From positions 11,569 to 75,568 of IMG/VR virus record IMGVR_UViG_3300013132_000041: DNA of 64,000 nt; one strand, 5' to 3'. Below the pieces are notes generated by a model. That model was not told where the DNA came from, did no database searches, and was given only the letters and a program-made list of their open reading frames with translations. The position numbers were made by a program, and so were the translations under genes. Positions 1 through 64,000 of this stretch are shown here, in pieces. The stretch's first letter is position 1. The number at the start of each line of letters is the position of its first letter. Source of the DNA: a virus.

Positions 1-3000
1 ACTGGTAATATTACTTTATCTGGAACTGGAGTAACACCTACTACTTATGGCGGTAACAACAGGACTATACCTAATTTTACAGTAGATAATTACGGTAGAA
101 TAACGTCAGCCGGAAATACAATATTAGATGATATAGTTTTGGGTACACAAACTGCCGGAGATTATGTACAAAACGTAATTCCTGGAACAGGTGTAATTAT
201 AACAGGTTCCCCTGGCGAATCAAGACAAGCAACAATATCCATTGGCCAAAATGTAGATGTCACTTCTAATGTAACTTTTGGTAGCATAGTTATAAATGGT
301 GATTTAACGCCTGGCACCAATGTAATATATTCATTAGGTAATGCTACACATAGATTCGCTAATTTATTTTTAAGTGGAAATACTGTAGATTTAGGTGGAT
401 CATTTATAAAATTTAATAATGGAGCATTTGAATTTTTAGACCAAGGTGGAAACCCCGCACAAACTAGATTATACACTAGTAATATTATAGAAGGTGGGGA
501 TACCACTACAGGTAACGTTTATTTTTCTAATCTTAGAGTTTATTCTGCTATAGTAGGAAATCTAGCACTCAAAGCTAATGTAGTAGACTTGACAACAAGC
601 AACGTAATAGAAGGTACCAACCTATATTATACCAATGCTCGTGTTTATGAAGCAGTTACAGGTAATCTGGCTCTTAAAGCAAATATAATAGACCTGATTA
701 CATCAAATATAACTGAGGGCACTAATCTTTATTACACCAACACTAGAGTCTATGAAGCAATAACCGGCAATCTAGCACTTAAAGCCAACGTAACAGACCT
801 AACAACAAGTAATGTAGCAGAAGGTACTAATCTTTATTTTACTAATGCTAGATCCAGATTGGCTATTAGTGCTTCGGATAGCACAATAATTTATGATCCT
901 GTTACTGGTAGTATATCAGCCAATGTTTCAGCTTTGGGAGCCAATGTATTAAGTGTTAATGGGCAAACAGGTATAGTATTGTTGACAACAACAAACGTAT
1001 CTGAAGGCGCTAATCTATACTATACTAATACAAGAGTCTATGAAGCAATAACCGGCAATCTAGCACTTAAAGCTAATGTGACCGATTTGTCTACAAGTAA
1101 TGTTACTGAGGGTACCAACCTATACTATACCAATGCTCGTGTTTATGAAGCAGTTACAGGTAATCTGGCACTTAAAGCAAATATAGTAGACCTAACATCA
1201 AGTAATGTAGCAGAAGGTACTAATTTATATTTTACTAATTCTCGTGTTTACGCGGCAGTTACAGGTAATCTGGCACTTAAAGCAAATGTAGTAGATTTAA
1301 CTACATCAAATGTAACTGAGGGTACTAATCTTTATTACACCAATGCTCGTGTTTATGAAGCAGTTACAGGTAATTTAAATTTCAAAGCCAACATAACAGA
1401 CCTAACATCAAGTAATGTAGCAGAAGGTACTAATTTATATTATACCAATGCTCGTGTTTATGAAGCAGTTACAGGTAATCTGGCACTTAAAGCAAATATA
1501 GTAGACCTAACATCAAGTAATGTAGCAGAAGGTACTAATTTATATTTTACTAATGCTAGAACATATTCTAACGTAATCACATTACTTTCCAACAATGTCA
1601 CACTTGGTAATGTAGTTGTTACTGGTAATTTAACTATATCAGGAAATACTACAATAATTAATGCTGAGGAATTGTATCTAGCAGACAATCAGATAGTATT
1701 AAATTCTAATCATTCTGGTGTACCTACGCAAGATGCAGGGATTCTGTTAAATAGGGGGACAAGCGGTAACGTAGATATAAAATGGAACGAATCCACTGAT
1801 AGATGGTCTTTCACCAATGATGGTTCCACTTATTATGTTTTACCTACTAGCACAACAGATATAGCGGAAGGTACAAATCTTTATTTTAGTAATGATAGGT
1901 CAAGATTAGCTATTTCAGTTGTTGGAAGCGGAAACTATGATAATTCTACTGGTATTATAACTATCACCGGGGGAGTTTCATCTGTAGGGGGCGCTACAGG
2001 AAACGTAAGTAATAATCAGTTGGCATTATCTATTTCTTCATCTGGATTATTAACTACTTCAAATGTATCAGAAGGTACTAATCTATACTATACCAATGCT
2101 CGTGTTTATGCAGCAGTTACGGGTAATTTAGCAACCAAAGCGAATGTAGTAGATTTAACTACTTCAAATGTATCAGAAGGTACTAATCTATACTATACCA
2201 ATGCTCGTGTTTATGCAGCAGTTACGGGTAATTTAGCCCTTAAAGCTAATGTAACTGATCTTAAAACTAGTAATGTAATTGAAGATACCAATCTCTATTA
2301 TACTGATTTAAGAGTATATGAAGCAGTTAAAGGTAATCTGGCACTTAAAGCTAATGTAGTAGATTTAACAACAAGTAATGTAACAGAAGGCACGAATTTA
2401 TATTTTACAAATACTCGTGTATATTCAGCAATACTTGGTAATTTAGCTCTTAAAGCTAATGTAACCGATCTTAATACAAGCAATATTACAGAGGGCACCA
2501 ATCTCTATTATACTGATTTAAGAGTATATGAAGCAGTTAAAGGTAATCTGGCACTTAAAGCTAATGTAGTAGATTTAACAACAAGTAATGTAACAGAAGG
2601 CACTAATCTTTACTATAGTAATGCAAGAACGTATGCCAATGTTATATCTATATTACCTTTCTATACCGGTAATATATCAGCAGCAAACCTATATGTAGGA
2701 AATTTAACTACAACTGGAAACATATCTGTTAGTAATATTATTGGCAATTTCACTAATACTATTATAGAAGCTGGATCATATTCTTTTACATTCAACGATT
2801 CTGGTAATGTTATTATACCCAATGCTATAATAGCTAATGTATTATATGCAAACTCTATTCAAAATATTACCACAAGTAATATTATTGAAGGTACAAACTT
2901 ATATTATACTAATACCAGAGCATATGCTAATACATTATCAGCAATAAAGACAGGTAATGGTATAGTTTATAGTAACACGACAGGCAATATTACATTATCA

Positions 3001-5226
3001 GCTACAGGAGTTTTTCCAGAAAATTATGGTAATAATACCCATCATGTAGGATTGGTGATAGATAGTACAGGTAGAATTACTTCTGCTAATTCTATTCCTT
3101 TAGCTGCAGGACCACAGGGTAATCAAGGTGTCCAGGGCGCAGTTGGTGCACAGGGCAATCAAGGTGTCCAAGGTGCAACAGGTCCTCAAGGAAACCAAGG
3201 TGACCAAGGCGCAGTTGGTGCACAGGGTAATCAAGGTTTCCAAGGCGCAATAGGACCACAGGGTAATCAAGGTGTCCAAGGCGCAACAGGACCACAGGGT
3301 AATCAAGGTGCACAGGGTGCAGTTGGTGCACAGGGTGCAGTTGGTGCTCAAGGGGCACAGGGCGTCCAAGGCGCAACAGGTGTAGGTGTCCAAGGCGCTC
3401 AAGGTGTACAAGGTGCATCAGGGGCAGCTAGTGCTACCTTTAATGTATGCGGAACAAATAATATTGTAAGTTGCATAGGTGGAACAGGTTTTTACGGCAC
3501 TAATAACTTTTTTGCTGGTTCATGTGCTGGCAATTGCAATACCACAGGCAGTCATAATAATTTCTTTGGTCGATATGTTGGTCGCGGCAATACCACTGGG
3601 AATCATAATAATTTCTTTGGTATGTTTGCTGGTTTAAACAATACCACTGGTAGTTATAATACTTTCATTGGTCAATATTCTGGTCGCTTTAATACCACTG
3701 GCTGTTATAATAATTTCATCGGTTCAAATGCTGGTTGCTGCAATACCACTGGTAGTTGTAATAATTTCCTTGGTCGTGATGCTGGTCGCTACAATACTAC
3801 TGGCAGTAATAATAATTTCTTTGGTCGTAGTGCTGGTTGCTGCAATACCACTGGCACTCATAATAATTTCATTGGTTGTAGTGCTGGTCGCAGCAATACC
3901 GACGGCGGTTCTAATAATTTCTTTGGTCGCTATGCTGGTTTCTGCAATACCAATGGCTGTAATAATACTTTCATTGGTGCATTTGCTGGTTGCGCTAATA
4001 CCACTGGCAATAACAATCTTTTCTTTGGTAATTCTGCTGGTTTCAGCAATATCAGTGGCAGTAATAATAATTTCTTTGGTGGAAATGCTGGTCGTAGTAA
4101 TACCACTGGTAGTTATAATAATTTCTTTGGTAATTCTGCTGGTCGCTACAATACCGACGGCTGTTGTAATACTTTCATAGGTTTCTATGCTGGTTGCTGC
4201 AATACCACTGGGTGTAATAATAATTTCTTTGGTACATTTGCTGGTCGCTCCAATACTACTGGCAGTCATAATAATTTCTTTGGTAATTCTGCTGGTCGCT
4301 GCAATACCACTGGCGTACATAATAATTTCTTTGGTGTAGGTGCTGGTCTCAACAATACCAATGGTAGTTATAATACTTTCATTGGTTTATGTGCTGGTTG
4401 TAATAATACAGCATCACATAACATTTTTATCGGTCGATATGCAGGAAAAAGTACAACTAGTGGCGGATACAACAATTTCTTTGGTCAAAATGTTGGTCTA
4501 AATAATACCACTGGTTGTTATAATAATTTTATTGGTCGTGCAGCTGGTGGAAACAATACCACTGGCAGTAATAATAATTTCTTTGGTATGTATGCTGGTC
4601 GCAACAATACCACTGGCACTCATAATAATTTCATTGGTCGATATGCTGGTCGCAGCAATACCACTGGCACTCATAATAATTTCTTTGGTAACAATGCTGG
4701 TCGCAACAATACCACTGGGACCAATAATAATTTCTTTGGTTTAAATGCTGGTTGCTGCAATACCACTGGCAGTAACAATCTTTTCTTCGGTTGTTACTCT
4801 GGTGTTGGTGCAACAGGTTTGGCAAATATTACCACAGAATCAAATCGTATCATCATGGGCAATAGTAGTCATTCCTGTGCTCAAATTCAAATTGGTTGGA
4901 CAACAGTTTCAGATATCCGTGATAAATGTGTATTTGGTCCTGTTCCGCATGGTAAAGATTTTTTAAGAAGAATTAACCCTATTGAATTTTCCTTCAAAAA
5001 TCGCGATACTAATGTAATTACAGATATCAAGAAACGTTATGGTTTTAGTGCACAAGAAATTTTAGAAATTGAAGGAAATGATCCTGTAATTGTAAGTGAT
5101 CAAGATAATAGTAAATTGCATGTAACTATTGATCATTTAATACCTATTATAGTTAATACGATTAAACAATTAGTAAATGAAGTTGATGAATTAAGAACAA
5201 AAATTATTGCGTTAGAAAATAGATAA
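1..5226 (+). CDS. Large tail fibre, 5'-truncated by the window; ~35-aa repeats, collagen segment, 14-aa beta-roll repeats, C-terminal intramolecular chaperone (peptidase S74-like)
   Basis: Frame is open from position 1 ([17 protein letters not shown]...), so the TTG at 139 is not the true start. C-terminus SDIRDK...LRRINPIEF...YGFSAQEI plus a coiled coil is typical of an S74 chaperone. Confidence 0.85.
520..2640 (+). repeat. Coding tandem repeats of ~105 bp/35 aa ([35 protein letters not shown])
   Basis: Many near-identical copies in two blocks (~520-1560 and ~2050-2640); boundaries approximate. Confidence 0.9.
3109..3426 (+). repeat. Collagen-like Gly-X-Y repeat in tail fibre
   Basis: [15 protein letters not shown]... 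triplets. Confidence 0.95.
3496..4800 (+). repeat. 14-aa (42 bp) repeats NTTGxxNNFFGxxAG (YadA-head-like beta-roll)
   Basis: About 30 consecutive copies visible in the translation; boundaries approximate. Confidence 0.85.
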
Positions 5227-5238
5227 TCATTTATCATA

Positions 5239-5246
5239 TATAAATA
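5239..5246 (+). promoter_or_regulatory. T4-type late promoter TATAAATA
   Basis: Exact gp55 consensus ~30 nt upstream of the ORF at 5278. Confidence 0.7.
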
Positions 5247-5277
5247 TGTTATGTATGTAAAAATTTAAAGGAATTTT

Positions 5278-5523
5278 ATGTCAACTACGTTAGAAATTTT
5301 GCAAACAATTAGAGCAGCTAGAGACAGTGTTTGGGTGATTCAAGATTCCTTAGCAAAACTGGCTGCAGGACAAACACTTACAGACATGATTCGCGGAAAC
5401 ATTGATAGAAATGTTGGACACCTTAAATTAGTCGTTGCAAACCCAGACGTTTCGGGATCGGGTGAGGACATATCCGATTTATACAATGCAATTAATCAAG
5501 GTGAAGCAGCATTAAACCAGTGA
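5278..5523 (+). CDS. Hypothetical protein (possible fibre-associated protein)
   Basis: AAGGA RBS, late promoter, directly follows the fibre gene. Confidence 0.6.
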   Translation: MSTTLEILQTIRAARDSVWVIQDSLAKLAAGQTLTDMIRGNIDRNVGHLKLVVANPDVSGSGEDISDLYNAINQGEAALNQ

Positions 5524-5635
5524 TCACTTAGTTATATACATATATTAACTACCAATTCAACATTTATTAGAATTAGTTTGATCACATTACCTCCTTATAG
5601 TATTTACTTACAGTAACTGATTATGGAAAAAATTT

Positions 5636-6277
5636 ATGATAAAAGTTTTGATAGCTACACCCAGCTTGAATCAAAAGGTAGATGCTTATTTTGTTCATAG
5701 TTTATGTGAATCAATATTATTAGGGTTAAAAAATAATATAGAGATAAAATGCGTATTCTTGGCTAATGAGAGTATTTTACCTATGGCTCGTAATGAGTTA
5801 ATAGCTTTAGCGGTTAAAGATAATTACGATACTATTGTATTCATAGATGATGATGAATCCTGGGATCCTCAATATTTAATAGATATTATTCTTTCAAAAA
5901 AAGATGTGATTGCTTTACCTGTTGTCAATAAAGGTGATAAAAAAATTGAGTTCAATGTTTGGCTTAATGGGAAATTTATAGATGAAGAAGACGGTTTTAT
6001 TAAGATAGATCGTTGTGGTTCGGGATTTTTAAAAATATCACGCAAAGCATTATTAGACTTGTGGGAATCAAACGTAGAATTATTATTTCGTGGTAAAAAA
6101 CTTAAAAACATTTTTGAATATACCTATAGTAAAGGTTCTTTTGTAGGTGAAGATATTACATTATGTTTGAAATTGAAAGAATTGGGTTACGACATTTGGT
6201 TAAATCCACATCATACTGTCGATCATATAGGTAATAAAATGTATAAGGGAGACTTTAAAAAGGCAAACTCTTTATGA
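5636..6277 (+). CDS. GT-A fold glycosyltransferase
   Basis: KVLIATP start, ARN motif, FIDDD DxD-like motif, GSGFLKISR, GEDI..C, HIG. Confidence 0.8.
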   Translation: MIKVLIATPSLNQKVDAYFVHSLCESILLGLKNNIEIKCVFLANESILPMARNELIALAVKDNYDTIVFIDDDESWDPQYLIDIILSKKDVIALPVVNKGDKKIEFNVWLNGKFIDEEDGFIKIDRCGSGFLKISRKALLDLWESNVELLFRGKKLKNIFEYTYSKGSFVGEDITLCLKLKELGYDIWLNPHHTVDHIGNKMYKGDFKKANSL

Positions 6278-7563
6278 TTGATATTATTATACCTACTATG
6301 TGGGTACCTGAAGAATTCCCTAATACAATTGATTCATACTGCAGTAATAATTTAATTAATACAATTATTATAATAGATAATAATAGATTAGCTCGTACGA
6401 ATTCATCTATTCTAAAAAATAAAAAAATAAAAATTATTGATTATGGTAAAAATGTATATGTCAATAAAGCATGGAATGAAGGTGTTGGATTGGCAACCAC
6501 TAAAATAATAGGAATTTTAAATGATGACATAAAGGTCGATAAAGAAATATTTGAAATGGTATTAAATTATGAAATACAACCGAAAGATTTAATGGGTGTT
6601 AATTTGATAGGTAGACAAAACAATTTTAAAATTGATGATTTTATAAACACTGAAGAAAAAATTTCTGTTTTAAACTATATAGATACAGAGCCAATAGGTG
6701 GGCAAGCTTGGGCGTTTGGTATTTGTATGTTTATGCAAAGATTATCATATACACCTATACCATCACTTTATCAGATTTGGTATGGTGATGATTATTTAGC
6801 ACAACGAGCAAAACGAATACTCGTTATCAATTCTAATAAAATAAAGGGTAAAATTTCTGAAACATTGACAAAATTTAATGATAAAAATGACGACATAAAC
6901 AAAAGAATGGTACTGGATTCCAAAAATCTACTTAATTTTGAACATTTTAAAAATGGAAAAAACTGGGATATACCCAACAACATAGTTAAACAATCTACAA
7001 TAGATAGCAAACAATATAATGTTAAAGGTGCAGATATTTTACAAGAACAATACCTTTTAGCAAAAGATACACCTTCTGATATAAACGAAAATTTGTATAT
7101 ACTTTACGATTTAGCTAAAAAATGTGAAACAATAGTGGAAATGGGGGTACGATATGGTGTAAGTACTAGGGCATTTTTAAATACAAATGCTAAGCTAATT
7201 TCATATGATTTATATTTAGATAAAAATGTTCAAAAGCTTTTTGATGTTGCTAAAACTCTTGGAAAAGATGTAAAATATTTACAAAATGATGTACTAAAAA
7301 TTTCCATAGATGAGGTGGATCTTTTATTCATTGATACCTACCATACATATAATCAATTAAAACAAGAATTAAAATTGCATGGAAATAAAGCACAAAAATT
7401 TATTGTTTTTCATGATACATTTACATATGGACTACGAGACGAAACGGGCAAAGGTATAGGTTTAATACCAGCAATTTTAGAATTTATAATAGATAATCCG
7501 CAGTGGAGAGTTAAACTACATAAAACTAATAATAATGGTTTAACAGTATTGGAAAAATTTTAA
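6274..7563 (+). CDS. GT2 glycosyltransferase fused to class I SAM methyltransferase
   Basis: IDIIIPT/AWNEG/ILNDD N-terminus; VEMGVRYGVST, LLFIDTYHTY, FHDT C-terminus. Confidence 0.8.
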   Translation: MIDIIIPTMWVPEEFPNTIDSYCSNNLINTIIIIDNNRLARTNSSILKNKKIKIIDYGKNVYVNKAWNEGVGLATTKIIGILNDDIKVDKEIFEMVLNYEIQPKDLMGVNLIGRQNNFKIDDFINTEEKISVLNYIDTEPIGGQAWAFGICMFMQRLSYTPIPSLYQIWYGDDYLAQRAKRILVINSNKIKGKISETLTKFNDKNDDINKRMVLDSKNLLNFEHFKNGKNWDIPNNIVKQSTIDSKQYNVKGADILQEQYLLAKDTPSDINENLYILYDLAKKCETIVEMGVRYGVSTRAFLNTNAKLISYDLYLDKNVQKLFDVAKTLGKDVKYLQNDVLKISIDEVDLLFIDTYHTYNQLKQELKLHGNKAQKFIVFHDTFTYGLRDETGKGIGLIPAILEFIIDNPQWRVKLHKTNNNGLTVLEKF

Positions 7564-7572
7564 AGGTTTATT

Positions 7573-8469
7573 ATGAAATATAGTATTTTTCATCTTCAAG
7601 GTGGTATAGGTAAACATATAGCTGCAACAGCAGTAGCTAAAACCATAAAAAATAATTATCCAGATAGAAAATTAATTATCGTATGTGCCTATCCGGATAT
7701 TTTTATTAACTTATCTTTTGTAGATCGTGTATTTCTTTTGGGGAACACAAGTTACTTTTATCAAGAATATATTCAAGATAAGGATTCAATTATTTTTCAT
7801 CATGAGCCATATTATACAACTAATCATATACACAAAAGAAAAAAATTAATTGAAAATTGGTGCGAAATGCACCAATTAAAATATAATAATGAAACTCCTG
7901 AAATTAAATTTAATAAACTACAATGGGATATTTCAAAGAAATTTTGGTCAAGAAAAAAACCTATTATGTTAATTCATACTAATGGGGGCATGATGACTGC
8001 TGATGCTAAACCTTATGCTTGGACAAGGGACATGCCCACAGATTTAGCACAGGAATTAGTAGATTATTATAAAAATGATTATCACATATATCAGGTTACA
8101 AAAATTAATTCAGAAAAATTAAATGGAGCTGAACATATTTTTGCTGCTCCAACACAAGCATTGAATTTGATGGAACTTTTTAGTATCATACTTCATAGTA
8201 AAAAAAGAATTTTAATTGATTCTTGTCTACAGCATGCTGCAGCAGCAATGAAGAGAAAATCTACAGTATTATGGAATGGTACAAGCCCTTCAGTTTTTGG
8301 TTACGATATACATGATAATATTTGTACTGATGTTCCTTATGATTTTAAACTTCCTGGAAGTTACTTATTTGATTTTGATTTTAATGGAAATGAAGTAGAA
8401 TATCCTTTTACAGATACCACTAAAATATTTGATATAAATAAGATTATTGTTTCTGTTGATAATCAATAG
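7573..8469 (+). CDS. Putative GT-B glycosyltransferase (GT9/heptosyltransferase-like)
   Basis: GGIGKHIAAT and IDSCLQHAAAAMKRKSTVLW resemble the GT9 GxGD and DSGxxHxAxA motifs. Confidence 0.65.
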   Translation: MKYSIFHLQGGIGKHIAATAVAKTIKNNYPDRKLIIVCAYPDIFINLSFVDRVFLLGNTSYFYQEYIQDKDSIIFHHEPYYTTNHIHKRKKLIENWCEMHQLKYNNETPEIKFNKLQWDISKKFWSRKKPIMLIHTNGGMMTADAKPYAWTRDMPTDLAQELVDYYKNDYHIYQVTKINSEKLNGAEHIFAAPTQALNLMELFSIILHSKKRILIDSCLQHAAAAMKRKSTVLWNGTSPSVFGYDIHDNICTDVPYDFKLPGSYLFDFDFNGNEVEYPFTDTTKIFDINKIIVSVDNQ

Positions 8470-8481
8470 GGTATAACTATT

Positions 8482-9456
8482 ATGGATATGAAAAATATGA
8501 TTAAAGAAATTATTCGTGAAGAAATGAATAAAAATACTAAAATATATCATTTTATGGCAGGGTTACCTAGATCAGGTAGTACTTTACTTTCAGCTATTTT
8601 AAATCAAAACCCAAATATTCATTCTGGTCCCAGTTCACCTGTCGTACCTACAATGTTAGCTATAGAAATCTCACTAAGTAATGATGAACTTTTTTTAGCG
8701 TATCCTAAACCAGAACAAGCAAGCAAAATTATTTCTAGTGTTCTTGATAATTTTTATTCTGATATTTCCGCGCCAGTAATCATAGATAAAAATAGAAGTT
8801 GGATAGATAAAATAAATTATATACGCGGATATTTTAACATACAAAAACCTAAAATTTTATATCCAGTTAGGGATATAAAAGAGATACTGGCTTCTTTTAT
8901 ATCTATGCATAAACGAAATTTATATAAAGGATCGGGTAAATTACCTTTTCCGGATGAATCTTTAGTTAAATCTAATTTGCCTCTTTCCGATGATGTTCGA
9001 TGTGAATTTCTATGTGGTGACATGGGTATTATAGGGCAATCATATAATGGGTTAAAGAAATGTTTTTTAGAAGGAAATGATGATTGTGTTCATATTATAG
9101 AATATAATGATTTGATAATTGATCCTGAAACTACTATGAGAAAAATATACGATTATTTAGAAATGGATTATTATGAGCATGATTTCAATAACTTAGTGAA
9201 TTTATATAGAGAAAATGATCTTCAAGTATATGGTCTTGAAGATATGCATGAAGTTAGAAAAAAATTAGAAAAAGTATCAACTACTCCTGAAGATATTTTA
9301 CCTGAAAATGTTTTAGAAAAACTTAAAAATTTAGAATTTTGGAGAAAAAATGATATTATAGATTATGATAAAAACGTTGATTTTAATAATGAAATAGGTG
9401 AGGATGTTAATAGCGAAGTTCAAGAATCATTTATAGGATATAAAAATTTACATTGA
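8482..9456 (+). CDS. PAPS-dependent sulfotransferase
   Basis: 5'-PSB loop GLPRSGSTLL; VRDIKEILAS 3'-PB motif; IEYNDLIIDP. Confidence 0.85.
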   Translation: MDMKNMIKEIIREEMNKNTKIYHFMAGLPRSGSTLLSAILNQNPNIHSGPSSPVVPTMLAIEISLSNDELFLAYPKPEQASKIISSVLDNFYSDISAPVIIDKNRSWIDKINYIRGYFNIQKPKILYPVRDIKEILASFISMHKRNLYKGSGKLPFPDESLVKSNLPLSDDVRCEFLCGDMGIIGQSYNGLKKCFLEGNDDCVHIIEYNDLIIDPETTMRKIYDYLEMDYYEHDFNNLVNLYRENDLQVYGLEDMHEVRKKLEKVSTTPEDILPENVLEKLKNLEFWRKNDIIDYDKNVDFNNEIGEDVNSEVQESFIGYKNLH

Positions 9457-9511
9457 ATTTAATTGAAAAATTTTGAATACTAAGAAATTTTAACATCAAA
9501 TACGAGGTATT

Positions 9512-10348
9512 ATGGAAAAAATTTTAATTATGGGGCTACCTGGTTCCGGAAAAACATATTTTGCTAATCTTTTAAAAAAATTTTTAGAAACTTATGGGTA
9601 CAGAGATTTATCCTCAATTGGAGATGTTCCTTATCCAAAGATGAATGCAAGAGTAGATTGGTTTAATGGTGATGATGTAAGAAGAAAATTTAATGATTGG
9701 GATTTTTCTAAGGAAGGAAGAATACGACAAAGTATTAGAATGTTTGAATTTGCTCTAACTTCTAATTGTGAATATGTAATATGCGATTTTGTAGCTCCTA
9801 TGCCAGAAATGCGAAATAATTTTAAAGCAGATTGGACTATCTGGATGGATACCATAGACTCAGGTAGATTTGACGATACTAATAAATTATTCGTAGCACC
9901 AGATATGTATGATTTTAGAATTACAGAGCAAAATGCCGAGCATTGGGCTCCTATTGTAGGTAAAATGATTCTTGATAATCAAAGACGTCCTGTGTTTGAT
10001 TGGAAAAAAGAAACAGTACAGATGCTGGGGCGCTGGCAACCCTGGCATGCGGGACATAGAGCTTTGTTTGAAAGAGCATTGGCAAAAACTGGACAGGTTT
10101 GTATAATGATACGAGATTGCCAAGGATGGAATAATTCTAACCCATTTGAATTGAAAAAAGTGAAAGATTTTATTAAAAGAGATTTAGATCCGCTTTATCA
10201 AGGGCAGTATGAGATAGTTATAGTTCCCAATATAGTTAATATTACTTATGGAAGAGATGTGGGATATACAATAGAACAAGAAGTATTTGATGAAAAAATA
10301 CATTCTATATCAGCTACTAAAATAAGAAAACAAATGGGTCTAAAGTAA
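9512..10348 (+). CDS. Adenylylsulfate kinase-like domain fused to an HxGH nucleotidyltransferase domain
   Basis: GLPGSGKT P-loop, NGDDVR, DFSKEGR (CysC-like); GRWQPWHAGH and SISATKIR (HIGH-family). Confidence 0.8.
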   Translation: MEKILIMGLPGSGKTYFANLLKKFLETYGYRDLSSIGDVPYPKMNARVDWFNGDDVRRKFNDWDFSKEGRIRQSIRMFEFALTSNCEYVICDFVAPMPEMRNNFKADWTIWMDTIDSGRFDDTNKLFVAPDMYDFRITEQNAEHWAPIVGKMILDNQRRPVFDWKKETVQMLGRWQPWHAGHRALFERALAKTGQVCIMIRDCQGWNNSNPFELKKVKDFIKRDLDPLYQGQYEIVIVPNIVNITYGRDVGYTIEQEVFDEKIHSISATKIRKQMGLK

Positions 10349-10372
10349 TAAATATTTCTATCCGGAGGAAGA

Positions 10373-10693
10373 ATGTTACAAGTTACAGACAAAGCGTATG
10401 ACCAAATTAAGATGGTACAAATTGAAGAAAACGATTCGTCACCTTTAAGAATTTTTGTACAAGGTGGAGGTTGTTCAGGTTTTTCTTACGGATTTACTTT
10501 TGATGAGAATCAAGCCGAAGATGACTTTATCTTTGAGAAAGAAGGTGTTAAAATATTAATAGATGCTATGTCGATGTCATATCTTGAGGGAGCAGAAATA
10601 GATTACAAAAAAGATTTAACTTCTGCACAGTTTGTAATAAAAAATCCTAACGCAACTAATACGTGTGGTTGCGGATCATCTTTTTCAGTTTAA
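10373..10693 (+). CDS. erpA: A-type Fe-S cluster insertion protein (ErpA/IscA)
   Basis: [17 protein letters not shown] and [16 protein letters not shown]. Confidence 0.9.
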
Positions 10694-11080
10694 ATGGCAT
10701 ATTCAACACAAGTATTAGATCATTATGAAAATCCTCGCAATGTGGGATCTTTCGCTAAAGAATTAAAGCGTATTGGGACAGGTATGGTGGGTGCCCCGGC
10801 ATGTGGTGATGTGATGAAACTACAAATACAGGTTAACGAAGAAGGTATAATTACTGACGCTAAGTTTAAGACGTATGGATGTGGTTCAGCTATTGCAAGT
10901 AGCTCGTTAGTAACAGAATGGGTCAAAGGAAAAACACTTGATCAAGCAGGTGAAATTAAAAATGTACAAATTGCAGAAGAACTCGCGTTACCTCCAGTAA
11001 AGATCCATTGCTCAATTTTAGCAGAAGATGCAATTAAGGCAGCTATAAAAGATTTTAAGGAGAAGCATAATGTCATTTGA
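10694..11080 (+). CDS. iscU: Fe-S cluster scaffold IscU
   Basis: DHYENPRNVGS, GAPACGDVMKLQI, GCGSAIASSS, LPPVKIHCS. Confidence 0.95.
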   Translation: MAYSTQVLDHYENPRNVGSFAKELKRIGTGMVGAPACGDVMKLQIQVNEEGIITDAKFKTYGCGSAIASSSLVTEWVKGKTLDQAGEIKNVQIAEELALPPVKIHCSILAEDAIKAAIKDFKEKHNVI

Positions 11081-11702
11081 CTTCGATTTTACTGAGCATA
11101 AACTACAAAAATTAATTCCTCGAGTAAAAAATATAAGCGAATGGTACGAAGCTGTGTGCGATGCTCTTCCTCAATATCATATTAGTGATGTTGCTAGAGT
11201 TGCTGCATTTATTGCTCAGTGTGCACATGAGTCTGCAGGATTTACTGCACTATCAGAAAATTTAAATTATTCTGCTGATGGATTAAGAAAAATATTTCCA
11301 AAATATTTTCCTACTGCGGAAATGGCACAAGCATATCATCGTCAACCTGAAAAGATAGCTAATAGAGTCTATTCTAATAGAATGGGCAATGGAGATGAGT
11401 CAAGCGGTGAAGGGTATAAATTTAGAGGCAGAGGATTAATTCAACTTACCGGTAAATCTAATTATTCCAGATGTTCTCAGTTCTTATTTGAGGATGATAC
11501 TTTAATAAGAATGCCAGATGTTTTAGTTCAACCCTATTATGCCTTGCATTCTGCCTGTTGGTTTTGGTATGCAAATAAATTAAATGAGCAGGCAGATGCT
11601 CAAGATATTAAAACTTTAACTAAGAAAATTAATGGTGGATTTATAGGATTAGAAGATCGTATTAAACATTATAATCACGCTTTAGAAGTATTACAAGAAT
11701 AA
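11070..11702 (+). CDS. Glycoside hydrolase family 19 endolysin
   Basis: FIAQCAHES, ENLNYS, FRGRGLIQLTGKSNY, KINGG..GLEDR. Confidence 0.9.
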   Translation: MSFDFDFTEHKLQKLIPRVKNISEWYEAVCDALPQYHISDVARVAAFIAQCAHESAGFTALSENLNYSADGLRKIFPKYFPTAEMAQAYHRQPEKIANRVYSNRMGNGDESSGEGYKFRGRGLIQLTGKSNYSRCSQFLFEDDTLIRMPDVLVQPYYALHSACWFWYANKLNEQADAQDIKTLTKKINGGFIGLEDRIKHYNHALEVLQE

Positions 11703-11703
11703 T

Positions 11704-12363
11704 ATGCTATTTAATCATGTTACGGTGCCTAATCTAGATTTAAAACAAGTCACAGAAGAATCGGGTAAAAGATTTTATCTAACACCCGAGGGCAACAAAT
11801 ACCCTTCTGTGACAACTATGCTTTCTTATTTTAGCAGGCAAGCTATAAATGAATGGAGAAATAAAATAGGGCACGAGGAAGCAAATAAAATATCCAGGGC
11901 AGCATCTACAAGAGGTACTAAAATACATTCCATAGTAGAAAAATATCTAGCAAATCAAGATATGGAAATTGAAAATCCTGTCCATCTGGAGATGTTTAAA
12001 TCTGTTCTGCCTTATTTAAACCATATAGATAATATTCATTTACAAGAAAAATATTTGTATTCCGACCATTTAAGATTAGCTGGTACAGTAGATTGTATTG
12101 CTGAATACAAGGGTAAAATGAACGTGATAGATTTTAAAACTTCATCTAAACCTAAAAGAGAAGATTGGATAGAAGGATATTTTGTACAAGCAACAGCATA
12201 TGCCATTATGTTTGAAGAAAGATACAAGATTCCTGTTCCAAGAATTACTATTTTAATCGCTGTAGAAAATGATTATCCTCAGATTTTTCATAAGAAAAGA
12301 GACGATTTTGCTGGCAAATTACTAAAGATGCGCGACGATTACGAAAGATCAACTAAAGACTAG
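11704..12363 (+). CDS. PD-(D/E)XK exonuclease of T4-like phages
   Basis: YPSVTT, RGTKIH, AGTVDCI, IDFKTS, QATAY. Confidence 0.85.
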   Translation: MLFNHVTVPNLDLKQVTEESGKRFYLTPEGNKYPSVTTMLSYFSRQAINEWRNKIGHEEANKISRAASTRGTKIHSIVEKYLANQDMEIENPVHLEMFKSVLPYLNHIDNIHLQEKYLYSDHLRLAGTVDCIAEYKGKMNVIDFKTSSKPKREDWIEGYFVQATAYAIMFEERYKIPVPRITILIAVENDYPQIFHKKRDDFAGKLLKMRDDYERSTKD

Positions 12364-12389
12364 ACTTTATAGTCTTATTCTTATATAAT
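12361..12389 (+). promoter_or_regulatory. Sigma70-like promoter upstream of ahpC
   Basis: TAGACT-17 nt-TATAAT. Confidence 0.65.
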
Positions 12390-12446
12390 ATGTCTATGCG
12401 AAGATACCCTCCCCTAAAAACATTTAAGCTAAAAAGGAAAAAACAA

Positions 12447-13022
12447 ATGCTGACTGTTGGTGATAATCTAGAACCGTTTAATATCGTTGGTGTAAAGCCC
12501 GGTGCTCTTACACCCGAAGGTGCCTTTGAGGACCTAACGGAACAATCTTTCCCTGGTAAGTGGAAAGTGATTATGTTCTATCCAAAATCATTTACGTTCG
12601 TATGCCCTACAGAAATCGTAGGATATGATAAATTAAATGGTGATTTTAAAGATCGCGATACAATCTTATTAATGGGTTGTACAGATAATGAATATTGTTT
12701 ATTAGCCTGGAAAAATCATCACGAAGATTTAAAGAAAACTAATTCATGGATGTTTGCAGATTTAATTAAACAATCGCAAGATTATAATAACGATCGCTAT
12801 GTCGAGAATGGTTTGGCTGCTACGTTAGGTATTTTGGATAAAGTAAATGGTGTACCTTTAAGAGCTACCTTCATTGTTGATCCAAATAATGTTATACAAC
12901 ACATAACGGTTAATAACTTAAATGTTGGTAGAAGCCCAGAGGAGACACTTCGTATTCTTGATGCATGTCAAACTGGAGAATTGTGCGCCTGTTCTAGGGA
13001 GATAGGTGAGGAAACACTATAA
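12447..13022 (+). CDS. ahpC: Peroxiredoxin AhpC
   Basis: FYPKSFTFVCPTE, GRSPEETLRILDA, ELCAC; start moved to ATG 12447 after AAGGA. Confidence 0.92.
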   Translation: MLTVGDNLEPFNIVGVKPGALTPEGAFEDLTEQSFPGKWKVIMFYPKSFTFVCPTEIVGYDKLNGDFKDRDTILLMGCTDNEYCLLAWKNHHEDLKKTNSWMFADLIKQSQDYNNDRYVENGLAATLGILDKVNGVPLRATFIVDPNNVIQHITVNNLNVGRSPEETLRILDACQTGELCACSREIGEETL

Positions 13023-13026
13023 CCCG

Positions 13027-13078
13027 TTGGGCAGACATAAATAAATAATTTAAACAGGAAAAATATATGTCTGCCCAA
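13027..13078 (+). promoter_or_regulatory. 13-bp hairpin over the endonuclease start, with a late-promoter-like box and the RBS in the loop
   Basis: TTGGGCAGACATA (13027-13039) is the exact reverse complement of TATGTCTGCCCAA (13066-13078); ATAAATAAATA and AGGA lie between. Confidence 0.8.
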
Positions 13079-13822
13079 ACACCGTATACTTATTATGTTT
13101 ATCACAAACCAACTGGATTGAAGTATTATGGTTCCAAATATGCTAAAAATAGTAATCCAAGTTTATTTTGGAAAAAAGATGGATACTTTACTTCTTCAGT
13201 TAAAATTCATAAATTAATCCAAGAATATGGGACTGATTCTTTTTTTGCCTCTGTAAGAAAAAAATTTAAAACACCGCAAGAAGCTTTAGATTATGAATAT
13301 AGATTTTTGAAAAAAGTTAATGCTTTAAAAAAATCAGATTGGCTTAATAAGAATATGGGTGGTAAAAAGTTTAGCAATTATGGACCAGCGAGCGAAAAAG
13401 CTCTTTTATCGCAAAAAAATAAAAAACAAACTAAAGAGAGTAACATTAAAAGATCATTAACTTTGAAAAATAGAAAAAAATCTGAAGAAACTAAATTATT
13501 AATGTCTTTGGGCCAATTAAGTAGACCCAAAGAACAAGAAGAAATTCGTAGAAATAAAATACGAAGTAAGGCAATAGGTAGATTACATAGTGATATTACT
13601 AAGCAAAAACTTTCTATATTAGTTGCCAATACTAAATGGATCAATGATGGCGTGTATCATAAAAAGGTTAATAAAGAGGATTTAAATAGTTATTTGAATT
13701 TGGGTTGGAAACAAGGAAGAATTTTAGAAAAAGTAATTTGCCCTCATTGCAATATATCCGGGGCAAAACACAATTTAGTTAGATATCATTTTGATAGATG
13801 TAAAAATAAGGATGATGAATGA
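13067..13822 (+). CDS. Free-standing GIY-YIG (Seg-like) homing endonuclease
   Basis: YTYYVYHKPTGLKYYGS..., YFTSS, basic NUMOD-like repeats, WINDG..GWKQGR, CPHC zinc finger. Confidence 0.8.
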   Translation: MSAQTPYTYYVYHKPTGLKYYGSKYAKNSNPSLFWKKDGYFTSSVKIHKLIQEYGTDSFFASVRKKFKTPQEALDYEYRFLKKVNALKKSDWLNKNMGGKKFSNYGPASEKALLSQKNKKQTKESNIKRSLTLKNRKKSEETKLLMSLGQLSRPKEQEEIRRNKIRSKAIGRLHSDITKQKLSILVANTKWINDGVYHKKVNKEDLNSYLNLGWKQGRILEKVICPHCNISGAKHNLVRYHFDRCKNKDDE

Positions 13823-14331
13823 GTTGGGTTGATAATTTAAAAGAAACTATTCCAGATTATGCCAAGGATACAAGACTTAATCTGGATGCAGTAATTAAGC
13901 GTAGCAGCATTCCAGCCAATGAGGCTGAAGCCATTGCTGTTGCAGCAGCATTTGCCACCGGTAACGTTAAATTTTGGACTTGGTTACATAGTGTGATTTT
14001 AGAACGTAATGAAGCAGATGCTGCACTTACGGCAGGAAGTATAATGTCAATGACAAATACTTGGTACCCCTATGTCGAAATGGCGGAAGATGATAACTTA
14101 AAAGGTCTTCCAGCGCAGTTAAGAATGAATGCTATTGCTAGTCATGGCGGTACTACTAAGGCGAGGTTTGAAGCATACAGTCTAGCCGCTAGTATTGTGG
14201 GTAAGTGTCATTTTTGCGTCAAAGCTCATTACGAGACTTTGAAAAAAGAAGGCTATACTACAGAACAGTTACGAGACATTGGCCGTATCGCTGCTGTAAT
14301 TACTGCAGTATCTAGAGTCTTGAATAACTAA
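13819..14331 (+). CDS. ahpD: Alkylhydroperoxidase AhpD
   Basis: IPDYAKDTRLNL, LRMN, ASIVGKCHFCVKAH (CxxC). Confidence 0.92.
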   Translation: MSWVDNLKETIPDYAKDTRLNLDAVIKRSSIPANEAEAIAVAAAFATGNVKFWTWLHSVILERNEADAALTAGSIMSMTNTWYPYVEMAEDDNLKGLPAQLRMNAIASHGGTTKARFEAYSLAASIVGKCHFCVKAHYETLKKEGYTTEQLRDIGRIAAVITAVSRVLNN

Positions 14332-14419
14332 TATATATTCATATAGTTGTATGAAGCAAGCAGAAACGTGCTGCGGACGGCGGTTCGATTCCGCCCAGGT
14401 CCACCAAAAAATAATTCGA

Positions 14420-14454
14420 GGAGTCAGTTATGGAGTCAGTTATGGAGTCAGTTA
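14420..14454 (+). repeat. Three tandem copies of GGAGTCAGTTA(T)
   Basis: 14420-14431, 14432-14443, 14444-14454; each has a GGAG Shine-Dalgarno and the first two lead into an in-frame ATG. Confidence 0.9.
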
Positions 14455-14612
14455 AAAAATTTATAGATGAACAATTAAACAAGGTTGATATTGATAAACA
14501 ACGAGAGTTGATTATAAAACAGTCTTGCGAAATTGAGCAACAAACTGAAAGAATCTTAAAGTTATTTTCTGAGGGGCCTGATTCTGGTTTCGACGGGGCA
14601 AATAGTAAGTAA
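14430..14612 (+). CDS. Putative 60-aa helical protein in the tmRNA intervening segment, overlapping the coding-piece 5' end
   Basis: GAGGAG RBS 6 nt before ATG; charged amphipathic sequence; translation unproven. Confidence 0.5.
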   Translation: MESVMESVKKFIDEQLNKVDIDKQRELIIKQSCEIEQQTERILKLFSEGPDSGFDGANSK

Positions 14613-14661
14613 GTGGACAACTCGTAAGGCGAAGGACGTAATCCTAGCAAACTAAATAGAC

Positions 14662-14706
14662 GCAAACAACGACTATTTCTATCAGGATCTTAAGCTAGTC
14701 GCTTAA
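14662..14706 (+). other. tmRNA tag reading frame: (A)ANNDYFYQDLKLVA*
   Basis: GCA AAC AAC GAC ... CTA GTC GCT TAA; AN.D start and small/hydrophobic C-terminus typical of ssrA tags. Confidence 0.88.
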
Positions 14707-14771
14707 ACCTGACGGGGTTTTGGCAGTTCACCTTGTTACCAAACGAACTGCCTCACACACAAGGAGATTCA

Positions 14772-15314
14772 ATGAAAAAGACAATTTTAGCATTAGCTTT
14801 AGCAACAGCTGCGGCAACTTCTCAAGCTGCTAATTATGTAAGTTTCGATGTAGATCAAGTTAAGGATACTCGCAACAAAGCAGAAAGTACTGCACAGTAT
14901 TTCCGTGCCGGTAAAGATATGGCTGGACTTAATTTGGATCTTCAGGTTCGAACAGCAGTTTTTGATAAAGGCGGAATGCTTAATAGTGTCGAAGTTACTG
15001 CAGGTAAAAACATTGCCGGTCTTAATGCATTCGGCGGTGTAGGTTATGACAATGGTTTTAATGGTAAAGTCAACGGTGATTTTACTTATGGCTTAGTCGG
15101 TCTCAAAGCAGGAGTTCCTATTGGTCCTCTATTCGCTTTTACTGGTGTTAAGACTCGAGTAAATTGGGACACTGATAATCCAAAGCAGACTGTTACTTGG
15201 TTAGGCGCCAGTATGCCTCTCAACAAAGCAGTTAGTGTTAGCGCCAGCATGAGTCGTTCTTTACAGGACATTCAAGAAAAAGCAGTTGGTGTTGGGCTAC
15301 GTGTAGCCTATTAA
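14772..15314 (+). CDS. Outer-membrane beta-barrel protein with signal peptide
   Basis: AAGGAG RBS; MKKTILALALATAAATSQA signal; alternating beta strands; C-terminal VGVGLRVAY beta-signal. Confidence 0.75.
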   Translation: MKKTILALALATAAATSQAANYVSFDVDQVKDTRNKAESTAQYFRAGKDMAGLNLDLQVRTAVFDKGGMLNSVEVTAGKNIAGLNAFGGVGYDNGFNGKVNGDFTYGLVGLKAGVPIGPLFAFTGVKTRVNWDTDNPKQTVTWLGASMPLNKAVSVSASMSRSLQDIQEKAVGVGLRVAY

Positions 15315-15377
15315 AATTAAGGTTCGGTGGAACCTTTAAATCCACCATTTTTCACACACAAACACAAGGAGTAGTAA

Positions 15378-15647
15378 ATGAGTAATATGTCACCGTTTGA
15401 AATTAGGTTAGAGCTTCTTAAAATGGCTCAGACCATGCTTGAGCAAGATTATTATGGTAAACGTGAATCTATTTCCAATGACTGGACTACTAAAGTAGAA
15501 AATGCCCGTCACGCTGGAACACAACCACCAGATCATCCTGGATATCCTCATTATCCAACAGAAGCTGAAATCATTAATAAAGCTCAGATTCTTAATGGTT
15601 TTGTATCACAACTTCCTCTCACCTTAGAAAAATCTTCTAAGAAATAA
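15378..15647 (+). CDS. Hypothetical phage protein
   Basis: AAGGAG RBS; MSPFEIRLELLKMA...YPTEAEIINKAQILNGFVS. Confidence 0.75.
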   Translation: MSNMSPFEIRLELLKMAQTMLEQDYYGKRESISNDWTTKVENARHAGTQPPDHPGYPHYPTEAEIINKAQILNGFVSQLPLTLEKSSKK

Positions 15648-15652
15648 TTTAT

Positions 15653-15667
15653 GGGGGCTCTGCCCCC
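15653..15667 (+). terminator. GC hairpin (weak terminator or mRNA stabiliser)
   Basis: GGGGGC-TCT-GCCCCC with no long U tract. Confidence 0.4.
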
Positions 15668-15679
15668 TTAGGAATTTTA

Positions 15680-16213
15680 ATGGACAAGTTACTAAAGATT
15701 TTCTTAGTATGCTTTGCTGCTGTTATATTAGGTAATTTTTTCTATAAGTTTGTAGAATATAAACTTGAATCATTAAAAAATAATACTAAAGTACAAACTA
15801 AATATACTACAATGGCAGAAAGAGAAAAACAACTAGAATGCTTGGCATATAATATTTACTATGAGGCAGCTAAAGAATCGTTTGAGGGTAAAGTAGCAGT
15901 TGCACAAGTTACATTAAATAGAGCAGCATCGGGATTATTTCCAAGTGACGTTTGTAAAGTAGTATATCAAAAAAATGTTTTTATGGAAAAAGTAGTATGT
16001 CAATTCAGTTGGTATTGTGAAGCAGTAACAAGAAAAAGACCATTACACCAAGAAGCATTAAATGAATGTTATGGTGTAGCTAAAAAGGTTTTGCTTGAAG
16101 GTTTTAGATTAGATGTGCTTGAAGAGGCAATGTATTATCATGCAAACTATGTCAACCCTAAATGGAACAAACAAAAAATTGCTACCATAGGTAACCATAT
16201 TTTTTACAAATGA
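15680..16213 (+). CDS. Cell wall hydrolase, SleB/Hydrolase_2 family, with N-terminal membrane anchor
   Basis: CLAYNIYYEA, VAVAQVTLNR, CQFSW, YYHANYVNPKW, IGNHIFY. Confidence 0.88.
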   Translation: MDKLLKIFLVCFAAVILGNFFYKFVEYKLESLKNNTKVQTKYTTMAEREKQLECLAYNIYYEAAKESFEGKVAVAQVTLNRAASGLFPSDVCKVVYQKNVFMEKVVCQFSWYCEAVTRKRPLHQEALNECYGVAKKVLLEGFRLDVLEEAMYYHANYVNPKWNKQKIATIGNHIFYK

Positions 16214-16214
16214 T

Positions 16215-17879
16215 ATGAGAATTTTATCTTATAATATTACCCATGATAGTTCTGTTTGTGTACTTAATAATGGTGAAATTGAATTTTTTGGAAAAGAAGA
16301 AAGATTTTCTAAAATTAAAAGAGATTCAAATCCTATAAAAAGTTTAATAGCGTATTTTGAAAACTATCCAAATCAAGATATAGATTATAGTTTATTTCTT
16401 ACACCGTCTTTAGATGATATAAATGAATCTAGCCGCACTATTTTTGAAACTATTATTAAAAAGTATAGGCGAGTAAAAACTTACGAGACATTTTGTGAAA
16501 ATTCTCATCATGATTTGCACGCTTGGTTAGCTTACGTAAATAGTAAATTTGATAAATCTTTAGTTTTTGTGGTGGATAGAAACGGGGCATGTTTGTATAC
16601 ATCCAAAAATAGTTTTTTAGCAAGAGAAGCTGAGAGTATATTTTTATTTGACCAAAAAAATAAATGTAAACCTGTTTATAAGAACTATTGGTGTTCTTCT
16701 AAAGTAGATCCTTATGAGATTAAACATTTTTTAACTAGTAATTTTCAAGATTGTGATATTAAGGCAAACTCTTCGTTTAGTATAGTTAAAGTATATGAAG
16801 CTGCTACAACATTAATAGGACAACATCCACTTGAAAATGGAAAAACTATGGGATTATCCTCCTATGGAAAAAAAATTGACCATTCTTATTTCGATTTAGA
16901 TGGTAATATCCAAAATAGTTTTTTCATTCATAACAAAGATAATTTAGAATCAGTGGTATTCAAAAATTATTGGAAAAAAATTACAAAAGAAATAACTAAA
17001 GATAATTTTCAGTTTTATGCAGATAGAGCTCTAGAAGTACAAACTCAGACTCAACAACAAGTTCTTAATCTAATAGAAAAATATACTAACCTATATCAAG
17101 TTTATAACGTTTGTATTGTTGGTGGGTATGGATTAAATGTTGTTGCTAATAATTTCTATATAAAAAATTTACCCAAAATTAATTTTTATTTCGAGCCAGT
17201 AGCAGATGACACTGGTATTACTATTGGTGCTTGCTATAAAAAGTATTTTGAGGTAACCTCAACTTTGCCTGTTCCAGTTAAAGATACCTTTTTTCATTTT
17301 TATAATGAGAAAGAGAAGTTAAGAAACAATATTGGTAAAAAAGTAAAAATTAAAGATTTAGTTGATTTATTAGTGAATCAAAAAAGCCTAGGTATTTTTA
17401 ACGGTGCACCCGAAGCTGGTCCAAGAGCACTAGGGCATAGATCAATTCTATTTGATCCTAGAGAATATGAAGCCAGAAATATTGTAAATAATATAAAAAA
17501 ACGAGAATGGTACAGACCTTTTGCCGGTGTGATACTTAGATCAGAATTTAAAAAATACTTTTTTACTGAGGGGCTAAACGATTCCCCACATATGACAATT
17601 AATTTCACATCAAACGAAGAAGGAAAAAATCTATTTCCTGCTGTCATTCATGTTGATGGGTCTTGTAGAATACAAACTATTGATAAGGAAGATGGATTTT
17701 TATATAATTTATTACTGGCATTTTATAATGTAACGGGATGCCCGGTTCTATTAAACACAAGTTTAAATTTAGCAGGCAGACCTTTAATTCAAACTAAACA
17801 AGATGCAATTCAATTACTAAATAATAGTAAATTAGATTACATTTATTTTGATGATGAGAAAGTTTTATTAAATGCGTAA
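16215..17879 (+). CDS. O-carbamoyltransferase (NodU/CmcH family)
   Basis: HDSSVC, EERFSKIK, HHDLHA, GKTMGLSSYG, EAGPRALGHRSIL, KKREWYRPFA, HVDGSCRIQT, LLNTSLN. Confidence 0.92.
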   Translation: MRILSYNITHDSSVCVLNNGEIEFFGKEERFSKIKRDSNPIKSLIAYFENYPNQDIDYSLFLTPSLDDINESSRTIFETIIKKYRRVKTYETFCENSHHDLHAWLAYVNSKFDKSLVFVVDRNGACLYTSKNSFLAREAESIFLFDQKNKCKPVYKNYWCSSKVDPYEIKHFLTSNFQDCDIKANSSFSIVKVYEAATTLIGQHPLENGKTMGLSSYGKKIDHSYFDLDGNIQNSFFIHNKDNLESVVFKNYWKKITKEITKDNFQFYADRALEVQTQTQQQVLNLIEKYTNLYQVYNVCIVGGYGLNVVANNFYIKNLPKINFYFEPVADDTGITIGACYKKYFEVTSTLPVPVKDTFFHFYNEKEKLRNNIGKKVKIKDLVDLLVNQKSLGIFNGAPEAGPRALGHRSILFDPREYEARNIVNNIKKREWYRPFAGVILRSEFKKYFFTEGLNDSPHMTINFTSNEEGKNLFPAVIHVDGSCRIQTIDKEDGFLYNLLLAFYNVTGCPVLLNTSLNLAGRPLIQTKQDAIQLLNNSKLDYIYFDDEKVLLNA

Positions 17880-18435
17880 AAGTTTAGATGATTATATAGT
17901 AATTTTCAAGGATATAATTCCAAAAAATCATTTACTTTTTTTAAGTGATTATGTAGAAAATATTGAGTATAATAAACATGCATATTATAATAATTTTTCT
18001 GGGAAAATGAAAACTAATTCCTACGATTTGGAAATTTCTAAAAATGCTGATATAGAAGATAAATCTGGATTACGTAGTTTTATTTTAACAGCAATAGATG
18101 ATTACTTAAAGTTTTTAAGGTTGCCTTATTTTAGAGCAGTAAAAACTATTACTACTGTTAGAATAAATAGATATTTAGAAAATACTAGTATGGACTTACA
18201 TTGTGATCATATTTATTCTATGTTCGACGGAAAGGTAAAGGGTGTGCCTGTATTAAGTGTTCTGGGCGCTTTAAATAATAATTACGAAGGTGGTGAATTA
18301 GTGTTTTTTGAAAATACAAAAATTGAACTTAGGGCAGGTGATATCATGGTATTTCCCTCAAGTTTTCTTTTTCCGCATAGAGTAGAACCGGTTAGGCAAG
18401 GGGTTAGATATTCTTTTGTATCTTGGGCTGCTTAA
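17872..18435 (+). CDS. 2OG-Fe(II) oxygenase (prolyl-4-hydroxylase-like)
   Basis: HCD...LNNNYEGGEL...FPS...H.V.PV..G.RYS. Confidence 0.88.
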   Translation: MRKSLDDYIVIFKDIIPKNHLLFLSDYVENIEYNKHAYYNNFSGKMKTNSYDLEISKNADIEDKSGLRSFILTAIDDYLKFLRLPYFRAVKTITTVRINRYLENTSMDLHCDHIYSMFDGKVKGVPVLSVLGALNNNYEGGELVFFENTKIELRAGDIMVFPSSFLFPHRVEPVRQGVRYSFVSWAA

Positions 18436-19133
18436 TGAAAACTTATATTATAAGATTGAAAGAAAATAATTTTTCTTGTAATTTAGCTGAAGAAACTATG
18501 GTTTCATGCAATAATTTAAATATCAATGCTAAATTTTTTGATGGCATACGAATTACAGATATAAAAGATTTATCTAGATTTTACTTAAAAGTTAATAATA
18601 ATCAAAAACATATTACACTAGGAACTATTGGTTGTTTTTTAAGTCATTGGAGTTTATGGAAAAAATGTAGTGAAGATTTAGAATCATATTTAATTCTCGA
18701 ACACGATGCCTTAGTGTTGAAAGATCCTAAAATAATTGATATGGATATAAAAGAAGTATGTCATTTAGATGCCTTTATACCATTTAATTCTAACTTGCCT
18801 TCAGATAGTGAAGAACATTTTTTAAAGTATAATCAGAATGTAAAAATAGAAAAAAATGGAGTATCTGAGTATCCTATTAATAGTTTTTATCCCAAAGACA
18901 AGTTAACCGAAACTATAGGTACTTTTAGTTTTAGAGGAGCATATGGATACATTCTTAAACCAAAGGGAGCTAAAAAACTAATAGAATTTTGTAATCAATT
19001 TGGTGTTATGCCTGCGGATAGAGCTATTTGTGATAAGATATTATATCTTCAAAGGACAAATTCTACATATGTAAGATTAAATCCTTTTTTCAAATCTCTT
19101 AAAATACAAAGAGATTATTCAACCAGAACATAA
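18435..19133 (+). CDS. Glycosyltransferase family 25-like
   Basis: KTYIIRL, FDGI, GCFLSHWSLW, LILEHDA, AYGYILKPKGAKKL, PAD; start moved to ATG 18435. Confidence 0.85.
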   Translation: MKTYIIRLKENNFSCNLAEETMVSCNNLNINAKFFDGIRITDIKDLSRFYLKVNNNQKHITLGTIGCFLSHWSLWKKCSEDLESYLILEHDALVLKDPKIIDMDIKEVCHLDAFIPFNSNLPSDSEEHFLKYNQNVKIEKNGVSEYPINSFYPKDKLTETIGTFSFRGAYGYILKPKGAKKLIEFCNQFGVMPADRAICDKILYLQRTNSTYVRLNPFFKSLKIQRDYSTRT

Positions 19134-19141
19134 GGTTTCAA

Positions 19142-19477
19142 ATGAACAATTTAGTACAAAAAATTAAAGATATAAATTTATTTAATGTGCAAAAGATTGT
19201 AGAATATTTTAGAACTCATGTAACAGCTGCTACTGCAGAAACTATTACTTGGGTTGCAATAATTTTAATTCATGCATCTATTGTTCCCACAATGATTGCT
19301 TTGATGGCGGGATTGTCTGACAAAACTCCTCCTATTGATCTGGTATTGTTTATTTGGGGAGGATTATCTTTATTGTTTATTCGTGCAGCAATTTTAAAGG
19401 ATATGCTTAACGTGATTACTATTGGTTGTGGATTTTTAGCACACGCAATTATGCTAGCTTTGGTGCTATTTAAATGA
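19142..19477 (+). CDS. Membrane protein, about three TM helices
   Basis: Three hydrophobic segments. Confidence 0.7.
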   Translation: MNNLVQKIKDINLFNVQKIVEYFRTHVTAATAETITWVAIILIHASIVPTMIALMAGLSDKTPPIDLVLFIWGGLSLLFIRAAILKDMLNVITIGCGFLAHAIMLALVLFK

Positions 19478-19737
19478 TTGAAGAATTTAATAAGTTAACC
19501 GATGGCATTATAATAACTAAAAGATTTAGATCGGCAAATGAATTTTCTCTGCACATAGAAGAAAAAGTAGCCAAAGAAAAAATCGGTTATATGGATGCTA
19601 TCATAGATTATTGTAATAATATTGACATTGATGTTTCTTCAGTTGCCTCATTGGTGAATCAATCTTTAAAGGATAAAATTCAGATTGAGGCGGAAGAAGC
19701 AAATTTACTAAAACGAAGGGGTAAATTACCTATATGA
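19474..19737 (+). CDS. gp33: Late transcription coactivator gp33
   Basis: FSLHIE...YMDAIIDYC...SLKDKIQIEAEEANLL; upstream of gp59. Confidence 0.88.
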   Translation: MIEEFNKLTDGIIITKRFRSANEFSLHIEEKVAKEKIGYMDAIIDYCNNIDIDVSSVASLVNQSLKDKIQIEAEEANLLKRRGKLPI

Positions 19738-20366
19738 TCGTAATGGATGCATTTGAAGTTTATAAGTATTACTTGGCATTAAAGTTACATTTTACAACAG
19801 ACAAATATGATGTTATTGAACAGAAGGGGAAAGTTAGAGCAACCAGACAAGCTTTTGCTAAAAGAAAAGATTTGTATGCAATAAATAAAGTAGCAAAAAC
19901 TTATACAGACGAAGAAGTAGCTAATTTTCTTATTGCTAATTTCGTTTCTGGAGATCGGTGGGGCGGAGTATTTGATACAGAAGCAAAAGAGACCTATATT
20001 CTTTGGAAGAAAAGAGTAGAAAGTTTGTCATATAATTTCACGCAAGATTTAGATAAACTTTTAGAGGAATTGGAAGAGAGCAAAAAGCAGTTTGGTGATC
20101 TTTTCAATTGTGCAAAAGGCGAACATCCATATATAATTAAGGCATATTTGAGAAAAAGCATAACAATAGAAACACTAGTAATACTGGACAAATTATATGG
20201 GTTGGTTAACAAATTCGATACAGAAATTAGTGACACTATTGTTTGGCCCGATATATCAAGACTAATTAAAAAGTATAGACCGTTCCTTGTAATAGATAAG
20301 GATAAATTTAATGAAATTATTAGAAGACGATTTGGATATGACGGCGCAGAGACTAACCAACATTGA
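19734..20366 (+). CDS. gp59: Helicase loader gp59
   Basis: YKYYLALKLHFTTDKYD, ITIETLVILD, KKYRPFL. Confidence 0.9.
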   Translation: MIVMDAFEVYKYYLALKLHFTTDKYDVIEQKGKVRATRQAFAKRKDLYAINKVAKTYTDEEVANFLIANFVSGDRWGGVFDTEAKETYILWKKRVESLSYNFTQDLDKLLEELEESKKQFGDLFNCAKGEHPYIIKAYLRKSITIETLVILDKLYGLVNKFDTEISDTIVWPDISRLIKKYRPFLVIDKDKFNEIIRRRFGYDGAETNQH

Positions 20367-20550
20367 AACAGAATTAATTCGAATAAACGAGCAAATTAAT
20401 GCTATGGTAGATAGTCTCAATACTCAAATTGAATCAATAAAAGAAACACAAAGGTATTTAATAAAGCTAGCTAGAAATCAGCAGGAATTAACCAAAAGAA
20501 TTTCAGCATGGCCATACATTGTGGTTAATAATAGAGACGAGGAAGTTTAA
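20311..20550 (+). CDS. Hypothetical coiled-coil protein (start may be 20338)
   Basis: Heptad pattern; fills the gap after gp59. Confidence 0.6.
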   Translation: MKLLEDDLDMTAQRLTNIETELIRINEQINAMVDSLNTQIESIKETQRYLIKLARNQQELTKRISAWPYIVVNNRDEEV

Positions 20551-20556
20551 AATCAT

Positions 20557-20742
20557 ATGGGTGACACAAAACGGTTTGACGATTATGATCGCGAAAAAAG
20601 ATTACATAAGATCAAATCTTCCAAAAATAAACTAGACAAGCATCGAAAATTAATATATAATGTAGTATCATCGAGAAAAGATGATGCAGAATTTGATGAG
20701 TTTCTTGAGTATGATACTTATACAAAAATCAAACGACGCTAA
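20557..20742 (+). CDS. Small hypothetical protein
   Basis: GAGGA RBS; overlaps the gp32 promoter. Confidence 0.5.
   Translation: MGDTKRFDDYDREKRLHKIKSSKNKLDKHRKLIYNVVSSRKDDAEFDEFLEYDTYTKIKRR
20633..20661 (+). promoter_or_regulatory. Sigma70-like promoter for gp32
   Basis: TAGACA-17 nt-TATAAT. Confidence 0.65.
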
Positions 20743-20775
20743 AATTTTATACAACGCAAATACGGAGTAATACAA

Positions 20776-21696
20776 ATGGCATTTACATCTCTATCCGATC
20801 TTCGCAAATCTCGTGGTGGTTTTGATACACTAATGAAAGAGGTTGAGAAGATTTCTAATCCCCAATCTGAAGCAAAAGGCGATGATCGCTTTTGGGTTCC
20901 TGCGGTAGACAAGGCAGGTAACGGATATGCAGTTATTCGTTTTCTTGCACCTCCTAAAGGTGAAGAACTTCCCTGGGTTCGTATTTGGTCTCATGGTTTC
21001 CAAGGTCCATCAGGTAAATGGTACATTGAAAATTCATTGACCACTATTGGTCAGACTGACCCTGTTTCTGAGCTTAATACTAAACTATGGAATAGTGGTA
21101 GTGAAGCAGATAAAGAAACAGCTCGTAAGCAAAAGCGTAAATTAAATTACATTACAAATATTCTTGTTATTAAGGATGCCGCTAATCCTGAGAATGAAGG
21201 AAAAGTTTTCTTATTCAGATTTGGTAAGAAAATTTTTGACAAGATTAAAGATGTTTCTCAACCACAATTCGAAGATGAGAAACCAATTAACCCATTTGAC
21301 TTCTGGGAAGGAGCAAACTTCAAACTTAAGATTCGTAATGTTGAGGGTTATCGTAATTATGATAAATCTGAGTTTGATTCTCCTAGCCCAGTAGCAGATA
21401 ACGATGATCGTATCGAGGCAATCTGGAGTAAGCAATATTCACTTACAGAATTCCTTGATCCCAAGCACTTCAAGACTTATGATTTCTTGAAGCAAAAATT
21501 AGAAACAGTATTGTCGGGTACTACAGCACCAGCTGCTCGTAGAGCCGAAGAAGTAGAACTAGATGAACCGATGGCACCTGCTCCAAAAGCGCAGGTTGTA
21601 TCTAAACCTGCAGCAAAGGCGCCACCTAAAGAAGTAGATTTTGATGACGACGAAGAATCGTTATCTTATTTTGCCAAATTGGCAAACGATGACTGA
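20776..21696 (+). CDS. gp32: Single-stranded DNA-binding protein gp32
   Basis: DDRFW, GNGYAVIRFL, WYIENSLTT, GKKIFDKI, GANFKLK, YDKSEF, acidic tail. Confidence 0.95.
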   Translation: MAFTSLSDLRKSRGGFDTLMKEVEKISNPQSEAKGDDRFWVPAVDKAGNGYAVIRFLAPPKGEELPWVRIWSHGFQGPSGKWYIENSLTTIGQTDPVSELNTKLWNSGSEADKETARKQKRKLNYITNILVIKDAANPENEGKVFLFRFGKKIFDKIKDVSQPQFEDEKPINPFDFWEGANFKLKIRNVEGYRNYDKSEFDSPSPVADNDDRIEAIWSKQYSLTEFLDPKHFKTYDFLKQKLETVLSGTTAPAARRAEEVELDEPMAPAPKAQVVSKPAAKAPPKEVDFDDDEESLSYFAKLANDD

Positions 21697-21796
21697 TAGC
21701 TAGTCCAAGCTGTATGCGAGTATCCGTCTGACTAATTCAGATCATGAATCGCTAAGGATGACGACCTATTATTTTAAACTTTAAAAGGAAACTTTT

Positions 21797-22024
21797 ATGA
21801 AAACTTTAATTGCACTTTTCGCAGCACTTGGTCTTATTACTGGAGTTTTTGCAGCTGATGCTAAGAAAGAGGAGCCAAAGAAGGACGCTCCTAAAGCAGA
21901 AGCAAAGAAAGAAGAACCTGTTAAGCCAAAGGTAAAGCCTGTTGGTAAAGACGGTAAGCCAGTAGAAGAAAAGAAAGAGGAGCCAAAGAAGGACGCTCCT
22001 AAAGCCGATCCTGCTAAGAAGTAA
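21797..22024 (+). CDS. Small secreted Lys/Glu/Pro/Ala-rich protein
   Basis: AAGGA RBS, signal peptide MKTLIALFAALGLITGVFA, duplicated KKEEPKKDAPKA. Confidence 0.8.
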   Translation: MKTLIALFAALGLITGVFAADAKKEEPKKDAPKAEAKKEEPVKPKVKPVGKDGKPVEEKKEEPKKDAPKADPAKK

Positions 22025-22037
22025 TTTAGTAGTCAAC

Positions 22038-22065
22038 AAAAAAGGGAGCCTAGCTCCCTTTTTTT
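22038..22065. terminator. Bidirectional rho-independent terminator
   Basis: AAAAAAGGGAGC-CTA-GCTCCCTTTTTTT between convergent genes. Confidence 0.9.
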
Positions 22066-23815
22066 ATGCAAACGCTGATACCCTATCCACATATCTTTCT
22101 AATGCTGAACTCATCGTTCCTCTTGGTTGAGCTTTAATAGGAGACAGTGTTTGAGTATTATTAGTTTGTACTGTATTAGAAACTATTGGTGGCGCTAGTG
22201 TGGGAGCAGATGATTGACGTTTTAAATCTTCATTATCTCTACTCATTTCAGACATGGGTGTTGCTATATCTTTTTTCTCTGCAGGTGTTATTTTATTAAC
22301 AAGCTCTTGCTTTTGTTTACTATATTGTGCTTCGATTGCGGGCGGATATTGTTTACCCATATCTTTAGCCATACCAATTACTGCCATTTGTTTTTCAGAT
22401 AATGGTTGTCCTTCTATATATGCTTCGCCTGCTATTCTTATTCCCTTTTCTTCAATTTTACCAGGAGTAGGTGTCTCATCTTTTTTACCTATTCCAAAAA
22501 ATGAGCCAATAGCATTTCCTGCTTTTTGAATACCTTGAGCAGCAGTTTTTTCGCTTAATAATCCGAAAGTTGCGCCGGAAGCTATACCACCTAAGGTTGA
22601 TGATATTTTTTGTCCTGTTGTAGCTTTTTCACCTTCTTTGAGATCAAAATTCTGTTCTGTGTTTTGAAATCCCTCGAAACCACTGTAAGCAGCTCCAGCT
22701 ATTGCTGCCGCTGGTCCTAATACTTTTGCAGCTTTGCCAGCCATACCCAAAAATTTACTTACTTTTCCCCCTGCTTTATCTGGGGCTTTGCCATTACCTG
22801 CTATATCTCCAATAGCATCTAATCCAGATTTAGCAACATCAAGTGCTCCTACTCCTCCACCCCCTTCCCCACCGCTCTGAGATTTCAATTCTTCGGGATT
22901 TATAACTTTAACTAATATACCATCATTTAACATAGCCTTTTTAATACTAGCTATATCTTCAACAAGCTTTGTTGAAATTGTTCCAGAAGACGAAGGTTGC
23001 TCTATTTTCTTAGATGTGTCTAATATAGAAGGCGTTGGATTAGTTTTTTGCTTGGGTCCCTCAAGCATTAATGGAGCTATAGATTTGGGTGCTTCTAGTA
23101 TAGGAGTTTTAGATTGTACAGGCGTAACATCTATTACATCATCATATTTTTTCTTAGGCGCTTCTAGTAAAGGAGTTTTAAGTTCAATCTTAGGTGCTTC
23201 TAATACCAATGGTTTAGATGAGTTTACTTCAGGGGCATTTAATAAGGGAGATTCTGGGAAAAGTTGTTTTCTTTCTCCCTTACCAACATAATTGGCTATT
23301 GGTCCCTTATTCTCTAACATAGGTGTTTTAGATTGCAAAGCAGGTGTTTTTGATACTGGTACATTAGAATATACCTGTTGCATTTCTCCCCTACCTACAA
23401 ATTTAGGTATAGGAGCTTTTTCCTCTAAAGCTAAGTTTTTAGGTTCAATTTCTTTTTCAAGTGCCGTAATGTTTGTTTTGCCCTTAACACTTGATTTTAT
23501 TTTTTTCCCAAAGAAAAATTCTTTATATTCCTCAATTCTTTTACCAAAGCCTGTAAAAAAATCTGTTATACTTCCGAAAGATTTCACGAATTCCTCATCG
23601 TCTTTATCTTTAGAATATTTTTTAGATTTACCTAAACCTTTAGTAATCGCTGTGAGTTGAATTTTATCTATTAAATCTTTGAGAATAGCATTATTATCTT
23701 TTAGTACGTCGAGTATTTTCTCGTCAACCTTGACAATATCATCAGTTTCTCTTTTGAAAACTCGACGTAGTTCTAAGAACTCAACATTCTGTAGTGTTTG
23801 TTGAGAAATTGCCAT
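22064..23815 (-). CDS. Putative baseplate hub/tape-measure-like protein (gp29 position)
   Basis: Downstream of gp26/gp51; Gly/Ala-rich hydrophobic helices; SKTPxLEAPK repeats; function inferred from synteny. Confidence 0.45.
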   Translation of the reverse strand: MAISQQTLQNVEFLELRRVFKRETDDIVKVDEKILDVLKDNNAILKDLIDKIQLTAITKGLGKSKKYSKDKDDEEFVKSFGSITDFFTGFGKRIEEYKEFFFGKKIKSSVKGKTNITALEKEIEPKNLALEEKAPIPKFVGRGEMQQVYSNVPVSKTPALQSKTPMLENKGPIANYVGKGERKQLFPESPLLNAPEVNSSKPLVLEAPKIELKTPLLEAPKKKYDDVIDVTPVQSKTPILEAPKSIAPLMLEGPKQKTNPTPSILDTSKKIEQPSSSGTISTKLVEDIASIKKAMLNDGILVKVINPEELKSQSGGEGGGGVGALDVAKSGLDAIGDIAGNGKAPDKAGGKVSKFLGMAGKAAKVLGPAAAIAGAAYSGFEGFQNTEQNFDLKEGEKATTGQKISSTLGGIASGATFGLLSEKTAAQGIQKAGNAIGSFFGIGKKDETPTPGKIEEKGIRIAGEAYIEGQPLSEKQMAVIGMAKDMGKQYPPAIEAQYSKQKQELVNKITPAEKKDIATPMSEMSRDNEDLKRQSSAPTLAPPIVSNTVQTNNTQTLSPIKAQPRGTMSSALERYVDRVSAFA

Positions 23816-23818
23816 TTA

Positions 23819-24391
23819 TTATACTGGTCTTCTAACTATTGGTCTAATTGATGCACCGTCACTAGGAGCGGATTCCGCCATTGGTTGTGACAATGGCATA
23901 TTTGATCCCGAATCAGCATAACTTACAGGCATAGGTCTCGGCGCCATATTCTGTTGTGCCGGAATAGCTGCACCAGTAACTGGTGTTGTACCAGGTGTAA
24001 ATTTGGGCGGCTCTGAGCTTAGAGTTGGGGTTGCTACTCCGCCTGCTGCTCCTGCAATCTTTTCCTGAGTACGACCAAATGCACTAACACCCAATACTGC
24101 ACCCATGGCTACGTGAAATAAACCACCGCCTTGCAGCGTTATGGGCACCCATTGTCTAAACGCATCATTGGCTGCTTGAGTTTCCCAGAACTGCACAATA
24201 GTAAACATAATGGGAAATATAGCAAAATCAGCAAGGCAGCAAATCATGTACATTATAGCCATCATTGGACGCCATTTCTTAGTCATCCAATCTTCTTTAT
24301 TCTCGTTTCCGGGAATCAGCTTAGAATCTTCTTCTTTAGTTTCTTCCACTTTAGGTTCCTCTTTCTTTTTAGTTCCAAATTGAAATCCCAT
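23819..24391 (-). CDS. Membrane protein, possible holin
   Basis: KWRPMMA, two TM segments, LGVSAFGRTQEK. Confidence 0.55.
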   Translation of the reverse strand: MGFQFGTKKKEEPKVEETKEEDSKLIPGNENKEDWMTKKWRPMMAIMYMICCLADFAIFPIMFTIVQFWETQAANDAFRQWVPITLQGGGLFHVAMGAVLGVSAFGRTQEKIAGAAGGVATPTLSSEPPKFTPGTTPVTGAAIPAQQNMAPRPMPVSYADSGSNMPLSQPMAESAPSDGASIRPIVRRPV

Positions 24392-24401
24392 ATCAGTTCC
24401 T

Positions 24402-24560
24402 TTAACTAAATTCTCTATTCTTATTTTGCATTCTTATTTTTTCGTTTTCTTCATGGATGTATTGAATCAATAATGCTATATAAGTTTCTCTTTCCCAGGG
24501 CAACATATTTTCCAATTCTGATAATGAATATTTGTGATGATGCATCAAAGCAAAATTCAT
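24402..24560 (-). CDS. gp51: gp51-like baseplate hub assembly protein, 52 aa (not in ORF track)
   Basis: Translated by hand: MNFALMHHHKYSLSELENMLPWERETYIALLIQYIHEENEKIRMQNKNREFS*. Confidence 0.85.
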   Translation of the reverse strand: MNFALMHHHKYSLSELENMLPWERETYIALLIQYIHEENEKIRMQNKNREFS

Positions 24561-24595
24561 TTTGAAATAATTTAGTAAATCATCTTGAGAAAGAT

Positions 24596-25291
24596 TTAAA
24601 CGAAAAAACTTTGAAGGCCCTCCAATTTTACTACGTTATGTTTGCCGCACTTATCACAATCTGCTTCAATGGTTTGTTCTAATCTAGGCATAGTTAGAAA
24701 AAACTCTTCTACTTGCTCAAATTGTTTTCTAGTAAAATCATTTACAAACTCTAAAACCTCATCTTCTGTTTGTTCTGAAGAATCCCAGTAATTTTTCTTA
24801 TCATAAATACCCTTAATACATTTTATAACTAGTTTAACTATATCATCTTGGTCATTGTTTTCATACGCTTTAATAACTTCCTCATACGTAGGATATCGCA
24901 TCTCTATACCAATAGTGTCAGTTAACTGTATTTTGCTATTATGTTTTTCATTTTTTACTACTTTAGCATCATATAAATTGGCAGTATGTTCTATTTTATT
25001 ACCGCAATCACAGTTTATAATTAAGTCTAAAGTTTCACCTATGGATTTTGCTCTAAGTTGAATAAAGATATACTCTATATCAAAATTAGTTAAATCTGTC
25101 GTCTTCAATTGTTCAAAGGTACAAACGTTAACTAAATCTTTGATTACTCTAAATATTTCTATTTCATTAGCATCTTTCAAAGTTAAAAGAATTTTGTGTT
25201 CTTTAACTAGAAAAGGTCTGTACTTAACAGTTTTTCCTGTAGAAGGAAGTTTTAATTCATAGGTTGGTGTGTTTAGTTTAGGTAAAGCCAT
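24596..25291 (-). CDS. gp26: Baseplate hub assembly protein gp26
   Basis: MALPKLNTPTYELKLPSTGK.VKYRPFLVKE, LRAKSIGE, two CxC/CxxC, LEGLQSFF. Confidence 0.9.
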   Translation of the reverse strand: MALPKLNTPTYELKLPSTGKTVKYRPFLVKEHKILLTLKDANEIEIFRVIKDLVNVCTFEQLKTTDLTNFDIEYIFIQLRAKSIGETLDLIINCDCGNKIEHTANLYDAKVVKNEKHNSKIQLTDTIGIEMRYPTYEEVIKAYENNDQDDIVKLVIKCIKGIYDKKNYWDSSEQTEDEVLEFVNDFTRKQFEQVEEFFLTMPRLEQTIEADCDKCGKHNVVKLEGLQSFFV

Positions 25292-25303
25292 ACTATATCC
25301 TTA

Positions 25304-26020
25304 TCATGCTGATATTGGTAAATCACTACCTGGTGTATCTTCCAAATTACCAGTAGTTGGATTAAATTGTCGTCTCGCTGTTTTTTCCGGTAAACTTTCT
25401 TCAGGTCTTTTAATAAATGATTTTGAATCAGGGGGAGGGATGAACGGCATAGTTCTTTGAACAGTAGCTACTGTTTCGTTATCCATAACTGCTGTCCAAT
25501 ATCTGTAAGCAAACATAACAGTTAATCTATGTGTTTGATTTTGCGTTGCATTATTCAATGCCATTATATTAATAGATCTAGGAAAAGCTTCCTTCAGAAC
25601 ACATCTATAAGTAACGTTATCTGTTTCATCTAATTGATAAATTGTAATGTCTTGAGCATACTCATCTTGATATGCAACCAAAAAAGTATCCTGTTCAACA
25701 ATAGAATAACACCATTCCTCAAAAAATCTTTTTATAATCATTTCTCTATCAACATGAAAAGTCATAGATATACCTTCACCGCCGAATTCGGCGGATACTG
25801 GTCTTTGAAATGATGGTCCGAATATTTTATAGTTTTTAGTGTTTACTATTAAAGGTGGAAAATTGGTTTCTTCGCAGTATAAACTCACCACTCTACCAAA
25901 CTGCCTGTAAAATGAATTTAAACCTAAAGGTACGGGTATTTCTACTTCGAACCGATTTGGTCTTGCTAAACCATAACCCAAAACTTCGCTTCTAAATTCA
26001 TTTAAACTAAATGTTGCCAT
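25304..26020 (-). CDS. Tail tube initiator / tube-like protein (gp54/gp19 fold)
   Basis: GLARPNRFEV, ITIYQLD, LKEAFP, LTVMFAYRYW; start set at MATF (26020). Confidence 0.75.
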   Translation of the reverse strand: MATFSLNEFRSEVLGYGLARPNRFEVEIPVPLGLNSFYRQFGRVVSLYCEETNFPPLIVNTKNYKIFGPSFQRPVSAEFGGEGISMTFHVDREMIIKRFFEEWCYSIVEQDTFLVAYQDEYAQDITIYQLDETDNVTYRCVLKEAFPRSINIMALNNATQNQTHRLTVMFAYRYWTAVMDNETVATVQRTMPFIPPPDSKSFIKRPEESLPEKTARRQFNPTTGNLEDTPGSDLPISA

Positions 26021-26583
26021 TAGTATTTTGCCTTTGAATCTTCCCAAACTTTGGTTTTATTTGCGCCCACAAATTTGTCTACGGGTAACAAAGCAGCAGT
26101 TACCCAATTAGTTATAGGTACTTCAAAAAATCTAGATTCCACGTGATCTGCTAAATAATGTTTTACACAAGCTTTAACTGGAGCCAGTCTAGAAGATCTA
26201 GTTAAAATTCTCCATGATATTTGTAGTTTTGTAGTCTCATTCATTTTGTCATTATTTAGATATTCCGAAAGATATCCTAACAATTTAAATCTTGCCAAGT
26301 ACGGCAAATAATGTAAATTTAAGCCATAGAAACCATTTGGTATTTTTCTAAAAGGTAATACCAGGGGAAAGGTATCATAATACGGTAATTTATTTTTATG
26401 TTTTGGATCATAAAAGAATAAATACATTTTACCAGGAATCACTCTGTTTACTAGATATTCTCTTTCTCTCATAATGTTTGTGCCGCTCAAAGTACCAAGT
26501 TTTCTTACTTGGGCTTGATACCATTGAACAGACATATCGACATTTTTTGGGTCGACAGATATGGAAGTAAAGGAGGTAGCCAT
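26020..26583 (-). CDS. gp2: DNA end protector protein gp2
   Basis: YDPKHKNKLPYYDTFPLV, GLNLHYLP, KHYL. Confidence 0.9.
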   Translation of the reverse strand: MATSFTSISVDPKNVDMSVQWYQAQVRKLGTLSGTNIMREREYLVNRVIPGKMYLFFYDPKHKNKLPYYDTFPLVLPFRKIPNGFYGLNLHYLPYLARFKLLGYLSEYLNNDKMNETTKLQISWRILTRSSRLAPVKACVKHYLADHVESRFFEVPITNWVTAALLPVDKFVGANKTKVWEDSKAKY

Positions 26584-26587
26584 AGTA

Positions 26588-27046
26588 TTATTTATTGTAG
26601 GTTTGAATTCCTAAATCTTTCTCAGTAAGTATCATGAATTTCATCTTGCGATCTTCGCAATATTCGAATGCTGCCTTCCATTTGGCTTCATTTACCCCAT
26701 ATTGGAACACCTCATCTATAAACTGTTTGGTTTTGCGTTTAGGTATAGAAGGAGGTTTGGTGAATTTTTCTGGTTTGATTTCTATTAGATATTTTTGAAT
26801 TTTACCAGTTTTATCTAATACTTTAATAAAAAAATCCACGAAATATCTGTGTACTTTTTTATCAATAGGAGAAATATATGGAATAATAATTGTTTCTGAA
26901 CCCCATTCTAAAATTGCGAGGTTGCCATCGCACCATTTCATAAATTTGAGTTCCCAAAGAGACCTATAGATAACATTATTGATTTCTCCCCTATATTTAC
27001 TGGGGTTTATTACTCTATATCGACCTTTGTACGTATTTTTATACAT
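26588..27046 (-). CDS. gp4: Head completion nuclease gp4
   Basis: YRSLWE..FM.WCD, HRYFVDF, EIKP, NEAKWKAA, LTEKDL. Confidence 0.92.
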   Translation of the reverse strand: MYKNTYKGRYRVINPSKYRGEINNVIYRSLWELKFMKWCDGNLAILEWGSETIIIPYISPIDKKVHRYFVDFFIKVLDKTGKIQKYLIEIKPEKFTKPPSIPKRKTKQFIDEVFQYGVNEAKWKAAFEYCEDRKMKFMILTEKDLGIQTYNK

Positions 27047-27088
27047 AGTTTTGGAATAAATAATTTATCAACTATTTATAGGCAAAAA

Positions 27089-28300
27089 ATGTCAGATTTA
27101 GCTACACAAAGATTAGACGACAGCCCTGTTTGGAATATTGATGTACAAGGTGTTAGCGACGAACAACAGTTTTTATCTGACGTAGGTAATACTGTTACTA
27201 CATCCAGTAGATCTAAATTTGATATTAATGTTATACGATTTCCCGAAACTTTGGGCACGGATCCTGGTTTACAACATTATGTCTCTTTTTCTATAAACGT
27301 AAGAGGTAAATCCAAATATTCTTTAGATGCTGATAGATTATTTTCTATTACTAGAAATAATGCAGCTCAATTAACAGCAGATGAACTGGCTAATGCGACG
27401 GAAGGATTGGCTAAAGTAGGAGGAGCAGTACTAGGTGCTAGTTTGGGAAGTATGGCATCAAAAAAATTAGCAGATGCTTTACCCAAAAGTGGTAGTAAAA
27501 ATACAGCAAATACTAATGTAGGTCGTACAGCTGCAGATAAAACGATACAAATTGGAGCAGGTGTATTGGGGGCAGCAGCCGGAGCTAAATTAGGTGAAAC
27601 TGCAGCAGAAATTATTAATTCAACCGCTTTATTGAAACCTGATGTATCTTATAGAATATCGGACGTAATAGCATTACATTTAGAGGAAAAACCTTCAGTA
27701 AAATATGCTGCAAATTATTCAAATAAAGATTTAGGAACACTAGCAGGTGTTCTTGGACAAACAGGGGGTGGCGATTTAACCGATACTCTTAAGAGCGCAG
27801 CAAACATGGGAGGGGAAATAGCATCTGCTGCTATTTTAGGATTAGCAAAACTACCATCTATGTTTGGCGGCACAGATGTAAAATCTGTGATAGGAGCCGG
27901 AGCCAAAGTTGCACTAAATCCATTTAGAGAAGTATTATTTGAAGCAATAGATTTTAGAACATTTAGTTTTAAATACAGGCTAATGCCCAAAAGTGAAAAA
28001 GAATCAAAAGACATATACAATATTATAAGATTATTTAAATTCCATATGCATCCCGAATTATCTAAAAATCGTTTATTTTTTATATATCCTGCAGAATTTC
28101 AAATAACTTATTTTTTTAGAAATCAACAAAACAAATATTTTCATAATTTTGCCCCGTGTGTTTTAACTGATCTTCAGGTAGATTATGGAGGAGAACAATT
28201 TTCCTCATTTAGAGACGGAGCACCGACTGAAATAAATTTATCTCTTACATTTAGAGAAACAGAAATTCTTACCAAAGATAAAATATTGGATGGATTCTAA
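27089..28300 (+). CDS. gp48: Baseplate tail tube cap gp48
   Basis: NPFREVLFEAIDFRTFSFKYRLMPKS..E, FKFHMHP, LSLTFRETEILTK. Confidence 0.85.
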   Translation: MSDLATQRLDDSPVWNIDVQGVSDEQQFLSDVGNTVTTSSRSKFDINVIRFPETLGTDPGLQHYVSFSINVRGKSKYSLDADRLFSITRNNAAQLTADELANATEGLAKVGGAVLGASLGSMASKKLADALPKSGSKNTANTNVGRTAADKTIQIGAGVLGAAAGAKLGETAAEIINSTALLKPDVSYRISDVIALHLEEKPSVKYAANYSNKDLGTLAGVLGQTGGGDLTDTLKSAANMGGEIASAAILGLAKLPSMFGGTDVKSVIGAGAKVALNPFREVLFEAIDFRTFSFKYRLMPKSEKESKDIYNIIRLFKFHMHPELSKNRLFFIYPAEFQITYFFRNQQNKYFHNFAPCVLTDLQVDYGGEQFSSFRDGAPTEINLSLTFRETEILTKDKILDGF

Positions 28301-28794
28301 TGTATTTCGAAAAATTTCCTTATGATGTTTATTCTTTAGATGATTTATCATCTGTTCAACTTGTAAAAGATATTTTACGCAGAATAACTATTACAGATGA
28401 AGTCAAAAATAATACAAGTATATTTGATCAATATGATATTAAAGAGGGTGAGACCCCTGAAAGATTAGCGGATAAATTTTATGGTGATTCTAACTATCAT
28501 TGGGTAATTTTACATCTTAATGAAATAGTTGATCCTAGATTCGATTGGCCATTATCAACTTACCAATTAGAACAATATGTGGGCTCTAAATATGGAATAG
28601 CTAATGTTCAAGCAACTCATCATTGGGAAGATGGTAATGGAAATTGGGTTAACAACACTTATCCTTCAGCAACAGCAATTTCTAATTTCACGTATGAGGA
28701 TAAATTAAATGAAGATAAAAGAAGAATTAAAATTTTAAAACCAAGGTTTTTAGCTTCTGTAGAAACAGAATTTGATAATAAGATTAAACAATGA
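28300..28794 (+). CDS. gp53: Baseplate wedge subunit gp53
   Basis: MYFEKFP, GETPERLADKFYGD..YHWVIL (LysM-like), NEDKRRIKILKP. Confidence 0.9.
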   Translation: MYFEKFPYDVYSLDDLSSVQLVKDILRRITITDEVKNNTSIFDQYDIKEGETPERLADKFYGDSNYHWVILHLNEIVDPRFDWPLSTYQLEQYVGSKYGIANVQATHHWEDGNGNWVNNTYPSATAISNFTYEDKLNEDKRRIKILKPRFLASVETEFDNKIKQ

Positions 28795-30143
28795 GATCTG
28801 AGGATGTCCTGCAAAAAGCAGGTGAAGTTATAATAGAATCTATGAAATTACTTAGTGTTAATAATACATTAACTGATCTTGATGAATTTTTAATTGAATT
28901 AAATTTGTATGAGGATATATTTACCAATTTTATGCGAGGTGAAATATCTTTGTCTGATAGTAGAAATCTAATTCAAAGTTTGCCTATAATTGGTGAAGAA
29001 TACTTATTACTTAGATTTAGAACACCAACTTTTCCTAACGCTATAGAAAAAACCTTTAGAGTAGTTCAAATTACTGATAGAAAAATTGTAAGAGATAATA
29101 ATACGCAAACTTTTGTATTACATTTTGTTTCTCAAGAATTAATAGCTGACGTTTTGCTTCCATTGTATAAAAGTTTTGAAGGAAGTATTGATGATGTTGT
29201 TATAGATATTTTTACTGATAATCTAATGATGAATAGGGAATTTGAAACTAATAGTGATGAATCTATTCTCAAGGAAATAGAAATAGTTACCCCGTTAAAA
29301 GTAATTACAGAAACAGAAAATAAAGTAAAATTTGTAAGTCCAGGTTGGTCTCCCTTTAAGTGTATTAATTGGTTGGCATCTAAAGCAATACCTAAAGAAG
29401 GTAAAGCATGCAATTTTTTATTTTTCGAATCTAATAAAGCTTTTTATTTTGGTAGTATAGAATCAATTTTTGATTTTACAAATAAAAACAAAAGTTTTTT
29501 AGGAACCTATACTATATCAGCATCTAATATCAAAGAAATAGGCAACAATACTTTAAACAGAGAATTTTTTATCACAGAAAGTGTTGATATGGTAGCCACT
29601 ACTGACCACATTAAAAATTATACCAATGGATATTTGGCAAATAGATTAATAACATTAGATGTTTTTAATAAAGTATATGAATTAGTAGATTATGATCATA
29701 CAACAGAATACTTTAATTATAAGCATACCTCAGGTGAAAATGCTATTCCAATTTTTGCAAAAGACAGTTTAAGAAATCCTGCATCTAGTGTGCATTTTTA
29801 TCCTATTAATCCTAAACTATACAATAATTTTACTGGTAATATTAACGAAAAAATTAAACAAATCTACGGAAATAGAAAATCCTCAATGCTTGAATTAACT
29901 AATTTAAAGTTAAATATTAATGTGCCGGGTAGAACAGATGTAGAAGTTGGTTCAATGTTAAGATTTAGTTATCCTGAACTCGGTCCACAAGACAACCCAA
30001 ATACTAAAAATGAGGATATTCAGTATTCTGGGTACTATATTGTTACGGCTATCAGACATAAAATTACTAAAACTGATACTATAGAACATAGAATGATTAT
30101 GGAAATTACTAAGGATTCACTTGTAGTGGGTGGTGACGTATGA
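28791..30143 (+). CDS. Baseplate hub protein (gp27-like)
   Basis: Between gp53 and gp5; LYEDIF, LPIIGEE, FLFFE, SGYYIVTAIRH. Confidence 0.7.
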   Translation: MRSEDVLQKAGEVIIESMKLLSVNNTLTDLDEFLIELNLYEDIFTNFMRGEISLSDSRNLIQSLPIIGEEYLLLRFRTPTFPNAIEKTFRVVQITDRKIVRDNNTQTFVLHFVSQELIADVLLPLYKSFEGSIDDVVIDIFTDNLMMNREFETNSDESILKEIEIVTPLKVITETENKVKFVSPGWSPFKCINWLASKAIPKEGKACNFLFFESNKAFYFGSIESIFDFTNKNKSFLGTYTISASNIKEIGNNTLNREFFITESVDMVATTDHIKNYTNGYLANRLITLDVFNKVYELVDYDHTTEYFNYKHTSGENAIPIFAKDSLRNPASSVHFYPINPKLYNNFTGNINEKIKQIYGNRKSSMLELTNLKLNINVPGRTDVEVGSMLRFSYPELGPQDNPNTKNEDIQYSGYYIVTAIRHKITKTDTIEHRMIMEITKDSLVVGGDV

Positions 30144-31219
30144 ATATTTTTAATAAAGATGGATTTATATGGTGGATAGGTGTTGTAGAAGATAGAATGG
30201 ATCCTGAAAAATCTGGCCGTGTACGAGTAAGAATATATGGATATCATACCGACGATAAATTATTATTACCTACTAAAGATTTACCTTGGGCATTACCTAT
30301 AACTCCCATTACATCTGCGTCTATTTCAGGTATAGGTTCAACACCCTTAGGCCCAATTGAGGGTACTTGGGTAATTGGTTTTTTCCTCGACGGCGCTGAT
30401 ATGCAGCAACCTGCTATTTTTGGAACGATAGCTACTAAAGCTGCGCCAAAAGTATTTGTTCAAACTGAAGAAAAACCTGTAGTGGTAAACACGAATGATG
30501 GCATATTGAAAGATAGTCAAGGGCAACCCGTAGTAGATAGTAGTGGGCAACCAATAAGAGCAGGAGTGCCAGCAGTGGAAGGTTGGGAATTAGGGCAAAC
30601 TTCAGAAAAATATGAAACTGGAGGAAAAGGTCCAGGCACTATAAACAACTATGCTAACACTGGAGATTTTGGAGGAGCGTCATATGGTACTTATCAGTTT
30701 GCTTCCTATTTACCCGAAACATTACCAAATGGTAAAGCCAGACCTAATTCCAAAAAATCGCCTTTAAAAGATTATTTAGCAGCATCTAGATATGGAGAAA
30801 AATTTACAGGAATGGAACCAGCTACATCTTCATTTGATAATATGTGGAAATCGTTGGCTGCATCCAATCCTATAGAATTTAAAAAAGATCAACACGATTT
30901 TATACAAACTAAATACTACGATGTAATGTTAGCTAGCCTTAAAAGAAAAGGCTTGGATTTGTCTAAGTTTGGCCCGGGGGTGCAAGATCTAGTATGGTCA
31001 ACTGCAGTTCAACTAGGACCTAATAGAACAAGTGTTTTTACTACACCTTTAGAAGGTAAAAGCGAATTGACCGATAAAGATATAATTGAACTTGTATCTA
31101 ATTTTAAAATTAACAGCGTAGATACATTTTTTAAATCAAGCTCAGATAATATAAAAACTAGCGTTAAAACAAGATGGCAAAATGAAAAAACAGATTTGCT
31201 TAAACTGGTACAAGCATGA
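30140..31219 (+). CDS. gp5: gp5 N-terminal part: OB-fold plus VgrG3-type lysozyme-like domain
   Basis: WWIGVVEDRMDP..GRVRVRIYGYH, GFFLDG; SEKYETGG.GPGTI...DFGGASYGTYQF, VWSTAVQLGP, RWQNE. Confidence 0.82.
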   Translation: MNIFNKDGFIWWIGVVEDRMDPEKSGRVRVRIYGYHTDDKLLLPTKDLPWALPITPITSASISGIGSTPLGPIEGTWVIGFFLDGADMQQPAIFGTIATKAAPKVFVQTEEKPVVVNTNDGILKDSQGQPVVDSSGQPIRAGVPAVEGWELGQTSEKYETGGKGPGTINNYANTGDFGGASYGTYQFASYLPETLPNGKARPNSKKSPLKDYLAASRYGEKFTGMEPATSSFDNMWKSLAASNPIEFKKDQHDFIQTKYYDVMLASLKRKGLDLSKFGPGVQDLVWSTAVQLGPNRTSVFTTPLEGKSELTDKDIIELVSNFKINSVDTFFKSSSDNIKTSVKTRWQNEKTDLLKLVQA

Positions 31220-33561
31220 GTGATTCTATTACTAAATTAGTAGGAGGTAGATTAGCTTCATCTTTAGGTAAAGCATTTGCTAGTCAAAATAATTTACCTA
31301 TCAATAATACAGTGTTGAATACTATTATACCCAGTATTTCCACTAACATTGCTAAAGAAACTACAGGTATAGTTAATAAAGAAGCAAATTATCAGCTAAA
31401 CGAAATTCCTAAAAATTTAGTAGGTATTAATAATCCGGTAAATATAGTTTCTGGAAATATTCCTACATCTGCTTTGACCAATACTTTAAGAGATAATTTA
31501 GATGGCAAAGTTTATTCTGACGTAAATAATTCTATTTTACGAAAAGTAAACGAAGTGCTTAGTTTAAATTTACCTGGTGGTAGTAATAATCCTAGTTTTG
31601 AAAGTTTAAAAAATAATATTTTAAATTCTGTTCAAAATGATGTCGACAGAATAGTTAATTTAGCTTTAGGTAATTTTACAAATGGTGTTTTTAGTACTGG
31701 TATAACAATTCCGCCCATAGTGCCAGGTATAGATAATTTATTTAATTCTGGTGATTCAAGTATCGGATTGCAAAGATATGATGATCAATATAACTCAGCA
31801 TTAGTAGGTAAAGCGTTAACAGAATCTCAACGTTTTAATCCTGTAAATTCAGAAAATATTGCTAAATTGGAAGTAACTAGAACAGGTTTTTCTGATCCAA
31901 CTGCAACCTACCCAACTGAGGAATATAAAAACAGACCCGATACAAATAAACTAGCTACGGGCGACGTAAACGGAACAGTAGTTCAAAAGAAAAATGAAGA
32001 ACGGATGATTGGGGCCAAATTACCAGGCAATTCTTCTTGGTCACAGCCCGAATCCCCCTTTAAAGGTGAGTATCCATACAATAAAGTTACACAAACAGAG
32101 CAAGGTCACATTATTGAAATAGATGATACGCCAGGTGCAGAAAGATTACACATATATCATAAATCTGGAACATTTGTTGAAATAGATTCCAACGGCTCTT
32201 TGGTAAAACGAACCAAAGGTTCCAATTATGAAATAATAGATAGAAACGGATATATTTCAATAGCAGGTAAAGCTGATATTTCTATAAATGGAGCATGTAA
32301 TATTTTTGTGGGAAATGATGCAAATATAGAAGTTGAGGGTGATACTAATATTACATGTCATAATGATATTACTGCACAAGCAGGCGGTGCTTTTAGATTA
32401 TCTGCAGTTGAAAGTTTTAGTATTAGAAGTGCTAATGTATTCATAGAAGCAGACAATGAATTAAATGTTTTATCTGGGAATGTTACCAAATTATCGTCTA
32501 ATGTGATACATGGTAATGCTATATCTAATATGTTTATCTCCTCTAAAGATTATTATGGTAAATATAACAACAATTATTACATTGAAGTTTTGAATGATTC
32601 CCACCTTAAAGTTGCAGGCGACCAATATATTTCATCAGATAATTTTTATAATAAACAATCTGCTTCTTTTTATGTAGAAACAGGTAATGATTTACATCTT
32701 AATGTAACGGGTAATTTTAATGCAGATACAGGTGGTATTTTTGATTTTGCAAATGGTTCCGCAGACACATCGAAAAATGCTTTGGAATCTTTAAGAGCAA
32801 CAACTGCTTTAAATTCATATGCAGGATTAATGATAGGTAGAAAAGATATAAATTACATAGATATAGCTGATCCGTTGTTTCTTACAACAGCAGATTTGTA
32901 TGTATTGTCCGCAGAAGAACCAAATGATTCTGAAACAGAGGTAAATATAACTAGAAAGAACGCATCTACTGCAGGAATAGTTTCTAAGGAAAAATTTGAA
33001 GAAATACCTGTACCTTTAGTATCAGATAAACCAAAAAGTGATAACAGTATTTTCATAACACCTGGCGCAGAACTTAAAAGTATTTCAGAGGCACCAGATA
33101 ACTTTAATTTGTCTCCCAATTTTACGTTGGGTATGCTTTCTAGTAAAGCCGCAGTGACAAAAAATAAACTTACAGCCCAGGCAGGAAGAACATACGGAGA
33201 ATTACTATTTAATCTAAGCGCAATAGCTTTGAATATATGTGAGCCTGTTCTTAAATTATATCCTAACATGTACGTTACTTCGGCTTTTAGATTATCTGGT
33301 AATTCTTCATCCACATCGCAACATCCATTGGGGCAAGCAGTTGATATTCAATTCAAAGGAGTAAGTAAAAAAGAATATTATGAGATTGCTAAAATTTTAG
33401 CAACTAAGTTGAACTACGATCAATTACTGTTAGAATATGCAGCAACTACTAATAATCCCTGGATACATATATCTTTGGATGTTGCAAAAAATAATAGAAT
33501 TCAAGTGATGACTTTTAATGATCATAAAAAATATGCCGATGGTTTGAGTCAATTGGCATAA
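31216..33561 (+). CDS. gp5 C-terminal part: beta-helix spike plus C-terminal M15-type Zn peptidase
   Basis: YPYNKVTQTEQGHIIEIDDTPGAERLHIYHKSGT; TSAFR..SQHPLGQAVDI...WIHIS. Confidence 0.8.
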   Translation: MSDSITKLVGGRLASSLGKAFASQNNLPINNTVLNTIIPSISTNIAKETTGIVNKEANYQLNEIPKNLVGINNPVNIVSGNIPTSALTNTLRDNLDGKVYSDVNNSILRKVNEVLSLNLPGGSNNPSFESLKNNILNSVQNDVDRIVNLALGNFTNGVFSTGITIPPIVPGIDNLFNSGDSSIGLQRYDDQYNSALVGKALTESQRFNPVNSENIAKLEVTRTGFSDPTATYPTEEYKNRPDTNKLATGDVNGTVVQKKNEERMIGAKLPGNSSWSQPESPFKGEYPYNKVTQTEQGHIIEIDDTPGAERLHIYHKSGTFVEIDSNGSLVKRTKGSNYEIIDRNGYISIAGKADISINGACNIFVGNDANIEVEGDTNITCHNDITAQAGGAFRLSAVESFSIRSANVFIEADNELNVLSGNVTKLSSNVIHGNAISNMFISSKDYYGKYNNNYYIEVLNDSHLKVAGDQYISSDNFYNKQSASFYVETGNDLHLNVTGNFNADTGGIFDFANGSADTSKNALESLRATTALNSYAGLMIGRKDINYIDIADPLFLTTADLYVLSAEEPNDSETEVNITRKNASTAGIVSKEKFEEIPVPLVSDKPKSDNSIFITPGAELKSISEAPDNFNLSPNFTLGMLSSKAAVTKNKLTAQAGRTYGELLFNLSAIALNICEPVLKLYPNMYVTSAFRLSGNSSSTSQHPLGQAVDIQFKGVSKKEYYEIAKILATKLNYDQLLLEYAATTNNPWIHISLDVAKNNRIQVMTFNDHKKYADGLSQLA

Positions 33562-33576
33562 CCGATAAATAATAAA

Positions 33577-33840
33577 ATGCCTGGAATTTCAAGAGTAGGT
33601 CTAGATACCGCCGGAGGCTTAATAGTTGGTGTTCTGCAAACTAAAGTTAAAGTAGAAAATAGATATGTAGCCTTAATAGGTGCAGCAATTCAAAGCCATG
33701 GTAGTGGATCGCATGGCAGTGCTATAATGATCGGAGGATCTTCTAAGGTTTTTATACAAGGTATAGGTGTTTGCCGACAAGGTGATAGTGCGTCGTGTGG
33801 ACACTTTGCTACGGGTTCATCAAAAGTTTTTGCTGGATAA
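33577..33840 (+). CDS. PAAR-like spike tip protein (gp5.4-like)
   Basis: MPGISRVG.D, H..GSH, GSSKVF, RQGDSASCGH. Confidence 0.85.
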   Translation: MPGISRVGLDTAGGLIVGVLQTKVKVENRYVALIGAAIQSHGSGSHGSAIMIGGSSKVFIQGIGVCRQGDSASCGHFATGSSKVFAG

Positions 33841-33841
33841 A

Positions 33842-34243
33842 ATGGCAACGATACAAAGAAATACTAGAGAATTTACAGATTTTAGTTTAATTTTTAATGC
33901 ACATCCCTCTACTTTAGATGTGGTAAAAAAATCAGATGCTGACGCTATTAAACAATCATTAAAAAATTTATTATTAACTAAACATTATGAACGACCATTT
34001 CATCCCGAAATAGGATGCCAAATTCATAGTCTATTGTTTGAAAATTGGGATCCAATTGTTGAAAGAACAATGCAACAAACTATTTTAGACTTGGTAAATA
34101 AATTTGAACCAAGGGTTAAGATATTAGATATACGAATAAATCCTTTACCTGACGACAACGGATTAAATATTACTTTGGAATTTAAAATAATTAATACTGA
34201 CAGACCTGTGACATTCACAACAGCTTTAACTAGAGTACGATAA
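33842..34243 (+). CDS. gp25: Baseplate wedge subunit gp25
   Basis: AIKQSLKNLLLT...ERPFHPEIGC, FEPRV; start set at ATG 33842. Confidence 0.9.
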   Translation: MATIQRNTREFTDFSLIFNAHPSTLDVVKKSDADAIKQSLKNLLLTKHYERPFHPEIGCQIHSLLFENWDPIVERTMQQTILDLVNKFEPRVKILDIRINPLPDDNGLNITLEFKIINTDRPVTFTTALTRVR

Positions 34244-36093
34244 TGGCTAACCTTAGAATAGCAGAGCTTGATTTTGGCACTATAAAATCTAATCTTAAAA
34301 CTTTTCTAAAAGCACAGAACGAATTTTCGGATTATGATTTTGAGGGATCGGGATTATCTACTTTAATTGATTTATTGTCCTATAATACTCATTATAATGC
34401 ATATCTGGCAAACATGTTAGTAAATGAAATGTTTTTGGATAGTGCAGTAAAAAGGACGTCAGCTGTATCGATTGCAAAACATTTGGGTTATACTCCTAGA
34501 TCTGTACGAGGAGCTAGAGCAACTATAACTGTTCAAGTAAATAGCCCAACAGGATCTCCATCCAATGTTACAATGGATAGATATACGCCGTTTACTACTA
34601 CAGTTAACGGTACAAGTTTTACTTTTTTAAATACTGTTCCATATACTGTTACTCCATCTGGCGGCAATTATATTTTCACAGATATTGAGATAGTTGAGGG
34701 TCAAAACTTTGAATACAAATACACAGTAGCATCGCCAGGTCCTTCAGAAAAATTTGAAATACCTTCCGAAAACGTTGATACATCTACACTTAGAGTTTTA
34801 GTACAAAATTCATCTGCTGACACTATACAAACTGTGTATTCGTTATACAATGAATTATCAGCAGTCGAATCAGATTCTTTAGTGTATTATATTGAAGAAA
34901 ATGCTAACGGTAGATATCAAATTTATTTTGGTGATGATGTTTTAGGGAAAAAACTTATAGCAGGAAATATAGTAATTATTCAATATTTGGTTTCCAGTGG
35001 TTCAGATTGTAATGTATCTAGCTTGTTGCCTCAAACCTTCTCTCTATCCGGAACTATAGATGGTAATAGTAATGTCACTATAACTGTAGGAAGCAATTCT
35101 ACAGGTGGGGCTCCCAAAGAAACTATATCAGAAATAAAATTTAACGCGCCTAGGCAATATTTAAGTCAAAACAGAGCAGTGACATCTGATGATTATAAAA
35201 CTATAATACAAACTAATTATCCTTTAGCACAATCAATAGCAGTTTGGGGAGGGGAAGACAATGTGCCTCCTATATATGGTAAGGTTTTGATTTCACTTAA
35301 ACCTTATGCGGGTTATGTAATAAGTAATTTGACAAAAGAATCCATAAAAAATGATATTCTTGCATCTAAAAAAGCTATAGGTATACAAATAGATTTTGTG
35401 GAACCTCAATACTTTTATGTTAATTTAAATGTAACAGTAAATTACAATAGTAGAAATACTACATTATCTAATTCACAAATTAAAACTTTAGCTACTAATG
35501 CTATAACTAATTATTTCGCAAACAATCTTGAAAAATTTGATGCTGATTTTTATCTTTCTAAGCTATCGAAAGCTATAGATGATTCAAGTTCTGCTATAGT
35601 TGGCAGTCTTATAACTTTATCTTTACAGAAAAGAATTGAACCTACTCTTAATGTAAATAATTCTTTTTTAAGTAGTGATTCTATTAGATTTTTTCATAAA
35701 ATTAAACCATATGGTATTTCTTCCACACGATTTAATATAATAGTTGGGACAGAAACAACTGCAGTTACAATAACTGATACACCGAACGATACCCCTATTA
35801 ATGACAACGGTTTAGGTACTTTAATTTTAAAAAATGTATTGACGGGTTCTACTGTAAGCACAAATATAGGATCAATAAATTATGCTACAGGTGAAATTAC
35901 TATTACGTCTTTGTTGCCAATAGGTTATCCTTCAGGTCAAACAGATATAAGAATTAATGCCAGATTGCAAGAAGCTTCTTACAATCTAGTTGCCAATAGA
36001 GAACAAATTATAGTTTTAGACGATAGTACTTTAGATCCTCTTGCTAGCAGACAATCTGGTTTAACTGTAACTGCCTTAGATATAGCATTGTAA
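34243..36093 (+). CDS. gp6: Baseplate wedge subunit gp6
   Basis: ELDF..IK.NL, DYDFEGS, LSYNTHYN, QNRAVTSDDY, WGGEDN.PP.YGKV. Confidence 0.93.
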   Translation: MANLRIAELDFGTIKSNLKTFLKAQNEFSDYDFEGSGLSTLIDLLSYNTHYNAYLANMLVNEMFLDSAVKRTSAVSIAKHLGYTPRSVRGARATITVQVNSPTGSPSNVTMDRYTPFTTTVNGTSFTFLNTVPYTVTPSGGNYIFTDIEIVEGQNFEYKYTVASPGPSEKFEIPSENVDTSTLRVLVQNSSADTIQTVYSLYNELSAVESDSLVYYIEENANGRYQIYFGDDVLGKKLIAGNIVIIQYLVSSGSDCNVSSLLPQTFSLSGTIDGNSNVTITVGSNSTGGAPKETISEIKFNAPRQYLSQNRAVTSDDYKTIIQTNYPLAQSIAVWGGEDNVPPIYGKVLISLKPYAGYVISNLTKESIKNDILASKKAIGIQIDFVEPQYFYVNLNVTVNYNSRNTTLSNSQIKTLATNAITNYFANNLEKFDADFYLSKLSKAIDDSSSAIVGSLITLSLQKRIEPTLNVNNSFLSSDSIRFFHKIKPYGISSTRFNIIVGTETTAVTITDTPNDTPINDNGLGTLILKNVLTGSTVSTNIGSINYATGEITITSLLPIGYPSGQTDIRINARLQEASYNLVANREQIIVLDDSTLDPLASRQSGLTVTALDIAL

Positions 36094-38864
36094 TGCCAAC
36101 AACAAGAATAAAAGAAAAATTATCCACACTGGTATCAACTCAATTACCAGAACACATAACCTCAGACTATCCTACCTTTAGATTATTTTTAGAAAAATAT
36201 TATGAATTTTTAGAACAAGATCAAAATGCCCAAGAATTACTTCAGAATGCTAGATCATATGCCGATATTGATAGAACTATAGATTCCTTTGTTGATTATT
36301 TTATTGATTTGTATGCAAAAGGTATACCTAAAACTATATTATATGACAAAAGAGCATTTGTAAAACATGCCAGTGATCTGTATAAGCATAAAGGTACAGA
36401 AGATGCTTTTAGAATTTTATTTAGAATCTTGTTTAATGAAGAGATTGATTTTTTCTACCCAAATCAAGTTATATTAAAACCGTCAGATGGCAAATGGAAT
36501 AAAGATTACGTTCTAAGAGCTAGTGCTATTACCGGCAGTCCTTTTGATTTATCCGGAACACAAATCTCAGGCAATTTATCAAATGCTACAGCATTGGTGG
36601 AATCAGTTTTAAGTTTTGCTTCTGGGTCTGATACAATCTATGAAATTTATCTTAATTCTGATAGTGTTATTGGTAATTTTATAGGCGGCGAAAATATTAT
36701 TGGAAGAAAACTTACCAATATTAGCACCCTAGCCAGTTCTGTTATAACAGCAAATTTATATCCTATTGTATCAAAAATTGATATTGTAGATGGTGGTTTA
36801 GGATATGTTTTAAATCAATCTATTTCTATTGATAGTGCAAACGGCACCGGTGCTTCAGGTGTTGTAACAAGTGTTACTGATGCAGGCGCAATCAGAGAAA
36901 TACAATTATCAAGTTATGGCTACAAATATGATACAAAACCTAACGTAACGATTTCATCGCCTACTGCTACAGTAATTGGAACATATAAAATTGTCTCTAA
37001 TGTGGCAACTATAAGATTATCAAATAATCATAGTTTATTAGTAGGAAGTAATGCCAATGTTACTTTTACTGCAAACACTTTAAGTGACTTAAATGGTTCC
37101 ACTAAGACTTTAACAATATCATCTGTACCTAATTTAAAAACTGTAGTTATTTCTAATATAGCTCCTTTTAGAACCGGTGTAATAACTGCACAAAATGCTA
37201 ATACTAGTGGAAATGTTACTTTATCATATACCACTAATAAATTTCTGACGGGAAGATTTACTATATCAGATAATTTAGTAAGAACCACATTGGGTATAGA
37301 ACACGGTTTAAAAACTAATGACAACGTAAACGTTATTTTCAATAAAACAGATGTTGATTCATATACTGCAGATTTTAAATTAAAAAATTATAATAATGTT
37401 ACTGTTGGATTTTCTGAAACACATAATTTTGTGGTCAATGATAAAATAAATGTTACATTTGATTCTAACTATACTAATTCAACAATAGGCACATATGTAT
37501 TAAAAACATTACCAGGAGCGTCATCAAATACTGCTAATTTATATTTTAATACTGCCCCTCATTCGTTTTTGACAGGACAAAATGTAAATGTAAAATTTGG
37601 TTTAACAATAACTAATGCAGTATCAGGTACATTCTTAACTATTGCCAATGTAGGTATAGCATATCTTAATACCCCACATTCGTTTAAAGTTAACGATTCT
37701 ATTAATGTAAGTTTTACTAGCGCATTGTTGACTGATGATATAGATAAGACATTAATAAAGGGTAATGCAAATATAACACTAGGTAGTAATGCATTGGTCG
37801 GTAATGATACTACATTTTTATCTAATTTAACCGTAGGTAATGCTATAACTGTTAATTTGGGTAATTTGTATTATGTAGCTAACATAGCAAGTAATACATT
37901 AGTTTACTTAAGCTACAAAGCTAAATCAAGTGAAACATTTGCAAATGTTTATTTGGCTACTAGTAATCTTAATAGTAATTCCACTATTACTGCAGTAACA
38001 CTTGTACCCAACAGTAAAAGAATATTTTTTAGTATTGCTGATAAACCAAATACTTCAGGTGATATAGTTATATCTAATAATTTTACTAATAACTTAGTAA
38101 ATACTTTTATGACCGCTGTAGTTGTAGGAAACGGATATCCCATCTACAACTACATAGATGTAGCTTTACCGTCTGGATTTGCTAATGCTAATAGTAGAGG
38201 TGTTGTAACTGTAACTAATCAAGACGTAAGTAATATTATAGGAAATACTGCTTCACAGGTCACCGTTTTAGCAATCCCAAATAAAAAATCTATTGTTTTT
38301 GAATCTAATATATCATCGAATATAGTAGCGTCCAATGGAACAGTTATAGTTAATAGTGATTTGCCTGGGGATATAGAAGATTTTTCTAATGTTTTTTCTA
38401 TTTTATCTGCCCCAAATTTAAGAACAATAACGTTTGCATCATCTAATGCTAATACTAGAGGTAATGTAACAGTTTTTTATAGTAAAGCAGCAAATCTACA
38501 AGCAAATATAGGAGCTTTAGGAATAGGACCAGGCAGTTGGTTAGACGACTCTGGTAGATTAGATGAATCATTCAAGATACAAGGTAGAATAGGCACAGAT
38601 GAAAGGGTATATTATCAACCGTTTTCGTATGTTATAAAATCATCTCAACCACTTTCCGCTTGGAGAGAAGCAGTTAAAAAGTTATTACATCCTGCAGGAT
38701 TTGAGGTTTTTGGTGAGGTCGTATTAACCACAACTATTAACGAAGTTCAAAATGTGACTGCTCAAGCCAAATTTTTCCCAATAAAAATTGTTGGTAATGT
38801 TGATTCTAGTTCTACAACAGTATTAGCGGATACCTTAGAATATACCGCAGACAATCTAACTTAA
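36093..38864 (+). CDS. Baseplate wedge protein (gp7-like) with a long Asn-rich insertion
   Basis: FLEKYYEFLE, LYKHKGTE..FRILFRILF, PSDGKW, YYQPFSYVIKS, HPAGF; between gp6 and gp8. Confidence 0.75.
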   Translation: MPTTRIKEKLSTLVSTQLPEHITSDYPTFRLFLEKYYEFLEQDQNAQELLQNARSYADIDRTIDSFVDYFIDLYAKGIPKTILYDKRAFVKHASDLYKHKGTEDAFRILFRILFNEEIDFFYPNQVILKPSDGKWNKDYVLRASAITGSPFDLSGTQISGNLSNATALVESVLSFASGSDTIYEIYLNSDSVIGNFIGGENIIGRKLTNISTLASSVITANLYPIVSKIDIVDGGLGYVLNQSISIDSANGTGASGVVTSVTDAGAIREIQLSSYGYKYDTKPNVTISSPTATVIGTYKIVSNVATIRLSNNHSLLVGSNANVTFTANTLSDLNGSTKTLTISSVPNLKTVVISNIAPFRTGVITAQNANTSGNVTLSYTTNKFLTGRFTISDNLVRTTLGIEHGLKTNDNVNVIFNKTDVDSYTADFKLKNYNNVTVGFSETHNFVVNDKINVTFDSNYTNSTIGTYVLKTLPGASSNTANLYFNTAPHSFLTGQNVNVKFGLTITNAVSGTFLTIANVGIAYLNTPHSFKVNDSINVSFTSALLTDDIDKTLIKGNANITLGSNALVGNDTTFLSNLTVGNAITVNLGNLYYVANIASNTLVYLSYKAKSSETFANVYLATSNLNSNSTITAVTLVPNSKRIFFSIADKPNTSGDIVISNNFTNNLVNTFMTAVVVGNGYPIYNYIDVALPSGFANANSRGVVTVTNQDVSNIIGNTASQVTVLAIPNKKSIVFESNISSNIVASNGTVIVNSDLPGDIEDFSNVFSILSAPNLRTITFASSNANTRGNVTVFYSKAANLQANIGALGIGPGSWLDDSGRLDESFKIQGRIGTDERVYYQPFSYVIKSSQPLSAWREAVKKLLHPAGFEVFGEVVLTTTINEVQNVTAQAKFFPIKIVGNVDSSSTTVLADTLEYTADNLT

Positions 38865-38867
38865 CTA

Positions 38868-38875
38868 TATAAATA
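38868..38875 (+). promoter_or_regulatory. T4-type late promoter TATAAATA
   Basis: Exact consensus upstream of gp8. Confidence 0.75.
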
Positions 38876-38896
38876 ATTTGATAACAGAATAAAAAA

Positions 38897-40255
38897 ATGC
38901 CAGCAATAATTACTCAAAATCTAAGATTTCATAATTCTGAGCAGTTTTATGAAGCGTTTACTGAACCAGCTAACACTTTGATTTATGTGTTCATAGCTAA
39001 ATCTAGCCCATGGAACGATAATCTTGATACTGTTGGGGTAGTCGCTAATAGAGTCGATAGTCCAGAATTGACCTATAAGTTATATGATGAAATGATAGCA
39101 ATGAAACGTGTCTTATCTACGGATGTAGAATATGTTGTACCTCGATACGATTGGGTATCTGGTACTGTTTATAATTATTATGATCATACGTCTAATACTC
39201 TTTTTAATAATGAAATTACAACTAGAGTAGGAATAGCAGGGGCAGTACAACAAACTCTACAGCCTTTTTATGTTTTAGATACAACTACATTTAATGTTTA
39301 TAAGTGTTTAGCTAATAGTAAGGGAGCACCATCTACTGTAAGACCTGCAGGTTCCTCCGCTAATGTCATTACTATGGGTGACGGATATCAATGGAAGTAT
39401 ATGTACAATATTCCTGCAGGTAAAAGAAGTAGATTTTTGAATAGTGATTTTATGTATGTTACAGATAATAATTATTCTGCTAATATAGATGGTGCGTTGG
39501 ATATAGTTGTAGTTACTAATACTGGATCAGGGTATACAAGTGCGCCCAATGTTACTATTTCTGGGGATGGAGTTGGAGCTACAGCCAATGTAACCTTATC
39601 GGGAAATACTGTAGCTAATGTCAATATAGTATCCAGAGGTAGCGGATATAGATATGCAAATGTTTCTTTTTCTGGAGGTGGTGGTTCCAATGCCTCAGCT
39701 AGAGTAATTATTGGGCCGAAAGGTGGGCATGCCGCGAATGCAAGATTAGAATTAGGTGGATTCTTTTTAATTCTAGCCCCACAATTAATAAATGAGGAAA
39801 GTGGAATTTTTCCTGTTGATAATGACTTTAGAGTGCTAGGATTAATAAAGGATCCGCTTGAATATGGTACTATTACTGTAGCGTCGGGTAGTACTTATTC
39901 TTTGAGAAAAAATTTATATCTAGCTAATGTAACAGGCGCATTTTCTTTGGATGAATTTTTAGCAGGTAGTAATTCAAAAGCAAATGCTATAGTTACATCA
40001 ATCTCCGCAGATGCAGGAAATGCCAAAGCTAATGTGAAATATTATCAAGCATCTGGTGCTACCGCCAACGCAAATTCTTTTTCGGTTGGGGATACGGTAA
40101 CAGGGTTAAGTTCAGGTGCCGCTGGCAATTTATTGTCAATAACAAATGAAGATATTGAACCAGATTCGGGTCAAATTTTATATGTAGATTCTTTTAGACC
40201 TATACAAAGAGCTATAGATCAAACAGAAAGTTTACAATTAGTAATAGAATTTTAA
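38897..40255 (+). CDS. gp8: Baseplate wedge subunit gp8
   Basis: MPAIIT, VVPRYDW.SG, VYKCL.N, DGYQWKYMY, NDFR..GLI.DP, SGQILYVD...I.R..DQTE...VIEF. Confidence 0.9.
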   Translation: MPAIITQNLRFHNSEQFYEAFTEPANTLIYVFIAKSSPWNDNLDTVGVVANRVDSPELTYKLYDEMIAMKRVLSTDVEYVVPRYDWVSGTVYNYYDHTSNTLFNNEITTRVGIAGAVQQTLQPFYVLDTTTFNVYKCLANSKGAPSTVRPAGSSANVITMGDGYQWKYMYNIPAGKRSRFLNSDFMYVTDNNYSANIDGALDIVVVTNTGSGYTSAPNVTISGDGVGATANVTLSGNTVANVNIVSRGSGYRYANVSFSGGGGSNASARVIIGPKGGHAANARLELGGFFLILAPQLINEESGIFPVDNDFRVLGLIKDPLEYGTITVASGSTYSLRKNLYLANVTGAFSLDEFLAGSNSKANAIVTSISADAGNAKANVKYYQASGATANANSFSVGDTVTGLSSGAAGNLLSITNEDIEPDSGQILYVDSFRPIQRAIDQTESLQLVIEF

Positions 40256-40264
40256 AGGTAACTC

Positions 40265-43200
40265 ATGTACGTTAGTAGCCAAAGTCCTTTTTACGACGAT
40301 TTTAATGAATCCAAAAAGTTTTATAGAATCTTATTTCGTCCGGGTAGAGCAGTTCAAGCTAGAGAACTGACACAATTACAATCTATTTTACAAAAACAGA
40401 TTGAAAGATTTGGCTCTCATATCTTTAAAGAGGGATCAATTGTTATACCTGGTTCCCAATTTTATGAAACTAATTATAACTACGTAAAATTGCAGGCAAC
40501 GTATAATTCTATCGATGCTGATAATGTTATAGATGATTTGGTGGGAGAAATAATTGTAGGTCAAACTAACAACGTACGAGCAAGGGTAGTTAAAGTAATT
40601 ACGTCCGAAGGTATTGATCCTCCCACACTTTATGTAAAATATTTAAATTCAGGAACCAATGGTACTACTTATTTGTTTGAAGATAATGAAATTTTACAAC
40701 AAGATACCGTTGGATCACCTATAAATGTTAGAGCTATTTCTGCAAATGCTACAGGTATAGGGTCTGCTTTTAGTATTAAAAGCGGTGTAATATTTGTAAA
40801 AGGTATATTTGCATATTTTGAAGACTCAACGTTGGTAGTTAGCAAATACTCAAAACAAACTTCAGATAAAAGAATAGGATTTTTGATTACTGAGGAAGTA
40901 ATAGACGACCAAGATGATTCATCGTTACTTGATCCGGCAGTCGGAACAGCAAATTATTTTGCTCCAGGCGCAGAAAGATATAAATTAGATCTAACACTTG
41001 AAGCCAGAGGTATTTCTTTTGATTCCGCTGTTGATGATACTAACTTTATAGAATTGCTAAGATTACAAAATAATGAAATAGTTTTTCAAAAGCCTAAGGT
41101 TGAATATAATATTTTAGCTGACGAACTAGCTAGAAGAACATATGATGAGTCTGGAGATTATTCCGTAATTCCGCATAAAATAGATTTACTAGAACATCTT
41201 AGAACATCTAATAATAGATTAGACGGATACTTGACAGTTAGTCAAGGAGGCGATGATAGTAAGTATGTAGTAAAAGTCATGCCAGGAAAATCCTATATCA
41301 AAGGATATGAAATAGAAACTTTAACCAACAAATATATTGTTGGTAATAAAGCTAGAAATTTTGCTAACGTAAATTCTGGAACCGTATCTGTTGAAGTGGG
41401 AAATTATGTAAATATTACCGATGTGCATAGTTTGCCGGACGTATTGACTTTAAGTAAAGTAAATTTATATAATAAATTTGTGACAGGCAAAGGGGCGACC
41501 CCATCAAACGCAGTTCTTGTGGGTAATGCAAGAGTAAGGGCCTTTGAATATTCTTCGGGTACCGTGGCCAATAGTACAACCGGGGTTTATTCTTTGTATC
41601 TTTTTGATGTTAGTATGGTTACTGGGTATAAATTTGAAAATGATGTAAAATCTTTTTATTATGATAATTCAGGTTTTGAGGATTTTACAGCAAATATTGT
41701 TCCTACACGTGTATCTATAACAGGTTCTGCTACAACAACTAATAGTAGTAATGTTATAACAGGTTCAGGTACTCTTTTTAATTCGGAATTGGTTGCCAAC
41801 GCTTATGTTAGTATAGGAAATCAATTATTTCAAGTTGCAAGTATAAGTAATAATATTTCATTTTTTGCTACAACTAATGCTAATTCTAGTGTAACAGGCG
41901 AAACAATCTATATCAATAAAGCAACTATAAATTCCAATGATAAACAAAGTTATGTATTCGAAACACCATATAAGTACATAAAAACTATTGATCCTGATGA
42001 AACAGAAACAACTTATACTGCAAGAAGAATAGTTGATACTAACTTATCGAGCGGTAATATTACTCTAACTGCTAGAACTAATGAGACATTCTCACCATAT
42101 TCTGTAGATAATTATAAAATTTTAATTAAACAGTACGGTAGATATGAGGATTTAACAGGTAAAGTTACAAGAGGTGGAACTCCTACAGGTAGAACTTTAA
42201 CTATTCAATTAGGTGCTAATACAAATATTACAACAGATGCAGTGAGAATTTTTGCTACAGTTAATAAAACTAATTCTGCTGCATTGGAAAAGAATAAAAC
42301 TTTACAAACTAATTCTACAATAGATTATACAGATGCTAATACTGCAGCTGCTGCTATAGTATCATTAGGAAAAGCAGATGTATATAAATTGGTATCCGTT
42401 AGTATGTCAAGTACTGCATTTGGGACAAGTTATAGTTCAACTAATGCGACAGATATAACTAATAGATATTCATTTGATAACGGTCAAAGATTACAATTTT
42501 ACGATGTCGGTAGAATCACACTTAAACCAAATCAAGCTAAACCCACTGGTCCTATAAGAATAACTTTTGATTATTTTACTCATAGTACCACCGGCGATTA
42601 TTTTAGTGTTGACTCTTACACTGATATAGAATATAAAGATATACCTGCGGTAAATTTAAATGGAAAAACCTATAATCTAAGAGATTGCTTAGATTTTAGG
42701 CCTAGAATAGGTGACGATTCTACATTTTCTGCAACAAGCTCAGTTATAAACGAGTTTTTAGATCAAGAAACTGATTTTCAAACAGACTACCAATATTATT
42801 TACCTAAAACAGATAAATTGGTGTTGGATCGTTCCGGTAATATTTTTATAGTTTCAGGTATAAGTAGTAATAATCCAAAAGAGCCAAGTACACCTGAAAA
42901 TGCAATGGCATTGTACGTGTTCCGTCAATCCCCTTACGTAAGAAATGTAGAAATTGATGTCAATGTCACTGAGATTGATAATAGAAGATTTACAATGCGA
43001 GACATTGGTCGTATTGAATCTAGAGTTAAAAATTTAGAATATTACACGTCGTTAAATTTGCTAGAAACACAAACAGCAACGTTACAAATACAAGATTCTT
43101 TGGGCTTTGATAGATTTAAAAACGGTTTTGTTGTAGATAATTTTTCTGGGCATGGAATAGGAGATGTATCTAATCCCGATTATAAGGTGTCTATAGATTA

Positions 43201-44890
43201 CAATAAAAAAGAAATAAGACCTCTAGTTAATCAAATTTTCAAACCTTTATACGAGGTAAATTTATATTCTACGCCCGATACTATAACAAACAGAACAGCA
43301 AATAATTATTCTGTAGTAAACAAACTCATTTTGCCGAAATATACACACGAGGCGTTAGTTTCTAGCACAAGTGCAACTAGAACTGAATTTGTAAATCCTT
43401 TTAATATTACAACATTTAGAGGCATTTTGACTCTAAATCCTTCATCAGATTCTTGGCACGATGAATTATTGTTACCTATTCTTAATGAAAATAATAATGG
43501 TAATTATGATTCTTTGACTAGTATTTCTCAAATACAAAGAAAATACGAATCTATATATGGTAATTGGAGAGATATATGGTATGGTAATGAAAGAACCAGT
43601 GATAAAGATACAGGTGATGGGGCATTAAGAAAAACTTCTACAATTCGTACATCTGATCTTATTTTAAATAGTACCGGTAATAGATATGAGATTATGGAAA
43701 CCTTGGATACAACTGTTACTGATGAAAAAGTTATATCCAGAGTAGTTATACCATTGATGCGAGATAAGGAAATACATTTTACACTAAAAGGTATGAAACC
43801 CAATACAAAATTATATGCCTTTTTTGATGATATAAATGTTACTAATTTTACATGTATAAGTTATCAAAGAGCAAATGTAATTGCTACACTAACAGGTGAA
43901 ACTGCAGACGAGGTTATTAGAAATAGAAATCTAATTACTGATCAATATGGAGATTTAGAGGGCGTATTTAGTTATTCTGCTTCACAATTTAAAGTATCGG
44001 CAGGTAGTAAAAAATTAAGATTTAGTGATTCTGTTAATAATAGTACAGATCAAACTACATTTGCTGAGGCAGTATTTTCTTCTAATGGACAGTTAACATT
44101 TAAAGAGAAAATTATTTCTACTCAACCTGTGAATGTAAACACTGCTTCTTCCAATCCGAATACCTCAGGCACATACCCACCATCTACCGTGGGTCCGTTG
44201 GGATTTTCCTCAGTCACACCTGGCGGCGAGGTAATTAAACCTGTTACTAATTTTGGATTATTAGTTGCTGGAGGGCCGTCAATAGGCGCATATAATACAG
44301 AGAAAAATCAAGAAATTTTTGCAGATAAACTAGAGGAACAGGGATTCGTTGCTGCAGATATTGTAAATTTAACTTCGGATGTAGGTTTGGCGGGCGCATA
44401 CGATGCAGCTGATACTTTTCCAACAAGTACTAATCAATTCGATTATAAAGAATTTTTTGATGAAGCTTCAACAAGCACAGGTGCTATTAGTTCTGCTATT
44501 ACTTCTGCAGGTGCGTCTGGAGATAAAGTAATAGATCATTTCTCTGCAGCTTATGAAACAGCGAAATCTATGATAGGCGATGCAGCATATGCAGTATCAG
44601 CGTGGAATTGTGTGAGTGATGCGATTAAAAATAACCCCGGAGCAACTATTGATCAATTAGCAGATAAATATGGTTTTCCTGGTTGGAAGGGCAATCCTTT
44701 CGTAGAGGCCGTGTATTCTGTAGAAACTGATTCAGCTTTAAAAGCAGCCACAGGATTAAATGATCAATATCATGATACCGGAGATTATAAATTACATTTA
44801 AGTGCATCTTTAGTTGCAGGAAAAATGACTATGGGAACTATTCGTGCTCAAGATAATGATTTTATTTTGAATTCTATAAGTGGTAATTAG
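40265..44890 (+). CDS. Large virion structural protein (DUF4815/VrlC-like), N-terminal part
   Basis: PFYDDFNE.KKFYRILFRPGRAVQARELTQLQS, APGAERY, ARRTYDESGDY, DRFKNGFVVDNF. Confidence 0.8.
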   Translation: MYVSSQSPFYDDFNESKKFYRILFRPGRAVQARELTQLQSILQKQIERFGSHIFKEGSIVIPGSQFYETNYNYVKLQATYNSIDADNVIDDLVGEIIVGQTNNVRARVVKVITSEGIDPPTLYVKYLNSGTNGTTYLFEDNEILQQDTVGSPINVRAISANATGIGSAFSIKSGVIFVKGIFAYFEDSTLVVSKYSKQTSDKRIGFLITEEVIDDQDDSSLLDPAVGTANYFAPGAERYKLDLTLEARGISFDSAVDDTNFIELLRLQNNEIVFQKPKVEYNILADELARRTYDESGDYSVIPHKIDLLEHLRTSNNRLDGYLTVSQGGDDSKYVVKVMPGKSYIKGYEIETLTNKYIVGNKARNFANVNSGTVSVEVGNYVNITDVHSLPDVLTLSKVNLYNKFVTGKGATPSNAVLVGNARVRAFEYSSGTVANSTTGVYSLYLFDVSMVTGYKFENDVKSFYYDNSGFEDFTANIVPTRVSITGSATTTNSSNVITGSGTLFNSELVANAYVSIGNQLFQVASISNNISFFATTNANSSVTGETIYINKATINSNDKQSYVFETPYKYIKTIDPDETETTYTARRIVDTNLSSGNITLTARTNETFSPYSVDNYKILIKQYGRYEDLTGKVTRGGTPTGRTLTIQLGANTNITTDAVRIFATVNKTNSAALEKNKTLQTNSTIDYTDANTAAAAIVSLGKADVYKLVSVSMSSTAFGTSYSSTNATDITNRYSFDNGQRLQFYDVGRITLKPNQAKPTGPIRITFDYFTHSTTGDYFSVDSYTDIEYKDIPAVNLNGKTYNLRDCLDFRPRIGDDSTFSATSSVINEFLDQETDFQTDYQYYLPKTDKLVLDRSGNIFIVSGISSNNPKEPSTPENAMALYVFRQSPYVRNVEIDVNVTEIDNRRFTMRDIGRIESRVKNLEYYTSLNLLETQTATLQIQDSLGFDRFKNGFVVDNFSGHGIGDVSNPDYKVSIDYNKKEIRPLVNQIFKPLYEVNLYSTPDTITNRTANNYSVVNKLILPKYTHEALVSSTSATRTEFVNPFNITTFRGILTLNPSSDSWHDELLLPILNENNNGNYDSLTSISQIQRKYESIYGNWRDIWYGNERTSDKDTGDGALRKTSTIRTSDLILNSTGNRYEIMETLDTTVTDEKVISRVVIPLMRDKEIHFTLKGMKPNTKLYAFFDDINVTNFTCISYQRANVIATLTGETADEVIRNRNLITDQYGDLEGVFSYSASQFKVSAGSKKLRFSDSVNNSTDQTTFAEAVFSSNGQLTFKEKIISTQPVNVNTASSNPNTSGTYPPSTVGPLGFSSVTPGGEVIKPVTNFGLLVAGGPSIGAYNTEKNQEIFADKLEEQGFVAADIVNLTSDVGLAGAYDAADTFPTSTNQFDYKEFFDEASTSTGAISSAITSAGASGDKVIDHFSAAYETAKSMIGDAAYAVSAWNCVSDAIKNNPGATIDQLADKYGFPGWKGNPFVEAVYSVETDSALKAATGLNDQYHDTGDYKLHLSASLVAGKMTMGTIRAQDNDFILNSISGN

Positions 44891-44907
44891 TATAGACAAG
44901 GACAGCA

Positions 44908-46758
44908 ATGACAACATCTAGTAGATTAATAAGCAGTAGTATTTTAAGTGAGGGCTCTACTTTAACTTATTTGGATCCTTTGGCTCAGTCTTTTTTAGTT
45001 ACCGAGCCTAGTATTTTAACTAAAGTGGACCTATATTTTTCTAATAAAGATGATGTATTACCTGTTAAAATTGATATTAGAAAAATGATTAATGGGTCTC
45101 CTAGCACAATTATAGTACCATTTTCAGAAAAAAATATTGCCGCGGCTAATATTTTGACAAGTGCTAATTCTTTAGTTGCTACTTCAGTGGAATTCAATGA
45201 CCCAGTATTTGTAGAAGCTGGAGAATATTGTCTAACTTTATTTTCAGATTCAAATAAAACTAAAGTATGGATAGCACAACTAGCAGAAACAGATGTAGCA
45301 ACTGGCATAGTTGTGCAAAAACAACCAACTTTAGGCGTTTTATTTAAAAGTCAAAATGGTTCAACTTGGACACCTGATCAATTACAAGATTTAAAATTTA
45401 CTTTATATAGAGCAAAATTTACTCCTGGCCAAACATCTACAGTTGAATTTTATCCTGGTTCAATTTCACATCTTCAAGTTTTACCGTATGATCCACTTGA
45501 AATTTATCCTAACAGAACTACGTTAAAAGTATACCATCCAAATCATGGATTATCAGACGGATCTAAAACATTAATTAGCCAAATTTATCCAGCTAATCTT
45601 ATGTCTACTGTTACTTATTATGGTTTATTTCCTAATAATATAACAGGTTTCGTTCAAACGGTAAGTAATGTCACTCCTGATTCTTACACCGTAAACATGT
45701 CAGGGGTTCCTAACTCTTCTATTACGGGAATAACGAGATTCGGAGGCAAAGCAATAACAGCTTTTTCGGATTTCAAATTTACTGATTTTTTCCCAGCCAT
45801 TTCTATTCTTAAAAATTCTGATTCTACAGTTACTCATTCTGTTAAACTGACTTCTTTAGATTATTCTGAAGACAATTCTTTTACTGTCGCTACACCAAAC
45901 AAAGATAATAATCTAGATGCAGCAAAAGTATTACCTTCTGAAACCAATAGGTTCGTTAGTATGGGGAACGCTAAAGCTTTAACATATAAAATAGAAATCA
46001 TAACTAATGAGGAATACAATGCTCCTATTATTGATACTGAAAAAATAGGCTTAGTTTTATTCAATAACAAAATAAATAATCCTACCTTTGAAACTGAACA
46101 TAAGGTGGATGCTGAAATACGGCTTATAACTTCTGGTTGTACAACTAGTTTTACTAATTTAACTACAAACACTGGCACTGTAGATTTGTCAAATACAAAC
46201 GCAAGAGCAAATGCAGTTAGTATCGCTAAAGGAACAACTTTAAGAATATTGGGGGCGAATAATTCGGGGAATGTTAGAGTATTAGAAATTTTAAATAATG
46301 GTGCTAATATTTTAGTAAATGGTACTATTACTACTGAAGCTGCTAATGGTTCGGCATCAAGTAATGTAATAGTATTAAGTGGATCCAAATTTATATCTGA
46401 AGAAGCAGCATCTGGCGGATCTGCTATGTCTCGTTATATTACTAGACCTCTTAATTTTATAAATCCTAGTACGGCTTTTAAGTTTTTCTTAGATGTATCT
46501 AAACCTGTAGATACAAATTTAAAATTCTATTATAGAACAAGTTTAGTAGGTGAAACATCCACATTATCAGAAAAAGAATTTACCGAAATTACAAGTGTAT
46601 CCATGGCCAATTCTTTGGGTGGAGAATTTTATGAGATAGAAAAGTTAATAGATAATTTAGAAAGTTTTGACGGGTTACAATTCAAGATAGTATTTCTTTC
46701 TGATGATATGACTAAAGTACCTAAATGTAGAAATCTTAGATTAGTAGCAATAGCATGA
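44908..46758 (+). CDS. Virion structural protein (VrlC-like C-terminal part)
   Basis: DPLAQSF, GVLFKSQNGSTWT..Q.QDLKF.LYRAKF, C-terminal P...NLRLVAIA. Confidence 0.75.
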   Translation: MTTSSRLISSSILSEGSTLTYLDPLAQSFLVTEPSILTKVDLYFSNKDDVLPVKIDIRKMINGSPSTIIVPFSEKNIAAANILTSANSLVATSVEFNDPVFVEAGEYCLTLFSDSNKTKVWIAQLAETDVATGIVVQKQPTLGVLFKSQNGSTWTPDQLQDLKFTLYRAKFTPGQTSTVEFYPGSISHLQVLPYDPLEIYPNRTTLKVYHPNHGLSDGSKTLISQIYPANLMSTVTYYGLFPNNITGFVQTVSNVTPDSYTVNMSGVPNSSITGITRFGGKAITAFSDFKFTDFFPAISILKNSDSTVTHSVKLTSLDYSEDNSFTVATPNKDNNLDAAKVLPSETNRFVSMGNAKALTYKIEIITNEEYNAPIIDTEKIGLVLFNNKINNPTFETEHKVDAEIRLITSGCTTSFTNLTTNTGTVDLSNTNARANAVSIAKGTTLRILGANNSGNVRVLEILNNGANILVNGTITTEAANGSASSNVIVLSGSKFISEEAASGGSAMSRYITRPLNFINPSTAFKFFLDVSKPVDTNLKFYYRTSLVGETSTLSEKEFTEITSVSMANSLGGEFYEIEKLIDNLESFDGLQFKIVFLSDDMTKVPKCRNLRLVAIA

Positions 46759-46967
46759 AATATTTAGTAAAAGATCATCCGGGGTTGATAAGAGACCCTA
46801 ATTCTAAAGCTATTATAAACGAAAATCAAAAAGCATATGAGAAATATTTAAAAGAAAAACAACTAAGAGATAAAAATATCTATTTTGAAAATGAAATAAA
46901 TAATATGAAATCTGATATTTCTGAGATAAAATATATCTTACGTGAGTTATTAAACAAACAGGCGTAA
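46755..46967 (+). CDS. Small hypothetical protein
   Basis: VKDHPGLIRDPNSKAIIN plus coiled coil. Confidence 0.7.
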   Translation: MKYLVKDHPGLIRDPNSKAIINENQKAYEKYLKEKQLRDKNIYFENEINNMKSDISEIKYILRELLNKQA

Positions 46968-46970
46968 TAA

Positions 46971-49286
46971 ATGTCCATTTTTAATAGTAACACTGTATCA
47001 AATGTAAATGTAGGTTTCGCTGCAAACGACGGAACAGGCGATCCCTTACGAACTGCCTTTGAAAAAATAAACAATAACTTTTTTGATGTTTATGTGTTTT
47101 TAGGTAACGGAACACACTTAGGTAATGTTACTCAAATCAATATTCTTGGTGGAAATTTAGTAGGTGTAGCTAATGTTTCCACTTCTAATACTGTATATAC
47201 TGGTAATCTTAGTACTCCTACTATTTTTCATAATTCCGGCACAATAGACATAAAAAATAATCTCAATGTTACAGGTGATTTGGATGTAGATGGAGGAGAT
47301 TTAACTTTTAGTGCATCTACTATAAACATAGCAGGAACTCCAACAACAATAAGAATTGGAGCATCAGCAAGCACCGTTAATGTGGGATCTACTTCCGGCA
47401 CAACAACTGTTAGAAACGATTTAAGAGTATTATCTGATTTGAATGCTCTAGGTAATGTGGCAGCAGGAAATGTAAGTACAGACAGAGGAGTGTTCACATT
47501 TATAACAGGTGACCATGATACCGGCACACTAAGAAATGCAGTAGTAGTAGAAAAATCACCTTATGTTAATGTTACTCTTTCTGGCAACATTACTGGTACT
47601 GCTAACGTATTACTAAGCAATTTAGCTGGGAATATTTTAAATATTACGGCAAATCTTGAAAATACAGGAGTTACCCCTACCACTTATGGTAATTCTAGAA
47701 TAGTATCTAGAATTACAGTGGACGCAAAGGGAAGAATAACATCTGCAGCAAATGTAGCTTTAGGTGATATCGTTCTTGGAACAGAAACTTCGGGGCCATA
47801 TGTAGCTAATTTAACTTTCGGTAATGGTATTGCTATATTTAATTTAGCAGATGAAAGTGCTACTCCTAACATTAGATTAACTACAACAGGAGTTACCCCT
47901 ACCACTTATGGTAATTCCAGACAAATACCTAGTATAGTTGTGGATGGTCAAGGTAGATTGACCTCGGCTAGTAATATATCTTTAGGTGATATCGTTCTTG
48001 GAACAGAAACTGCCGGAGCATTTGTAGGTAATGTCTTAGGTGGTACTGGTGTAAGTATCACTGGGCAAGGCGGAGAGTATGCTAACATTGTTGTAAATAT
48101 TGGGCAAGCTGTTAATACTACAGCAAATGTGAATTTCAATAATGTTACTGTCCAAGATCGCGTAAATGCTGCAACAGGACTATTTACTGGTAATGTCACA
48201 GTAGGAAACATAATAGTATCAGGCACAACAACTACAGCCGGGACACAAATTATTACCGGTAATATTACAGTACAAAATTTAATAGCAGAAGGTGCGCCCC
48301 AAACCGGAGGATCTGTTGTACAAAGTGTACAAGGTAGATTCAGTAGCAATGTAACCACCGGAAACGTTAGTGGTACTAGAGGCAATTTTACTAGAATAAA
48401 TGGTATTTTTGATTCGGGTAGTATTAGTTCTACAGTTACATTTCCAAATACCGGTGTTAATGCTGCTAACTATGGCAATAATTCTCATCATGTAGGTTTA
48501 GTAATAGATAGCACAGGTAGAATTACTTCTGCTAATATGATTCCTTTTGCGGCAGGTCCTACTGGTCCACAGGGAGCACAAGGATTTCAAGGAGCTACGG
48601 GCCCGCAGGGTGCAACAGGTGCCCAAGGTGCAGCAGGGGTTCAAGGAGCTACGGGCCCGCAGGGTGCAACAGGTGCCCAAGGTGCAGCAGGGGTTCAAGG
48701 AGCAACAGGTACTGCCGGCGCACAAGGTCCAGCAGGGGTCCAAGGAGCAGCAGGTGCCCAAGGAGCAACAGGTACTGCCGGCGCACAAGGTGCAGCAGGG
48801 GTTCAAGGAGCTACGGGGCCGCAGGGTGCAACAGGTGTACAAGGTGCAACAGGTGTACAAGGTGCAGCAGGTGTCCAAGGTGCCCAAGGATTTCAAGGCG
48901 CTACTGGTCCACAAGGATTAAATTCCTCTGTAAACTTTTTTGCATCGAACGTTACTGCCAATGTAAATTTATTTACTGCTAATCTTATAGTTTCTAATGC
49001 AATAACTGAAGGTGTAGTAACTATATCTCATAATACGTTGACAGCAAATAATGGCACCATTTTAACTAGGCACTTAACAGGAACAACAACTTTTACAGAT
49101 GGATTATTAAGCGGGCAATCACTTACTTTACTTTTGTATGGTGGAAATACTTATTCGGTGACTTGGCCAACAACAACTTGGATAAGTACTTCAGGTAGTG
49201 TAGCGCCTACATTACAATCAAAACACGGTTTAGTATTCTTCAAACAAAGTTCTAACTTATTTGGTGTTTCTTTAGGATATTTTTAA
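46971..49286 (+). CDS. Baseplate-attached fibre with gp9/gp10-like N-terminal motif and collagen segment
   Basis: [21 protein letters not shown]; duplicated [12 protein letters not shown] module; Gly-X-Y run. Confidence 0.8.
48555..48918 (+). repeat. Collagen-like Gly-X-Y repeat
   Basis: [18 protein letters not shown]... triplets with internal DNA duplications. Confidence 0.95.
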
Positions 49287-49936
49287 TGGCTTGGGTAATT
49301 AGAAAAGCAGGTGTAACTAAAACATTCACAACTAATTGGACAACAACTTGGTTAACTAGTTATACAACAAGTTGGACAACATCGTGGAATAGTACATACA
49401 CAACCTACACATATTCAAATACCACAACCTATTGGACTTCAGTAGTTCAACAGTATGCCGGTGAAGGCCCTGTGATTGTGGGTTATAATTCAAGGAATAG
49501 TACATATACAACCTCATGGAGTTCTTTCGTAAATAATGCAGAACAATGTGCCGTGGCAGGTTCTTGTTTTCAATCATATGATAGTCAATTAGGAGGCTGG
49601 TATGCAGATAATTGCCCTCCCGGTCAACCTGTAGCACCATGTGTTACTAATGTTAACTCTGCGCCTAACTTATTGGGAAATGGAGTAGTATTTTATATAA
49701 CTTATTACTCTCCCCAAACAGTAGCTATTAATACTACTAAAAGCCAAAATACCAATGCGACTGTTTATGATCCTATTTATGCACCGGGTCCAATTTATAA
49801 CTATGATTATTACAGTACTTCAGGTTCTACAAGCACAATAATAGCAAGTAATAATACTACTGCAACATTTAGCCAAAGTACATCTAGAAATACATCAAGT
49901 AATACTTCTCAAAATACTTCAAGGATTACGTCTTAA
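49286..49936 (+). CDS. Thr/Ser-rich putative structural (fibre tip) protein
   Basis: TTNWTTTWLTSYTTSWTTSW and TSRNTSSNTSQNTSRIT 4-residue periodicity. Confidence 0.6.
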   Translation: MAWVIRKAGVTKTFTTNWTTTWLTSYTTSWTTSWNSTYTTYTYSNTTTYWTSVVQQYAGEGPVIVGYNSRNSTYTTSWSSFVNNAEQCAVAGSCFQSYDSQLGGWYADNCPPGQPVAPCVTNVNSAPNLLGNGVVFYITYYSPQTVAINTTKSQNTNATVYDPIYAPGPIYNYDYYSTSGSTSTIIASNNTTATFSQSTSRNTSSNTSQNTSRITS

Positions 49937-49948
49937 TGGGGATAAAAC

Positions 49949-50446
49949 ATGCATTTTGCTAAATTAGATGAAAATAATGTTCCTATAGTTGATCCTATTT
50001 CTGAAAAAAATTTAAGAGCTACGTTGAATTGGATTTCTTTACCTGAAAAAATTACCCCTGATTCTATCGCAGGTACAGGGTTTGTTTGTGTTAGAGCAGG
50101 CAAAGAAGGAGAAGCATTTTCTTCAAATTTGACTCATATCTGTAAACTATCAGGATATGCTATTGATGAAGAAAATCCTGGGTATTATAGACCCATATAT
50201 ACGTTAGAAGAATTATTACCAGATAAAAAACTTAAAAGAATAGAAGATCAAAAAAATAAATTACGTGCAGAAAGAACTAAAAAATTTCAAGAATTAGATT
50301 TTATGGTAGCTAGAGCTTTGAGAGAATCAAGAATGAATTTACCATTAACTATTCCTTTAGATGTTTTAGATGCCTATGGTCAAGCTTTAGCAAACATAAC
50401 TGATCAATCAGATGTATTTAATGTAAATTGGCCGAGTATAAATTAA
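49949..50446 (+). CDS. Putative tail fibre assembly chaperone
   Basis: C-terminal LRAER...YGQALANITDQ....NVNWP resembles phage tail assembly chaperones. Confidence 0.65.
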   Translation: MHFAKLDENNVPIVDPISEKNLRATLNWISLPEKITPDSIAGTGFVCVRAGKEGEAFSSNLTHICKLSGYAIDEENPGYYRPIYTLEELLPDKKLKRIEDQKNKLRAERTKKFQELDFMVARALRESRMNLPLTIPLDVLDAYGQALANITDQSDVFNVNWPSIN

Positions 50447-50447
50447 A

Positions 50448-50831
50448 ATGAATCCCATACCATTTCTGTCGTCAAGTAATACTTTACCTAGTATATTAGT
50501 GAATGTTAATACTACTTATGATACTAGTGATTACGACACTACATCTGCATTAGCTAAAAGAATAGAAATATGTAAAAGTTGCCCAGAATTAAATAGTTTA
50601 AATTTTTGTAAACAATGCGGTTGTTATATGCCATTAAAGGTAAGAATTAAATCTAGTGAATGCCCTTTAAAGAAATGGAATAGACTAGAAATAACTATCC
50701 CTGAAACTAAAGATGATTTAAAAAATTTAGAATTAAATGATTTAAAAAATAAAATGAATTCTGATAATGTATCAACAACTGATAAAGAGATTTATAATGA
50801 AATTTTCAAAAGAATTAATGCGGGACAATAA
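50448..50831 (+). CDS. Cys-rich hypothetical protein
   Basis: R..ICKSCP...CKQCGCYM..K......CPLKKW. Confidence 0.7.
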   Translation: MNPIPFLSSSNTLPSILVNVNTTYDTSDYDTTSALAKRIEICKSCPELNSLNFCKQCGCYMPLKVRIKSSECPLKKWNRLEITIPETKDDLKNLELNDLKNKMNSDNVSTTDKEIYNEIFKRINAGQ

Positions 50832-51711
50832 AACCCAACATAGTAAAATAGGAACTTTTGTTTCAAGATCAAAAAGAAATACGTGGGCTGAAGAACAGGA
50901 AAATATATTAAGACAAATTTGCCCATATCCTATAAGTTATGATATTCACACTTACAGTCCCAATTTAAGCAATCTTAACTTCACCGAATATGAATATACT
51001 GAGTTACTGGGTGGTATTTGGGTAAATCCCCAATGCCTTGAAATCACATGTAGAATGGTTCAAGACGCCTCATTAGAAAATAACAATATTTTAACTAATA
51101 ATCAAATAAAAAATATAATGGGGGACAAATATGATCTTTCCCCCGTAAGTGACAAATGGAAATCAGCTAAAAAAATTATTTTTATGCCCGGGCACAATTT
51201 ACTTCCTTTGGCAAGCCATGAAACAATTAGCCAACTAATGTTCAATAATAACGATATATTTTTAAAACCGCATCCTATAACATTTGATAGAATAATAGAA
51301 TCTTTTGGTAGAGAATTTGGATGGGATAGAGTAATAGGAAGGGAAATATCTGGGTATTCTTTGTTAGAACAATGCGATGAGGTTTATACAACATCTGCTT
51401 CAGAGATGGCAATATCTGGTATTTTATTAGATAAGAAAATATTTAATGTTTCAAATTTTCTTAATGAGGGGTATGGTGCTTATTATGCACTGAATAGATT
51501 AATTTTTAATGCTAAAAATAACTATGAAGCAAAGGCAAAAATAAGTAACGTATTTCAATCTGAATGGTCTGGTATTTGTTTTCCGCACCACAATAATATT
51601 AAAGAAAGATTTGAAAGCTTTTTTACGAAATCTTTAGAATATAAAGAAAAATATAAACCTTTATCCCCACCATGGCATCCCAAATTAAAAGTGAAGGATG
51701 AATCTAATTAG
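50818..51711 (+). CDS. Hypothetical protein, possible GT-B/capsule-biosynthesis-like enzyme
   Basis: FLKPHP and LLEQCDEVYTTSASE.AI..IL..K resemble KpsC/KpsS-type motifs; start set at 50818. Confidence 0.45.
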   Translation: MRDNKTQHSKIGTFVSRSKRNTWAEEQENILRQICPYPISYDIHTYSPNLSNLNFTEYEYTELLGGIWVNPQCLEITCRMVQDASLENNNILTNNQIKNIMGDKYDLSPVSDKWKSAKKIIFMPGHNLLPLASHETISQLMFNNNDIFLKPHPITFDRIIESFGREFGWDRVIGREISGYSLLEQCDEVYTTSASEMAISGILLDKKIFNVSNFLNEGYGAYYALNRLIFNAKNNYEAKAKISNVFQSEWSGICFPHHNNIKERFESFFTKSLEYKEKYKPLSPPWHPKLKVKDESN

Positions 51712-52295
51712 TTATTATTAAAAAAAATTCTATTTTTATAGATATACCATCCTGTTAAAATTAATTTTTCGTCTTCAGTTGCAGGATAACCTCTGTGCAC
51801 GTGTGTGAAATCTGCAGGCCAAATTAAAGTTAACCCTTTTTTTGGTTTTATTTTTAAATTATAATATAAAAATTCTGTTTCACCTCCGTTTTCTATATCA
51901 TTAAGATATGTTAGAAATACAGCTTTTCTAAACATTTTTCCGTTTTCGGGAGGTCCTTGTTCCGGATGCCAATTTTTATAATTTTTTCCTGGTAAATAAT
52001 GTTGAAAATTAAATGGTGTACTTGGCCTAATGTAGTTATCACCATTATATAAAATATATTTGTAGTTTTTTGCATATTGTAAAAACAGACCATCAAGAAA
52101 ATGAAGATACTCTTGTACCAATAAGGTAGGTAATTTTTCAGAAGATATCATAGTATATCCTCTTTCCTCCCCGTTAGGTTTAAAATCTTTTCTTTTAGAT
52201 TTAAATTCATTTAAAAAAGATTCAACTATCTCATCATCTAGAAAAGTACTACCTATAAAAGTTTCTTCGCCCCGCATTCCTTGTACCGGCGTCAT
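51708..52295 (-). CDS. 2OG-Fe(II) oxygenase
   Basis: WHPE, YLNDIENGGETEF, WPADFTHVHRG, K.ILTGW. Confidence 0.88.
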   Translation of the reverse strand: MTPVQGMRGEETFIGSTFLDDEIVESFLNEFKSKRKDFKPNGEERGYTMISSEKLPTLLVQEYLHFLDGLFLQYAKNYKYILYNGDNYIRPSTPFNFQHYLPGKNYKNWHPEQGPPENGKMFRKAVFLTYLNDIENGGETEFLYYNLKIKPKKGLTLIWPADFTHVHRGYPATEDEKLILTGWYIYKNRIFFNNN

Positions 52296-52957
52296 ATCAA
52301 AAGCTCCGTGGCTTCTTCCTTAGAACCTAATGTACCTGTTACGAACGTATTGAACGCTATGGAAATTCTAGTTTCATTGGAATTAATTTTATCTATCTGA
52401 TGCATAAGATGAGATGGAAAAATTATTAATGATCCCTCTTCTACTTTCACTTTTTCTAATTTTCTAAATATAGCATTTTTCATTGGTTTAGTTTTGTCAA
52501 AAAAATCTAACACTATAAAGTTAGGTTTCAATGAAAATGATTGAGAATTTAAAAATGTTAATGTATCATTCTTGTCTGTTTTAATGTAGTAAACACCAGA
52601 TAGAATACTATTACTGTGAATATGTCCATGCGCCATTTGTTCTTTTTTACCTATTACTAACCATGATTGAGTAATTATGGGTTTTAAATTAGGATTTATA
52701 TTTAATACTTCTTTAAAAATATGATCTATTTTTTCCAAAATAATATTTTTTAAATCTAGCATAGCATCATTATCCAAAACATTTTTATTTCTAGAATGCA
52801 TCACTGGATTAACCATATTTGAATTAGAAGAAACCATATCTTTTTGTAAATTATTTACATAATTCCATTCTATGGTATCAAGAATATTTTTTCTTTCTAA
52901 ATTTTCTTTTATAAAAAAATGATTAGGAAAAAGATAATTAATTTTAGTATTCATCAT
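52292..52957 (-). CDS. Putative 2OG-Fe(II) oxygenase (TIGR02466-like)
   Basis: QSW, HIHSNSILSGVYY, IFPSHLMH, RISIAFN. Confidence 0.85.
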   Translation of the reverse strand: MMNTKINYLFPNHFFIKENLERKNILDTIEWNYVNNLQKDMVSSNSNMVNPVMHSRNKNVLDNDAMLDLKNIILEKIDHIFKEVLNINPNLKPIITQSWLVIGKKEQMAHGHIHSNSILSGVYYIKTDKNDTLTFLNSQSFSLKPNFIVLDFFDKTKPMKNAIFRKLEKVKVEEGSLIIFPSHLMHQIDKINSNETRISIAFNTFVTGTLGSKEEATELLI

Positions 52958-53612
52958 CTATACTTAAAAAGGAAACGAGAGTTAATCTAGGTGTTTTGCT
53001 TTCTGAAAAAAAAGTTTTTACTCCGTGGTATTGTCTAGAATCGAACGAAAACATTCTGTTGAATTTATTTTTACATTCATAATCTTCTTCAAATTGTTCC
53101 CAATGTATTTGCATTTTTTCATCAAAATTTTCCACCTTAATTTTTTTTGTTAAAAAGGGTACCTTTATTTCTGATGCAAAATAAACGTCTTTTACTTTAT
53201 TCCTTAACTGAAAGATAGTTGTACCGGCAAAAATATCTTCAGGATAATTAAGATACACTATAGCAGTATGTGTCACCTTGCCATTATTTTTTTGCCCCCC
53301 CCATTCACCATAATCATGATGTATAAATCCTTTATTGGTAGTATCATCTGGATTATCAGAGAAAGGACTAATTCTATGAAAATATGAATTTATTCTTACC
53401 TTTGTCTTTGGTGTAGTATAAATAAATCTACCATGTTTAAATAACAGTTTAATTAAATACTCGCCAAAATCTGGATATTTTCTACACAATTCTACAGTTC
53501 TTTGCCCTGGCCAATGTCCAGTATTACTATATTCATATTCTTGTTCATTAGAAAATCTATGAATATCTTCAGGATCTTCAAAAAAGTTATCTACTATTAT
53601 AGAAGCATTCAT
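52944..53612 (-). CDS. Putative 2OG-Fe(II) oxygenase-like protein
   Basis: IVDNFFEDP, WPGQRT, GFIHHD, IVYLN, GT, NKFNR..FDSRQYH, RLT. Confidence 0.75.
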   Translation of the reverse strand: MNASIIVDNFFEDPEDIHRFSNEQEYEYSNTGHWPGQRTVELCRKYPDFGEYLIKLLFKHGRFIYTTPKTKVRINSYFHRISPFSDNPDDTTNKGFIHHDYGEWGGQKNNGKVTHTAIVYLNYPEDIFAGTTIFQLRNKVKDVYFASEIKVPFLTKKIKVENFDEKMQIHWEQFEEDYECKNKFNRMFSFDSRQYHGVKTFFSESKTPRLTLVSFLSIDDEY

Positions 53613-54289
53613 ATTTTAATATCCACGTAATTTATTTCAGTTGATCCCAGTTTTCCAAAAGGAAAAATATTAAAAACTAAGGATAATCTATCGTTATTTG
53701 ATTTTATAGGTTCAATCATGTGATAAGTGTGTGAAGAAAAAATTAAAATATCTCCAGTATTAACTGGTATATTACATTGTTTTTGAACTAATAATGATCC
53801 TGGATTTTCTTTACTTGGTTTGGATATGTCCAAAGAAAATCTATCCACTAAGGGCATTTGCGAAAAAGAAATGTAATCTTCTGTTTTATCAGCATGTAAA
53901 TATAATATTCCAGACATAAAACTATTACTATGATTATGTAGAATACTTTTCTGATTCTTTTTACCTAAAACTATCCAAGATGTTGTAATTTGCATAGAAA
54001 CATCTGAAGTAGTAGCATAAATATTTTTAGATAAATCTTGAACATAGTTTGTAAGCCATGCTTTTAGATTGATTAATTTTGAACTGTTAAGAACATAATT
54101 ATTTGAACTAACCTGTATGTAGTTCTCTGGTGATTCTACATATGTAGATTTGGTGTTAGAGATTTCTGATAAGATGTAATCATATTCGTCTTTAGAAAAA
54201 GCTTGGTCAATATCTGGTCTTTTGACTTGTTCAATAGTAAAAAAATGTGTCGGAAACATATAATTTATTTTTGGCATATTCACTCGCAT
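53609..54289 (-). CDS. Putative 2OG-Fe(II) oxygenase (TIGR02466-like)
   Basis: TSW, HNHSNSFMSGILY, IFSSHTYH, RLSLVFN; paralogue of 52292-52957. Confidence 0.85.
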   Translation of the reverse strand: MRVNMPKINYMFPTHFFTIEQVKRPDIDQAFSKDEYDYILSEISNTKSTYVESPENYIQVSSNNYVLNSSKLINLKAWLTNYVQDLSKNIYATTSDVSMQITTSWIVLGKKNQKSILHNHSNSFMSGILYLHADKTEDYISFSQMPLVDRFSLDISKPSKENPGSLLVQKQCNIPVNTGDILIFSSHTYHMIEPIKSNNDRLSLVFNIFPFGKLGSTEINYVDIKI

Positions 54290-54326
54290 AATTTATTAGA
54301 TATATATAATTTTATTTTGGCCTTAT

Positions 54327-56030
54327 ATGATAAAAAAATGTAAAATTGTCTTGATGACTATGTTCAAAAATGAATCTAAAAATTTGAAAAGAATGTTAGA
54401 TTCTACTATAGGATTCGTTGATTATTACATTTTTCAAAACAATGGCTCAAATGATGGTTCTGAAATTATTGCAAATAATTTCTTAAAAGAAAATAACTAT
54501 TTGGGGCATGTGTATTTTTTAGAAGAAGGATGGATAAGCTTTGGTTGGAATAGAGATCATTTGCTACAGCATGTTCAAAATAGTAACCATGATTGCAATT
54601 GGATTTTAAATATAGATTGTGATGAAATCCTACAGATAGACACTAATTTCAATTGGGATATTTTTAATAATTTAGATATTCATAGTTTTGAGGTTACTGC
54701 AGATTTCAATGGTAACTTATATCAGCGTGCTAGAATTTATAATTCTAGATTTTTTTGGAAATTTAATCATGATCTAGCACACGAAACAATTTATATGAGC
54801 GAACCTAATTTAGGTGAAAATTTTGATAGGTATATACTAGATCCTGGGTTTAGACAGATAGGATACCCAGAAGGACAAAGTTGGCAAAATCCACATAAAT
54901 TTCTATTTGATGCACTTTGTTTTGAACAAAAACTTATAGAAGAAAATACTTTACTTACAGATATGTATCATTTTTGGTACATAGGCAAAAGTTATTTTGA
55001 TTGTTTTAGAAGCCATTATCCTTTAGGAAAAAAACAACAAGAAGAATATGCAAAACGTTGTATATTTTATTTTAAAGAATATCTTAACATAGTACATGAT
55101 TTTGAAACAGATTATACTGCAAAATTTATAGATGAAAAATCTTATTTTACTATGGTTTGTATAGCTGAAGTTTATTATTTCTTAGAAAATTTTGAAGAAA
55201 ATATATGTACGTTAGAAAAAGCAGAACAATTTTGTCCAGAAAGAAACGATCATCTTATAGCATTGGCTGAAACTTATCAAAATTTAAAAGATTTTAGTAA
55301 TATGTTAAAGATAACATCTAAATTAACATTGTCTGAAAGAAGAAATCCATATCCCAAATTTAACTTCATTATTAATAAAAATCATTATTATGATACTGGT
55401 ACGTATGTAAAAGAATTACATAATAAAGCTTTAGAGAATATGAAAGATAATAAAATGTATATATCTGCTCTTAACAAAGATTACAAGAAAAGAATATTCG
55501 TAGTAGATGATTTTTACACTGATCCGTATAAAATTAGAGAATATGCTTTAGGTGTAGAATACTCTCCAGATATTAGATATTATAAAGGATCTAGGTCTAC
55601 CCAACAACACATTTTCCAAGGAACTAAAGAAATATTCGAATCAATTATTGGTGAAAAAATACAACGTTTTCATGAACATGGTATGTGTGGTAGATTTCAA
55701 ATTTGTACTTCAGAAGATCCTATAGTATACCATAATGATGATCAAAAATGGGCTGCTATGATTTACTTATCTCCAGACGCTCCTTTCAGTACAGGTACAA
55801 AGCTTTTAGCAAACAAATTTTCTAAAGCAAGATCTGCTGAAGATGAAGGATACATTAATGCCTTTGATGGTGGATTTTTTGATAGCACAAAATTTGAGAT
55901 AGTAGATAATATAGGAAATGTATTTAACAGGTTAATTATTTTTAACTCTAAATGTATACATGCAGCATCTCAATATTTTGGGCAAGATAAAAATTCTGGT
56001 AGATTAACACATTTATTTTTCTTTGATTAA
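54327..56030 (+). CDS. Glycosyltransferase + TPR-like region + C-terminal 2OG oxygenase-like domain
   Basis: MFKNES..L.R.L.S, FGWNR, IDCDE, HE; C-terminal VVDDFY.DP, HND, YLSP, NVFNRL, H, RLT. Confidence 0.75.
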   Translation: MIKKCKIVLMTMFKNESKNLKRMLDSTIGFVDYYIFQNNGSNDGSEIIANNFLKENNYLGHVYFLEEGWISFGWNRDHLLQHVQNSNHDCNWILNIDCDEILQIDTNFNWDIFNNLDIHSFEVTADFNGNLYQRARIYNSRFFWKFNHDLAHETIYMSEPNLGENFDRYILDPGFRQIGYPEGQSWQNPHKFLFDALCFEQKLIEENTLLTDMYHFWYIGKSYFDCFRSHYPLGKKQQEEYAKRCIFYFKEYLNIVHDFETDYTAKFIDEKSYFTMVCIAEVYYFLENFEENICTLEKAEQFCPERNDHLIALAETYQNLKDFSNMLKITSKLTLSERRNPYPKFNFIINKNHYYDTGTYVKELHNKALENMKDNKMYISALNKDYKKRIFVVDDFYTDPYKIREYALGVEYSPDIRYYKGSRSTQQHIFQGTKEIFESIIGEKIQRFHEHGMCGRFQICTSEDPIVYHNDDQKWAAMIYLSPDAPFSTGTKLLANKFSKARSAEDEGYINAFDGGFFDSTKFEIVDNIGNVFNRLIIFNSKCIHAASQYFGQDKNSGRLTHLFFFD

Positions 56031-56031
56031 T

Positions 56032-57288
56032 ATGAAATTTAGTTTAATTACACCCACACATAGTTTTAAAAATCTACCTTTTCTTTTAGAACTTTATGCA
56101 AGTATAAAAGACCAAACATATACTGATTGGGAGTGGATTCTAATATTAAATGGTGAGTTGCAACCATACGATATACCTAATTTTTTATACGAAAATACTA
56201 AAGTAAAAGTATATAAAATTGAGAATAATAAAAATATAGGTTTTTTAAAAAATCAAGCAGGTAAGTTTGCTACAGGTGATGTGATTGTAGAAGTGGATCA
56301 CGACGACTTAATTACTTTTGATTGTTTGGATGAATTGCATAAAGCTTATCAAGATAAAGATATAGGTTTTGTTTTTAGTAATGATGCAATTTACCAAGCT
56401 AATGGAGAATTTATTCCTTACAATCCAGCATATGGTTGGAAATATAAAAAAGTAAATTGGGGAAACAAAGAGTTGTTTGTCATGGATTCGTTCGAACCTA
56501 CTAGTCATAGTTTGTCATTTATATGGTATTCCCCAGATCATGTAAGATCTTGGAAAAAAGAAGTTTATGATAGTCTAGGCGGATTCAACCCAGAGATGAA
56601 TGTTTGTGAAGATCATGAACTAATGGTTAGAACCTATTTAAAAACTAGATTTAAAAAAATTGAAAAACCTTTATATATCTATAGAGTAACAGGTGATAAT
56701 ACATCTATCAATCATAGAAATGCTGAAATTCAAATTAAAACTAAAGAAATTTTTAATGATTATGCGTATGATTTAGCAGAAAGAGATGCTAAACTTAATA
56801 ATTTGAAAATGGTAGATTTGGGAGGAGGCATAAATGCCAGGCCCGGTTATATAACTATAGACATAGCTGATGCAGACATCGTGCATGATTTGAATAAAGG
56901 CATCCCTTTACCTGATAATAGTGTGGGTGTACTAAATGCTAGTCACATATTAGAACATCTTAAAGATCCTATTAAATCTATGAGCGAAATTTATAGAGTA
57001 CTAGTGCATGGAGGTTGGGCATTTATTGAAGTGCCAAGCACTGACGGAAGAGGAGCATTCCAGGATCCCACACATATTAGTTTTTGGAACGAAAATAGTT
57101 TTATGTATTATACAGATAAAAATCTTGCTAAGTATATTAGAAACGATAAGATTAGATTTTGTGTTTATAGGTGTGAAACTTTTTTCCCCAACGAATGGAT
57201 GAAAAGTATAAATAGTTGTGTTACTGTAGCTTGGTTATATGCTATTAAAAATAATGAAATACGTTTACCTGGATTATGGAACATATGA
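56032..57288 (+). CDS. GT2 glycosyltransferase fused to SAM methyltransferase
   Basis: FSLITPTH, QTY.DWEW, EVDHDD, EDHEL; VDLGGG, ASHILEHL, EIYRVL..GG, DPTH. Confidence 0.85.
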   Translation: MKFSLITPTHSFKNLPFLLELYASIKDQTYTDWEWILILNGELQPYDIPNFLYENTKVKVYKIENNKNIGFLKNQAGKFATGDVIVEVDHDDLITFDCLDELHKAYQDKDIGFVFSNDAIYQANGEFIPYNPAYGWKYKKVNWGNKELFVMDSFEPTSHSLSFIWYSPDHVRSWKKEVYDSLGGFNPEMNVCEDHELMVRTYLKTRFKKIEKPLYIYRVTGDNTSINHRNAEIQIKTKEIFNDYAYDLAERDAKLNNLKMVDLGGGINARPGYITIDIADADIVHDLNKGIPLPDNSVGVLNASHILEHLKDPIKSMSEIYRVLVHGGWAFIEVPSTDGRGAFQDPTHISFWNENSFMYYTDKNLAKYIRNDKIRFCVYRCETFFPNEWMKSINSCVTVAWLYAIKNNEIRLPGLWNI

Positions 57289-57887
57289 AATATAGTATTC
57301 CACCGTATGCTAATAAAAATGAGGGTTTAGTTTATGTTGAATGGAAAAATGCTTTTTCCGAAAATGATATTTTATCAATCATTTCTATAGGCGAATCATT
57401 ACCCTTTAATGAAGCTGGGATAGTAAATGATAAGGATTCAACCATTTTAAATTTAAATGCAAGGCGTTCTAAAACGTCTTGGATAAATTTAAACAATGAG
57501 ACCGAGTGGTTATACGAAAAAATAGCATATATGGTTAGAGAAGTCAATGCTGATTTTTATAGATTTGATATAGACGGGTTGTATGAATCATTACAATATA
57601 CTATTTACGAATCCGAAAAACAAAGTTATTATAATTGGCATACGGACATAGGAGTATATGGATCCAGATCTATAACTAGAAAAATTTCAATGAGTCTGTT
57701 ATTATCAGATCCTTATGACTTTGAGGGAGGCGATTTAGAAATTTGGGGGTCCAATAATACAACTGCGACCAAAGAAAAAGGATGCCCTATATTTTTTCCA
57801 TCATATAATCTTCATAGAGTGACTCCTGTAACTAGGGGTATACGTAAATCGTTAGTAGTTTGGATAGGTGGTCCAGCATTTAAATAG
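57285..57887 (+). CDS. 2OG-Fe(II) oxygenase (PKHD/P4Hc-like)
   Basis: LQYTIY, YNWHTD, RKISMS.LLSDP.DFEGGDL, FPSY..HRVTPVT.G.RKSLV.W..GP.FK. Confidence 0.9.
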   Translation: MKYSIPPYANKNEGLVYVEWKNAFSENDILSIISIGESLPFNEAGIVNDKDSTILNLNARRSKTSWINLNNETEWLYEKIAYMVREVNADFYRFDIDGLYESLQYTIYESEKQSYYNWHTDIGVYGSRSITRKISMSLLLSDPYDFEGGDLEIWGSNNTTATKEKGCPIFFPSYNLHRVTPVTRGIRKSLVVWIGGPAFK

Positions 57888-57902
57888 CCAAAATAGTATC
57901 CT

Positions 57903-57910
57903 TATAAATA
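57903..57910 (+). promoter_or_regulatory. T4-type late promoter TATAAATA
   Basis: Exact consensus upstream of the structural gene at 57929. Confidence 0.75.
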
Positions 57911-57928
57911 TTACTATAGGGGGAAATT

Positions 57929-58264
57929 ATGGCTGTTACATCTAATCTAGTAATAGATCAAGGTTCTGATTTTAGTATAGTCATTCGTTATTTGGATGAT
58001 GATGGAACCGCAATTGATCTAACAGGATTTCAAGCACGCTCTAAAATGCGCAGATCGTATTATTCTGCGAATGCAACTACTTTTGGCGCAGATATATCAG
58101 ACCCAGCTAACGGTAATGTTACATTAACCTTAAATTCTAATACTACTGCTAATTTAAAAGCAGGCAGATACGTTTATGATGTGGAAGTAGTAGCTAATGC
58201 TACTTATACTGTTACTAGAATAGTAGAAGGCACCATAACTGTAATGCCTGAGGTAACTAAATGA
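57929..58264 (+). CDS. Small virion structural protein
   Basis: NLVIDQGSDF, DLTGF, GRYVYDVE, RIVEG...V.PEVT; late promoter. Confidence 0.7.
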   Translation: MAVTSNLVIDQGSDFSIVIRYLDDDGTAIDLTGFQARSKMRRSYYSANATTFGADISDPANGNVTLTLNSNTTANLKAGRYVYDVEVVANATYTVTRIVEGTITVMPEVTK

Positions 58265-58890
58265 CAGTAATACTAGCTACTAAGCAAAAAAATGCACAAT
58301 TAGTAATTAATAAAGGCGGTGTTGCAGGACCAGCTGGTCCTGCAGGGCCCACTGGTCCTCAAGGTGCTACAGGAGCTGTAGGATCCACAGGTCCACAGGG
58401 TCCACAGGGAGCACAGGGGGCCACAGGTATAGGTGCCCAGGGTCCTCAAAGTTCTTCAGGTATATCACCTAGCACCGGAGTTGTTGCTGGTACGTATGGT
58501 GGAGCTAGTAATGTAGCAGTAATTACAGTTGCAGCAAATGGTTTGATATTTTTCGCAGGCAATGCCGCAGTAGCAGGTGTTAGTAATTTTCAAGCTTCTG
58601 GAAATACATTTACAATTACAACTAGTTCTGGAGCTAGTTTTTTAGCAAATATTCAACCAAATTCTGTAAGATTATCTACAGATACATCTGGGCCTTACGT
58701 TGCAAATTTGGTAGCAGGAACAGGGGTCTCCTTACTTAATTTAGGGGATGAGGGCACAACGCCAACCATAGCAATAGGGCAAGATGTAGGTACATCTAAT
58801 AGTGTAGTATTTGCTAATATAACTTCCAATTACAATGTTACTGTGAACGCTAATTTATCTTTTAATTTGGTAGATGCCGGAGAATATTAA
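58261..58890 (+). CDS. Short collagen-containing fibre/whisker-like protein
   Basis: GPAGPAGPTGPQ run plus modules shared with the other fibres; next to neck genes. Confidence 0.7.
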   Translation: MTVILATKQKNAQLVINKGGVAGPAGPAGPTGPQGATGAVGSTGPQGPQGAQGATGIGAQGPQSSSGISPSTGVVAGTYGGASNVAVITVAANGLIFFAGNAAVAGVSNFQASGNTFTITTSSGASFLANIQPNSVRLSTDTSGPYVANLVAGTGVSLLNLGDEGTTPTIAIGQDVGTSNSVVFANITSNYNVTVNANLSFNLVDAGEY

Positions 58891-59627
58891 TGTCAACAAC
58901 AAGACAAGGGCTTATAGATTACTGTCTACGTAAACTAGGTCATCCTGTTATAGAAATAAATGTAGATGATGATCAATTAGAGGATCGTATAGATGAAGCT
59001 TTGGCATTTTACAGAGAATTTCATTATGATGCTGTGGAATTAGTTTATTTAAAACATCAAATTACTCAAGCAGATATAGACAATCAATATCTAACTCTTA
59101 GTGATGCTATTACCGGTGTAACTAAAGTATTTCCATTTTCCAATAGAACTACTGGTATTAATATTTTTGACATTAGATATCAAATTCTTATTAATGATCT
59201 TTACAGTTTAATGTCTACTGATTTAATCTATTATTCGCAAGTTAGACAACACCTTGAACTAATCAATATGATGCTTGTAGGACAAAAACCTATTAGATTC
59301 AATCGTCATATGAACAGATTATTCATTGATATGGATTGGGAAGAGGATGTTGATGTAGGAGATTTTATAGTAATAGAATGTTATCGTATTTTAGATCCAG
59401 ATACTTATACTGACGTCTATAACGATAGAATACTTAAAAAATATGCAGCTGCTTTAATTAAAAGGCAATGGGGAGCAAATCTAAAGAAGTTTAGTGGTGT
59501 TCAATTACCTGGCGGAGTTCAACTTAATGGGCAAATAATCTACGATGAAGCTGAAACAGAAATAAAAGCAATTGAAGAAGAAACAAGAAGTACTTATGAA
59601 TTACCTGTAGATATGTTTGTAGGCTAA
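58890..59627 (+). CDS. gp13: Neck protein gp13
   Basis: YCLRKLGHPVIEINVDDDQLEDRIDEAL, KRQWGANL.KF.GVQLPGGV. Confidence 0.93.
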   Translation: MSTTRQGLIDYCLRKLGHPVIEINVDDDQLEDRIDEALAFYREFHYDAVELVYLKHQITQADIDNQYLTLSDAITGVTKVFPFSNRTTGINIFDIRYQILINDLYSLMSTDLIYYSQVRQHLELINMMLVGQKPIRFNRHMNRLFIDMDWEEDVDVGDFIVIECYRILDPDTYTDVYNDRILKKYAAALIKRQWGANLKKFSGVQLPGGVQLNGQIIYDEAETEIKAIEEETRSTYELPVDMFVG

Positions 59628-59648
59628 TATCATCTAGGCTCATAGAAG

Positions 59649-59677
59649 AGAATAACACCTTGTCTATACTTTGTCAA
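59649..59677 (-). promoter_or_regulatory. Antisense sigma70-like promoter in the gp13-gp14 spacer
   Basis: Minus strand TTGACA-17 nt-TATTCT with extended -10 TG. Confidence 0.55.
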
Positions 59678-59692
59678 TAGAAAAGAACAATA

Positions 59693-60442
59693 ATGGCAAC
59701 CAATCACTATTTTCAATCAGGTATACCGATGGGGATGCGCTCAGAAAGCCATCTGCACGAAGACCTGATAATTGAATGTCTTAAAATTTATGGTTTTGAT
59801 GTATACTATTTAAATAGAGAATCGGTTAACGAAGATTTAATTTTAAATGAAGATCCTTTAAATAAATTTACTAATGCATATCAAATAGAAATGTATTTGG
59901 AAAATGTAGAAGGATTCGGTGGCGATGGTGCCTTGATGTCTAAATTTGGTTTAGAGATTAGAGATACAGCTACGTTTTTAGTATCAAGACGCAGATGGGA
60001 TTTGGAAATAGGCAGATCTGGTAATGCTATTTTATCAAATAGACCTTCTGAGGGGGACCTAATATATTTTCCATTAACTAAATCTTATTTTGAAATAAGA
60101 AAAGTTGTAGCAACCAATCCATTTTTTCAGGTTGGACAATTATACGTTTATCGTTTAGAATGTGAATTATATCAGTACAGCTCCGAAGAAATAAGCACTC
60201 AAGATTCTACAATTGATGATACTTTGGGTGCGTACTCTATCAATATTAGCGATTACGAAATTCTATTAGAATCTGGAGAAAAATTATTGTTAGAATACGA
60301 AACTCCTTCAGTTGTTATTCGTGAAGAATATGAGTTGAAAGATATAGACAAAATTTCAGATAATGAAAATTTTGATACAAATATATCTGACATACTAGAT
60401 TTTACTGAACGAAATCCTTTCGGTGAGGTCTATAATGCTTGA
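59693..60442 (+). CDS. gp14: Neck protein gp14
   Basis: EDLIIE.LKIYG.DVYYL, SKFGLEIRD, RPSEGDLIYFP, DFTERNPFGE. Confidence 0.93.
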   Translation: MATNHYFQSGIPMGMRSESHLHEDLIIECLKIYGFDVYYLNRESVNEDLILNEDPLNKFTNAYQIEMYLENVEGFGGDGALMSKFGLEIRDTATFLVSRRRWDLEIGRSGNAILSNRPSEGDLIYFPLTKSYFEIRKVVATNPFFQVGQLYVYRLECELYQYSSEEISTQDSTIDDTLGAYSINISDYEILLESGEKLLLEYETPSVVIREEYELKDIDKISDNENFDTNISDILDFTERNPFGEVYNA

Positions 60443-61184
60443 TAAATTTTATCATAGTACAATTCGCAAATCTATTATAGCATTTGGTAATATGTTTAAT
60501 AATATTACCATAGATAGAAAAAATACTAATGGGTCAGTGGCGCAAACACTCAGAATTCCTTTATCTTATGCTCCGAGACAAAAATTCTTAGCTAGAATTG
60601 CACAGCAACCGGTTGTCGAAGAAACTATACAACAGGTAATTCTTCCAAGAATGTCATTTGAGATGACAGGCATAATGTATGACCCCCAAAGAAGAATAAG
60701 TTTAGTACAACAAAATAGATCAGTAAATGCAACAACTACAAGTTTAAATGCTCAGTATGCGCCAACACCATATAATATGAATTTAAGTTTATACATATAT
60801 TCAAAGAATCAAGATGATGCTTTACAAATTGTTGAACAAATATTGCCTTACTTCAATCCCGATTATAATTTATCTTTAAAGGCAATACCTTCTATGGGTA
60901 TAACACATGATTTACCTATACTTTTAGAAAATGTTACTTATGAAGATGATTATGAAGGTGATCTGGCAACAAGGAGATCTATAATTTGGACATTAAACTT
61001 TGTAATGAAATTAAATTTTTATGGTCCAGTTAATAAACAGGGAATAATAAGAAGAGTAGACGTAGATACATTTTCAGACGCAGAATTATCAAAACGAATT
61101 AATCAATACGATGTAACCGCATCTCCAACAACTGCAGTACCAGGAGATACTATAGAATTTGTTGAAAATTTTGAGGATTTTTGA
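60435..61184 (+). CDS. gp15: Tail sheath stabiliser/terminator gp15
   Basis: FYH.TIRK.IIAFG..FN, PLSYAPRQKF, LPRMSFE, QIVEQILPYF. Confidence 0.92.
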   Translation: MLDKFYHSTIRKSIIAFGNMFNNITIDRKNTNGSVAQTLRIPLSYAPRQKFLARIAQQPVVEETIQQVILPRMSFEMTGIMYDPQRRISLVQQNRSVNATTTSLNAQYAPTPYNMNLSLYIYSKNQDDALQIVEQILPYFNPDYNLSLKAIPSMGITHDLPILLENVTYEDDYEGDLATRRSIIWTLNFVMKLNFYGPVNKQGIIRRVDVDTFSDAELSKRINQYDVTASPTTAVPGDTIEFVENFEDF

Positions 61185-61597
61185 TGAAGAAAATGGGAAA
61201 TTTAGATACGCTATTTAATATAGCGCCAAGTGAAGCTACCAATCTAGTTTTACCTTCTAGTGATAGAGAAACAGATAAAGATGATGATTATCAACTAGCA
61301 AGACAAACATTAAGAAAATTAATCATACGGGGTGAGGATACTTTAGATGAGATGATAAATCTTGCCAAGAATTCTGAGCACCCGAGAACCTATGAGGTTG
61401 CAGGGCAACTTATTAAAACTATGTCAGATGTAGCAAAAGACTTATTACATCTTCAAAAACAAGTTAAAGATATAGAAACCCCATCAAAAAATCAAGGTCA
61501 AATAGGCAATCAAACTAATAATGTATTTGTGGGGTCTACTGAAGAATTAATGAAACTTTTAAAAAATGATAACGGGAAAACCATAGAGCATGGATAA
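61184..61597 (+). CDS. gp16: Terminase small subunit gp16
   Basis: DDYQLAR..L, SEHPRTYEVAGQLIK, NNVFVGSTEELMKLL. Confidence 0.92.
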   Translation: MKKMGNLDTLFNIAPSEATNLVLPSSDRETDKDDDYQLARQTLRKLIIRGEDTLDEMINLAKNSEHPRTYEVAGQLIKTMSDVAKDLLHLQKQVKDIETPSKNQGQIGNQTNNVFVGSTEELMKLLKNDNGKTIEHG

Positions 61598-63290
61598 TCA
61601 CTCGTACAACGGTAACCCAAATTTAAAACCAATTGATTATGCTATTAATTATACTATGGAGCAGGTTAAGGAGATTCTTAAATGCTCTGGTGATCCTATT
61701 TACTTTATTGAAAATTATTGCAACATAGTATCTTTGGATCAAGGATTAATATTATTTAAACTATATGATTGCCAAAAAGAAAAAGTAGATACGATACTAA
61801 ATAATCGTAAAGTTATTTTAATGGAAGGTAGACAACAGGGCAAAACTATTACTGCCGCAGCATGTATTCTATGGTATACTCTTTTTCAATCAAATAAAAC
61901 TGTAGCTATTCTAGCTAATAAATCTTCTTCAGCGAGAGAAGTATTATATCGCTATCAAATAATGTATGAACATTTGCCTATATGGATGCAGCAAGGTGTA
62001 AAGACATGGAATAAAGGTGATATAGAATTAGAAAATGGATCTAGAATATTTACTTCCGCTACTAGTTCTTCTGGTATTCGTGGCAAATCTGTGAACTGGT
62101 TATATATTGACGAAGCAGCTATTATTCCTAATACTGTTGCTGATGATTTCTTTACATCAGTTTATCCTACAATATCTTCAGGTGAAACTACAAAAATATT
62201 ACTTACTTCTACTCCGTTAGGCTATAATCATTTTTGGAAATTTTGGAACGAAGCAGAACAAGGCAGAAATGGATTTACGCCACTGTTTATTCATTATAGT
62301 AAAATACCCGGTAGAACAGAACAATGGGCAGCAGAACAAAAAGCTATGCTCGGTGAACTCAAATTTAATCAAGAAGTTTTATGTAGATTTCTTGGTTCAT
62401 CAAATACTTTAATAGCACCAGATACTATAGGTAGAATGTCTGCTTTACCTTACACGCATTCTAAGGATGGTTTAGATATTCTAGAAGAACCTATTAAGGT
62501 AGTTAGAACAAGAGAAGGTAAAGTAACACAAAAAGGTCATATCTACATTATCATTGCTGATACCTCAAGAGGAGTAGGCGGAGATTACTCAGCATTTACG
62601 GTTATGGATATTACCGAGTATCCTTATAAGGTAGTAGCCAAGTATAGAGATAACAAAATTAACCCATTGCTTTACCCTACTGTTATTGCCAAGGTAGCTA
62701 ACGATTATAATAAAGCATATGTTCTTGTAGAAATAAATGATAATGGTCAACAAATTGCCAATACTTTGTATATGGATTTAGAATATGAAAATGTATTAGC
62801 TGTGGGGTATGATGGTAAAAACGGACAGTTTCTATCTGCTGGATTTAAGAATAGCACAACTTTAGGTATTAGAACAACTAAACAAGTTAAACGTCTTGGT
62901 TGTGCTTTACTCAAAGGATTAATTGAAAACGATAAACTTTTAATACATGATGCAGACATAATATCTGAGATCTCAACTTTTGTAGAACAAAAAGGAACAT
63001 TTGCTGCAGATTTAGGTTATCATGATGATTTAGTTATGACATTGGTTTTATTTGCTTGGGTCACTAATGAGTTATACTTTAAGGATATGACAAATAGCGA
63101 TTTAAGATTAGAACTGTACGAAAATCAGATAAGAGATATCGAAGAAGATTTAACGCCGTTTGGATTTGTTGACGATGGTATAGATAATCTGGCACCAGAA
63201 TTAGATAAATTTGGCGGAGATATATGGTTTCATAAAGACTTAAATGCTGAAATGGAAAAACTTAAATATAAATGGTTGGATAAAGTCTAA
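61590..63290 (+). CDS. gp17: Terminase large subunit gp17
   Basis: GRQQGKT Walker A, YIDEAA Walker B, STPLG, DTSRGVGGDYS, HDDLVM; no intein seen. Confidence 0.96.
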   Translation: MDNHSYNGNPNLKPIDYAINYTMEQVKEILKCSGDPIYFIENYCNIVSLDQGLILFKLYDCQKEKVDTILNNRKVILMEGRQQGKTITAAACILWYTLFQSNKTVAILANKSSSAREVLYRYQIMYEHLPIWMQQGVKTWNKGDIELENGSRIFTSATSSSGIRGKSVNWLYIDEAAIIPNTVADDFFTSVYPTISSGETTKILLTSTPLGYNHFWKFWNEAEQGRNGFTPLFIHYSKIPGRTEQWAAEQKAMLGELKFNQEVLCRFLGSSNTLIAPDTIGRMSALPYTHSKDGLDILEEPIKVVRTREGKVTQKGHIYIIIADTSRGVGGDYSAFTVMDITEYPYKVVAKYRDNKINPLLYPTVIAKVANDYNKAYVLVEINDNGQQIANTLYMDLEYENVLAVGYDGKNGQFLSAGFKNSTTLGIRTTKQVKRLGCALLKGLIENDKLLIHDADIISEISTFVEQKGTFAADLGYHDDLVMTLVLFAWVTNELYFKDMTNSDLRLELYENQIRDIEEDLTPFGFVDDGIDNLAPELDKFGGDIWFHKDLNAEMEKLKYKWLDKV

Positions 63291-63301
63291 AACCATTTAT
63301 T

Positions 63302-63309
63302 TATAAATA
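63302..63309 (+). promoter_or_regulatory. T4-type late promoter TATAAATA
   Basis: Exact consensus after gp17. Confidence 0.75.
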
Positions 63310-63337
63310 AATAGTAAATAGTTTTTGGAAAATTCAA

Positions 63338-63994
63338 ATGTCTGTAGATGAAAGTTATATTCTTTATAAAACTACTAATTTAACAAATGGTAAATTTTAT
63401 GTGGGAGTTCATAAACAGAAAACAGGGTTTCTACCTCAAGAATTCGATGGTTATCTAGGTTCGGGTAAATGTTTAATACTAGCTGTACAAAAATATGGTA
63501 AAAAAAATTTTATACGAGAAACTTTAGAAGTTTTTTCCAATAGAATTGATGCCGAAAATGCAGAAAGATTATTAGTCAATACAAAATTTTTAAGTGAATT
63601 GAACGTCTATAATGTTAATACTGGCGGAGGATTGCCGCCATATCATCCTGATTTATGGATAGGAAAAAAACATAGTTTAAACGCCAAACTTAAAATATCC
63701 AAAAATAGAAGAGGGAAAGGAGCAGGCGTACATCATTGGACGAGAGATCACGATAAACAATATTCCTTACAAAAAATGATTGCTATAAATTCTTCAAAAA
63801 TTATTGAATTCAACAAAAAGTTTAAACCTGCTTTAGGGCATATGAAGACAGACGAGGTAAAAATGCATTTATCCGAAAAGAATAAAACTTTAAAATGGTA
63901 TAAAAATTTAAATACTAAGGAATGTGTTTTCGCAAGAGAATGTCCTGAAGGATTTATTTCAGGTAGATTATTTCAAAAAAATATAGGAGAATAA
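63338..63994 (+). CDS. Free-standing GIY-YIG (Seg-like) homing endonuclease
   Basis: YILYKTTNLTNGKFYVGVH, YLGSG, KYG..NF.RE, YN...GG, GKKHS...K.KIS (NUMOD3-like). Confidence 0.88.
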   Translation: MSVDESYILYKTTNLTNGKFYVGVHKQKTGFLPQEFDGYLGSGKCLILAVQKYGKKNFIRETLEVFSNRIDAENAERLLVNTKFLSELNVYNVNTGGGLPPYHPDLWIGKKHSLNAKLKISKNRRGKGAGVHHWTRDHDKQYSLQKMIAINSSKIIEFNKKFKPALGHMKTDEVKMHLSEKNKTLKWYKNLNTKECVFARECPEGFISGRLFQKNIGE

Positions 63995-63995
63995 C

Positions 63996-64000
63996 ATGGC
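63996..64000 (+). CDS. Start of next gene, probably tail sheath gp18 (truncated by window)
   Basis: AGGAGA RBS then ATGGC; identity inferred only from T4 synteny. Confidence 0.45.

Follow-up and report, generated by a model that had tools for sequence, protein, structure and literature searches.

The segment between the two pieces of a permuted tmRNA gene in a T4-like phage very probably contains a real gene, a 60-codon open reading frame (ORF) that runs across the tRNA-type maturation site and ends inside the mature tmRNA. We consider it moderately probable that this read-through is a tolerated by-product of the codon phase of a cassette rather than an evolved sensor, and that the spacer is a slot for small-protein genes. 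The locus lies on IMG/VR virus record IMGVR_UViG_3300013132_000041 (75.6 kb, ~48% complete), in which T4-type baseplate, tail, and terminase genes are present; the window, i.e., the whole stretch of 64,000 nt analyzed here, comprises positions 11,569 to 75,568 of this record, and all coordinates below refer to it.

A permuted tmRNA with the tag ANNDYFYQDLKLVA, the only one in the window, is predicted by ARAGORN at 14314-14797, and the Rfam family RF04321 (tmRNA_permuted) matches at 14345-14706 with 110.1 bits at a cut-off of 47. The RF01850 model (beta_tmRNA) aligns over its full length (model positions 1-331) at 14306-14755 with 77.6 bits compared to a cut-off of 84 (E 1e-23), a score that is lowered because the 167-nt insert is costly. 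Judged by its sequence, this is an intact permuted tmRNA, probably of the betaproteobacterial type, with an acceptor piece (T arm, 3' acceptor strand, and CCA) located upstream of a coding piece (5' acceptor strand and tag frame) and a protein gene on either side:

13819-14331, plus strand: AhpD-like (CMD family) gene, the upstream neighbor (Pfam PF02627, 1.2e-12), used as the synteny marker for finding relatives
14306-14406, plus strand: tmRNA acceptor piece with P2 3' strand, T arm, acceptor 3' strand, and ACCA (RF04321, RF01850, ARAGORN, sequence)
14379-14395, plus strand: T arm (read against the Rfam model)
14396-14402, plus strand: acceptor 3' strand CAGGUCC (read against the Rfam model)
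14403-14406, plus strand: encoded ACCA (sequence)
14407-14573, plus strand: intervening segment of 167 nt, bounded by ACCA and G1 of the acceptor 5' strand
14574-14755, plus strand: tmRNA coding piece with acceptor 5' strand, P2 5' strand, pseudoknot region, tag frame, and terminal hairpin (ARAGORN, RF04321, RF01850)
14574-14580, plus strand: acceptor 5' strand GGGCCUG, pairing with CAGGUCC over 7 bp
14662-14706, plus strand: tag frame with its stop at 14704-14706, starting on an Ala resume codon and closing on a hydrophobic A/V-A end (ARAGORN)
14772-15314, plus strand: gene of a small secreted, probably outer-membrane-type protein with the SD AAGGAG, the downstream neighbor (ORF listing)

Since the acceptor strands pair across the gap, the spacer is delimited to 14407-14573, and a tRNA-type 5' cut by RNase P would fall at 14573/14574. 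The third pair of the acceptor stem is G:U, matching the alanine identity element G3:U70, and the tags of relatives end in ...KLAA. No SmpB gene is encoded in the record, and the phage presumably uses host SmpB. The coding piece ends in a hairpin at 14723-14753 (GGCAGTTC...GAACTGCC) without a T-run that is directly followed by the SD of the next gene, unlike in other relatives where a clear intrinsic terminator follows the tmRNA. In one relative (L106), with a spacer that has a 33-residue membrane-peptide ORF, the 28-residue tag called by ARAGORN (EERNSS...) is implausible and probably stems from a mis-set resume codon. Circularly permuted (two-piece) tmRNA genes were reportedly described by Keiler, Shapiro, and Williams in 2000 and by Sharkady and Williams in 2004. 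Phage-borne permuted examples include those of Melnitz and the pelagimyophages (PMC9004378). Compared to bacterial two-piece tmRNA genes, the window has the same order of acceptor piece, intervening segment, and coding piece and shares the T arm, G3:U pair, CCA, tag frame, and stem-closed spacer, but it carries 167 nt with a conserved protein running into the mature RNA where the bacterial spacers sampled are 24-49-nt hairpins.

The following elements are found in and around the spacer:

14339-14665, minus strand: antisense ORF of 108 codons (ORF listing), judged spurious
14408-14416, plus strand: closing stem 5' strand AAAAUAAUU (MFE and centroid folds)
14418-14423, plus strand: SD GAGGAG for the ATG at 14430 (sequence)
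14420-14454, plus strand: 12-nt tandem repeat GGAGTCAGTTAT in 2.9 copies (TRF score 70, 100% matches)
14430-14612, plus strand: 60-codon ORF (ORF listing, homologues, dN/dS, AlphaFold2 pLDDT 84)
14432-14435, plus strand: SD GGAG for the ATG at 14442 (sequence)
14442-14573, plus strand: conserved core of 44 codons, two predicted helices (family comparison)
14560-14568, plus strand: closing stem 3' strand AGUUAUUUU, also coding for a conserved K-L-F (MFE and centroid folds)
14570-14572, plus strand: TGA of the conserved TGA(N)/G1 motif, out of frame (-1 frame) for the window ORF
14574-14609, plus strand: ORF tail read from the tmRNA 5' end (sequence)
14610-14612, plus strand: ORF stop TAA, 39 nt inside the coding piece

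A preliminary description of this locus had already pointed to the 167-nt spacer with its 60-codon ORF, to tandem SD-ATG units, to the ORF stop inside the coding piece, and to pairing between the spacer ends, and all of these were recovered at the same positions. The 12-nt repeat is perfect and yields GGAG, 6 nt, and ATG in two units, with ATGs at 14430 and 14442 that are in frame with each other, while the third unit ends in TTAA instead of ATG. Because of this duplication, the ATGs of the window lie at spacer positions 24 and 36, off the positions 10-14 that are usual among related spacers. The three other family members known at the DNA level (loci L082, L230, and L144) have the repeat as a single copy and their ATG at position 12-13. 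SD conservation is poor among them, with neither GGAG nor any other clear SD in L082 and L230 and an AAAGG within the stem in L144. The two canonical SDs of the window thus read as products of a lineage-specific duplication just outside the 9-bp closing stem. The protein P0008 (70% identical) begins with MEQVMEQV and its near relative P0007 with MEQV, parallel to MESVMESV in the window, and a start-region duplication creating an SD seems to have arisen twice. In both MFE and centroid folds, the closing stem is extended by AGGA/UCUU and UCAGUU/AACUGA pairing, and it is kept in L082, L230, and L144 via A-U/G-U and U-G/C-G changes; beyond the stem, the predicted folding of the spacer is not more stable than that of shuffled sequence (z -0.5). 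A promoter and terminator scan stayed at chance level, and its lone plus-strand hit (14320-14347) would initiate inside the acceptor piece. Two other candidates were discarded at this locus, the antisense ORF as a gene because its frame has 3 stops over the core in L144 and a -1 slip on a U-run before the junction that would reach the conserved UGA because the window has only four U's there.

Comparison across the family indicates that the ORF is very probably a real gene. Its 44-codon core is open in all 4 DNA-level members (the window, L082, L230, and L144) and in at least 17 protein clusters, and of the six frames, that of the ORF alone is free of stops in all 4 DNA members, with 3-10 stops in each of the other five. 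L082 has a 144-nt spacer with a core 96% identical to the window next to an OMP gene with merely 48% identity, L230 shares 77% amino-acid identity with the window ORF, and L144, with a different tmRNA body, has a 143-nt spacer in which the ORF shows 50% amino-acid identity to that of the window. For the window and L144, the most distant DNA member, we obtained a dN of 0.29 and a dS of 0.84 (dN/dS ~0.33); the first, second, and third codon positions account for 14, 7, and 17 differences, respectively. Among the window, L082, and L230, dN/dS is ~0.9-2.4 on just 5-12 changes, so selection is apparent only over the longer distance. Protein searches added seven clusters at 70-93% identity and a profile search nine more, down to ~36%; these protein-level members come from gene callers, which biases them to open frames, and the tmRNA context of P0002-P0017 is inferred solely from tails that correspond to a translated 5' end of the tmRNA. 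Such C-terminal tails (GPDSGFDG... or GPVTVSTG) are present in nearly all protein-level members. All indels are in-frame: P0014-P0016 contain an insertion of 8 codons, and 4 codons are duplicated both in the window and, as a parallel event, in P0008. Neither a metagenome protein-alignment scan nor a scan for the junction pattern retrieved further DNA members. Contigs from RNA libraries (metatranscriptomes) contain acceptor and coding pieces of relatives with loose ends that belong to other spacer classes; none lies over the window spacer, and they are uninformative on its expression.

The product is predicted by AlphaFold2 on the family alignment to form helices at residues 2-18 and 21-48 with a mean pLDDT of 84, followed by a tmRNA-encoded tail that is predicted to be disordered (pLDDT 55); the full-length product would end in ...KLFSEGPDSGFDGANSK. 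In the second helix, the invariant residues I21/I28/I42 and Q24/Q31/Q38/L45 follow a heptad spacing, and because of this Ile/Gln pattern the 44-residue core would probably form a coiled-coil oligomer. Database comparisons assigned it to no known family, with no Pfam family at E <= 0.1, no Foldseek match in the PDB, and scores of 0.90 or less, i.e., at chance level, in the ESM Atlas. A PHROG match to a dCTP deaminase (E 0.024 over 32 residues) was dismissed as noise.

An alternative account of these data is that the ORF is untranslated and the spacer a non-coding processing element, made of a closing stem and a linker, in which recent descent, AT-rich drift, and RNA constraint have kept the frame open. 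The dN/dS values near or above 1 among close members would agree with it, as would the lack of an SD in L082 and L230 and a spacer that beyond its closing stem behaves like a mere linker in folding. However, the frame is kept at 50% identity with omega ~0.33 while the other five frames have filled with stops, every indel respects the frame, and the heptad pattern comes with a confident helical model. Together with the evidence from related spacers presented next, these observations render an untranslated spacer distinctly improbable.

We collected 116 unique spacers (24-273 nt) of related phage tmRNA genes from IMG/VR and searched those of at least 75 nt for a spanning ORF, i.e., a forward ATG no more than 30 nt from CCA with a frame open to the spacer end. 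Such an ORF is found in 35 of 65 spacers, compared to 7.9 +/- 2.6 in shuffles (maximum 17 in 1000) and 7 on the reverse strand, an excess that argues against the untranslated account. These ORFs make up ~22 unrelated families, many of them small membrane peptides and one Cys-rich. A typical cassette has AAGGAG or AAAGG directly after CCA, its ATG at spacer position 10-14, and as its stop the TGA of TGA(T)/G1, and the window spacer is likewise stem-closed and filled by a forward ORF. Strong purifying selection in sister cassettes, such as a family of 24-residue membrane peptides with dN 0.02-0.17 vs. dS 0.5-2.7, is again difficult to reconcile with non-coding spacers. The Cys-rich (CxxC...C) family (L117, L163, L182, and L209; 101-107 nt) reads through the junction in the phase of the window and has dN 0.04-0.08 vs. 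dS 0.16-0.32 among close members.

Bacterial counterparts manage with much shorter spacers, which also argues against a pure processing role of 167 nt: 33 betaproteobacterial tmRNA spacers taken from genomes are 24-49-nt hairpins without an ORF that are closed by the AAGG...CCTT...G(A/G)T stem of the phage spacers. Since these ORF-free hairpins share the stem, the SD-like and stop-like elements of the phage cassettes look like co-opted parts of an ancestral structure. Fold z-scores of ORF-bearing and ORF-free spacers do not differ (medians -2.27 and -2.33), and the G+C content does (0.335 vs. 0.41). A T-arm-like element, GGTTC(A/G)A(A/T)TCC, which may be a tRNA or tmRNA remnant, occurs in some of the ORF-free spacers (the 82-nt class of L002:3588-3669 and L084, and the 95-nt spacer of L126). 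Compared to the other cassette families, the window family has no in-frame TGA at -4..-2 and an old, family-wide read-through, the SDs of the window arose by tandem duplication and are positioned outside the stem, and its product is predicted to be soluble and coiled-coil-like rather than a membrane peptide.

The crossing of the maturation site noted in the preliminary description extends to all 4 DNA members and almost all protein-level members; since it is common to the whole family, the read-through must be old and no recent accident. That a cut at 14573/14574 would leave a stop-less mRNA, itself a tmRNA substrate, holds by simple logic. The feedback circuit between tmRNA maturation and the small protein that had been suggested on this basis is logically sound, but our comparison lends it no support. 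In such a self-sensing arrangement, the RNase P cut would create a stop-less mRNA with a product that is tagged and degraded, so that protein levels would report tmRNA maturation or capacity, and stable protein would come only from precursors translated before cutting or when trans-translation is saturated. A stop before the junction is indeed absent from the 4 DNA members and at least 13 protein clusters over a dS of up to ~0.85, which could indicate selection for read-through, but RNA constraint on the closing stem and UGA(N) explains this absence equally well. At least 4 other unrelated cassette families read through too, and with its LVA/LAA terminus the phage tag resembles known degradation tags.

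The stop codon itself speaks against a sensor. The TAA at 14610-14612 sits in a 33-nt tmRNA block (14590-14622) that is identical in 32 IMG/VR contigs, and since most of these have non-coding spacers, this stop has not evolved for the ORF. The tail past the junction varies from 0 to 32 codons, with 8, 22, or 32 in other tmRNA bodies and 0-2 in P0014-P0016, which stop almost immediately after the junction. By phase, the ~22 cassette families split 10/7/5: ten stop on the TGA at -4..-2, seven are in the phase of the window (five of them reading through), and five are in the third phase, a distribution not far from chance; besides the ten, three cassette families end earlier still. Given that ten families stop before the site and all three phases occur, crossing is no general design, and we regard a self-sensing circuit as unlikely.

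The likeness to ArfA control that had been drawn in the preliminary description stands only in principle. Escherichia coli arfA is regulated through a stop-less mRNA (PMC10107115), and this precedent favors the circuit insofar as a cut within the frame could, by analogy, produce a non-stop message for tmRNA in the window as well. The two cases differ in that there is no sequence similarity, that the cut would be tRNA-type maturation rather than one by RNase III, and that the arrangement is not general among sister cassettes. The ORF product has no homology to ArfA in Pfam, and the profile search finds only its own family. A stronger version, in which the coiled-coil protein would accumulate only if tmRNA processing or trans-translation falls short and would thus form a phage-encoded analogue of ArfA logic wired into the tmRNA gene, appears quite unlikely.

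We therefore favor read-through as a by-product because the stop is borrowed, the tail is variable and disordered, and sister cassettes stop before the cut. Under this by-product reading, the gene would be carried on the tmRNA precursor, within which it would be transcribed since there is no credible internal promoter, and translation would start at either of the two SD-ATG units just inside the closing stem. The codon phase would leave the fixed UGA before G1 out of frame, and a ribosome on the uncut precursor would continue across the acceptor strand until it meets the first available stop, the TAA at 14610, adding a disordered and unselected tail of 12 residues. Translation would be mutually exclusive with tRNA-like folding and RNase P cleavage on any one molecule, and a precursor that is cut first would become a stop-less message and substrate for trans-translation. 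Recombination within the conserved tmRNA flanks would transfer the cassette from phage to phage.

A further possibility is that the excised spacer acts as a stem-closed mini-mRNA with a product that always arises by run-off and has the phage tmRNA tag added at its end, the tagged fusion being the functional protein. The architecture common to all cassette families, with an SD right after CCA and an end at the RNase P site, would suit such a molecule, and RNA-library contigs of relatives join spacers to mature parts, which merely indicates that such molecules, or contaminating DNA, exist. Against it, the stability of an excised spacer is hypothetical, a TGA one base before the cut would be a poor terminator on this RNA, and the tag resembles a degradation tag, so that we deem this scenario highly unlikely.

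Cassette behavior is also evident from the neighborhood. Syntenic relatives have the order AhpC, AhpD, tmRNA, and outer-membrane-type gene with AhpD 86-95% identical, and their mature tmRNA is nearly identical to that of the window, while the spacers they carry, hairpins of 74 or 82 nt, are unrelated to it and contain no ORF. One spacer class occurs with differing tmRNA bodies and one body with differing spacer classes, so that spacers behave as exchangeable cassettes. The comparison of spacers among relatives that the preliminary description had called for gives a split result, since the frame is open across the cassette family with dN/dS ~0.33 against L144 but the closest syntenic relatives are ORF-free and the SD is not conserved. 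A peroxiredoxin (AhpC/TSA) gene at 12390-13022 and the AhpD-like gene, of which IMG/VR contigs as long as 343 kb contain more than 590 relatives, adjoin the tmRNA in the window. Between these two genes lies a free-standing GIY-YIG/NUMOD-type homing endonuclease gene (13067-13822) that is also present in L004/L098 (64% identity) and missing in L002, L003, L102, and L112, where the AhpC and AhpD genes abut; located ~600 bp from the spacer, this endonuclease might promote co-conversion of the cassette. Upstream of the T arm, a T4-late-promoter-like TAAATA at -48/-47 is found in 30 of 121 unique upstream regions (e.g., L082, L083, L091, L106, and L203-L209), and others carry TTGACA-N17-TATAAT immediately ahead of the acceptor piece. 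Neither promoter type is clearly recognizable in the window, where the tmRNA and the AhpD-like gene may share a transcript.

Conserved ORFs in the 23S rRNA intervening sequences of Leptospira were reportedly found by Ralph and McClelland in 1993. Homing-endonuclease ORFs occur in tmRNA group I introns, and for intervening sequences the only contents given in the 2025 database paper on tmRNA are a tRNA-Ala gene and a repetitive element (PMC11915505). The window resembles the tmRNA-intron and Leptospira cases in having coding sequence in a segment excised from a stable-RNA precursor, but it involves no intron, self-splicing, or nuclease; tRNA-processing enzymes would carry out the excision, and part of the ORF lies within the mature RNA. 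In line with the earlier impression that the arrangement was undescribed, we found no published description of protein genes in tmRNA intervening sequences. As far as our literature search reached, a permuted tmRNA gene with a spacer that appears to serve as a protein-gene slot, here with a stop-less passenger, is thus unpublished.

As a stable RNA, tmRNA has entered the textbooks, and the spacer of the two-piece form has so far been treated as disposable. A conserved spacer gene would make the precursor a dual-function molecule that is both messenger and stable-RNA precursor. Because the end of the window gene, including its stop, is part of the mature tmRNA, the same nucleotides would be contested by translation and tRNA-type processing. 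It would also mean that elements of a structural stem (AAGG...CCUU...UGA) can take on the roles of ribosome-binding site and stop codon. With ~22 unrelated genes in one slot, these spacers would form an unannotated reservoir of phage microproteins missed by gene callers and RNA annotators alike, and the stop-less families would offer a cheap and direct handle on the coupling of phage protein output to ribosome-rescue capacity.

Follow-up and report, generated by a model that had tools for sequence, protein, structure and literature searches.

Collagen-modifying hydroxylases and glycosyltransferases (GTs) include mimivirus L230, animal LH3 and the GT25 collagen galactosyltransferases, and BclA of Bacillus anthracis is an O-glycosylated, collagen-like protein. 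In mycobacteriophages, phage-encoded GTs reportedly O-glycosylate Ser/Thr-rich C-terminal extensions of capsid and tail-tube proteins. The major capsid protein of the chlorovirus PBCV-1 carries atypical N-glycans at NTXT, NIPG, NVAT, NLTA and other sites, and the soluble chlorovirus GTs are virus-encoded, including the GT+methyltransferase protein A064R (PMC9614988, PMC5408694). Zaragoza-Solas et al. 2020 (PMC7029224) describe a hypervariable host-recognition cluster of pelagimyophages and cyanomyophages, made up of tail-fibre genes, GTs and other LPS-type enzymes. They take the host O-chain to be what the GTs modify; a term search of the paper found neither an Asn motif in virion proteins nor a link to collagen-like genes.

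The window analysed here (the whole stretch of 64,000 nucleotides) belongs to a marine T4-like myophage, presumably one that infects a bacterium; among annotated phages, the pelagimyophages Mosig and HTVC008M are its nearest relatives. Searched by megablast, the region matched no phage record. Genome GC is 32%. Gene order is T4-like, and the baseplate wedge proteins gp7 (PF23786), gp8 (PF09215), gp53 (PF11246), gp6 and gp25 were Pfam matches above cut-off (Table 1). The gp7-like, gp8 and gp53 proteins resemble their T4 counterparts in Pfam assignment, gene order and, for gp7-like, Foldseek match, but they carry an excess of [ASG]N that T4 lacks.

Several soluble virus-encoded GTs and a GT-methyltransferase fusion recall the chloroviruses, as would acceptor Asn outside N-x-S/T. 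However, chloroviruses are eukaryotic giant viruses whose glycans were demonstrated by structure and mass spectrometry, whereas any modification in this phage would be hypothetical; its GT pair is, moreover, widespread without the motif, and the likeness to the PBCV-1 GTs is one of domain content. If the Asn were an acceptor, the phage would resemble the mycobacteriophages in directing its GTs at virion structural proteins, but with Asn replacing Thr/Ser and in baseplate and fibre proteins. With collagen-modifying systems the locus shares a predicted 2OG-oxygenase-like domain fused to a GT, the combination of GT25 with P4H-like 2OG oxygenases, and adjoining G-X-Y genes. This parallel would account for the enzymes and not for the [ASG]N motif, and the G-X-Y runs differ in offering no classical Hyl or 4-Hyp targets. 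Like the host-recognition cluster of pelagimyophages and cyanomyophages, the region intermingles fibre genes with GTs.

Table 1. Features of the window, with [ASG]N counts against composition-preserving shuffles
Feature	Position	Strand	Basis or remark
Giant fibre, 3′ part of 2565-aa gene	1..5226	+	Gene start 2471 bases before window; [ASG]N 166 against 98 expected, z 8.8
Giant fibre domains			35-aa repeats, collagen-like G-X-Y run, C-terminal NNFFG/NTTG repeats, Peptidase_S74 chaperone domain
Enzyme island 1	5636..10348	+	Directly after giant fibre; Pfam: GT-A-like (weak), GT2+methyltransferase, GT9-like (weak), sulfotransferase, APS-kinase-like fusion
Carbamoyltransferase, P4H-like 2OG oxygenase (PF13640), GT25 glycosyltransferase	16215..19133	+	Pfam
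gp53 baseplate wedge	28300..28794	+	Pfam; motif-enriched, [ASG]N 5 against 1.6 expected, z 3.1
gp7-like baseplate wedge	36093..38864	+	[ASG]N 45 against 22 expected, z 5.9
gp8 baseplate wedge	38897..40255	+	[ASG]N 20 against 11 expected, z 3.4
VrlC-like (DUF4815) protein and 616-aa protein	40265..46758	+	No excess over composition, z 1.1 and 1.4
771-aa fibre, 41-triplet collagen-like run	46971..49286	+	Motif-enriched, [ASG]N 41 against 25 expected, z 3.9 (5.1 with shared modules masked)
Four 2OG-oxygenase-like genes (PF13640, PF13759, DUF6445, PF13759)	51708..54289	-	Pfam
GT2-DUF6445 fusion, GT2-methyltransferase fusion, P4H-like 2OG oxygenase	54327..57887	+	Pfam
111-aa LtfC-like beta-sandwich protein and 209-aa collagen-like fibre protein	57929..58890	+	111-aa: [ASG]N 7 against 1.8 expected, z 4.4; 209-aa: z 2.0

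The motif is [A/S/G]-Asn, mainly [A/S/G]-N-[V/I/L], and Ala is more frequent than Ser or Gly before the Asn. Its excess was scored protein by protein as the observed count against composition-preserving shuffles (z). Redundancy was masked by BLAST; a k-mer mask (6/10 identities) over-masked non-repetitive proteins and was dropped. The pattern is real and conserved, and motif counts in outer baseplate and fibre proteins lie far above the expectation from composition. Small beta-sandwich proteins also exceeded the shuffle expectation. With the giant fibre left out, the pooled enriched set held 155 [ASG]N against 82 expected (z 10) and 76 [ASG]N[VIL] against 19 expected (z 13). Counts in fibres are inflated by non-independent events, because the giant fibre contains a 35-aa tandem repeat (period 35, z 12) with three motif copies per repeat and the fibres have BLAST-detectable modules in common. 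Motif spacing in them also showed short periods, of 6 residues for the giant fibre and 5 for the 771-aa one. No internal repeats were detected in gp7-like and gp8, which kept z values of 6.2 and 3.5 after masking.

Relative to the same shuffles there was no excess in the neck proteins, in any enzyme, including every gene of enzyme island 1, or in the enzymes and replication proteins together (77 [ASG]N against 84 expected), and none in gp6 (z 0.8) or the gp5-like protein (z -0.8) once composition was controlled. The sequence-only reading had described the motif as pervasive in surface virion proteins and apparently much rarer in enzymes. The second point held, and the first survived composition control for a subset of virion proteins, namely the fibres, gp7-like, gp8, gp53 and small proteins; it failed for the VrlC-like proteins. 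The examples quoted there were found, both the gp8 stretch with ANVT, GNT, ANVN and ANVS and the 111-aa protein, in which A, S or G precedes seven of the eight Asn.

Among all 400 dipeptides in gp7-like and gp8, AN was the top non-trivial outlier (29 against 10.3, z 6.3) and NV the second, and NG, NN and NP were depleted. Depletion of NG extended across the enriched set (12 against 27 expected) and to the giant fibre (13 against 41.5), in contrast to the enzymes (35 against 27 expected). In fibre regions, hydrophobic residues occupied motif positions +1 and +3. The motif codons were mixed, although GCT was mildly favoured over GCA in front of Asn. Since several codons are in use, the motif is an amino-acid-level pattern, and a DNA-level hexamer was ruled out as its cause. 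We found no specific tie to N-x-S/T, which had been remarked on as often accompanying the motif: in gp7-like and gp8, where the combined S and T frequency is 0.19, Ser or Thr stood at +2 of 18 of the 65 motif Asn (28%) and 17 of the 69 other Asn (25%). The [AS]-N-[LV] pattern resembles that of pentapeptide-repeat proteins, but the Pfam families Pentapeptide and Hexapep matched no protein in the scans of the window.

The motif proved lineage-specific and positionally conserved, which makes selection on the motif Asn plausible. Outside clades A and B, gp8 homologues had [ASG][ST] at z about +2 and [ASG]N at about 0, whereas in clade A [ASG]N reached z 2.8 and [ASG][ST] about 0 at aligned columns. 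Judged by this alignment, Asn stands in place of the Thr/Ser (sometimes Gly/Ala) of homologues at small-[T/S]-hydrophobic positions, and the sites appear as point substitutions within a conserved scaffold. All 18 full-length homologues of gp7-like, down to 43% identity, were enriched (z 3.4-6.3), compared with a mean z of -0.37 in 100 other homologues; the central all-beta region of the protein is specific to this lineage. A sister phage retained 60 of the 65 motif Asn against 48 of the 69 other Asn (p 0.0009) and 41 of 65 [ASG][TS], and its gp53 had z 3.0. By this measure of conservation, the motif Asn appear to be held by purifying selection.

No [ASG]N excess was found in the fibres and baseplate of T4 (gp7 z 2.6, gp8 -0.2, gp53 0.1) or in the Mosig homologues, and a generic property of T4-like fibres was therefore ruled out. 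AT pressure or Asn richness was likewise rejected as the cause: the enriched proteins contain 8-14% Asn, and across 80 related loci only 4 of 451 ORFs had z>3, even at GC 0.30-0.32 and 9-10% Asn. The excess reappeared in non-alignable segments of other lineages, and a 471-aa protein of another contig carries a heptad-like AN repeat. A linear motif that recurs in strand entries, loops, fibre repeats and this heptad-like repeat also has the look of an enzyme recognition site, which counts against the explanation preferred below.

The AF2 model of gp8 (pLDDT 88) is a beta-sandwich and that of gp7-like (pLDDT 73.5) a multi-domain beta-sandwich, which Foldseek matched to T4 gp7 (5iv5_BJ, probability 1.00). 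Motif Asn were placed at strand entries, mid-strand and in loops, in a distribution close to that of the other Asn. The Foldseek matches for the two proteins included no solenoid. With these models a beta-solenoid Asn ladder was ruled out in gp7-like and gp8. At the secondary-structure level at which the models were read, alternation with the hydrophobic +1 residue suggests that the motif Asn face the solvent. Because Asn has a low beta-sheet propensity, its taking the place of Thr in strands needs a positive justification; this, too, counts against the preferred explanation.

Pfam scans covered about 65 ORFs of the contig, which is 48% complete. At least six GT domains had been claimed; four (three GT2 and one GT25) lay above Pfam cut-offs, and the other two fell short of them, a GT-A-like hint at 5636 and a GT9-like one at 7573. 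The scans confirmed the two methyltransferase domains, the sulfotransferase, the carbamoyltransferase and the seven 2OG-like domains, two of them DUF6445 with an HxD...H pattern. The placement of enzyme islands after fibre genes was also borne out, with glycan-building and 2OG enzymes lying in the late structural module. GT2 is fused to Methyltransf_24 at 6274 and to Methyltransf_11 at 56023. A third protein combines GT2 and DUF6445 by Pfam; its sequence contains HND as well as a distal His, and neither it nor the DUF6445 proteins had a meaningful match among PDB sequences.

A link between these enzymes and the motif was not supported. In about 90 other viral contigs with the GT2-DUF6445 / GT2-methyltransferase pair, nearby fibre-like ORFs were not enriched in [ASG]N (mean z -0.18). 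No enriched protein was found in the GT-pair contigs G031, G020/G030, G019 and G022. Mosig has a comparably rich sugar-enzyme island and lacks the motif, and clade B phages are moderately enriched and have no GT2 above cut-off. In the 80 related loci, essentially no homologues of the enzymes lay up to 10 kb from gp8, PF00535 was not found above cut-off in either of two scans, of 16 and of 17 related contigs, and none of 35 gp8-related contigs, most of them fragments, had a GT2+methyltransferase homologue. Strongly enriched proteins did occur in three of six GT-pair contigs against three of 80 without the pair, a nominal p of 0.004 uncorrected for phylogeny.

We favour the explanation that the motif is a selected, probably unmodified, surface Asn pattern, and give it as a whole about even chances. 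The lineage's peripheral baseplate proteins (gp7-like, gp8, gp53), fibres and small beta-sandwich proteins carry a dense small-Asn-aliphatic pattern, which in gp8 arose by Asn replacing Thr/Ser and was then kept by purifying selection. Its function would most likely be unmodified surface chemistry: at the strand entries and in the loops of beta-sandwiches, and in fibre shafts, solvent-exposed Asn amides may form hydrogen bonds to host surface glycans or between subunits. Because Asn deamidation depends on sequence context, a bulky residue at +1, together with avoidance of Asn-Gly, may also keep deamidation slow in long-lived extracellular particles. The neighbouring GT, 2OG and methyltransferase genes most likely serve another substrate, for which the best genomic candidate would be the collagen-like G-X-Y region of the adjacent fibres or, alternatively, the host envelope glycans that the literature proposes. 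A conserved, clade-specific Asn pattern on receptor-facing parts of the virion would be an unusual surface-chemistry adaptation.

It is unlikely that [A/S/G]-N-[V/I/L] is instead the acceptor of phage-encoded cytoplasmic N-glycosylation, or of hydroxylation followed by glycosylation, with a glycan built by the GT, methyltransferase, sulfotransferase and carbamoyltransferase genes that coats the fibres and outer baseplate. The selective conservation and lineage specificity of the motif Asn would fit such a role, as would the recurrence of the linear context across structural settings and non-homologous segments, but the motif is uncoupled from N-x-S/T, and the VrlC-like proteins, also large and peripheral, are unenriched. 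Soluble GTs and the GT-methyltransferase and GT-2OG fusions do lie in the late structural module and the nominal association with the GT pair points the same way, yet the many GT-pair contigs without enrichment, the motif-free Mosig and the GT2-free clade B argue otherwise, and the module's much tighter partner is collagen-like genes. The chloroviruses provide a precedent for virus-encoded soluble GTs acting at non-N-x-S/T sites; against it, Pfam detected no STT3/PglB or GT41 (HMW1C-like) NGT homologue among the scanned ORFs, the glycosylation of mycobacteriophage virions is reportedly O-linked, and literature searches gave no N-glycosylated phage virion. We consider quite unlikely the full claim, in which a tailed phage infecting a marine bacterium uses soluble enzymes of its own to modify Asn in its fibres and outer baseplate at these non-N-x-S/T sites, by direct N-glycosylation or by hydroxylation and then glycosylation through the GT-2OG fusion. 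Were it true, the motif would be the first site of Asn-linked modification described for a phage, and the phage a bacterial-virus counterpart of chlorovirus N-glycosylation.

Two further readings need no acceptor role. The dipeptide could be a by-product without function of repeat amplification, fibre-module exchange and Asn-rich, AT-driven usage. The repeats and shared modules of the fibres, the low GC and the high Asn content are consistent with this; however, gp7-like and gp8 are enriched without internal repeats, the gp8 sites are point substitutions, and relatives just as rich in AT and Asn are not enriched. A preceding residue, moreover, cannot affect mutation at the second position of the next codon, the motif codons are mixed, and motif Asn are better conserved than other Asn, so that a neutral origin is improbable. 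Alternatively, the motif could be a fold signature, marking a repeated slot in a beta-solenoid or triple beta-helix, for instance in an Asn ladder or a turn. The short periods and hydrophobic +1 and +3 positions of the fibres accord with a ladder, and the N-rich 355-aa fibre N-terminus of contig G023 resembles a regular beta repeat, but the predicted sandwiches of gp7-like and gp8, with motif Asn placed much as the others are, disfavour it for those proteins, and homologues of the same fold have Thr/Ser at the motif positions. As a general account we regard it as very unlikely.

GT and 2OG-oxygenase genes are numerous in marine T4-like phages. The GT2-DUF6445 / GT2-methyltransferase / 2OG module was conserved in at least 245 viral stretches, 3′ of collagen-like fibre genes and 5′ of neck genes. 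When G-X-Y runs of 6 or more triplets were counted as collagen-like, and only GT-pair loci with both flanks included, a run lay near the pair in 26 of 31 loci, against none of 154 control loci. Because the module co-occurs far more tightly with collagen-like genes than with the motif, collagen-like fibres are the better candidate substrate for the enzymes. This tight synteny across hundreds of viral contigs points to fibre modification, instead of or besides the usually assumed modification of host LPS. Either lead, the Asn pattern or the fibres, would bear on the host recognition and sea-water persistence of these abundant phages. The G-X-Y runs have Ala, Pro or Val at X, Gln, Thr or Ala at Y and no Lys, and classical Hyl and 4-Hyp targets are therefore absent. 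Across loci the G-X-Y run usually lay 0.4-2.4 kb upstream of the GT pair on the same strand, and in the window both enzyme islands come after collagen-containing fibres.

The motif, Asn preceded by Ala, Ser or Gly ([ASG]N), was real, confined to some of the outer virion proteins, clade-specific and conserved, and judging from the comparisons of homologues it has probably been selected. The window spans bases 11569-75568 of its parent IMG/VR viral contig (75.6 kb, estimated 48% complete, GC ~32%) and carries a T4-type late module. Among annotated phages, Mosig and HTVC008M (both pelagimyophages) come closest, with ~36% amino-acid identity across VrlC; the gp8 of the window is 40% identical to that of Mosig.

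Each protein was shuffled with its composition preserved, and observed and expected [ASG]N counts were compared (see table). With the giant fibre left out, the enriched set pooled 155 [ASG]N vs 82 expected, and 76 [ASG]N[VIL] vs 19. Other structural proteins had 118 vs 114 and enzymes 77 vs 84. No excess was detected by this test in VrlC (z 1.1), a 616-aa protein (1.4), gp6 (0.8), the gp5-like protein (-0.8), the neck proteins or any enzyme. The sequence-only reading, in which virion proteins were motif-rich and enzymes poor in the motif, thus held for the fibres, gp7-like, gp8, the 111-aa protein and the enzymes, and failed for VrlC. Among all 400 dipeptides in gp7-like and gp8, AN was the highest non-trivial outlier (29 vs 10.3, z 6.3), with NV next; NG, NN and NP were depleted. 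In the motif, Asn was preceded by a small residue (-1) and followed by V/L/I (+1), position +3 was hydrophobic, and there was no coupling to N-x-S/T in these two proteins. Since it is written with several codons, it is an amino-acid-level pattern.

Features of the window, with shuffle-test counts where [ASG]N was in excess
Feature	Position	Strand	Source	Observed	Expected	z
Giant fibre, 2565 aa	enters from outside, ends at 5226			166	98	8.8
GT2+methyltransferase	6274		Pfam
Sulfotransferase	8482		Pfam
APS-kinase-like fusion	9512		Pfam
Carbamoyltransferase	16215		Pfam
P4H-like 2OG oxygenase	17872		Pfam
GT25	18435		Pfam
gp53 (T4-type late module)			Pfam	5	1.6	3.1
Split gp5, gp25, gp6 (T4-type late module)			Pfam
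gp7-like wedge protein	36093		Pfam	45	22	5.9
gp8	38897		Pfam	20	11	3.4
VrlC/DUF4815 protein	40265		Pfam
Collagen-like fibres (the one at 46971 is the 771-aa fibre of the next row)	46971 and 58261		Pfam
771-aa fibre				41	25	3.9
Four 2OG-like genes	51708-54289	minus	Pfam
GT2-DUF6445	54327		Pfam
GT2-methyltransferase	56023		Pfam
2OG oxygenase	57276		Pfam
111-aa protein				7	1.8	4.4
Neck gp13/14, gp15, gp16, gp17			Pfam

In the 11.5 kb that precede the window (G000:C1:654-8789), an Asn-rich beta protein of 112-119 aa is paired three times in a row with a glycine-rich protein of 550-620 aa, 55% of it A+S+G. The z values of the small proteins were 3.1 (118 aa), 2.6 (119 aa) and 1.8 (112 aa); their glycine-rich partners showed no motif excess. 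Asn-Gly was strongly depleted in motif-rich virion proteins (12 vs 27 expected; giant fibre 13 vs 41.5) and not in enzymes (35 vs 27), as would be expected if Asn prone to rapid deamidation were avoided in extracellular proteins.

T4 fibres and baseplate proteins had no [ASG]N excess (maximum z 2.6, gp7), nor did the gp7-like protein (z -0.6) and gp8 (z 0.1) of Mosig. Among 451 ORFs of 250 aa or longer in 80 related IMG/VR loci found via gp8, only 4 exceeded z 3. As these loci include some equally rich in AT and Asn (GC 0.30-0.32, 9-10% Asn), AT pressure was ruled out as the cause.

The gp8 motif sites were lineage-specific, as the alignment of 120 homologues established. Mean z was 2.8 in the close clade (clade A, at least 50% identity), where positions of most sites were fixed, and also 2.8 in a second clade of 431-aa proteins (clade B), with some sites elsewhere; the others had z ~0. 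At the clade-A motif columns these remaining homologues have Thr, Ser, Gly or Ala, and roughly half the time the residue just before is already A/S/G. They are enriched in [ASG][ST] (z ~2), an enrichment that clade A has lost (~0). It follows that Asn took the place of Thr/Ser in a small-polar-hydrophobic context that existed before. [ASG][ST] was itself enriched in gp8 and VrlC of most related phages (loci L005-L084, z ~1.5-4), and the context thus seems to be a general trait of the baseplate proteins gp8, gp7-like and VrlC. Full-length gp7-like homologues, 18 in number and as distant as 43% identity, all had z 3.4-6.3, while 100 others averaged -0.37. The same protein set was enriched in a sister phage (the 115-kb contig G017; gp7-like 66% identical), together with a 432-aa protein. 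Between the two phages, gp7-like and gp8 kept 60/65 motif Asn vs 48/69 other Asn (p 0.0009), and 41/65 [ASG][TS]. The 432-aa protein (L183:6064-7362; G017 66064-67362) has 14 [ASG]N vs 7 expected (z 3.1-3.4), lies downstream of sheath-, tube- and portal-sized ORFs and may be the major capsid protein; T4 gp23 has z -1.9.

There is perhaps an even chance that the motif Asn are unmodified and provide surface chemistry: they would form hydrogen bonds and resist deamidation through the bulky +1 residue and avoidance of NG. That the excess is a neutral by-product of repeats and composition is improbable. A 35-aa tandem repeat of the giant fibre carries three motif copies (spacing peak at 35, z 12) and several fibres share BLAST-detectable modules, so that fibre counts are non-independent events even with masking. 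However, the excess survived BLAST-based masking (gp7-like 6.2, gp8 3.5, 771-aa fibre 5.1, giant fibre 6.4; a stricter k-mer mask over-masked and was dropped), AT- and Asn-rich relatives scarcely show it, and motif Asn were retained in the sister phage. A structural ladder, applicable to fibres only, is very unlikely. The beta-solenoid Asn ladder named in the sequence-only reading as a possible refutation fails for gp7-like and gp8, since their AF2 models (pLDDT 73.5 and 88) are beta-sandwich-rich, and in them motif Asn occupy loops, mid-strand positions and strand entries with about the same spread as other Asn; the best meaningful Foldseek match of gp7-like was T4 gp7.

That the motif is a modification sequon also seems unlikely. 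The only close precedent is that of the chloroviruses, whose own enzymes N-glycosylate Asn at non-canonical sites (PMC9614988, PMC5408694); the window motif is likewise not tied to N-x-S/T, and no report of N-glycosylated phage virions was found in the literature searched. Pfam detected no OST or NGT homologue in the window ORFs of this partial contig. Most of the proposed enzyme inventory was recovered by Pfam, including two methyltransferase and seven 2OG-like domains (two of them DUF6445, which carries an HxD...H pattern), although only four GT domains passed the cut-off, with two more as sub-threshold hints (5636, 7573), against at least six claimed. Both enzyme islands (5636-10348 and 51708-57887) lie downstream of fibre genes.

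The proposed link between motif and enzymes was weak. IMG/VR holds 245 or more relatives of the GT2-methyltransferase protein (56-69% identity), whose gene usually adjoins GT2-DUF6445 and a 2OG oxygenase immediately upstream of neck genes. Fibre-like ORFs in ~90 such loci showed no [ASG]N excess (mean z -0.18; [ASG][ST] +1.5). The window-type gene was absent from 35 gp8-related contigs, mostly fragments, and no GT2 passed the cut-off in 16. Nor did any in clade B phages, where the motif excess was moderate but consistent and covered gp7-like, gp8 and VrlC (not gp6). Seven contigs held both the GT pair (GT2-DUF6445 and GT2-methyltransferase) and a gp8 homologue. Among GT-pair contigs, G021 had an enriched gp7-like protein (z 4.4) and 1955-aa fibre (8.1), G023 gp8 (3.6) and VrlC (3.5), G018 a 925-aa (5.6) and a 289-aa ORF (3.7), its own gp7-like and gp8 not being enriched, and G032 a single N-rich 362-aa ORF (5.9). 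No enriched protein was found in G031 and G020/G030, or in G019 and G022, which lack a gp8 match. Strongly enriched proteins occurred in 3/6 GT-pair contigs, scanned wholly or largely, vs 3/80 control loci (nominal p 0.004 without phylogenetic correction, from small numbers and fragmentary contigs). The enriched segments did not align with those of the window and therefore look convergent. Beside the gp7-like gene of G021, a 471-aa protein (L200:9606-11021, minus strand; [ASG]N 36 vs 22) with heptad-like 'AN..[FY]..' repeats looks like a case of motif excess in a coiled-coil, not beta, context.

The enzymes more probably act on collagen-like fibres or host glycans. Collagen-like runs (G-X-Y, at least six triplets) occurred in 48/94 GT-pair loci, and in 26/31 where both flanks were present, vs 0/154 control loci of similar total length; they usually stopped 0.4-2.4 kb short of the first GT, lying upstream of it on its own strand. 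Both islands of the window follow collagen-containing fibres. Collagen-modifying systems exist in mimivirus and animals, and BclA is glycosylated. The window recalls them through its fusion of a GT with a 2OG-like domain, its GT25 and its P4H-like oxygenases beside collagen-like fibres, but its runs lack Lys and have Pro at X (Ala/Pro/Val) and not at Y (Gln/Thr/Ala), so hydroxylysine or 4-hydroxyproline chemistry of the classical kind does not apply as such. A published study interprets such GTs, located in the host-recognition clusters of pelagimyophages, as modifiers of the host O-chain (PMC7029224).

The order collagen-like fibre, GT2-DUF6445, GT2-methyltransferase, P4H-like 2OG oxygenase, 245-aa protein and neck genes recurred in at least 245 IMG/VR stretches (window 46971-58890; loci L085-L178), which suggests a fibre-modifying module. 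In the giant fibre (window 1-5226), residues ~2000-2430 carry a Cys-containing repeat of 16-17 aa (NNFFG ... NTTG), present ~25 times; the stretch is flanked by the collagen-like run and the Peptidase_S74 chaperone domain and has many N-T-T sequons, their Asn mostly without A/S/G in front. IscA- and NifU-like Fe-S assembly genes (10373-11080) lie downstream of the first enzyme island, and a TnsA-like endonuclease gene (26588-27046) lies within the baseplate module.
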